Below, in pieces: positions 1-35,391 of a DNA stretch of 35,391 nt. The position numbers and the translations under genes were made by a program. Source of the DNA: an uncultured Acidobacteriota bacterium (GTDB lineage Bacteria > Acidobacteriota > UBA6911); the NCBI GenBank assembly GCA_963827655.1, contig CAWHCF010000039.1, positions 1 to 35,391 on the forward strand, read 5' to 3'. How positions within the stretch are numbered: position 1 is the stretch's first letter; every line of letters begins with the position of its first letter. The notes beneath the pieces are model-generated. The model was not told the origin of the DNA and did no database searches. It saw only the letters and a program-made list of their open reading frames with translations.

Positions 1-2
1 GC

Positions 3-179
3 CGTATTTGGGTGCGCGATCACGACGTCGGCTTCGACATGAAGTATCACGACCGAATCTTCGAGATCTTTCAATATCTCCATCCTATGGAGGATCATTC
101 TGGCACGGACGGCGGCCGGTTATGGGCCGAGAGCGCCCCGTTCCGAGGCGTCGGATTCTACCTGGAAGTTCCGAGTTGA
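3..179 (+). pseudogene. 3' end of a degenerate histidine-kinase HATPase domain (5'-partial, not in ORF track)
   Basis: Frame from base 3 reads RIWVRDHDVGFDMKYHDRIFEIFQYLHPMEDHSGTDGGRLWAESAPFRGVGFYLEVPS*. This matches the tail of phytochrome/Cph1-type kinases (VRDNGIGFDMKY..IF..FQRLH...GTGIGLAI....GGR.WAES..G.G.TFY), but G1 is altered and the G2 box segment is missing. Confidence 0.75.
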
Positions 180-219
180 GGCCACATCCGGCGCGGCGAG
201 TACGATTCAGGAGGTCCAT

Positions 220-645
220 ATGAACGGTGCGGTAAAACCCATCTTGCTTGTCGAAGACAACCCTATTGACCTCGACCTGACCAAGCGGGCGTTCTCGCGG
301 CATAAGTTAGTGAACCGGATCGAGGTGGCGCGCGACGGCGAAGAGGCGCTCGCCTTCATTCCCCGGTGGGAGGCCGGCGAGGCTGTCCCGGTTCTGATTC
401 TGCTCGACCTGAAGCTGCCCAAAATCGATGGACTGGAGGTCTTACGCCGGCTCAAAAGCCATCCGAAATATCGCACGATTCCAGTCATCGTTCTGACAAC
501 CTCTGCCGAAGTTCGCGACATTCAGGAGGCTTATGAACTAGGGGGCAACTCCTATATCGTCAAGCCGGTTGATTTCGACAAGTTCGTGGATGTGGCGTCT
601 CAAATCGAAATCTACTGGTGCGCTTTGAACACCCAGCCGAGGTAG
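220..645 (+). CDS. Single-domain response regulator (CheY-like, Rcp1 type)
   Basis: ILLVEDN, LLDLKLPKIDG, VLTTS, NSYIVKPVDF and C-terminal YW motifs; AGGAGG RBS just upstream. Confidence 0.93.
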   Translation: MNGAVKPILLVEDNPIDLDLTKRAFSRHKLVNRIEVARDGEEALAFIPRWEAGEAVPVLILLDLKLPKIDGLEVLRRLKSHPKYRTIPVIVLTTSAEVRDIQEAYELGGNSYIVKPVDFDKFVDVASQIEIYWCALNTQPR

Positions 646-648
646 CGC

Positions 649-3600
649 ATGAAGATTCTGTACGTGGAAGATGACCCGAGTGACGCCGACCTTGCCCGGC
701 GCCAGCTGCGCAAGATGGCGCCGCATTTCCAGCTGGAAACGGTCGCCACGATGCGTGAGGCGGTTGCCAGGCTGGAGCGTCTGGAGGCAGAACCACTGGA
801 GCTGGTGCTGACCGACATGAGATTGCCGGACGGCGACGGGCTCGCGTTGCTGACATTTATCCGTGACCGGGCGCTTCCGCTGGCCGTGGTCGTCATCACC
901 GGCGCGGGTGACGAAGAGACGGCCGTCGCCGCGCTCAAGTCCGGCGCCGAAGACTACGTGGTCAAGCGCAAGAACTACCTGGAGCAGCTGCCGCTGACCT
1001 TGGAGAGCGCGTTCCAGAGCTACAGCGCCGAGGCCGCCCGCCGCTCCCGGCCTTTAAAGGTGCTCTATGCGGAACACCACGCGGCGGATATAGATCTCAC
1101 GCGACGCCATTTCGCCCGGCATGCGCCGAACTTGCAACTTGATGTCGTCGTCACCGGGCCCGAGGTGCTCCGGCGGCTGCGGCAGCCAACCGATCACAAC
1201 GGATATGATGTCGTCCTGCTCGATTACCGTCTGCCGGGACTCAACGCCCTGGAGCTGCTCAAGGATTTACGCCAGCCCGATAAGCCGGAAGTCCCGGTCG
1301 TGCTGGTCACAGGCCACGGTGACGAGGAAATCGCCCTCCAGGCGATCAAGCTGGGCGCGTCCAGTTACGTGGTCAAAAACCCCGGTTATTTATATCAACT
1401 CCCGGGCGAGCTCGAAAACGCGGTTTTCCGCGCCGAGTTGATACGCAGGGAGGAGGCGCTGCGGGAGAGGCGGCGGCGCTATCAGCTGGCGACGGCTGCC
1501 GGAGGCGTAGGCGTCTGGGATTGGCATCTCAAAACCAACAAGATCTACCTCGACTCTTCCCTGAAGACGCTCCTGGGCTACCAGGATGACGAGATCAGCA
1601 ATCAAGTCGACGACTGGGGGCTACTCGTGCATCCGGCGGACGCCGACCGCGTGATGAAAGTCGCTCAGGCTTACCTCTCCGGCGCGATTCCACAGTACGA
1701 AATCGAACACCGGGTATTCCACAAGGACGGCAGCCTGCGCTGGTTCCTCGCCCGCGGCACTGCGCTGCGCGACGAAGACGGGACGCCTTACCGCCTGATC
1801 GGGACCGACACCGACATTACAGAGAAGCGAAAGGTGGAGGAGGCGTTGCGCAACAGCAAGGAGCGATACCGGGCGCTGGTCACCGCCAGCGCGCAGGTTG
1901 TGTGGCGGGCCAACGCCCGAGGCGAAGCGATCCTCGCGAACACTTCCTGGCAGGAGCAGACCGGGCAGAGCAAGGAAGAGATGCTTGGCCACGGATGGCG
2001 CGACGCCATCCATCCGGACGATCGCGACCGCAGCTGGGAGGTCTGGCAGCAAGCCATGCGGGAGGGGAAAGCATTTGAAGACGAGCTTCGGGTAAGAATG
2101 CACGACGGAAGTTACCGATACTTTGATGTTCGAGGCGCCCCGATTTTCGCCAAGGACGGCAGCGTGCGCGAGTGGGTCGGGACCAATGCCGACATCACAG
2201 AGCGCAAGCGGGCCGAAGAGGCATTGCGGGCGACCGAAGCCAGAAACAGCGCCATGCTCAAGGCTATACCCGACCTGATCTTTCTGCTCAGCCGGGACGG
2301 TACCTATCTTGATTGCCACGCGAAAGAGCCAAACCTTTTGCTCCTGCCTTCCGAACAGTTTCTTGGAAAGAATATGCGGGACGTGTTGCCGCCAGAACTG
2401 GCCGACCGGCTGGCTCGCAGTTTCGAGGAGACGATGCAGTCCGGCGAACCCAGCGTGCTGGAGTACTCTTTGCCTATGGATGGAACGAGTCGCGCTTTTG
2501 AGGCCCGCAACGTTCGCTGTAGCAGCGACACCGTCTTGACCGTCGTGCGCGAAATCACCCAGCGCAAACAGGCGGAAGACGCGCTGCGGGAAAGCCAGGC
2601 GCGTTACGAGCTGGCTACAGCGGCGGGGGCGGGTCGGAGTATGGGACTGGAATATCGAGACCGATGAGATTTACGTGGACCCCGAGCTGAAAGCCATCCT
2701 CGGATTTCAGGACCATGAGATACGAAATCACATAGACGACTGGCGACAGCATATCCATCCCGACGACAAAAACTCCGTGATGGCCCGGGCGCAGGCTCAC
2801 GTGGATGGGCAGACTCCCTATTACGAAGTCGAGCACCGCATGCTCCACAAGGACGGCAGCGTCCGCTGGTTTCTTGCACGCGGCACAGCCGTCAGGGGCG
2901 AAGGTGGCCGTGTGTTGCGCATGGTCGGGACCGGTACCGACATCACAGAGCGCAAGCGGGCCGAGGAGGCGGCCCGGATCACCCGGGAGCTGCTCCAATC
3001 GACGATCGACGCTCTGGATGCTCATATTGCCATCCTGGACGAAAACGCCGCGATCATCGCGGTAAACGAGCCCTGGCTGCGTTTCGCGAGAACCAACGGC
3101 TACGTCGGCGCTGACGGTGGAGTGGGCCGGAATTATGTGGAGGTGTGTGATTCGAGCTTTCGACGCGAAGACGCGGAGTCGGTCTTGCAAGGCATTCGCG
3201 CGGTGATGAAGGGCGAGCGCAAAGACTTCCGTTTTGTGTACCAATCCTGTCACGAAACGGAGGAGGCCTGGTTTCAGCTCCGAGTGAACCGGTTCTACAG
3301 TCGAGGAACTCTGCGTCTGGTGCTGGCTCACGAAAACATCACCGAAATCGAGCAAGCCAACGATGCGCTGCGGCAGCTGACGCGACGGCTGCTGCAGTCA
3401 CAGGATGAGGAGCGCAAGCGCATCGCCCGAGAATTGCACGATTCTACGGTGCAGAATCTTGGCGCGCTCATGGCCCACCTGGCGTTCATGCGTAAGCGGG
3501 CTGGCAAGGTGGAGGCTCGGGCCGAGATTCCCATTTCAGAAAGTGTTTCCCTGTGCGAGCAAGTCATCAAGGAGATTCGGACGCTGTCGTACTTGCTCCA

Positions 3601-4057
3601 TCCGCCGCTGCTGGATGAGGTCGGTCTTGCGTCTGCCCTGCAGTGGTATGTCCGGGGGTTTACTCAACGGAGCGGCGTTCAGGTTGAAGTTGCCGTCGTG
3701 CAAGAGATCGGACGGCTGCCCACCGATGTGGAAATGGCTTTGTTTCGCGTCGTGCAGGAAAGCCTGACGAACATTCATCGCCACTCCGGCAGCACCAGCG
3801 CCAACATCCGGCTGACGAGAGAGGGGGACCAGGTGCTGGTGCAGGTGAGGGATCGAGGACGCGGAATGCGCCTGGAATCCTCCGCGGATTCAGGGGACAC
3901 AATCCAAACTATCGGAGTTGGAATTCTCGGCATGCGCGAGCGTCTCAGGCAACTGGGAGGACGGCTGGAAATCGAATCGAGTTACGGGGGGACCACTGTG
4001 ACGGCCATCGTGCCGTTTGCCAGGAGGGCTTATGCCGCGAATTCTGCTGGCGGATGA
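649..4057 (+). CDS. Hybrid sensor kinase REC-REC-(PAS/PAC)x~5-HisKA_3-HATPase; one +1 frameshift near 2625-2629 joins ORFs 649..2667 and 2675..4057
   Basis: Two receiver domains (LTDMRLPD; LLDYRLPG), repeated PAS/PAC motifs (GVWDW, HPDD, DG..RW, DITERK), EERKRIARELHDS H-box, QESLTNIHRH N-box and GVGILGMRER. Removing one G from the G5 run restores AAGRVGVWDWNIETDEIYVDP. Confidence 0.9.
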
Positions 4058-4682
4058 TCACGTCTTGATGCGGCGCGGAATGCGCAGTCTGCTGGAGACC
4101 GAAGAAGACTGGGAGGTCTGCGGCGAAGCGGCAACCGGGCGGGAAGCTGTCGAACTGGCCGTGAACCTGAAGCCCGACATTGCCGTGCTGGATCTTTCCA
4201 TGCCCGAGTTGAATGGACTCGAGGCCGCAAGGGAAATCCAGCAGAAAGTTCCGCAAACGGAAGTTTTGATTTTTACCATGCACGAGACTGAAGAGTTGAT
4301 GCGTGAAGTCCTCGCTTCAGGCGCCCGGGGTTGCGTGCTCAAGACAGACATCGAGCAGCACCTGGTGGCTGCCGTGCGAGCCGTTTTGCAGCACAGCCTC
4401 TATTTTTCTTCAAAGGCGTCTCAAACATTGAAAGGGGTGTTGAATAAGGACGGTGGCGATCCCGCTGCGCCGGACGCGCTGACTGAGCGCGAGCGCGAAA
4501 TCGTGCAACTGCTCGCGCAGGCGAAAAGCAACAAGGAGATTGCTGCCGCTCTGGACATCAGCGTGAGAACCGTCGAGACCCATCGCGCCACCATCATGCG
4601 CAAGCTGGAGATCAACTCCATTGTCGAGCTGGTGCATTATGCGGTGCGCAAGAAGCTTATCGAAATCAAGGATGTGAAGTAA
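4032..4682 (+). CDS. NarL/FixJ-family response regulator (REC + LuxR HTH)
   Basis: RILLADDH, VLDLSMPELNG, LTEREREIVQLLAQAKSNKEIA..L.IS.RTVETHR; AGGAGG RBS before ATG 4032. Confidence 0.95.
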   Translation: MPRILLADDHVLMRRGMRSLLETEEDWEVCGEAATGREAVELAVNLKPDIAVLDLSMPELNGLEAAREIQQKVPQTEVLIFTMHETEELMREVLASGARGCVLKTDIEQHLVAAVRAVLQHSLYFSSKASQTLKGVLNKDGGDPAAPDALTEREREIVQLLAQAKSNKEIAAALDISVRTVETHRATIMRKLEINSIVELVHYAVRKKLIEIKDVK

Positions 4683-5111
4683 AAACCTGCGAGTCCGTGA
4701 GAAGCTGTGAAAAAACTCGGCGAACGGCTCTCGATTGACCGGCAGCCCTTTAACTTTTGTGGCGCGGGTCATCAGAGACGTTGCAAAACTCGCCCGGTTC
4801 ATGTGCGGACGGGCTATCAAGCCCGTCCGGCTCCCTGGTGGCACAAAAGAAGTCCTTAAGGCTAAATCCTCCCGATCACGTTACTTGCGACGGTCTCTGA
4901 TGACCCGTCGCCACACAGCCCTAAGGGCTGGTACGCAAAGCCTTCATTAAGCCTGCTCAAGTGAAATACCGAGCCGTACCGTGAATCCACAGCCAGGATA
5001 GTGGCTCGACTCATTGGCTGTCCGAAATCTTTTTTCCGTAAATACCAAATCGACTCGATTCCAAACCGGAAAGCGCTCGTCTACTCTCGCTCCAGTGGTG
5101 CGAAAGGAAAG

Positions 5112-5687
5112 ATGAGTGAATTGATCGTTATAGGTTTCAGGGAACCACATCGCGGTCTTGAGGTTATGAGTGAATTATGGCGCTTGAGCGAGGGACTGAT
5201 GACCGATCTGGAAGAGGCGGTGGTTCTGTCCTGGAATGCTCAGGGAAAGCTGATTGTGCGCCAGAGCGTGAACCTGTCAACGGGAGAAGGGGTGAGGTGG
5301 GGGCGGTTCTGGGGAGCCTTCATCCGATCGACTCTCCTGTGCGTCCATACGGATCAAATGACGGCTGCGGCTAGGGCCGTAGCGGGCGTGGCCGGCGCGC
5401 TGTCCGACGAATCTGCAACGCATACCAGCGAGATGGATGTTAAATGGTGGGAAGAGGAGATCGGCCTGCCGACCGGGTTCCTTAGAGACGTCGGGGCGAT
5501 AATTCAGCCTGGAGACTCGGCCATATTTGCGCTTCTGCAACACACCGACCCTCTGCTCCTTATCCAGAAAATGCCGAACTATGGGGGAACGCTGCTCCAT
5601 ACAGCGCTCGATGCCAGACAAAATGCCAAGGTGATGGCCTTTCTGGCCGGCTCTGAGCCGCTCAATCCCGTTGCCAGGCGAGAGTGA
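5112..5687 (+). CDS. DUF1269-family membrane protein
   Basis: MSELIVIGF start, GxFWG segment, FLRDVGAIIQPGDSAIFAL and YGGTLLHT.LD motifs typical of DUF1269; AAGGAAA upstream of ATG 5112. Confidence 0.8.
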   Translation: MSELIVIGFREPHRGLEVMSELWRLSEGLMTDLEEAVVLSWNAQGKLIVRQSVNLSTGEGVRWGRFWGAFIRSTLLCVHTDQMTAAARAVAGVAGALSDESATHTSEMDVKWWEEEIGLPTGFLRDVGAIIQPGDSAIFALLQHTDPLLLIQKMPNYGGTLLHTALDARQNAKVMAFLAGSEPLNPVARRE

Positions 5688-5755
5688 GCGCCGTAAAACG
5701 TTAGTCAAAGCCAAGCCGCGACGCGCCCGATCTTTCCAGCCGGCCCCCCCGCCGC

Positions 5756-5790
5756 ACCACGAAGACGCGAAGACACCAAGAAACGCAAAG
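5756..5790 (+). repeat. Octamer-periodic intergenic repeat, single + arm
   Basis: ACCACGAAG-ACGCGAAG-ACACCAAG-AAACGCAAAG; 31/35 identical to the reverse complement of 16130-16164. Confidence 0.85.
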
Positions 5791-5898
5791 CATCAACGAA
5801 GACGCTGGAATTTATTGCCAACTGAGTCGCAGTATTTGCCAGACTCTGGTTGCAGCCGACGGCCGCTTGGTGTAACTAGGTAATTTCTTGTTTCTGGA

Positions 5899-6134
5899 CG
5901 GGTGAGCAAGATCCCGAACGTGATGTCGGTTCCAGCGCCCGAGGTGGAGATTCTGAAGTTCAACCTGGCCGGCCCGTAATGGCCGTAAGACCCTACTGCC
6001 ATACCGACCATTACTGGCAGGTCTATTTCGACACCAACCGACTGATTCGCGAAATTTTGGGCGAAGCGGGATTTCCGGTCCCGGAGCAGCATTTCTCGTT
6101 TCGTGGCACCGCGATGGCAGCACAAGCATCCTGA
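5899..6134 (+). pseudogene. C-terminal remnant of a small MscS mechanosensitive channel (not in ORF track)
   Basis: With one base added near 5976 it reads RVSKIPNVMSVPAPEVEILKFNLAGPVMAVRPYCHTDHYWQVYFDTNRLIREILGEAGFPVPEQH...*, recognisable as an MscS C-terminal domain. An in-frame TAA at 5881 precedes it and no TM region is present. Confidence 0.75.
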
Positions 6135-6204
6135 ATTCCAATTGTCGATCGCCTGTGGTTGAGTAACCCAAGAGCCCTAAGTCCTGTACATGCCGGGAGG
6201 TCCG

Positions 6205-7252
6205 ATGAGGAGATGGTGGGGGGGAGCCGCTGTCATGTTTTGCTCGTGGATGATCCTGACTTCCGAGTGTCGCGCCGATCAGGTGACACTGAAGAACGGG
6301 ACCCAAATCTCGGGCAAGATTGTCAAGAAAGAAGGGGATGACTCTTTCCCTGAAAGCACCCCCGCTCGGGGATATCACGGTTCCGTGGGCCGAGGTGACG
6401 GCCATCACCTCGGATGACCCGGTTACGGTCATCTTTCAAGACGGAAAGTCCGTCCTGGGAAGGCTGACCAGCCGCGACGGTCAGATCGAGGTCAACGGCG
6501 TAACGGCGCCGTTTGCCCAGGTCGGACAGATCCACAGCGCCGAAGAGAAGGCGAGACTCGACAGACTGAAGAACCCGCCCTGGACGGACCTCTGGGCCGG
6601 TTACTTCGACTTTGGGGCGAGTCTCGCCAAGGGAAATGCGGAAAGTTTGACCATCACCACCATCTTCAAAGCCACCCGTGCCACGCTGAACGACAAGACT
6701 TCGGCCTACTTCCACCAGATTTATGGCCGCGCTACGGTAGAGGGCGTGACCGGCACGAATGCCCAGGCCGTGCGCAGTGGCTGGGCTTACGATCGGAACA
6801 TAAGCAAGCAATTGTTTCTTACCCTGTTCAACGACTACGAATATGACCGGTTCCAGGACCTGGACCTGCGTTTCGTGCTGGGCGGCGCCATCGGGTTCAA
6901 GGCCATCGACACCGAGCGCACCAAGCTGGATTTGCTTGCGGGCCCCTCCTACAACCGGGAGAAATTCTCGACCGGTCTCGTGCGTCACGCGGGGGAGGCG
7001 CTGTGGGGGGACGACTGGACTTACAAGTTGACGTCCACGTCGTCGCTCGAACAGTCGTTCCGAATGTTTCACAACCTGGCCCGCCTCGGAGAGTACCGCA
7101 TCAACTTCGATCTCGTCCTGGCCACTACCATGACAAGGTGGCTGGCCTGGCAGGTCAGCGTGAGCGACCGATACCTGAGCGATCCTCTTCCGGGAAGGGT
7201 GGGTAACGACCTGATCTTTACCACCGGCTTGAGGATTAGGTTTGCGCAGTAG
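6205..7252 (+). CDS. DUF481 (YdiY-like) outer-membrane beta-barrel protein; frameshift near 6335-6350
   Basis: GGGAGG RBS, then a signal peptide and ADQVTLKNG.ISGKIVKK (ORF 6190 frame). Continues in the 6320 frame with W.GYFDFGASLAKGN, YEYDRFQDLDLR.V.G and the terminal strand TTGLRIRFAQ. Confidence 0.8.
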
Positions 7253-7279
7253 CGTCCCTGTGGCAGAGTGAGGACAGAT

Positions 7280-8225
7280 ATGATAGGGCTGAAGCTGAAT
7301 CCCAAACGGAAGGTGGACTTCAAGGTTGGCTCCAAGGGCAAGGTGGAGTTCAAGCTCAAGGAGATCATGGTGCCGCCGGGCCGGAAGGTCTCACTCAAGA
7401 AGGACTACGATCCTGATTTCACGGGGGGCTACAAAGACAAAGAGGGGGCGGTCGAGCAGCTTGCGCTCAACGTCGAGCGGCTCGCAGATCTGCAAGAAAA
7501 GCTATATGCGCAGGATACCTACGCCCTGCTGGTGATCTTCCAGGCCCGCGACGCCGCCGGGAAGGATGGCGCCATCAAGCACGTTTTGTCGGGCGTAAAC
7601 CCGCAGGGTTGCCACGTGACCAGCTTCAAGGCGCCGTCGGCGGAGGAACTGGATCACGATTATCTCTGGCGCGCGGCCAGGGCGCTGCCGGCTCGGGGCA
7701 TGATCGGCATCTTCAACCGCTCGTATTACGAGGAAGTGCTCGTGGTGCGTGTGCATCCGGATTTGCTGGAAAAACAAAGACTGCCCGGTCGCACGGGCGG
7801 CGATGACTTCTGGAAGCGCCGGTTCGAGGAAATGAACAACTTTGAAAAGTACCTGGTCGATAATGGCATCGTGGTCCTGAAATTCTTTCTCAACGTCTCG
7901 AAGGAGGAGCAGCGCCAACGCTTCCTGGCCCGCATTGACGAGTCCGGCAAAGAACTGGAAATTCTCCATAGCCGACTGCCGCGAACGGGCCCTTTGGAAC
8001 GACTATCAGGATGCTTACCAGGAAATGCTCAGCCATACAAGCAAGCCGTGGGCCCCGTGGTTTGTAATCCCGGCCGATCACAAGTGGTTCGCAAGGCTGG
8101 CAATCTCGCAGACCATCTGTGCCGCGCTCGAGGCGCTCGACCTCAAGTTTCCCGAAACAACTGAGCAGCGGCGCCGGGAACTCCTGGAAATCAGGAAAGA
8201 GCTGGTGCGCGAAGCCAAGGACTGA
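7280..8225 (+). CDS. ppk2: Polyphosphate kinase 2 family (class III-like, single domain); frameshift near 7945
   Basis: FQARDAAGKDG Walker A, SFKAPSAEELDHDYLWR and IFNRSYYEEVL. Removing one base at gac-gag-(t)-ccg gives DEPAKNWKFS and joins ORF 7935..8225 (APWFVIPADHKWFAR). Confidence 0.92.
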
Positions 8226-8235
8226 CACTATTACC

Positions 8236-8302
8236 TTGTGTCTCTTTGCATCCTCCGGGTTCTTGCGGTTAAACAAGAGTTACTCAAGACCCGAAGACAC
8301 AA
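8236..8302. repeat. Octamer-periodic repeat, degenerate back-to-back pair (- arm then + arm)
   Basis: TTGTGTCTCTTTGCATCCTCCGGGTTCTTGCGGTT, a short spacer, then ACTCAAGACCCGAAGACACAA. Confidence 0.6.
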
Positions 8303-8334
8303 CGCGGCCTGCAGCCGCACCCAAGATCTAACGG

Positions 8335-10847
8335 ATGAATTCCAACGTTTCCGTTACGATGCGTCGCGTTTTTTGGCTCCTCTCGCTCTGCCCGATGATC
8401 GCCACGCTGCAGGCGCAGTCTCCACAACCCGCAAGTCCCAGCCGTCTGCCTCGGCTTCAGCGGAAACCCGAATCGATGCTATTCCGCTTCCGCAGGTTGC
8501 CGAACAGGCCGACGAATTACCCCGGCTGCTGCGCGACATCCGCCGCAGACTGCCTCCACCCGAAGCACTGGCGCGGGCTGAAAGAGAAACCGCCGCGCTC
8601 GATGAGGAGCTGGGCGAAAAGCTTCGTGAAGTGGGCGAACTGACAACCAGTAGCCCGGCCCTGCTGAAACTCCGCGAGCTGGAACGTTACTGGCGACGCA
8701 AACAGAGTTCCATTACGCCGCTCAAGTACGAACTGAATCAACGGCTGAGCTCGCTGAGCCGTGATATCAGTCTGCTGGAAGCACAACAGGCCCGGTGGCA
8801 AGCGACTCTGCAACAGATGGAGGATCCGGCGGCGTTGCCCGCGATTTCCGACAGCATCCGCGCTGTTCTCTCTGACATCCAGTCCGCCCGATCGCAGATT
8901 CAGCAGCATTTCAATGGTTTTGCCCGCGTTCAGAACCGAATCTCGAGGCAGGATCTAGCCGTCTCGGATGTGCTGGAGACGATTGCCACGGTGAAGGAGC
9001 ACTTCTATGACAGGGCCTTTTCAAAGAACAGTCTCCCCCTGTGGGCCGCGCGCTTCCAACCCGAGCCGGACCAGCCGCTAGAAAGCCCTGCGCGCGCTTC
9101 GTTGATACGCGACTATCACGCCTTGCAGGATTTGCCCAGAGTCCGGCTTTACCTGTTTGGTCTCATCGTTCTCCTTCTAGCGGCGCCCCTGATCGCGCGG
9201 AACCTGAAACGGAGGATCAATGTCTGGATCGAGCGCGGGGTCGTCAAGGGAGACGAAGCATGGTTGTTCAAACGCCCGTCTTCGTTGTTATTCCTGCCCG
9301 GGTTGTTCTGCCTTATTCCGTTCTCTTCGAGGTTGCCCTTCGGCATCGTCATTCTGATTAGCATGTTGCTTCTGATTCCGGTCCTGAGGCTCCTGCCGCC
9401 GTTAATCGATCCCCTGTTCAGACCGATGGTCTTCACTCTGGCCGGATTCTATGCGATGAACGGAATAAAGGCGGTCATTCCCATCTCGCCGCTGCTGTCC
9501 CGGGAGCTTACTGCCGCCGTCACGATTGCGGGCATTGCGGTGTTTGCCTGGCTCATCCGTCCGTCGCGTGTCGGCAAGCTGATGGTTGAAAACCGGGGGG
9601 CGCGACATGCCATTCTCGCCATCCGAGTCATGCTGGTCCTGCTGGCCGGTTCACTCCTGGCCAATATCTTCGGCTATGTTGTCTTGGCGAACTTGCTGGG
9701 CCAGGGAACGCTGCTCGGCGCCTACCTGGCTGTGGTCTTCGGCACGGTCATTTGGGTTGCCCGCCGCGCATTTACCGTCCTTCTGAGAACCGAACGGGCC
9801 GGCAGGCTCGCCATCGTGAACCTGCATCGTAGTCTGATAATCCAATGGTTCACGCGCGCCCTGACCGGAGTTCTCTTCGTGATGTGGCTGGCAACGACGC
9901 TGGAGATGTTTGGACTCCGGAACGAGGTCGTCGACGCTATTTACGCCATCCTGAATCACGAGATCGGGATCGGAGCGTTCGCCTTTACCCTTGGCTCGCT
10001 GCTGCTTTTCGTGCTGATTCTGGTGGTGAGCCTCATGATCGCTCGTCTGCTCAGGTTCGTTGTGGAGAAGGAAATCCTGGCCGGCTTTTCACTGCAGCGC
10101 GGGCTGTCGACGCTGATCTCGACGTCGGCCTACTATGCCGTTCTGTTCATGGGATTCATGCTGGCCCTGGCGGCGACCGGAATCGAGCTGAGCAGGTTCA
10201 CGCTGCTGACCGGGGCCCTCGGGGTCGGCATCGGCTTCGGACTGCAAAACATCTTCAACAATTTCGTTTCTGGAATCATTCTGCTCTTTGAGCGACCTGT
10301 GCAGGCCGGGGACACTGTCGACGTTGGCGGCGTCGGTGGTGAAGTCACCCATATTGGTTTGAGGGCGAGCACCATTCGCACCGGCCTGGGAGCCGAAGTG
10401 ATCGTTCCCAACTCCAGTCTTATCTCCAGCCAGGTGATCAACTGGACCCGGTCTGATAACAAACGCAGAGTTGATCTCGAGGTTCGAGTCGCTTATGGCT
10501 CCGATCTTGCCGTGGTCCTGGGTCTGCTCAAGGACGCCGCTGCCGCCCATCCGAAAATTCTTTCGAAGCCGGAGCCTGTCGCGGTCTTCCTGGGGTTCGG
10601 CGAAAAATCACTCAATTTCGAGCTGCGCTTCTGGGTTCCTCATGGCTTGAGCTGGCCGGAACTCCGGAGTGAAGTCGCGGTGACCGTGGCGGCCAAGCTC
10701 CGGGAAGCCCGCATCAACAGTCCAACTGAGCTGCAGGAGTACCCGCCGAGCGGTGGCGGCTCAGCGAAAGAGAGCGAGAAGAAACAGGAGCTCGCCGGTT
10801 CGCCCGATTCACGGATTAGCCAGGCGCGTGGATCGGGGAATTCCTGA
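8335..10847 (+). CDS. Large MscS-family (MscK/MscM-like) mechanosensitive channel; N-terminal frameshift near 8433
   Basis: A signal peptide in the 8335 frame (MRRVFWLLSLCPMIATLQA) shifts into ORF 8238..10847, which has a coiled-coil periplasmic region, many TMs, GALGVGIGFGLQNIFNNFVSGIILLFERPV.GD, IVPNS..I...VINW and V.VAYGSD. Confidence 0.9.
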
Positions 10848-10922
10848 ATTCCAGCCAGGCTGCCCTTCGACGAAGACGCTCCGGGCAGCGGGCGATTACC
10901 CAATCCCTCGAGGTACTTTCTT

Positions 10923-11972
10923 ATGAATACCCGTTCATTGCAGCTCGTGTTTCTTGGGTCTCTTGCCGGATTCGTCGCCGGCCTTTCCCCGGTTTCCGCT
11001 CGCACGAAAACCGACATACTGCACATGAAGAATGGCGACAAGATCACATGCGAGATCAAGAGGATGGAACACGGCCAGCTTCTCGTAAAGACCGCCTACA
11101 CGAAGGGTACGCTGACCATCAACTGGGAGAAGATCGAGCGCATCGAGAGCAAGCAGTTATTTGTGCTGGAGACCGAACAGGGCAACTACTACTCGGGCGA
11201 GATTCGAACCGACGCCAAGGAGAGTCAGAACGTGGACGTGACCCTGGGAGGAACCGAGACGGTTCTCCGACAAAAGATGGTTGTCTCCATGGAGCAACTC
11301 GGCCGCGGCTTCATCGGGCGAATGAAGGGCGCCGTGGACTATGGATTCAGCTTTGCGCGCTCGAACAACCAAGCCCAGTCCACTTTGCATCTCGATCTCA
11401 ATTCGCGGAGCGAAAACACCTATACCTCGTTTGTCGCAGACTCACTGTTTAGTTCCACGGCCGGCGTCGACACCAACCGGCACTCGGCATCCACGAGCTA
11501 CTCCCACCGCCTGAGGTCCTCGAACTGGGGTCTCATCGGCTTTGCCACCGCATTGAAGAGCGACCAACAACAGCTCGACCTGCGCACTAATCTGGGCGGA
11601 GGCGTTGAGCGGCGCTTTATTTACACCAACCGGAACTATCTGATCGGCACGTTCGGAGCCGTTTATACGAAGGAAAAATTCTCCGAGCCGTTCAACGGCG
11701 CGAGTCATTTCAACAGCGCCGAAGGCGCCCTCGGTATCAAGCACTCCAGTTTCCGGTTTGATTCGACCGAGTGGATAAACACGCTGTGGGTCTATCCCAG
11801 CATGACCGATGGCGGCCGCTTGCGCAGTACGTTCGACAGCAGCTTGTACCTCGACCTGGTAGGCGATCTCTACTTTCGTCTCGGGTTCTACCACAACTAC
11901 GACAGCCGGCCGCCCACAGACACGCCCAAAATTGATTACGGAGGCACCACCTCGGTCGGGTGGTCGTTCTGA
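10923..11972 (+). CDS. Second DUF481-like outer-membrane beta-barrel protein
   Basis: Signal peptide, KTDILHMKNGDKITCEIK N-domain, QLDLRTNLGGG, YDSRPP and C-terminal aromatic strand SVGWSF. Confidence 0.78.
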   Translation: MNTRSLQLVFLGSLAGFVAGLSPVSARTKTDILHMKNGDKITCEIKRMEHGQLLVKTAYTKGTLTINWEKIERIESKQLFVLETEQGNYYSGEIRTDAKESQNVDVTLGGTETVLRQKMVVSMEQLGRGFIGRMKGAVDYGFSFARSNNQAQSTLHLDLNSRSENTYTSFVADSLFSSTAGVDTNRHSASTSYSHRLRSSNWGLIGFATALKSDQQQLDLRTNLGGGVERRFIYTNRNYLIGTFGAVYTKEKFSEPFNGASHFNSAEGALGIKHSSFRFDSTEWINTLWVYPSMTDGGRLRSTFDSSLYLDLVGDLYFRLGFYHNYDSRPPTDTPKIDYGGTTSVGWSF

Positions 11973-11981
11973 GGGTTCGCA

Positions 11982-12051
11982 TTGTGTCTTTGTGTCTTCG
12001 TGGTTAGAGCTGTCTGACAAATACCTCTAAGACTCAAAGACACGAAGAAAC
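11982..12051. repeat. Octamer-periodic repeat, back-to-back pair
   Basis: TTGTGTCTTTGTGTCTTCGTGGTT-agagctgtctgacaaat-ACCTCTAAG-ACTCAAAG-ACACGAAG-AAAC, lying between convergent genes. Confidence 0.88.
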
Positions 12052-12069
12052 AGCATTAGAAGTCATCTC

Positions 12070-12936
12070 CTAGACCGCCCTGGGAGCCGCGGCGCGGCGG
12101 CGTCTGATCCAGATCATGTACGGAATCGACACAACCGCGCCCACGAGCACATAGAGCAGGAGCGCGGCAAGCGCGAGCTTCTGCTCGGGGAAGATGGCCT
12201 GCGCAATTCCGACCGCAACCCCGGGGTGCCTCGAGGCCGTGGAGAGCGCGAGCACGGTGCGATCTTCGAGGTCCGGCCCGCCCAGCAGATGACCTACTGC
12301 GAGCCCGACAACGACGAACCCTGCGAGTCCGGCGATGGTCCCGTTGCCGATCAGGGACCAGATCGCCGGGAATTGCGTGAACAAAACGGGCACGATGGCT
12401 GCGGCGAGCATTATCGTAGCCACCAGGGAAACCGGCGCGGCAATCCGATCCGCAAAGGCCGGCGCCACACTGTGGACTGCAATGCCGGCAGCAAGCGGCG
12501 CGAGTACCGTCATGAGGACGATCATCGCTATCGCTCCGGGCGACAATGCGAGGGGAATCGAGAAGATTCGCCCCAGTACCTCCAGCGCGAGCGGCACGAA
12601 CACAATCGAGAGCAACGCCGCCGCCGCCAGCAGGCCGATCGTGTAAGACCGCTTTCCGCCTGCCTTCAGCTTTTTCTTTGTGAGGACGGGCGGAAGAGGC
12701 GACACCGACAACGCACCTATGGCGACCTTCACAGCCGGATGCAAATCGAAGGCTGCGATGAGTACGGCGGCGAACACGGGCATCACGACGTTCATCGACA
12801 GCAGCGACCGTGCGAGCTGCCCCGGCCTGCGGAAGAGATATATCGCGTCTTGCGGGCTCGCTTTGAGAGCGAAACCGAAGACCGTCAGAAAAATGCTTAC
12901 CCTGACCGCCAGAATAATCAGATCAGCCAAATTCAT
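12070..12936 (-). CDS. Bile acid:sodium symporter (BASS/SBF-like) family transporter
   Basis: Highly hydrophobic 288 aa with RSLLSMNVVMP, SPLPP, VGHLLGGP..EDRTVLALSTASRHPGVA; TAAGGAG RBS. Confidence 0.85.
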   Translation of the reverse strand: MNLADLIILAVRVSIFLTVFGFALKASPQDAIYLFRRPGQLARSLLSMNVVMPVFAAVLIAAFDLHPAVKVAIGALSVSPLPPVLTKKKLKAGGKRSYTIGLLAAAALLSIVFVPLALEVLGRIFSIPLALSPGAIAMIVLMTVLAPLAAGIAVHSVAPAFADRIAAPVSLVATIMLAAAIVPVLFTQFPAIWSLIGNGTIAGLAGFVVVGLAVGHLLGGPDLEDRTVLALSTASRHPGVAVGIAQAIFPEQKLALAALLLYVLVGAVVSIPYMIWIRRRRAAAPRAV

Positions 12937-12950
12937 CTCTGGTCTCCTTA

Positions 12951-13093
12951 GGGCTCGCGCAGAAATAACTTCACATTCTGGCGCGAGAGTCGGTGGTCAA
13001 TCATAAACCGGTTTTTGTTGCAGCTACCTGGCACGCTGAGGATCGCGCCCCTTCGGGCTGCAGCAGAATGCGAACTTATTTCTGCGCGAACCC
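12951..13093. mobile_element. MITE-A, short (143 bp) copy
   Basis: 30-bp imperfect TIRs (GGGCTCGCGCAGAAATAACTTCACATTCTG and reverse complement GGGTTCGCGCAGAAATAAGTTCGCATTCTG, 27/30), flanked by TTA and TTT; colinear with the inverted copy at 21047-21283. Confidence 0.85.
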
Positions 13094-13119
13094 TTTTCAC
13101 GGCTTGGCAATGTCTGTTC

Positions 13120-13476
13120 TTACTTTTTCTCGGGTTCGGAGCCGGGTTCCGTGTATTTTTCGAGATCCCTCTCGAGGAAGAAGTTGAGGAAGGTCCGAAT
13201 GACCGCGATCGCTCCAAGTTCCCCGATGTCCTGCCAGGTGGGAGAGATCACGCTCCGCACGATGTCTGCCGCCAGCTCGAACTCCAGTCCCAGCAGCAGC
13301 CACATCCCGAAGCGCAACCATACCGACTTCCTTTCGCCCATGCTTTTCTGCGGCACCAGGACAATCTTGAGTATGCGCAGGAATGCCTCCAGCGCCCCGA
13401 AGCCGACGATGGCGATCGCCGCAACTTCGACCGCCAGCGCCACGTAGCTCGCAACTTCCTTGATCACTTCTTCCAT
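13120..13476 (-). CDS. DUF1622 family membrane protein
   Basis: WLLLGLEFELAADIVRSVISPTWQDIGELGAIAVIRTFLNFFLERD signature. Confidence 0.9.
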   Translation of the reverse strand: MEEVIKEVASYVALAVEVAAIAIVGFGALEAFLRILKIVLVPQKSMGERKSVWLRFGMWLLLGLEFELAADIVRSVISPTWQDIGELGAIAVIRTFLNFFLERDLEKYTEPGSEPEKK

Positions 13477-13606
13477 ACGAAGATCCTCCGCCCAGGAACA
13501 TCGACCGCCTCAGACTCAAAGCCAAAGAAAGCTCTTTCGGAGTTTGGCAAATTTTTCGCGGCGAGGCTTTGGAGTGCGGTCGCTGGCAGAGATCTCTTTG
13601 TATTTA

Positions 13607-13675
13607 CTTCGTGTCTTCGTGGTTAGAGCTGTCGGTCAAATACCACTAAGACTCAAAGCCACGAAGAAACACGAG
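13607..13675. repeat. Octamer-periodic repeat, back-to-back pair; near-identical direct copy of 11982-12051 including spacer
   Basis: CTTCGTGTCTTCGTGGTT-agagctgtcggtcaaat-ACCACTAAG-ACTCAAAG-CCACGAAG-AAACACGAG. Confidence 0.88.
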
Positions 13676-13760
13676 AATATTGCCAAAAAAGCGAGAATTT
13701 ACGACCTGGTAATACGAAGAGGCAAAAGAACACTCTGGTCGAGGCAAGGCACCGCACTGG

Positions 13761-14744
13761 TCATCTCGTCACGCGAACGATGCAGCGGAACCCCAAGTGG
13801 CACGTCGAGGTATCGATCGGCTGCGCCATTCGAGCCGCCGGCCGGTAACGCCGGCAGTAGTTCGGCGCGCAGAGATACGACCCGCCTTTCATCACCTTGC
13901 GCGGGATTTTGACGTCGGGCATGTTTGGGTCGTAGCTCCCTTCCTGCTCTCCACCCTTGGGATTAAAGTTTGCGCAGCAGGATTGAGGGACCTTGCTATG
14001 TTCCCGATACCAGTCCGTGGTCCACTCCCAGACGTTGCCGGCCACGTCGCAGAGCCCGTAACCGTTCGGCGGAAAGACGCCGACAGGCGACGTCCCCTCA
14101 TATCCGTCGCTCTTCAGGTTCTGCCAGGGAAACTCCCCTTGCCAGGTGTTGGCCATCTGCTTGCCGCCGGGGGTGAATTCGCTGCCCCAGGCGAACTCCG
14201 CCCCTTCCAGTCCTCCGCGCGCGGCAAACTCCCACTCCGCCTCGGTTGGCAACTCTTTTCCAATCCATTTTGCGTAGCTCTCGACATCCTCGAATGCCAC
14301 CTGAACCACCGGGTTCTTCCCGCGTCCTTTCAACGTGCTGGTCGGTCCTTCCGGATGGCGCCAGTTCGCGCCCGGAACGTAGGTCCACCAGTTGTAACAA
14401 TCACGAAGATCGACGCGCTGGCGCGGCTTTTGGAAAACAACCGAAGCGGGCACCAGCAATTCCGGCTTGGCTCCCGGGTAGTCCGCTGGATTCGGTGGCC
14501 GCTCGGCCAGCGTGACATGACCCGTAGCCTCCACAAAGCGACCGAACTCCTCGTTGGTCACCGGGTACCTGTCAATCCAGAAACCGTCTACTGTGGCTTG
14601 ATGCGCAGGCGCTTCTTCCGGGTAGTGGTTGTCGGAGCCCATGAGGAACGTTCCTCCCGGGACCCACACCATGTTCTCGAACGGCGGCTTCTCAGGCGCC
14701 CGTGAATCACCCTGGGCCAAAGCCATGTTCATCGAATTGCTCAT
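13761..14744 (-). CDS. Formylglycine-generating enzyme (SUMF1/FGE, sulfatase maturase)
   Basis: VPGGTFLMGS..YPEEAP, LPTEAEWEFAARGG, NGYGL.D.AGNVWEW and catalytic KGGSYLCAPNYCRRYRPAAR. Confidence 0.93.
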   Translation of the reverse strand: MSNSMNMALAQGDSRAPEKPPFENMVWVPGGTFLMGSDNHYPEEAPAHQATVDGFWIDRYPVTNEEFGRFVEATGHVTLAERPPNPADYPGAKPELLVPASVVFQKPRQRVDLRDCYNWWTYVPGANWRHPEGPTSTLKGRGKNPVVQVAFEDVESYAKWIGKELPTEAEWEFAARGGLEGAEFAWGSEFTPGGKQMANTWQGEFPWQNLKSDGYEGTSPVGVFPPNGYGLCDVAGNVWEWTTDWYREHSKVPQSCCANFNPKGGEQEGSYDPNMPDVKIPRKVMKGGSYLCAPNYCRRYRPAARMAQPIDTSTCHLGFRCIVRVTR

Positions 14745-15116
14745 AGCTTCTCCTTTTACTCCGCGGCTCAGTTTCGCAGAGACCCAAGGGCCGCCGCACG
14801 CTCAGCCGCTTTTCCAACTTGAGAGTCCAGCGCGTCAGATTTGTGCCGCCGGAAGTAAGAGCCGCTCGCTCGAGCTGGAAAACTCGCAAGGATTCTAGAG
14901 TTTTAGCCCACCAGGAGGACCGATTGCCAGAGCCGGAAGCCGTCCAGGTTGCGGTCGGCTGAGTCCATGATTGAAGCCTCCGCCGTCTTGTCACTCAGCC
15001 CGTCGGTCATTATCCCTTTTTGGGCCTTTCGGGCGTACTTCGGGCCGGCGATCCAATGATATTGACCGCGTCGCGGTTGCCACCGTTCCGGTTACCCCGG
15101 TACCCGAATGAATGAG

Positions 15117-15901
15117 TTATCGAAAATTGAAGCCGACTATCAATTTGATGCTCGGACTTCCATAGGCTCCCGCCCGCAGTTCCGCAAACAACCCGCCTCG
15201 CTTCTGAATCCCCATGATAAGGTTAAGTCCGGTGCTGAAGTCCCAATCTCCGAAATCGATCTGCTGCTCCTGCCTCCTCGAAACCACGCCTGCTTCAAGT
15301 GAATACCCAGGCCGGCACCAAAATAAACGTTCCAGAATTCAATCTGTTGGGTGCTTCTATCGCGAGCCGTCACGGGTATGAAATACACGCCGTCGAGGTT
15401 AAGCGAGTTGATCTTGGTGACCTCCCCGAAGCCGAACTCATAGCTGGGGCGAGCAAAGAATCTCTTCGTGATCGGCAGCTGAGCGTGAGCGCCCATGTAG
15501 ATTATCGCCGGATCGAAACCGACGCCGCCACGAACGCCAAATGTCGCGCGGTCCACCGCCTCTTTCATGCTTTGTGGAAGAGCCGTCGCCGGCGTATCGC
15601 AGGTGGCCGACAACTGCTCGATTTTCGAAACACGGAACAGATCCTCGCCCTGTTCCCGAACCGTCATCCCGGTCAACCTGACCTTTTGACCTGAGGTGTA
15701 ACGCGCCAGATCGTCCAAACCGGTGACCAGAAGAGTGAAACCGGTCTCTGCTTCCCGTATCGAATAGAATCCCGGGCGGTCGGCCCGGGCGCTCAGGGGG
15801 CAACCGATAATCGTGTCGCGGGTCTGACCAAAAACCTGCACTGTCAGTCCGGACCACATTAAAATGATCCACACTCTCATGGGCAAAACTCGACTCAACA
15901 T
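15117..15901 (-). CDS. Putative outer-membrane beta-barrel protein with small N-terminal domain; frameshift(s) near 15270-15297
   Basis: AAAAGGAG RBS before ATG 15901, signal peptide and alternating strands (FGVRGGVGFDP, RPSYEFGFGE, NVYFGAGLG). A shifted frame continues IDFGDWDFSTGLNLIMG...IKLIVGFNFR* and ends at 15117. Confidence 0.65.
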
Positions 15902-16127
15902 GTCTAAGCTCCTTTTCACACAGTGTATTCCTGGCCGCTAAACGTCTCCCTGAGCCGATACTAGTGAAGTGTCTTTTCGTATGGAATCAAGCAGATTTGG
16001 TATTTGGGCGGATATTTTCCCGTAACAACCGAGTCCGAGGCAGTACCTCGGTTGTGGGTCCATCGTAGCCGGATTCAGTATTTTCCTTGAGTCAACAATA
16101 GCCTGATTTCAAAAAAGGGGGATGCGA

Positions 16128-16202
16128 TTCTTGGTGTTTCTTCGTGTCTTCGCGTCTTGGTGGTACAGCGCTAACCACGAAGGCACGAAAAGGCTAAAGA
16201 AG
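16128..16202. repeat. Octamer-periodic repeat, back-to-back pair abutting the M48 stop codon
   Basis: TTCTTGGTGTTTCTTCGTGTCTTCGCGTCTTGGTGGT-acagcgct-AACCACGAAG-GCACGAAA-AGGCTAAAGAAG. Confidence 0.85.
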
Positions 16203-17591
16203 TCAGTCGCGGATTTGCAAAGAACGCAGCACGTTCTGGAATGCGCCCTGGTAGCTCTGGAAATCGTCCTGCGGCGCGAGTGCGATCACGTAGAACAAGT
16301 CGCCGTTGCGCAGCAAGGTCGTCCGCAGGCTCACAACCTCCCGACCTCCCGTCGCTTCTGAGACGTTCGCGAGTCTCGCAACCAGCCCGTCTCGTCCCCC
16401 AAGGGCGGCGCGCTGATAGCTGTCGCTTTGACGCAGATTTCGATTGCCCTGTGCCAGCGACTGGATGAACTGGTCGGTCGCCTGGCGCAGGTCGCGGCTC
16501 TGGGCGCGCGTAACGCCGACGTTGACCGCGTGGGTAAATACGGTCTGACCCTGAATCTGGCCGGAGCCGCCTTCGGGCACAAACCAGACCGAGTTTTCGC
16601 TGGGCATCTCGCGCCAATTCTCGGGGACGTCGACGCGGAATAGATTGCTTCCTGAATAGGTACGGTACTGCGTGGAAGGGGCTTCAACCTTTCCTGGCGG
16701 GCGGCTCTCTCCTCCCCGCGCGAGCTCACCTTTCGGGTTTGCAGGCCGGCCGGAACCCAAGCGCGATTGAATCTGCGTGAACTCCTCCGACTCTTTCTTC
16801 GGGTTCTCAACCCGCATCGCCCGGGCTTCTTGCTCGATCCGCCCGTAGCGGTTATCAGGATTGGGATGGCTGCTCAACCACTGTGGCTGGCCGCCTCCGC
16901 CCTGTTGTGCAATGGTCTTGAACATATTCGCCAGATCGCGCGGGTCATAGTTTGCACGCGCCAGGATCTGCGAGCCGAGTATGTCTGCCTCACTTTCGAA
17001 TTCGCGGCTGTATTTCAAGCCCCATACCCCGAACCCGGTTTGAGCCCCCTGAGCAATAATCTCGCCCAGGCCGCCGCCGACGACCGCACCTCCTATTATC
17101 CCTGCCAGGCTTCCCCACTGAAGCTTTTCGCTTTTGGTCTGCTGGGCCGTACCGTGCCGCAGCGCAACGTGGCTGATCTCGTGCGCCATCACTCCCGCCA
17201 TCTCCCCTTCCACGTGCGCCGCCCGGATCATCCCGGTGTTGACGTACATCGGCCCCCCGGGCAGTGCAAAAGCGTTGATTTCTTTCGCATCTACTACCTT
17301 GAAGCTGTATTGGAACACCGGCTGTTGAAACTCAGGCGGGATAGCCTCCACCAGAGCCCGCCCCACACCCCTGACATAATTGGTCACTTCCGCATCAGGC
17401 CACAGCTTGATTTGTTTCTCGATTTCCTGGACCGCGGCCTGGCCCAGTTCGACATCCTGGGCCGGAGTGTATTTGTTCTTGGCCAGCTTTATCTTGGTTT
17501 GCCCGGAGCTCGCCAGCGGCATCACGAGAATGACGATGGCGACGAACCGCATAATCAACTCATTGCAGAATCGGCACTTTTTTGTCGTCAT
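16203..17591 (-). CDS. M48-family zinc metalloprotease (BepA/YfgC-like) with extra C-terminal domain
   Basis: INAFALPGG, AGVMAHEISHV (HExxH), YSREFESEAD and WLSSHP motifs; GAGGAGG RBS before ATG 17591. Confidence 0.9.
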   Translation of the reverse strand: MTTKKCRFCNELIMRFVAIVILVMPLASSGQTKIKLAKNKYTPAQDVELGQAAVQEIEKQIKLWPDAEVTNYVRGVGRALVEAIPPEFQQPVFQYSFKVVDAKEINAFALPGGPMYVNTGMIRAAHVEGEMAGVMAHEISHVALRHGTAQQTKSEKLQWGSLAGIIGGAVVGGGLGEIIAQGAQTGFGVWGLKYSREFESEADILGSQILARANYDPRDLANMFKTIAQQGGGGQPQWLSSHPNPDNRYGRIEQEARAMRVENPKKESEEFTQIQSRLGSGRPANPKGELARGGESRPPGKVEAPSTQYRTYSGSNLFRVDVPENWREMPSENSVWFVPEGGSGQIQGQTVFTHAVNVGVTRAQSRDLRQATDQFIQSLAQGNRNLRQSDSYQRAALGGRDGLVARLANVSEATGGREVVSLRTTLLRNGDLFYVIALAPQDDFQSYQGAFQNVLRSLQIRD

Positions 17592-17691
17592 TACAGTCCT
17601 CCTCGAGGGCAGGGCCCGACCTCGCTTAAGACGAAGCCTGTCAAAGTGTATCACTGCGTCGGGCACGCGACACCTTGTATTTCCTCGGTGT

Positions 17692-20073
17692 CTATTTTGT
17701 CAGGCCAAGCGGCACGACGAACTCCACCGGCGCGTCATCGGTTCCCGGCTCAGCGGGGACCTGGCCGCCACGCCCGAGGTCGCCCCAGCGCAACGGACCG
17801 TGCGGGCCGTGCAAGATGAGCCGCACACAGTTGGCCGAACCCTCGACCCGGACCTCCATGAAGCTCTGGAAAAACGGCGCCTGGTTGAAGTCGAACACAC
17901 CCGATAAGGTCTCCACCGAGACCGGCCAGGCGTTGAAGTAGCGCACCCACCACCAGACCGGACGCTTCCAGGGGGGTGTCTCGGCCTCGAGCTTGGCAGC
18001 CACCGCCGCCGTGCTTGGATAGAAGGCATAGTCCGGCACCGGCGGAAGGCTCGGCCAGGCAAGGGCCGTGCCGATGCTGAGATAGGCTCCGCCCCCGCCG
18101 TTGACGAAGTGGTGCATGCTTCGCGGGTCTGACGGCGACCCCCAACGCTCGTGGTAATACTCAAAATCGTGGGTATCGCCCGCCATCACCACCGCCACGC
18201 CACGATCGCGCAGCAGCCGGTGCAGCGCCGAAAATGTCGGGTCGGCGGCGCCCTGGTACACACCGCCGGCATAAAAGGGATGCCCAAGCACCGCCATGAC
18301 AAACTTGCCGCGGGCGCGATCGAGGGCCGCTTCGAGCCAGGCTTGCTGCCTGGCATCAACGCGCTTCAGAATCCCCGTGTCCACGGCGATTAGGGAGAAG
18401 CGCTCACCCTGGATCTCGAAGAAAGTGCCATGCTGCCAGCCGGTGCGCACGCCGTACAGCGACTGCAACCGGCGGGCCTGGCTGATCATCGTCTCAACAC
18501 GCCCGCGCGTGGTGCTCGTCAGCCGGAAGTCCGCGGTCATCCTGGCGTGGATGGCAACCCGCGCCGCGTCCGGTTCCAGGAAGTTCGCGGCGAAGCCATT
18601 GAGAGCAGAGAACCAGTCGTGATTTCCAGGGATCGCATAGACAGGTTTGTCGAAGCCCTTGAACGGGAGGTAGAACTTCCTCTCGTAGTCTTTCATATCG
18701 CCGGACGGGTAGATCACGTCGGACGAGATCACCAGGAACTTGATGTCCGGACGACGCCCGACCTCCAGGTAGCGGTCCCGCAGGATATGCTGCGACGGAT
18801 CGCCCTCGCCCGGATCACCGATTACGATGAAGCTGAAATCCTCCGCCCCGGCTACTCCCGGCGGCTTCACTTCAAACAGGGAACTCTGAGCCGGGTCGAG
18901 ACTCCCGGCCTGCGCCAGCACGGCCTCGATCATGTGTACCCGCCACGGGTCAACCCGCTGTTCGACGATCCGGTTCCAGACCTCGCTGGCCCAGTTCTCC
19001 GTGTTGAAGTACCAGCTGAAGCCCCAGATCGGGTTAATCGCGACCAGGACGGCGGCCACCGGCAGACCCATCTGGATTGCGCGCGCTACCGACGCCCCCA
19101 GACCGGCGCGCGCCTGCTGGAGCCGCACGCTCAGACGCACACGCGCTTCGAGCCATCGCCGTGTCAGGCGATCTCCCAGGTCCAGATCCGACTCCCTGGC
19201 GCCGGTCGCGAGCGCACGCCTCCAGGCGCTCCGCTCGAGGGGCCGGGTCAGCTTTCGCGCCAGCAGGCGCGCCGGCAGGATGAGGAGAGCCCCGGCGAGC
19301 AAAGCTCCCAGCACGTCCCCGGCCACGGCCACCGCCGGTGACAAAAGGCCGAGGATGGTCCAGCTCGACTCCATCCGGCCGATGTGAATGGCGAAGAAGA
19401 TAATGACGAGCGTGAGACACCAGAAGCGATCGATCGGGCGCCGGACCTCCTCTGCTTCGGCGACCTTACGGTACAGACGGTCGAGCTCCGGCGACTGAGG
19501 GAGACCGAGGCGCTCCGCGGCATATCTCCCGGCGTCGGCACCGCCGGGCGCAACCCGTGGTGCCACGGGCGTAAGGAGCATCGACCATCCCGAGGCAAGT
19601 ACCCGAATGCCGATGAAGAGACCGAGCGCGACGATACCCACCGACGCCCGCTGCTTCCAGATAAGCGCCCCCAACGCGATGCTGACCGCGCCGTTGAAGA
19701 GCGTCCAGGCAACGGAGAGGCCGGCGGCGCCTCGGAGGGCGGCGACGATCTTGGCGAGCCCGTTGATGACGAACAAGCCCGCCAGGAGTACCAGGAGCCC
19801 GCTGAGCACGAACAGTGGGCGCAGGAACAGCAGCAGTCCGGCGAGGACCAGCAGTCCGCCGCCGGCATAGACCGCCCATCCGCTCCGGGAGCTGGTGAAG
19901 AAGACCGCCTCGCCGATCTCGACCGTGCCGGCAACCAGGAGCGCCAGGCCTAGCAGCGCGAGAGTCCACTCGCCCACCAAAAACGGGGACAGGATAACGA
20001 CGAGCCCCAGGGCAATCGTAATCAGACCCAGGATCGGACGTGACCGGGAAGAGTTAGATCCGAACCCCATCAT
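17692..20073 (-). CDS. HdeD/DUF308 membrane domain fused to a calcineurin-like metallophosphoesterase
   Basis: N-terminal six-TM HdeD-like region and further TMs, then SFIVIGDPGEG, SSDVIYP, IPGNHDW, LGHP, MAGDTH and VNGGGGA motifs. Start chosen at ATG 20073. Confidence 0.78.
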   Translation of the reverse strand: MMGFGSNSSRSRPILGLITIALGLVVILSPFLVGEWTLALLGLALLVAGTVEIGEAVFFTSSRSGWAVYAGGGLLVLAGLLLFLRPLFVLSGLLVLLAGLFVINGLAKIVAALRGAAGLSVAWTLFNGAVSIALGALIWKQRASVGIVALGLFIGIRVLASGWSMLLTPVAPRVAPGGADAGRYAAERLGLPQSPELDRLYRKVAEAEEVRRPIDRFWCLTLVIIFFAIHIGRMESSWTILGLLSPAVAVAGDVLGALLAGALLILPARLLARKLTRPLERSAWRRALATGARESDLDLGDRLTRRWLEARVRLSVRLQQARAGLGASVARAIQMGLPVAAVLVAINPIWGFSWYFNTENWASEVWNRIVEQRVDPWRVHMIEAVLAQAGSLDPAQSSLFEVKPPGVAGAEDFSFIVIGDPGEGDPSQHILRDRYLEVGRRPDIKFLVISSDVIYPSGDMKDYERKFYLPFKGFDKPVYAIPGNHDWFSALNGFAANFLEPDAARVAIHARMTADFRLTSTTRGRVETMISQARRLQSLYGVRTGWQHGTFFEIQGERFSLIAVDTGILKRVDARQQAWLEAALDRARGKFVMAVLGHPFYAGGVYQGAADPTFSALHRLLRDRGVAVVMAGDTHDFEYYHERWGSPSDPRSMHHFVNGGGGAYLSIGTALAWPSLPPVPDYAFYPSTAAVAAKLEAETPPWKRPVWWWVRYFNAWPVSVETLSGVFDFNQAPFFQSFMEVRVEGSANCVRLILHGPHGPLRWGDLGRGGQVPAEPGTDDAPVEFVVPLGLTK

Positions 20074-20304
20074 CGCAACCCTTGAGAAAACATGGAGGAC
20101 GACGACCCGCCGCCTTTGAGAGAGCCTGCTTTCCAAACCCCGCCAAGACGAGAATAGGCCAATGCCTCTTCACATGGAATCGAGTAGATTCGGTATTTGG
20201 GCACAAATAACTTCCAGGGCAACGGCTGGGTCGACTTGGTAGCCCGGTTGCGACTTGGCGGTACGGCGATTCGGTATTTCGCCTGAAGAGTCTGTTCCAA
20301 TCTG

Positions 20305-20766
20305 TCAGGCATAGTAGCGCACGATCCACTCCGCAACGCAGGAGGGCTTCTCCACCCCTTCGCATTCGACCGTGATGCTCCACTTCGCCTGCAGCCCCCC
20401 TTGAACCTCCTCCGCGGCAAGCAGACGCATCCGCGCCCGCACCCGCGACCCGACCGGAACGGGTGCCGGGAATCGGACCCGGTCGAGGCCGTAGTTTACG
20501 CCCATAGGGGGACGTTTGAACGATAGCGACTGACTCAGAAAAGAGCTCAGAAGCGCAAGCGTCAAAAACCCATGCGCGATGGTATTGCCGTAAGGAGATT
20601 CACGCTTGGCCCGGTCGACATCGACGTGAATCCACTGCCGGTCTTCCGTCGTTTCGGCGAACTGATTAACGCGCTCCTGGGAAATCGTCCGATAGTCGGT
20701 TACCGCAACTTCCTGTCCCACCAACGCCTTCAGATCATCCAGGTTCTCCACCACGTGTTGATTCAT
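20305..20766 (-). CDS. MaoC-family (hot-dog fold) dehydratase
   Basis: FAETTEDRQWIHVD, TIAHGFLTLAL and NYGLDRVRFPAPVPVGSRVR; GAGGAG RBS. Confidence 0.93.
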   Translation of the reverse strand: MNQHVVENLDDLKALVGQEVAVTDYRTISQERVNQFAETTEDRQWIHVDVDRAKRESPYGNTIAHGFLTLALLSSFLSQSLSFKRPPMGVNYGLDRVRFPAPVPVGSRVRARMRLLAAEEVQGGLQAKWSITVECEGVEKPSCVAEWIVRYYA

Positions 20767-20816
20767 AGTCTCCTCTCCGCTCCACGCGAGATAATGCATC
20801 CTGAGCCTGAACCGGC

Positions 20817-20860
20817 TTGACAGCGGCACGCTAGGTTGTTTAGTTTACTGATCGGTAAAC
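20817..20860 (+). promoter_or_regulatory. Putative sigma70 promoter overlapped by an 18-bp palindromic operator
   Basis: TTGACA (20817-20822), 18 bp, TAGTTT (20841-20846); palindrome GTTTAC-TGATCG-GTAAAC at 20843-20860. Confidence 0.5.
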
Positions 20861-20916
20861 ATAATTAGCCCGTTATTAGCTCGTTGTTCGAGACACTACG
20901 CGAATTTTGTTCACGG

Positions 20917-20992
20917 TAGAAGCCAGAAGTCAGGAGTCAGAAGCAACAATCCTGCGTCCTGAGCCATTCTGACTCCTGACTCCTGGCTCCTA
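20917..20992. repeat. Inverted repeat built of tandem heptamers (AGTCAGG/AGCCAGA)
   Basis: TAGAAGCCAGAAGTCAGGAGTCAGAA, 24 bp spacer, TTCTGACTCCTGACTCCTGGCTCCTA; arms 24/26 complementary. Confidence 0.85.
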
Positions 20993-21046
20993 TATCCCGC
21001 GCGTCAGGCTGTGCTCGTCGCAGCAGGAGAGGATCTGAGGATCTTA

Positions 21047-21283
21047 GGGTTCGCGCAGAAATAAGTTCGCGTTCTGCTGCAGGCCCGCTGGCGAGGCGCG
21101 AGCGACGATGCGTACCCGGTGCGGTACGTGAGGAGCGAGCAACAAAGCCAGCGGGCCTGCGGGCCGCAGCCCGAAGGGGCGCGATCGTGAGGGTGCCAGG
21201 CAGCGCAGCAAACGGAAAACCCGGTTCAAAAAACTGACCACCTACTCTCGCGCCAGAATGTGAAGTTATTTCTGTGCGAGCCC
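21047..21283. mobile_element. MITE-A, long (237 bp) copy with TTA target-site duplication
   Basis: 30-bp imperfect TIRs (25/30), TTA on both sides (21044-21046, 21284-21286), internal perfect 14-bp inverted repeat 21079-21092/21147-21160. Confidence 0.88.
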
Positions 21284-21315
21284 TTATGTTCGTGACTGTT
21301 GTGCGGAGCGCCTCT

Positions 21316-22908
21316 ATGAGCAGTGTCACGGTCAACAAGGTAGCGATAGCCCCAAATGCCAGGCGCCTGCTCTGGGGGGGATTTCTGGCGATTCTCGCCG
21401 CAGGCGTCGGGTTTGCCATCCGCGGAGGTATTCTCGCCACCTGGGGTGCGCAGTTCGGCTTCACCGGCCAGCAACTGGGCGACATTAACGGCGCCGGGTT
21501 CACCGGATTCTGTTTCGGGATCATAGTCGGCGGCATTATCTGCGACCGGATCGGCTATGGAAAGCTGGTGATCGCGGCCTTCGTATTCCATGTGCTGTCG
21601 GCCGTCGTCACATTTGCGGCAGCGCCGGGGCAGGACCAGATGCTAGCCTATCGCCTTCTCTATTGGGGTACGTTCGTCTTCGCCGTGGCCAACGGCACTC
21701 TGGAGGCGGTGGCCAATCCTCTGGTTGCGACGCTGTTCCCCGACAATCGCACGCACTATCTGAACATCCTGCACGCCAGTTGGCCGGCCGGTCTGGTGCT
21801 TGGTGGATTCGCGGGAGCGTTCCTGGGAGAGACGCTGCAGTGGCACTGGAAGTCCCAGCTCGCCCTGTTCCTGGTCCCCACGGTCGTGTACGGCCTGATT
21901 TTCCTGGGCCAGCATATGCCGAAGTCGGAGGCGTCCCAGAAGGGTCTGACGCTGGGCCAAATGTTCAATGACGTCGGCATGCTGGGCGGCCTGATCGTCT
22001 GTTTCCTGCTGGCGTTGTTCTTCAGTAATGCTCTTGGCCTGTCGAACGCCGTGTCGTACGGCCTGTCGGGCGTGCTGCTCATCTTCATCGGGGTGATCAC
22101 CCGCTTCTCGATCGGATCCTGGCTCTTGTTCGTGCTGTTCGTCGCACACGCGCTGGTCGGCGCCGTCGAGCTCGGCACCGACGGCTGGATTCAGAACATC
22201 ACCGGGAACATTCTGACCCCGACGCAAGGCAAGATCCTGTTTGTGTTCACCTCCGCGATCATGTTCAGCCTTCGTTTTTGCGCAAACTTCATCGAGCGGA
22301 GGCTCGGGCTCTCGCCCGTGGGCATCCTCCTCGTGTGTTCGGTTCTGGCTTGCATCGGCCTCAACCTGACGAGCACGATCACGACGTTTGGGGGCGCGAT
22401 GCTGGTCCTGGCCGTCTATGCAGTGGGCAAGACGTTTTTCTGGCCCACGATGCTGGCAGTGGCCAGCGACCGGTTCCCGCGCACGGGGGCCGTGGCCATC
22501 AGCATCATGGGCGGGATCGGCATGATGTCGGCGGGATTGATCGGATCGCCGGGGCTGGGTTATGCCAAGGACCGTTTCGCCAGCGAAGAGCTCCAGAAGG
22601 CGAATCCTGCGCTTTACGCCGAGTACCAGGCAAGCACCCCGAGCAAGTTTTTATTCTTCGAGCAGGTTTACGGCCTGGATGGGAAAAGACTCGGTGAGGC
22701 GAAACAGCCGGCCCTCGATCAGCGAACGTCGCAGCAGAGGGACGTGGTCCTGGCTGACATGAGGGGCGACCGCAGGACACTGGTGGCCGACTCATTCATA
22801 CCGGCACTCATGGCCCTGATCTACCTCGCTCTCCTCCTGTACTTCAAAGCCATCGGCGGCTACCGGGCGGTCCATATCGTCCCCGTTCCCGAGTCGCAAG
22901 GTTCTTAG
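21316..22908 (+). CDS. MFS transporter (sugar/fucose-permease-like)
   Basis: [11 protein letters not shown] motif [30 protein letters not shown] and [22 protein letters not shown]; GGAG before ATG 21316. Confidence 0.88.
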
Positions 22909-22986
22909 GCGCTTAGCGAAACGTTCAAACCAACATGTTGTCGTTCAGAAGGGGCCTTCGTTCGGGGCGAAGTCCCCGAACGAACC
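22908..22986. mobile_element. Element B (79 bp double-hairpin insertion), copy 1
   Basis: About 5 differences from the reverse complement of 28484-28561. Flanked by TTA/CTA; 11-bp stem TTCGTTCGGGG/CCCCGAACGAA; palindrome CAACATGTTG. Confidence 0.8.
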
Positions 22987-22991
22987 CTAGA

Positions 22992-23050
22992 GCCTTTGCG
23001 TCTTCATGGTTTGTGCGGGACAACCAACCACCACTAAGACGCAAAGACTC
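22992..23050. repeat. Octamer-periodic repeat, back-to-back pair (left arm interrupted by element B)
   Basis: GCCTTTGCGTCTTCATGGTT, spacer, ACCACTAAG-ACGCAAAG-ACTC. Confidence 0.8.
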
Positions 23051-23070
23051 TGTTCGATGCGGAGGGAATG

Positions 23071-23730
23071 CTATTTCGGCTGCGGAACTTCCCGCAGGTA
23101 GGGTTTTTTCGTCTTCCAGCCGCCCGGGAATTTCTGCTTGGCCTCTTCGTCGGAAACCGATGTGAGGATGATGACGTCCTGTCCCGGCTTCCAGTTCACG
23201 GGCGTGGCAACCTTGTGCTTTGCCGTGAGCTGCATCGAATCAAGCACTCGCAGCACCTCGTCGAAGTTGCGGCCCGTGCTCATCGGGTAGGTGAGCATCA
23301 GCTTGATCTTCTTGTCGGGTCCGACAACGAAGACGGAACGTATCGTGGCATTGTCCATCGCCGTGCGTGACTTCGCGCCGGTGGCATTGGGATGGATCAT
23401 GTCGTAGAGCTTTGCGACCGCCAGGTCGGAATCCCCGATAATCGGGTAGTTCGGCGCGTGCCCCTGGGTTTCCTCGATGTCCTTGGACCATTTCTCGTGA
23501 TCGCCGACCGAATCGATGCTCAGGCCGAGGACCTTGCAGTTGCGTTTCTCGAACTCGGGCTTCAGGCCGGCCATGTACCCCAGCTCCGTGGTGCACACGG
23601 GCGTGAAGTCCTTGGGATGCGAGAACAGGATCGCCCAGCCGTCCCCGATCCATTCGTGAAAGCGAATCGTGCCTTGTGTGGTCTCAGCAGTAAAGTCCGG
23701 CGCCTCATCGCCTATGCGTAGTGGCATCAT
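23071..23730 (-). CDS. 1-Cys peroxiredoxin (Prx6 subfamily)
   Basis: FSHPKDFTPVCTTELG, YPMSTGRNFDEVLR and VATPVNWKPG motifs; GGAGG RBS. Confidence 0.95.
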   Translation of the reverse strand: MMPLRIGDEAPDFTAETTQGTIRFHEWIGDGWAILFSHPKDFTPVCTTELGYMAGLKPEFEKRNCKVLGLSIDSVGDHEKWSKDIEETQGHAPNYPIIGDSDLAVAKLYDMIHPNATGAKSRTAMDNATIRSVFVVGPDKKIKLMLTYPMSTGRNFDEVLRVLDSMQLTAKHKVATPVNWKPGQDVIILTSVSDEEAKQKFPGGWKTKKPYLREVPQPK

Positions 23731-23774
23731 GCACCTCCATTGAAGTTTCTAAGTCGAATTTTTGCGACTTATCG

Positions 23775-23803
23775 ATGCTACAGCGCAGTGAAACCTGTGT
23801 CAA
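23775..23803 (-). promoter_or_regulatory. Putative sigma70 promoter of the peroxiredoxin
   Basis: Minus strand TTGACA (23803-23798), 17 bp, TAGCAT (23780-23775). Confidence 0.6.
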
Positions 23804-23832
23804 GGCGGACACCGATTGCTTCGCGTTTCCAC

Positions 23833-23914
23833 TGTCTTCGAGTCGTCGTGGTTAGTGCGGCGGTAACAAAACCCGAACCTCGAACGACACGAAGACTCGA
23901 AGAAACGCGAAGAA
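23833..23914. repeat. Octamer-periodic repeat, back-to-back pair
   Basis: TGTCTTCGAGTCGTCGTGGTT, spacer, ACCTCGAACG-ACACGAAG-ACTCGAAG-AAACGCGAAGAA. Confidence 0.8.
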
Positions 23915-25381
23915 CCTGTCGTCAGTCCTTCTCCCCGCCGTCACGCTGGGATCCGGAGCGCCGACCGGGATCGGGGGTTCTTTCTTCAAGCTGGCCTGGA
24001 AATCGTCAATGATCTTTCCGACCGGGTAGTAGACCCAGGTGTTCAGGGAGCCGATGCTGTTGCGTTCCTTCGGGTCCTCGATCAGGTTGAACACCCGTCG
24101 ATTGGGCAGCGGCTGCACCGGGTCGAACATGTACTCCTGCCAGACGAAGTGTACCTTCCAGTTGCGCCATTTGACGGCGTGCAGCACATCGCCCACGTAG
24201 CACGGAAAGCCTTCACGGTTGGATTTCTCCTGTTTGCCGAGAAGGAACCCGCCCTGGTCCATGCCGTCAATGATGCGGTCTCTCGGCACGTCTCCCCCTG
24301 CGAAGCGGGCCAAGGTCGGGAAAATGTCCACCTCGTGAACGATCTCGTTGCTGACGCGGCCGGCGGGAACCCGATCGGGCCAGCGAACGATGAACGGCAC
24401 TCGCAGGGAGCCTTCCATGGCCGTGAAGTATGAGCCCGACCACGGGCCACCCCAGCCGCGCCAGGGAAGCGTCTCCTCGGGACCGTTGTCGCTGGTGAAG
24501 ATGACGATGGTGTTCTTCTCGATCCCCAGTTCCTGGACGGCATCGACGATCTGGCCGACGTGATGATCCATCTCCGCGAGCGAGTCGGAGAACTCGCCGA
24601 AGCCGGTCTTGCCCATGAAATCGGGATGCGCCAGCGTCGGATAATGCACCAGGGTGAAGGGCACGTAGGCGTAGAACGGCTTGCCCGCCTTCACGCTCCG
24701 TTTCATGAAGTCGATGGTCCGGCGCGTGACTTCGGTGTCGATCAGCCGCCGCGTTTTCAGGTCGTAGACTTCCAGTTGGCGAGTCTTCTCGCCCTTGCGC
24801 CCCTCCAGAATGTGGGGCACGTGCATGTCGTCCGCTTTCGGATCGAAGCCGGTGGCGTACGTCCAGGTGCTTTCCGAAGTGGAGTTGGGAATTCCGTACC
24901 ATTCGTCGAAGCCCTGGTTCGTGGGGAAGCGGCCTTCGGTCGCGCCGAGGTGCCACTTGCCGAAGTGGCCGGTGGCGTAGCCGCGTTGGGCCAGCACCTC
25001 GGCCATGGTGATTTCCCACTGGGTCAGGCCGTAGAGCGCTCCGCCGCGATTGACGCGCATGGTCCCGGAACGGAGGGGAAAGCGGCCGGTCATGAGGGCC
25101 GAGCGGCTCGGCGTGCACTGGGGTTCCACGTTGTAATTCAGCAACCGGAATCCTTCCGTGGCCAGCTTGTCGATGCGCGGGGTCGGCGCTCCGCGCAGGA
25201 TGCCGCCCCCATAGCAGCCGACTTCGCCGTAGCCCAGGTTGTCGGCCATCATGAAGACGATGTTCGGCTTGTCGCTGGAAGCGCTCGCGGGTTGTTTGGC
25301 TTGCTCCGCCGCGGCCCCATAGCCCAGCACGACTCCCAGTCCCAGAACGACCCCGATCATCCGGCGTTGGTTCGTCAGCAT
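23852..25381 (-). CDS. Cys-type arylsulfatase with signal peptide (true stop possibly at 23922)
   Basis: KPNIVFMMADNLGYG, CTPSRSALMTGR (CxPxR), GYATGHFGKWHLG, FTSDNG and EGSLRVPFIVRWP motifs; AAGGAGG RBS. Confidence 0.94.
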   Translation of the reverse strand: MLTNQRRMIGVVLGLGVVLGYGAAAEQAKQPASASSDKPNIVFMMADNLGYGEVGCYGGGILRGAPTPRIDKLATEGFRLLNYNVEPQCTPSRSALMTGRFPLRSGTMRVNRGGALYGLTQWEITMAEVLAQRGYATGHFGKWHLGATEGRFPTNQGFDEWYGIPNSTSESTWTYATGFDPKADDMHVPHILEGRKGEKTRQLEVYDLKTRRLIDTEVTRRTIDFMKRSVKAGKPFYAYVPFTLVHYPTLAHPDFMGKTGFGEFSDSLAEMDHHVGQIVDAVQELGIEKNTIVIFTSDNGPEETLPWRGWGGPWSGSYFTAMEGSLRVPFIVRWPDRVPAGRVSNEIVHEVDIFPTLARFAGGDVPRDRIIDGMDQGGFLLGKQEKSNREGFPCYVGDVLHAVKWRNWKVHFVWQEYMFDPVQPLPNRRVFNLIEDPKERNSIGSLNTWVYYPVGKIIDDFQASLKKEPPIPVGAPDPSVTAGRRTDDRFFAFLRVFVSFEVRVLLPPH

Positions 25382-25406
25382 GGGAAACCTCCTTGGTCAA
25401 TTGGGT

Positions 25407-25649
25407 TCAGTAGCGGCTCCTTTCGCGCCGAAGCAGTTCGACACCGCTCGTTTGGAGGGTTTTCCTACCGTAAATCCTTTTCAGGCGCGCCAGGAAATCG
25501 GGACGTTTGGAGGCCGGTCGAGGCTGCGCTGGGATCAGCCGGGCGATCACCCTTTTGCGCTTCGTGACCTGGATCTCCTCGCCCTCCTGCAGGAGGTCTT
25601 CAACATGAGAAAATCGATATCGAAGGTCCCGAACCGTCACCGTCTTCAT
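25407..25649 (-). CDS. Phd/YefM-type antitoxin (no adjacent toxin)
   Basis: MKTVTVRDLRYRFSHVEDLLQEGEEIQVTKRKRVIARLIP is a typical prevent-host-death N-terminus; 80 aa. Confidence 0.82.
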   Translation of the reverse strand: MKTVTVRDLRYRFSHVEDLLQEGEEIQVTKRKRVIARLIPAQPRPASKRPDFLARLKRIYGRKTLQTSGVELLRRERSRY

Positions 25650-25670
25650 GTGATGCATTATCGCATTACA
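25649..25670 (-). promoter_or_regulatory. Leaderless -10 element flanked by an inverted-repeat operator (antitoxin autoregulation)
   Basis: Minus strand TGTAATGC-GATAAT-GCATCACA(TG): the -10-like GATAAT lies 7 nt before the ATG, with arms 7/8 complementary. Confidence 0.6.
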
Positions 25671-26222
25671 ACAGCTCCAAATCGAGCACCGCCAGCGCTT
25701 TCAGTTCCGACGATCACGCGATCGAGAAAAGTCCATTGCCGAGCAGGTTGCGTTTTTCGAACTGAGCAGTCGACGATTTAGCGCCGACGCCCGAGTCAAG
25801 GACACGGGTCCCGGCATCGACTGACTCGCACCTTGCGGCGTTCACGATCGTGCGACCCGATTGCCCGGCCTAACGACCGAAAGCGTCGAGACTCGAAGTC
25901 ACGAGGGCCAAGGCACGGCCTCCGAACACAGGGTTTCGTCGCTGGTCCTTCGACCTCCATGTCATCTGCACCACAATCCACGCCCGCATGCTGCGATCAC
26001 GTCGGGCGCTTGGGTACCTGGCTACGGGCGACTCCACTTCTGTGCCTCGCGAAATGTCCAGACTCCGCGGCCTTACAGGGCGGTTCCGCCCGCTCAAGTC
26101 GATCCCGGCCACAGTACTGCAATCGCAGCATGCTCTCCCGAAGAAATATTTGGAGGCGAGCCGTCTCTCTGCTATACTCTAGCGTTTTAGTTTCAAACTT
26201 TCCCAAACAATCTGGAGGTTCG

Positions 26223-28451
26223 GTGCTGAAGCATCTTCTCTTCGGTGTAATTCTGTGTGCATGGAGGGCCGGCGAGGCGTCTGCCGCCCAGAATACCGGC
26301 AAAATCGATTTCATTCGTGACGTTCAACCGCTGTTGAATCAGCACTGTGTTGGCTGTCACGGGCCGATACAACAAATGAACGGCTTCCGTCTCGACCGCC
26401 GCAGTTCCGCCATGAGAGGGGGCACCTTTCTGATGATCCGGCCGGGGAACAGCGACCTCAGCAGGCTCTATCTCCGGTTGACCGGCAAAGCGCCCGGACC
26501 GCAGATGCCGCCCGCGGGGCCTTTGAGCGCGGAACAAATCGCCACCTTCAAAGCATGGATCGATCAGGGGGCGGAATGGCCGGACGAAGTTTCAGGGGAT
26601 GTCCAGCCGGCTCCCCCCGACCCGAGGGCCGTCCGCCTCGCCGACGCGCTCCACAATGGCGATCTTCAGTCATTCAAAAAGAGACTGAGCGAAGATCCCG
26701 AGGCTGCGAACCTCAGAGCTTTCGGCGGCGCGACGCCGCTCATGTATGCCGCTTTGTACGGAGATTCCGAGTCTGTGAGGTTGCTGCTGGAAAGGGGCGC
26801 CGACCCCAACATCAAGAATGACGCAGGCGCGACGGCTCTCATGTGGGCCGTCGATGACGCCGAAAAGACCCGGCTGCTGCTGGAACGAGGAGCCGACGTA
26901 AATGCCAAGTCAGAGAACGGCCGCACGCCCCTGCTTATCGCGGCGCGCCGGTTCGGTTCGGCAGCGGTTGTGAAGCTTCTGCTTGAACGCGGCGCGGACC
27001 CTTCAGTCAAGTCGGCCGACATTTTCGGCGATATCACTCCGCTGACTGAAGCAGCACGGACGGGGGACGCCCAGGTAATGCGGATGTTGATCGAGCGCGG
27101 CGCGAATCCGAAGTCCGCGGGTTCCCTGGCGCTCTATTACGCCATCCGGGCGGACTGTAGCCAATGCTCCGACATGCTGATCCCGTCTCTGGACAAGAAA
27201 GACCTCAGCATGGCGTCGAATCTTCTCGCTCCGCCCTTTGGAGACGGTCTCGCAACGAAATCGCTGCTCGATCTTGGAGCCGACGTCAATGCCCGGGATC
27301 CCGGAGGCCGCACCACCCTGATGCTCGCCGCAGGTTCCGACGTTCTTCCGGTGGAGACCGTAAAGACCCTGATCAGCAAGGGAGCGGATATCCACGCAAA
27401 GAGCCCCGCCGGTCAAACCGCGCTGGACCTCGCGAAACAAAGAGGCGATACGACCATCGTGGACCTGCTGGTCAAGGCCGGAGCGAAGACCGCAACGACG
27501 CCGAACGAATCCGCGCTGCAGCCGAAGGCAGCCGCCTCCGCCCGGGCCGCGATAGAGAAGATCATTCCACTCCTGCAGAAAAGCGACGCAACTTTTTCCC
27601 GCAAGACGGGCTGTGTTTCCTGTCACAACAACAGCTTGACCGCGATGACGGTCGCGGCCGCGCGCGGGAAAGGTTTGCCGGTCGATAACGAGGTGGCGGG
27701 AAAACAGCTCAAGACGATCGCCTCATTCGTCGCCGATTGGCGCGACCGGCTCCTGCAGGGCATTGGCATTCCCGGTGATTCCGATACCATCAGCTATATT
27801 CTGCTCGGCATGGCCGCCGAGAATTACCAGCCCGACCCGGCCACCGAGGCAATGGCATACTTCCTCAAACACCAGCAAACGCCGGATGGACGATGGCGAA
27901 TCCTCGGGCATCGGCCGCCGATCGAATCGAGCGACATCCAGGTTACTGCGGCCTCGTTGCGGGCGCTTCAAGTCTACGCTCCGAAGACGCATCGCTCGGA
28001 ATACCAGAAGTCCATTCAGCTGGCGGCAGATTGGCTGATGAACTCCCAGCCCAGGACGACCGAGGAACAAGCGTTTCGACTGCTGGGCCTCGGGTGGGCC
28101 GGCGCAAACCGGAAAACTATCCAGAAGGCCGCCCGCCAGCTGGTCGCGGAGCAGCGTTCCGATGGAGGCTGGGCACAGATTCCTTCGCTCGCAAGCGACG
28201 CTTACGGCACAGGACAGGCGCTGGTGGCACTGCAGCAAAGCGGTGCGCTGCAGACGACCGACCCGGTTTACCAGCGCGGAATTCAGTTTCTAATGAACAC
28301 GCAACTCGAGGATGGGTCCTGGCTCGTCAAGTCACGCGCTGTTCCATTCCAGCCCTACTTTGAGAGCGGATTTCCTCACGGTCACGATCAGTGGATCTCC
28401 GCCGCCGCAAGTAACTGGGCCGCGATGGCTCTCGTGCCCGCGGCACGGTGA
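26223..28451 (+). CDS. Secreted fusion: planctomycete-type cytochrome c domain + ankyrin repeats + second CxxCH + prenyltransferase/squalene-cyclase-like alpha/alpha-barrel repeats
   Basis: GGAGG RBS before GTG 26223 and a signal peptide. DFIRDVQPLLNQHCVGCHG...WIDQGA; multiple G.TPL..AA..G...V.LLL..GAD.N repeats; GCVSCHNN; QTPDGRW, QRSDGGW and QLEDGSW motifs. Confidence 0.85.
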   Translation: MLKHLLFGVILCAWRAGEASAAQNTGKIDFIRDVQPLLNQHCVGCHGPIQQMNGFRLDRRSSAMRGGTFLMIRPGNSDLSRLYLRLTGKAPGPQMPPAGPLSAEQIATFKAWIDQGAEWPDEVSGDVQPAPPDPRAVRLADALHNGDLQSFKKRLSEDPEAANLRAFGGATPLMYAALYGDSESVRLLLERGADPNIKNDAGATALMWAVDDAEKTRLLLERGADVNAKSENGRTPLLIAARRFGSAAVVKLLLERGADPSVKSADIFGDITPLTEAARTGDAQVMRMLIERGANPKSAGSLALYYAIRADCSQCSDMLIPSLDKKDLSMASNLLAPPFGDGLATKSLLDLGADVNARDPGGRTTLMLAAGSDVLPVETVKTLISKGADIHAKSPAGQTALDLAKQRGDTTIVDLLVKAGAKTATTPNESALQPKAAASARAAIEKIIPLLQKSDATFSRKTGCVSCHNNSLTAMTVAAARGKGLPVDNEVAGKQLKTIASFVADWRDRLLQGIGIPGDSDTISYILLGMAAENYQPDPATEAMAYFLKHQQTPDGRWRILGHRPPIESSDIQVTAASLRALQVYAPKTHRSEYQKSIQLAADWLMNSQPRTTEEQAFRLLGLGWAGANRKTIQKAARQLVAEQRSDGGWAQIPSLASDAYGTGQALVALQQSGALQTTDPVYQRGIQFLMNTQLEDGSWLVKSRAVPFQPYFESGFPHGHDQWISAAASNWAAMALVPAAR

Positions 28452-28456
28452 TTGTT

Positions 28457-28573
28457 AATACCACTAAGACACGAAGTCGCTAAGGTTCGTTCGGGGACTT
28501 CGCCCCGAACGAAAGGCCCTTGTGAACGACAACATGTTGGTTTGAACGTTCACTAAGCGCCTAAGAAACACAA
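28457..28573 (+). repeat. Octamer-periodic repeat + arm interrupted by element B
   Basis: Removing 28484-28564 gives AATACCACTAAG-ACACGAAG-TCGCTAAG-AAACAC, colinear with AATACCACTAAG-ACTCAAAG-CCACGAAG-AAACAC at 13639-13672. Confidence 0.82.
28484..28561. mobile_element. Element B (78 bp double-hairpin insertion), copy 2, flanked by TAA direct repeats
   Basis: TAA at 28481-28483 and 28562-28564; inverted copy of 22908-22986. Confidence 0.82.
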
Positions 28574-28601
28574 TCAGACACATTCACAAGGAGAGATATC
28601 G

Positions 28602-29089
28602 TTGCGAAAATTACGAGCGCTTACATTCAATGTTGGCCTTTGTGCAGTTGTTTTGGCGTCGTGGCACTTGCAGTCCCCGCGTCGGCGGCTGACAGTCAGG
28701 TTGGCACCTGGAAGCTGAATGCCGCAAAGTCCAAGTCCAGCCCTGGTCCTGTTCCGAAGAGCGCAACCCTCAAGATCGAGGCAATCGAGAACGGATATAA
28801 GGTGTCTCTGGACGGCGTCGATGGCCAGGGAAACCCGACCCGCGCGGCGTTCAGCGTGAAGGCCGACGGCAAGGACCACCCTGCAACGGGCCTGCCCTAT
28901 GCCGATACCATCTCGATGAAACGTATCGACGCCGACACGATCCAGACAGTGTCCAAGAAGGGCGGCAAGGTGACAGTCACTACCCGAAGCGTCGTTTCCA
29001 AGGACGGAAAGACACGGACTCTAACGCAGACAGGGAAGAACGAGCAGGGCCAGGACATGAAGAACATCCTGGTATACGACAAGCAATAA
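28602..29089 (+). CDS. Secreted hypothetical beta-rich (lipocalin-like) protein; probable frameshift in signal peptide near 28651
   Basis: AAGGAG RBS before TTG 28602; mature part GTWKLNAAKSK...DGKD.P...VVSKDGKTRTLT..G....N.LVYDKQ. Confidence 0.7.
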
Positions 29090-29163
29090 GCTGTCGTCGC
29101 GGTGGACAAGTGACCGGCATCCGGAGGCCTCGCGCGGCTATCGGAATTTCTCCACCTGAGTTG

Positions 29164-29571
29164 ATGATTAACCAGACGATCTCCCACTATCGAATAACCG
29201 CCAAGCTTGGCGAAGGCGGGATGGGCGAGGTCTATCGCGCCCATGATCCCAGGCTTGGGCGCGACGTCGCGATCAAGATCTGCGCCGAGCGATTCAGCGA
29301 GCACTTCGAGCGCGAGGCGCGGGCGGTCGCTTCATTGAACCATCCCTGTATTTGCACGCTCTACGATGTCGGTCCCGATTACCTCGTGATGGAGCTGGTC
29401 GAGGGGCCGACTCTGGCGGAGCGAATCCGTCAAGGCCCCATTCCGGCGGAAGAGTCGCGGGCCATTGCCCGTCAAATTGCCGATGCACTCGAAGCGGCAC
29501 ATGAGCGAGGCATCGTTCACCGCGGTTTGAAGCCCGCGAACGTGGCCGGATCGCGGCGGAAGGCTATGTGA
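29164..29571 (+). pseudogene. Truncated Ser/Thr kinase (N-lobe to catalytic loop only; HRD replaced by HRG)
   Basis: HYRITAKLGEGGMGEVY, DVAIK, FEREARAVASLNHP and IVHRGLKPANV, then a stop overlapping the next start (GTGA). No DFG or APE motif follows. Confidence 0.8.
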
Positions 29572-32353
29572 TCGGCCAGACCCTGGGTCATTACAGAATC
29601 GAATCGAAGCTGGGTCAGGGCGGCATGGGGGTCGTCTACGCGGCCCGTGATTTGCACCTCGGCCGGCGGGTGGCGATCAAAGTGCTGCCGCCTGCGGCCG
29701 TGGCCGATCCTGACCGGAGGCGGCGCTTTGTTCAAGAAGCCCAGGCCGCTTCCACGCTGAATCACCCTAACATCCTGCACATCTACGACGTCGAAGCGAC
29801 CGGCGCCGAAGACGGTAGTCCGGCGGACTTCATCGCGATGGAGTACGTCTCGGGACGGACGCTCGACCGTCTGATCGCCGGCAGGGGCCTGCCCGTCGAC
29901 CAAGCCTTGCAGTATGCGGCGCAGATTGCCGGAGGCCTCGCCGCCGCGCACGCGGTCGGGATCGTCCACCGCGATCTGAAGCCCGGCAATGTGATGGTGA
30001 ACGAACAGGGTCTGGTCAAGATCCTCGACTTCGGGCTGGCGAAGCTGCTCGAGCCTCTCGAAGCTGATGAGATCGCCAGCACCCAAGCGATCCAGCCGGG
30101 GACCCAGGCGGGCGCGATTCTGGGAACCGTCCCGTACATGTCGCCCGAGCAGGCAGAAGGCAAGAGCGTGGACGCGCGATCGGACATCTTCTCCTTCGGC
30201 GCCGTGCTCTACGAGATGATCACGGGCCGGCGGGCGTTTCCGGGGGACTCCACGGCGACCACGCTCGCCGCCATCCTCCACCAGGAACCGAAGCCCGTTT
30301 CAGAGCTCGTGAAATCCGTGCCACGGGAGCTCGAGCGCATCGTCGGCTCAGTGCTTGAGGAAGGATCCAGCCCGGCGATTCCAGCACCTGGACGATGTCA
30401 AGGTCCTGCTCGATCAGCTCCGGGACGACATCGACCGCGGCAAGGACGCAGTGGGCGGAGAATCCGCCCCGCCCGCGCGCCGGGCGATTGGGCCGCTGGC
30501 GCTCGCTGCCGCGGTCGCGGTGCTTCTTGCGGTGGCGGGATTCGTCTGGTGGAAGACGCGGCCGGCGCCGCCGCACCGAGGGCCGGGGCTCACGCGCTTG
30601 ACCTCCGATAGCGGCCTCACCACCGATCCGGCGCTCTCGTCCGATGGCAGGCTGCTGGCCTACGCCTCCGACCGCGCGGTGACGGCAGGCGCGGAAGACA
30701 ACCTCGACCTCTGGGTGCAGCAGCTCCCTGCCGGCGAACCTCTCCGCCTGACACGCCACGCCGCCGACGACCGCGAGCCCAGCTTCTCGCCCGATGGGAC
30801 GAGGATCGCGTTCCGCTCGGAGCGCGACGGGGGCGGGGTCTATACCATGCTCGGCGCTCGGCGGGGACGAGAGGCTGATCGCACCCTATGGCCGCCGCCC
30901 GGCGTTCTCGCCGGACGGCGAATCCATCGTTTACTGGACCGGCGTCCCGCTCGAATCCCGGGTACGCTGTCAACGGCAAGATCTTCGTCGTGCCTGCCCT
31001 GGGAGGCCAAACCAGGGAGGTGCAGACAGGCGTGGAGAGTGCCGGGCTGCCGGTCTGGTCTCCCGATGGGAAGACGGATCCTGTTCGTGCGTTGGGTGGT
31101 AGAGAGCGGCGCCCGCCGCCGCGGGCCGGAGTGGTGGCTGACCACTCTCGACGGTACCATTACACAGGTTGCCGGCAGCGAGTACTTCGCCGAGCATCGG
31201 CTGACGGAGCCCAACCCGGTGGCCTGGCTGGCGGGCGGAGACCGCGTCGTCTTCACGGCCAGGTTCGCCGACAGCGTCAACGTCTGGCAGGTCCCGATTT
31301 CGACGAAAACGTGGAAGCTCACATCCGCGCCCGAGCGGCTCACCTTCGGCTCCGGCCTCGAGGCCAGGCCTTCGATCGCGGTCCCGGCGGGAGGGAGCGC
31401 GCGGCTGGTGTTTGCAGCCCTGGTCGAGAACATCAACATCTGGGCGCTTCCTCTCGACGCCGCTCAGGGGCAACCCAGCGTCGAGCTCTCCAGGTTGACG
31501 CAGACCGTTGCCTCCGACAGCAATCCCGCGCTCACTCTCGACGGCCGGCGCATGTTCTTCACTTCCAACCGCGCGGGGAACCGGGATATCTGGGTGAAGG
31601 ACCTCGCCAGCGGCAAAGAAACCAACCTCACCAACACCCCGGTGGACGAGTGGAGGCCAACCATCAACGCCGACGGCTCCAAAGTGGCTTACCGGATGAT
31701 GGAGACGCCGTCGCCCTCCATTTACGTTCTGCCCGTCGCCGAGGGCTCCCAGGGCGCGCCTCAGCCGGGTGTAGCGCAGAAGATATCGATACCCGGGCAT
31801 TCTGGGTACCCATGGTCCTGGTCGTCCGACGGCAGAAAGCTTCTCTACAACTGCCCCGCCAGGGAAGCCGTGCGTCTCTTCGATGCGGGATCCGGCGAGA
31901 CGACGCAGGTGCTGGGTCCGCTGTGCTTCCAGGTTCACTTCGCACCGGACGATCGCTGGATTGTCTTTACCCGGCAGTACCCCAACGAGCGTGCAGCCGG
32001 CTTTCATCGCGCCGGTCGATCGCATGACAGCATCGGAAAAGGATTGGATCGCTGTTACCGATCGTGCCACCTCTGTCGTCGCCTCTCCCCGGTGGTCGCC
32101 AGACGGAAACCTGATTTACCTCGTCTCCATGCTTGACGGGTTTCGTTGCATCTGGGCGCAGCGCCTGAACCCTGCCACGAAGCGCCCCGAGGGCTCGCCG
32201 ATTCCCATCTATCACTCCCATGGTTCCCGGCGCAGCTTGCTCAACGTCGGTCTGAACCTGCTGGAGATCTCGGTGGCGCGGGACAAGATAGCCTTCCCGC
32301 TGGGCGAGGTCACCGGCAACCTGTGGACGACGACGCTGGAAGGCGCGAACTGA
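29568..32353 (+). CDS. Membrane Ser/Thr protein kinase with TolB-like (PD40) beta-propeller; about 5 frameshifts (~30345, ~30850, ~30950, ~31070, ~31990)
   Basis: GQGGMGVVY, VAIK, HRDLKPGN, DFGLAK, YMSPEQ and DIFSFG, then CLRKDP..RFQ, a TM helix and repeated P..SPDG..IAF.S motifs. These are spread over ORFs 29568, 30355, 30794, 30888 and 31883. Confidence 0.88.
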
Positions 32354-32407
32354 ACAGCTTCAGAATGCCTTTGGGATCGCTGTTGCGGCCGGGATTCAAT
32401 GCGAAGC

Positions 32408-32440
32408 TATTCTATGGCGTCTTCGCGTCTCTGCGGTAAA
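32408..32440 (-). repeat. Octamer-periodic repeat, single - arm
   Basis: Reverse complement reads TTTACCGCAGAG-ACGCGAAG-ACGCCATAG-AATA. Confidence 0.65.
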
Positions 32441-32497
32441 TCGCCCGCGCGCGGTCACTCAAGGCCAGGCCTGTCCCTTCGCCAAAAATCTCTGCCT

Positions 32498-33607
32498 TTA
32501 CCTGGCTGCCGCGCTGTAAGTCTTGCTGAAGCCATTCCGCGCATTGGTGACTTTGAAGGAACCATCCTGCCCCGCGGACACCTTGATCCAGTAGGCAGTT
32601 CCATTGTGGACCGGCGGCGGAGGAGTACCCGATCCGGGCTGCGGTGGCGGCATCGCGGCCACCGGCATGGTTGGCGGCTGCTCGTCGATCAGGTTGGCAA
32701 TGAACAGTCCCGGCACCGTGTATTCCTGGCCGCTGAGGAGCGAGAAGTGAAGCTGCCAGAGGTCCTCGAGACCGGGAGCCGAATGAATGATCCTCATCGC
32801 GTCAGGTTGTCCGCCCTTGCGGGTACCGTTGTTCATGATCGCAACCCGCGGCTGAATCGCGTGCACGAGCACTTCCGCATTCGAGACCGGCTGCCCGTGA
32901 TGTGAGACCACGAACAGGTCCACGGCGCCGATGCGGTTATCAGGACACATCAGATCGAATTCTTTGTTCCAGGTCAGATCGCCCAGATGCAGGGCGCGAA
33001 ACTTGCCAAACGTAACATGGCTCCCGACCGACTGGGCGTTCTCGGACTTGTCGACATCCTGAGGCTTGAAACCCGCGCAATGCGGATTGGGCCGGCCGGC
33101 GCCTGGGAGCGGCGCCTTGATCACCTCACCCGCCGAAGTCACCACGCGCACGTCAAGACCGGCAACCGGAATTCTGGCGCCCGGCTTCGCGACCGTGTGC
33201 CTGGCCTTGCCGTACAGCTCCGGATAGGTCTTCTGTAGAAACGCGTCGATATTGGGGTTGGGCTGAACGCTCGGGCCATGGTCGATGTAGTGCCCGATCG
33301 GGATGCGAGCCGCGAGCTCGGCCATGCCGCCGAAATGATCGCCGTGCCAGTGGGTGGTGACCAGGTGATCGATCCGCTGGAGGCCGGCATCCTTTACGGC
33401 GGCCATGATGCGATCCACGTCGCGAGCGGCGGCGGCACCCCCGTTTCCCGTATCGATGAGCAGCGACTCACCGGAAGGTGATACGAAGAGCGTGGCGTTG
33501 CCGCCCTCCACGTCCACCAGATAGATGTCCAATGTCTTCGCGCTCCGGGTCTGCGCCATGGAAAACGCCGCTGCGAGAGTGATAAACACTATGGATACGC
33601 GGGTCAT
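32498..33607 (-). CDS. Secreted MBL-fold metallo-hydrolase (ComEC/Rec2-like)
   Basis: IYLVDVEGGNATL, LLIDTG, THWHGDHFGG, LGDL and VSHHG motifs; AGGAGGAGG RBS. Confidence 0.88.
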   Translation of the reverse strand: MTRVSIVFITLAAAFSMAQTRSAKTLDIYLVDVEGGNATLFVSPSGESLLIDTGNGGAAAARDVDRIMAAVKDAGLQRIDHLVTTHWHGDHFGGMAELAARIPIGHYIDHGPSVQPNPNIDAFLQKTYPELYGKARHTVAKPGARIPVAGLDVRVVTSAGEVIKAPLPGAGRPNPHCAGFKPQDVDKSENAQSVGSHVTFGKFRALHLGDLTWNKEFDLMCPDNRIGAVDLFVVSHHGQPVSNAEVLVHAIQPRVAIMNNGTRKGGQPDAMRIIHSAPGLEDLWQLHFSLLSGQEYTVPGLFIANLIDEQPPTMPVAAMPPPQPGSGTPPPPVHNGTAYWIKVSAGQDGSFKVTNARNGFSKTYSAAAR

Positions 33608-33628
33608 AGCCCTCCTCCTGGGGCGACC

Positions 33629-33657
33629 ATCGTATGAACGGCCGGCAGACCTGTCAA
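33629..33657 (-). promoter_or_regulatory. Putative sigma70 promoter of the MBL hydrolase
   Basis: Minus strand TTGACA (33657-33652), 17 bp, TACGAT (33634-33629). Confidence 0.65.
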
Positions 33658-33749
33658 GCGCCGGCAAATAGAGAAGATTTAGTTCCGGGATCTGCCGCCG
33701 GCTTCGCGTACAATCGCCGAATCATTTTCTTGAGCGACGAGGAGCGAGT

Positions 33750-35385
33750 ATGGCGAGACGGCTATGCGTTTTCTCGGTTCCCGTAGTCCTGCTGGTGCTA
33801 AGCGGCAGGCAATCGGCACCCCAGCAGTTCCCGCCAGGTTACGTGGATCCCCGGCCCATCCTGCAGGCGGCCGCGAAGGCCATCGGCGTCGACAGCCTGA
33901 AATGCGTCACCATTTCGGGAACCGGCTATTCCGGTATGGTTGGCCAGCAGCGCCTGAATGACAAGAATGTGGATTGGCCGCGCGGCGAGCCTTTGGCGAA
34001 TTACATTCGGACCATGAACTGGGAAACCGGGACCATGAAGGAGGAATTCGATCGTAAGCCGGGGCTCAACCCGGCGTCATGGAAATACGGTCTGGGGTGG
34101 CTGGGCGGAACACCCCTCCAGCGCGATCCGCATCAGATATTCATGGTCAATGGCAACCATGCCTGGCACATGGATGGAGCCGGGAGCACGCCGATTCCGT
34201 CGCGTCCAGAAGACGCGGAGCTATGGCAGCTCGAGCTGTGGCTCAACCCTCACGGCTTCCTCAAAGCGGCGATGATGCCCGGCGCCAACCCGAAGGCAAC
34301 CTGGCGGTGGGAGCTGGGCGAAATGGGCCGCGACGGGCCGACTACCATACCGGAGAAAGTAGCCGTCGTATCGATTACGGTGCTCGGGAAGTACAGGGTG
34401 GACGCGACCATCAACAAGGAGAACATGCTCCAGCGGATCCACACGTGGGTTCCCGATCCCGTCCTCGGGGATATGAATTACGAACATGAATTCACCAACG
34501 CGAGCTACGTGGATGTCGGTGGCGGGGTGAAGTTTCCGACCGGGTGGCACCACCACGAAGGATGGGATGACAACTACCAGGCCCAGAGCATCAATGCCGG
34601 CCACAATAGTTTTGGCGGCACCTTCAAAGACATCAAACCGAACGCGTGCGCCGACCCGGTAACCATACCCGACATCGGTGCGCCAGGCGACCTTTCCGGT
34701 ACGGGTCGAGGCGCAAAAGCTGGCAGAGGGAGTGCATCTGCTGGGCGGCGCCTCGCACAACAGCGTGGCGGTCGAATTCAAAGATTTCGTGGCGGTCGTC
34801 GAGGCGCCCCTCGACGAGAAACGGAACCTGGCGGTGATCGAAGAAATCGTGAAACTCGTCCCCAACAAGCCGATCCGGTTCCTGGTGAACACGCACCAGC
34901 ATCATGATCACATCGGCGGACTCCGCACCTACATGCATATAGGCGCTACCATCATCACGCACTGGAAAAATTTCTCCTTCTACACTCGCGACGTTTTGAA
35001 CTACGCGCCCCGGACCTTGCAACCGGACATGGTGTCGCTGTGGCCGCCGACCGAGCTCGCCGAGGGCTACCAGTACGAGCAGGTGACGGAAAACTATGTG
35101 TTGAGCGATGGAACGCGAAACATGAACATCTATTACGTCCATCCCCTCGCGCACGTCGAGGGCATGTTAATGGCGTATCTCCCGAAGGAGAAGATCGTGA
35201 TCGAAGCGGACCTTTTCGATACACATGCGCCGCCTTCGACCCCTGCCACCGAAGCTAACAAGAGTTTGTACAATCAAGTGCAAACGCTGAAGCTCGACGT
35301 CTCCACGATCGTACCCATCCACGGGCGGCCGGTTCCGTGGACCGATTTCTTGAAAGTCATGGGCCGCACCGCCAAAACAAATTAG
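33750..35385 (+). CDS. Secreted protein with C-terminal MBL-fold domain; frameshift near 34675
   Basis: GAGGAG RBS and signal peptide. Removing one A in ccc-gac-(a)-tcg gives PDSVRQATFP and joins ORF 34678..35385 (VVEAP, VNTHQHHDHIGG, EADL, IVPIHG). Confidence 0.85.
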
Positions 35386-35391
35386 AAGCGC

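Follow-up and report, generated by a model that had tools for sequence, protein, structure and literature searches.

ERIC, Correia and RUP elements are bacterial interspersed palindromes akin to BIMEs and MITEs. For REP sequences, PMC3733652 describes two superfamilies, which are defined by GTAG or CGTC tags, and REPIN populations are described as doublets plus singlets (PMC3116915, PMC3337134). PMC4990558 describes the Coxiella IVS as a selfish element of 428 nt, located within helix 45 of the 23S rRNA precursor and containing an S23p ORF.

We analysed a 35,391-nt stretch of Acidobacteriota DNA (the window) together with the 8.18-Mb genome it belongs to (G000). The repeat arms in the window were found to belong to one dispersed, non-coding, palindromic family of ~1000 arms, which are intergenic and lie in either orientation. 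The reading we consider probable is a family of the REPIN/BIME/MITE type with GxxExxY as its putative mobiliser, the gene blocks of the window not being cassettes. As in REPIN-RAYT systems, short extragenic palindromes occur in hundreds of copies, as inverted hairpin doublets and many singlets, the repeat variant is specific to each lineage, and these repeats also border a small low-copy gene (relatives G051 and G033). The differences are that the candidate partner here is a ~116-aa PD-(D/E)xK nuclease rather than an HUH tyrosine transposase, that it is decayed in G000, and that the arms start with ACCRC and are built of 8-9-nt tandem units. With BIMEs and MITEs such as ERIC, Correia and RUP, the repeats share a non-coding, palindromic, intergenic unit of ~100 nt, found in either orientation and present or absent among strains. 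However, the octamer periodicity inside the arms is unusual, an unsystematic look turned up no parent IS whose terminal repeats match, and no target-site duplication was established. No description of a GxxExxY-linked REPIN-like system was found in the literature searched.

Arms and doublets within the window

The original prediction had placed a motif of 8-nt periodicity, ACCAC-NAAG-NCNC-NAAG, at nine sites. The motif was found at all nine, on the strands it had given, and six of them are hairpin doublets with the back-to-back layout claimed for paired sites (6/6). The period is genuine, as AAG-N5-AAG-N5-AAG occurs 661 times genome-wide, compared with 94, 128, and 56 times at periods 7, 9, and 10. 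The sites are listed below, with E values from an arm profile built from 623 strict copies in G000.

5753..5795, plus strand: solo plus arm, ACCAC GAAG ACGC GAAG ACAC CAAG AAAC GCAAAG (profile E 5.5e-5 over 5756-5791), between two convergent ORFs and with no minus partner
8236..8302, unstranded: degenerate head-to-head doublet in the PPK2/MscS gap, identified by eye (hairpin z -2.25)
11977..12055, unstranded: head-to-head doublet with loop TAGAGCTGTCTGACAAAT in orientation A (hairpin z -2.57), in the gap between the convergent DUF481 and SBF genes; arms 12007-11977(-), E 5.8e-4, and 12027-12055(+), E 0.013
13607..13725, unstranded: head-to-head doublet in orientation A (hairpin z -4.81) with a right-hand extension, GCCAAAAAAGC..., common to a subfamily of full-length copies; arms 13626-13607(-), E 0.024, and 13641-13675(+), E 2.6e-4
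16128..16202, unstranded: head-to-head doublet with short loop ACAGCGCTA, B-like (hairpin z -2.08), flanked by two minus-strand genes; arms 16165-16128(-), E 2.9e-6, and 16171-16189(+), E 2.8
22981..23050, unstranded: head-to-head doublet of a second loop subfamily (hairpin z -5.15), its left side fused to a different dispersed repeat (22915-22986); arms 23012-22981(-), E 6.9, and 23030-23050(+), E 0.11
23833..23914, unstranded: head-to-head doublet of the second subfamily with loop TAGTGCGGCGGTAACAAAACC... in orientation A (hairpin z -2.64), in the gap between Prx and the sulfatase gene; plus arm 23886-23912(+), E 0.1, and minus arm 23833-23858, a repeat match at 85% identity
28458..28490, plus strand: solo plus arm (profile E 4.2e-4) immediately 3' of the ankyrin/PSCyt1 stop codon, fused to a GC hairpin and a 72-nt repeat (28484-28550)
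32409..32444, minus strand: weak solo minus arm with head GCGGT (profile E 9.2 over 32430-32409), between convergent genes

All six doublets fold as hairpins (z -2.1 to -5.2), and no Rfam family matched within the window at its gathering score. With the arm profile, neither the 8236-8302 doublet nor the 23833-23858 minus arm reached E 10, yet both are discernible by eye; these two sites are therefore degenerate. Several copies resemble one another across the window: the doublet at 13607..13725 has 92% identity over 65 nt with copy 11988-12052, the weak minus arm at 32409..32444 has 81% identity to 16146-16171, and the plus arm at 5753..5795 has 84% complementarity with the minus arm 16126-16170. 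Pfam supports the predicted labels for the genes between these sites in the case of DUF481 (twice), PPK2, MscS, SBF, FGE, M48, DUF308+Metallophos, MaoC, MFS, Prx, and the kinases. By contrast, "MscS remnant", "DUF1622", and "OMP" had no Pfam match at E<=1e-5, and the block called "secreted protein" is, by Pfam, a sulfatase plus an ankyrin/PSCyt1 protein.

A dispersed repeat family across the genome

Scanning the genome with the arm profile returned 1028 arms at E<=1, compared with 0 in the reversed, uncomplemented genome. A strict 25-nt pattern occurred 188+185 times genome-wide and 0 times in the backwards control, and the 625 strict motifs were spread over 50 of the 53 contigs. Arm pairs within 60 nt were almost always head to head, with 153 in (-,+) order and 2 in (+,-) order. 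The complete form is a minus arm ending in GTGGT, an asymmetric conserved loop of ~18 nt, and a plus arm beginning with ACCAC, for a total of ~105 nt, and each arm is a series of about four 8-nt NCNC-NAAG units. Conservation of the doublet spans these ~105 nt, extending up to ~170 nt in one subfamily. Head-to-head spacing was exactly 19 in 72 of the 153 doublets, and these 72 have the loop TAGAGCTGTCTAACAAAT in common, which occurs 37 times in one direction and 35 times in the opposite one. At E<=10, we found 195 doublets, while 289 of 681 solo arms retain the loop end beside the head. The population, spread over most contigs, comprises 153-195 doublets together with half or decayed copies in the hundreds, and some doublets lie within 3-5 mismatches of a 94-nt consensus.

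These results support the REPIN/BIME-like reading that the original prediction had offered as one of two, through the ~105-nt copied unit, the conserved asymmetric loop, the copy number, and the mostly intergenic sites. The doublets are of the selfish or neutral repeat kind known as REPIN, BIME, or MITE: high-copy extragenic palindromes (1028 arms) with the inverted doublet as the complete unit (153-195 copies). The head of the repeat is ACCAC or ACCGC, not a GTAG/CGTC tetranucleotide. Within doublets, arm complementarity was 22.03 of 30 pairs, compared with 22.10 +/- 0.135 across different doublets. The arms of one doublet thus pair no better with each other than with those of other doublets, and covariation does not support a selected hairpin. 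At three positions the mismatch is conserved.

Although 80% of the genome is coding, 136 of the 153 doublets are intergenic by crude gene calls. They occupy 36 of 1058 convergent, 77 of 3960 tandem, and 23 of 1047 divergent gaps, and no bias of loop orientation with gene direction was found, the two being independent. The window has 12 arms, about twice the genome mean of 5.6 per 35 kb, and a count of at least 12 is reached by 4.7% of such windows. Among 137 genomes of the class, the strict doublet pattern was present in 14 and missing in 123, and it was amplified (at least 20 matches) in only four: G000 (129+120), G007 (84+84), G033 (164+149), and G051 (12+14). The loop consensus differs in each of these four.

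Near-identical soil strains could be compared through Logan contigs, which are short and unjoined. In the window, DUF481 and PPK2 are 15 nt apart. In the X2 and X4 soil runs, the contig with DUF481 at its end (window 7264) continues with 37-38 letters that include a plus arm, then the GC hairpin, and an X2 contig with PPK2 has 127 foreign letters ahead of window 7262. A 3-nt overlap at the insertion (7262-7264) does not recur consistently across the runs. Where the original prediction had proposed looking for presence/absence boundaries at arm pairs, it is a repeat whose presence varies in the gap between DUF481 and PPK2, both genes being retained; this repeat-only difference is close to what it had named as evidence against cassettes. 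We observed no transposition event, nor any circle, excision product, or target-site duplication. The element ends are fuzzy, and no target-site duplication could be read from the doublet copies.

Association with GxxExxY genes

An association between such arms and GxxExxY genes, which the original prediction had put forward, was borne out. Across 78 GxxExxY loci from many phyla, the arm motif was found as a plus arm upstream in 54, as a minus arm downstream in 55, and on both sides in 48; in shuffles, the motif turned up in 12 of 1600. In relatives, inverted complementarity between upstream and downstream sequence exceeded the 95th percentile of 300 control genes at 22 of 30 loci. The window arms are shown to belong to this wider family, defined in this analysis, of 8-9-nt periodic inverted arms with head ACCRC and units ending in RAG, which lie on either side of GxxExxY genes in many phyla. 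These genes encode small PD-(D/E)xK nucleases of ~116 aa. The D of the catalytic D...ExK is invariant, E and K are each present in at least 90% of the 78 sequences, and the AlphaFold model (pLDDT 95.2) shows a minimal nuclease fold, to which Cas4 and Hjc come nearest.

No GxxExxY (TIGR04256 / PF13366) ORF lies between arms in the window, as had been stated, and the window therefore holds gene-less derivatives. The sole match in G000 is on contig C19 (35523-35875), where it is decayed, its coding sequence being distributed among three frames and containing one TAA; inward-facing plus and minus arms flank it. Near-consensus doublets persist in this genome, yet its GxxExxY gene is dead. A GxxExxY match was present in all four genomes with amplified doublets, and the arm unit of the resident gene is that of the genome's own doublets (GAAG in G000 and G007, CAAG in G033). 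In G051, a near-complete relative in four contigs, the sole intact gene sits between two doublets of its own dispersed family. G013 carries four copies near-identical over a shared unit that includes the gene, from a leader of ~31-47 nt that precedes the plus arm to ~15 nt past the minus arm where that is kept, so the gene-bearing unit multiplies.

We suggest, by analogy with RAYT and REPINs, that the GxxExxY protein would recognise the arms or hairpins and copy or maintain them in trans. With the sole G000 copy decayed, the ~1000 arms would have been orphaned and be in slow decay, provided that the unassembled 10% does not contain an intact gene. Several observations count against this reading. 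The usual gene-bearing form has single inward-facing arms, [+] gene [-], whereas the amplified form is head-to-head [-][+], and doublets on both sides were seen at only 4 of 78 loci. G013 has 19 GxxExxY matches and only 1 doublet match, so the gene does not always amplify doublets, and GxxExxY genes also occur in 13 of 30 genomes that lack the AAG-type pattern. The direction could also be the reverse, with GxxExxY genes settling beside such hairpins instead of moving them.

Alternative origins of the doublets

The doublets might instead have a structural or regulatory role that the host maintains, as terminators or mRNA-stabilising stem-loops, RNase III sites, or arrays bound by a nucleoid protein, with GxxExxY genes merely adjoining or using them; we regard this as unlikely. 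Their intergenic placement with some convergent excess, the folding of every window doublet, and the invariant octamer positions (C.C.AAG), which resemble a recognition code, are consistent with such a role. Many GxxExxY genes also start 5-40 nt after the plus arm, whose units are often GGAG/GAGG, like a ribosome-binding site. However, wider conservation would be expected of a host function than amplification in 4 of 137 genomes of the class, and the loop sequence is specific to each amplified genome. Indifference to the direction of transcription, the lack of covariation, presence or absence of the arm-bearing repeat among near-identical strains, and the lack of an Rfam match in the window argue in the same direction.

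It is very improbable that the doublets are classical REP/RAYT repeats or IS-derived MITEs moved by a Y1 (IS200/RAYT-like) or DDE transposase, the GxxExxY link being incidental. Their doublet-plus-singlet structure does match the REPIN descriptions in PMC3116915 and PMC3337134, and a single Y1_Tnp match is present in G000, inside a 234-aa open frame (C35:41745-42074, 36.8 bits). This sole match is not a repeat-flanked RAYT (HUH) gene, as no arm lies within 2 kb of it and the nearest is ~2.4 kb off at E 8.9. The ACCAC head also differs from the GTAG/CGTC tags of the two REP superfamilies in PMC3733652, and arms of this family accompany GxxExxY genes at 48-61 of the 78 loci from many phyla.

The original prediction's other reading, in which the doublets are pdif- or attC-like recombination sites bounding mobile modules and the window is a tandem array, found no support, and we give it hardly any weight. 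As at pdif and attC sites, imperfect palindromes separate gene blocks, and the window arms do fall at block borders. Each block is indeed bounded by inward-facing arms, but this follows automatically from every site being a (-,+) doublet. Elsewhere in the genome, 20 of 20 genes tightly enclosed by inward pairs were unrelated and ordinary, which together with the automatic geometry leaves the array reading unsupported. Two comparisons also speak for it. In G002 a kinase gene and Prx are divergent and ~850 bp apart, whereas in the window the pair is ~5.4 kb apart, the intervening sulfatase and ankyrin/PSCyt1 genes being bounded by the 23833-23914 doublet and the 28458 arm. The window M48 gene is also closer to that of G016, from another family (53%), than to same-family genomes (~40%), so the region may be accessory. 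Against this, the ~1000 arms lie over most contigs rather than in one array, and the enclosed window genes have no close paralogue or recent duplicate in the genome (best 64% amino-acid identity). The 91-nt inverted repeat 22920-23010 / 28460-28550 consists of two copies of a separate repeat with ~70 copies, and a related strain contig (X4 record 28) spans the 16128-16202 doublet with both flanking genes. An integron array was rejected, as genes lie on both strands and the Pfam domains of the 30 window ORFs include no integrase, Xer-type recombinase, or nuclease, leaving no Xer-like or IntI context; no cassette is common to several loci. Alternating XerC/XerD-type 11-6-11 pdif modules were rejected as well, given a ~105-nt site with 8-nt periodic arms and loop orientations that run ?, A, A, B, A, A along the window and so do not alternate. 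The doublet sequence is presumably unlike dif.

Under the preferred reading of a dispersed REPIN/BIME/MITE-like family, the gene blocks between the window arms are ordinary chromosome. The arms may still favour rearrangements, as mere dispersed homology. A tiny ORF between pairable inverted arms is also a feature of 23S rRNA IVS elements (S23p / Avd-like four-helix-bundle, PF05635), although the protein family differs and the window arms lie outside rRNA. In G000, periodic inverted arms (period 6-7) that score above the control 95th percentile accompany 10 of 11 PF05635 genes.

Periodic arms in the window and across the genome

The genome containing the window (G000) is assembled as 53 contigs (8.18 Mb, 59% G+C) and is 90% complete; one entire contig, C39, makes up the window. 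The original prediction had placed an 8-nt periodic motif, here called an arm, at nine sites in the window on given strands, and it was present at all nine on those strands. Six of the sites are pairs, back-to-back as described: in each, a minus arm closes with GTGGT and, after a short spacer, a plus arm opens with ACCAC. We refer to such a head-to-head pair around its loop as a doublet. The other three are single arms:

5753-5795, plus strand, single arm
28458-28490, plus strand, single arm
32409-32444, minus strand, single arm

The claimed period was also recovered, with three AAG triplets at period 8 occurring 661 times in G000, compared with 94, 128, and 56 times at periods 7, 9, and 10. 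A profile made from 623 strict G000 copies identified 12 window arms at E<=10; the 8236-8302 pair and the 23833-23858 minus arm are degenerate and scored weaker than E 10. Hairpin folding was observed for all six pairs (z of -2.1 to -5.2 relative to shuffles). The 12 arms compare with a mean of 5.6 per 35 kb, and at least 12 were found in 4.7% of such windows. Rfam gave no match in the window at the gathering threshold. The last ~20 codons of a minus-strand sulfatase ORF (23852-25381) contain the plus arm of the 23833-23914 doublet (region 23852-23912); the C-terminus may have been changed by this repeat, or else the ORF may truly stop at another position.

The arms belong to a dispersed family. 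G000 has 625 copies of the strict motif ACCAC.AAG.C.C.AAG, spread over 50 of its 53 contigs. A genome-wide profile scan returned 1028 arms with E<=1, rising to 1244 with E<=10; on the reversed, uncomplemented genome the same thresholds gave 0 and 1. Among neighbouring arms at most 60 nt apart, there were 153 (-,+) pairs and only 2 (+,-) pairs. The head-to-head spacing was exactly 19 in 72 of the 153, and those doublets have a common loop, TAGAGCTGTCTAACAAAT, in one orientation on the contig in 37 cases and in the other in 35. The two arms also carry fixed differences, one side reading ACCAC-GAAG-ACAC-GAAG and the other ACCAC-TAAG-ACTC-AAAG-ACAC-GAAG. Given the common loop and these differences, the doublet is a single directional unit of ~105 nt that is copied whole. 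An extended subfamily of ~170 nt includes the window copy at 13607-13725, while a second loop subfamily, TAGTGCGGCGGAACAAAACCA, has window members at 22981-23050 and 23833-23914. The 40 copies closest to the 94-nt core consensus each carry between 3 and 18 mismatches to it.

At E<=10, the arms resolve into 195 doublets and 681 remaining solo arms. A loop end is kept beside the head in 289 of the solo arms, and for 157 a GYGGY partner head lies no more than 32 nt away, which indicates that many single arms are decayed halves. No covariation was found between the two arms of one doublet (22.03 pairs of 30 with its own partner, 22.10 +/- 0.135 when shuffled), and three mismatch positions are conserved between them. 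No target-site duplication was legible at the doublet copies. By our own crude gene calls (6118 genes, 80% of the genome), 136 of the 153 doublets are intergenic, with 36 in convergent, 77 in tandem, and 23 in divergent gaps (1058, 3960, and 1047 such gaps being available), and loop orientation is independent of gene direction. Of the two alternatives originally put forward, REPIN/BIME-like hairpin doublets are thus supported, both by this dispersed, copied hairpin family and by an arm-bearing repeat that is present or absent between strains, described below. As an element, the repeat is of an ordinary kind, in a new variant.

Gene cassettes, strains, and relatives

The other alternative was that the sites border a tandem array of mobile gene cassettes, with the doublet as a new kind of site. 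Loop orientation, enclosed genes, paralogues, and strain data do not support it, and for this window the idea can be removed. The predicted bounding of gene blocks by inward-facing arms was indeed seen; it is uninformative, since if every site is a (-,+) doublet, any stretch between sites will have inward-facing arms. Loop orientations along the window, A and B being the two directions, read ?, A, A, B, A, A and do not alternate. Pfam identified no recombinase or nuclease among the 30 window ORFs. Elsewhere in G000, 20 ORFs tightly enclosed by inward-facing pairs 434 to 1425 nt apart, the kind of gene among which a mobiliser was to be sought, were scanned, and no family recurred; they are unrelated ordinary genes, such as UPF0047, SDR, Ku, glyoxalase, epimerase, and class A beta-lactamase, with an integrase arm-binding fragment among them. 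Close paralogues of the window genes are absent from the rest of G000, the best reaching 64% amino-acid identity. A 91-nt inverted repeat (22920-23010 / 28460-28550) proved to be two copies of another dispersed repeat with ~70 copies. What does fit block insertion is the interval between the kinase and Prx genes, ~850 bp in the related genome G002 and ~5.4 kb in the window, where it holds a sulfatase and an ankyrin/PSCyt1 gene with an arm at each edge. No arms were found beside Prx in G002, G007, or G017. An integron and a pdif array were each rejected for the window doublets.

Comparison with relatives was limited by distance, as the nearest comparison genomes belong to other genera. A DNA query of window positions 5000-24999 against 20 relatives matched single conserved genes and repeats only. 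The neighbours of the M48 gene were conserved in none of nine relatives, and neither was the M48-phosphoesterase pair, two genes with no doublet between them. Since even this doublet-free pair is unconserved, synteny at such a distance cannot separate the two readings. The M48 gene itself (16203-17666) has its best match in G016, a genome of another family, at 53% identity with one TGA inside, compared with 35-39% identity in seven same-family genomes with re-scored loci, a pattern that suggests transfer or differential loss in the region.

Strain-level data were more informative. Runs from different soil and rhizosphere studies contained 0.2-0.45 of the sampled words of window positions 7000-16999, and Logan contigs from four such runs were aligned to positions 5500-25499, the results applying to the covered parts. 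In two runs (X2 and X4), contigs leave the DUF481 3' end at 7264 and continue into 37-38 letters with a plus arm, followed by the GC hairpin described below. An X2 contig carrying PPK2 has 127 foreign letters ahead of 7262, and a DUF481 contig from a third run (X1) has 128 extra letters, whereas the DUF481-PPK2 gap in the window is only 15 nt. The extra letters, set against this gap, indicate a repeat that is present or absent while the genes are retained. The case is strong, though incomplete in that the contigs are unjoined, that other strains carry an arm-bearing repeat between DUF481 and PPK2 which is absent here, with both genes kept. One X4 contig spans the 16128-16202 doublet together with both flanking genes. 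Contig joints between arms at separate window positions were mostly other repeat copies in the metagenomes and were excluded, and short-side joints (22990>23891 and 12026>12950, for example) were left out as well. In the same region (5812-11972), DUF481-PPK2 is followed by MscS-DUF481, and in the related genome G018 (L007, C275) MscS directly adjoins PPK2, so an older MscS/DUF481/PPK2 operon may be partly duplicated in the window. The 'MscS remnant' at 5812-6432 was unconfirmed by Pfam.

GxxExxY genes and their arms

Similar arms in other genomes had been linked to genes for GxxExxY (TIGR04256/PF13366), a family of small PD-(D/E)xK nucleases, and this link was borne out: the G000 arms are kin to those around GxxExxY genes. 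The sole GxxExxY match in G000 (C19:35523-35875) spans three frames with one TAA and lies between inward-facing arms, a plus arm (TACCGC-GAAG-ACGC-GAAG...) and a minus arm. Among 41 related genomes (G034 being counted as one row), a 25-nt arm pattern was found in 11, of which 10 have a GxxExxY match; the exception, G010, has a single arm match and none to GxxExxY. A GxxExxY match was also found in 13 of the 30 genomes without the pattern. For 30 GxxExxY loci of relatives, inverted complementarity between the upstream and downstream flanks was compared with that of 300 random small G000 genes; 22 loci exceeded the 95th percentile of this control and 18 the 99th.

We then considered one genome per species, taking the best 80 of at least 602 confirmed GxxExxY loci. 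These derive from Acidobacteriota, Planctomycetota, Verrucomicrobiota, Chloroflexota, several proteobacterial classes, Bacteroidota, Omnitrophota, a cyanobacterium, a chlamydia, and two methanogen-related archaea. With an arm defined as ACC[AG][CT], 1-2 nt, RAG, 4-6 nt, RAG, the 78 loci with enough flank had a plus arm upstream in 54, a minus arm downstream in 55, both in 48, and at least one in 61. The opposite arm orientations were found at 11 and 15 of the 78, and the motif occurred in 12 of 1600 shuffles. Of the 24 strongest arm pairs, 20 have a period of 8 or 9 nt. In G013, four gene-bearing copies are near-identical over a shared unit running from a leader ~31-47 nt upstream of the plus arm to ~15 nt past the minus arm, which is lost in one copy; the gene-bearing unit therefore multiplies.

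Amplification of doublets is patchy and lineage-specific. The strict head-to-head pattern was found in 14 of 137 genomes of the class and is amplified in four, while the backwards control gave at most one match.

Matches to the strict doublet pattern (forward + reverse) in the four genomes with amplified doublets
G000: 129+120
G007: 84+84
G033: 164+149
G051: 12+14

The loop consensus is distinct in each of these genomes, and all four have a GxxExxY match. The arm unit at the resident gene is that of the doublets, namely GAAG in G000 and G007 (C689) and CAAG in G033 (C37). G051, in four contigs, has one intact GxxExxY gene (C4:422896-423237) between two same-loop doublets, and by eye the G033 C37 gene also has a doublet on either side. 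This layout is known for RAYT genes and REPINs.

The GxxExxY protein appears to be a minimal nuclease. Across 78 sequences, the GxGxLExxY motif and D...ExK are kept, with D invariant and E and K at least 90%. An AlphaFold model (pLDDT 95.2, pTM 0.87) has a minimal PD-(D/E)xK fold, and its closest counterparts among solved structures are Cas4 (4ic1, E 6e-4), exonucleases, archaeal Hjc resolvases, and a homing endonuclease domain. These matches are weak throughout (TM <= 0.55), and so no specific enzyme type is given to the family. No solved relative was found by sequence, and PADLOC returned weak Cas4-like matches only (E 2e-4 to 8e-3).

The doublet geometry is that of the two ends of the usual [+] gene [-] element abutted. 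The nuclease is proposed to recognise the periodic arms or the hairpin and to copy or maintain doublets in trans; in G000 the gene would have died and left the repeats orphaned. The G000 system works like REPIN-RAYT, but its arm head is neither GTAG nor CGTC, the defining REP tag according to PMC3733652, and the single Y1 transposase gene of G000 has no arms nearby. Our tentative proposal, which we consider possible rather than probable, is that a second REPIN-RAYT-like partnership, working differently, exists between GxxExxY nucleases and hairpin arms of 8-9-nt period across many bacterial phyla and some archaea. A minimal PD-(D/E)xK nuclease would read the units as a recognition code and copy or maintain gene-less doublets that can expand to hundreds; G000 would hold an orphaned population after gene death, and S23p/Avd-like genes with 6-7-nt arms would be a sister class of the same design.

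The GxxExxY and PDDEXK_3/PF13366 literature, in the parts available, held no treatment of repeats; one published passage there describes a gene next to a reverse transcriptase. The gene-repeat partnership appears undescribed, and it is testable. A large, uncharacterised family of small nucleases gains a concrete context in periodic inverted arms, which some genomes have multiplied to hundreds of hairpin doublets. Should the nuclease move or maintain them, bacterial chromosomes would have a long-lived partnership of repeat and enzyme besides REPIN-RAYT, so far the only one known. The periodic arms would also give a simple sequence code for study. The repeats are also relevant to assembling and binning such soil genomes and are possible rearrangement hot spots.

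Further repeats and arm classes

Eleven genes of the PF05635 four-helix-bundle family (S23p/Avd-like) are present in G000 (C51:53465-53773, C32:33728-34027, C26:254324-254551, C4:22263-22460, and seven further), and 10 of them are surrounded by inverted arms of tandem 6-7-nt units. The units vary by copy (CAGAAGT, CACGTG, GTTCCC, ACGATTG, GTCATTT, and others), and these arms look like a sister class to those of GxxExxY. A gene-less tail-to-tail doublet of the CAGAAGT type lies in the window at 20917-20992. The flanks of one PF05635 gene, at C46:143282-143849, are composite: the first consists of AGGATTT units and then an octamer minus arm, and in the second AAATCCT units lead directly into GTGGT, with a loop and an octamer plus arm after it. 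Such a composite suggests that the two arm classes recombine as modules, or that one inserts into the other.

A repeat of ~245 nt is found in the window at 12945-13095 and 21038-21290, with about a dozen near-full-length copies in G000 (80-87% identity) and others in four further genera of the family (G007, G010, G008, and G006; 83-95% identical). It has no Rfam match and is unusually well conserved for a non-coding repeat. In an X4 contig, the stretch 20784-21296, which holds other repeats in the window, is replaced by 147 different letters, with MaoC and MFS kept. A ~72-nt repeat (22915-22986 and 28484-28550) ends in the GC hairpin TTCGTTCGGGG(N6)CCCCGAACGAA. G000 has ~70 copies of it (86-100% identity), of which about a dozen are joined to an octamer arm; its two window copies are the source of the 91-nt inverted repeat. 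Finally, a motif of ~57 nt (…TGGAATC.AG.AGATT.GGTATTTGGGC) occurs at 5024-5089, 15953-16009, and 20146-20214, and BLAST found no more copies in G000. It lies just upstream of, and is oriented with, three unrelated genes (DUF1269, ORF 15140-15919, and the DUF308-phosphoesterase gene), and could be a common promoter, operator, or leader.
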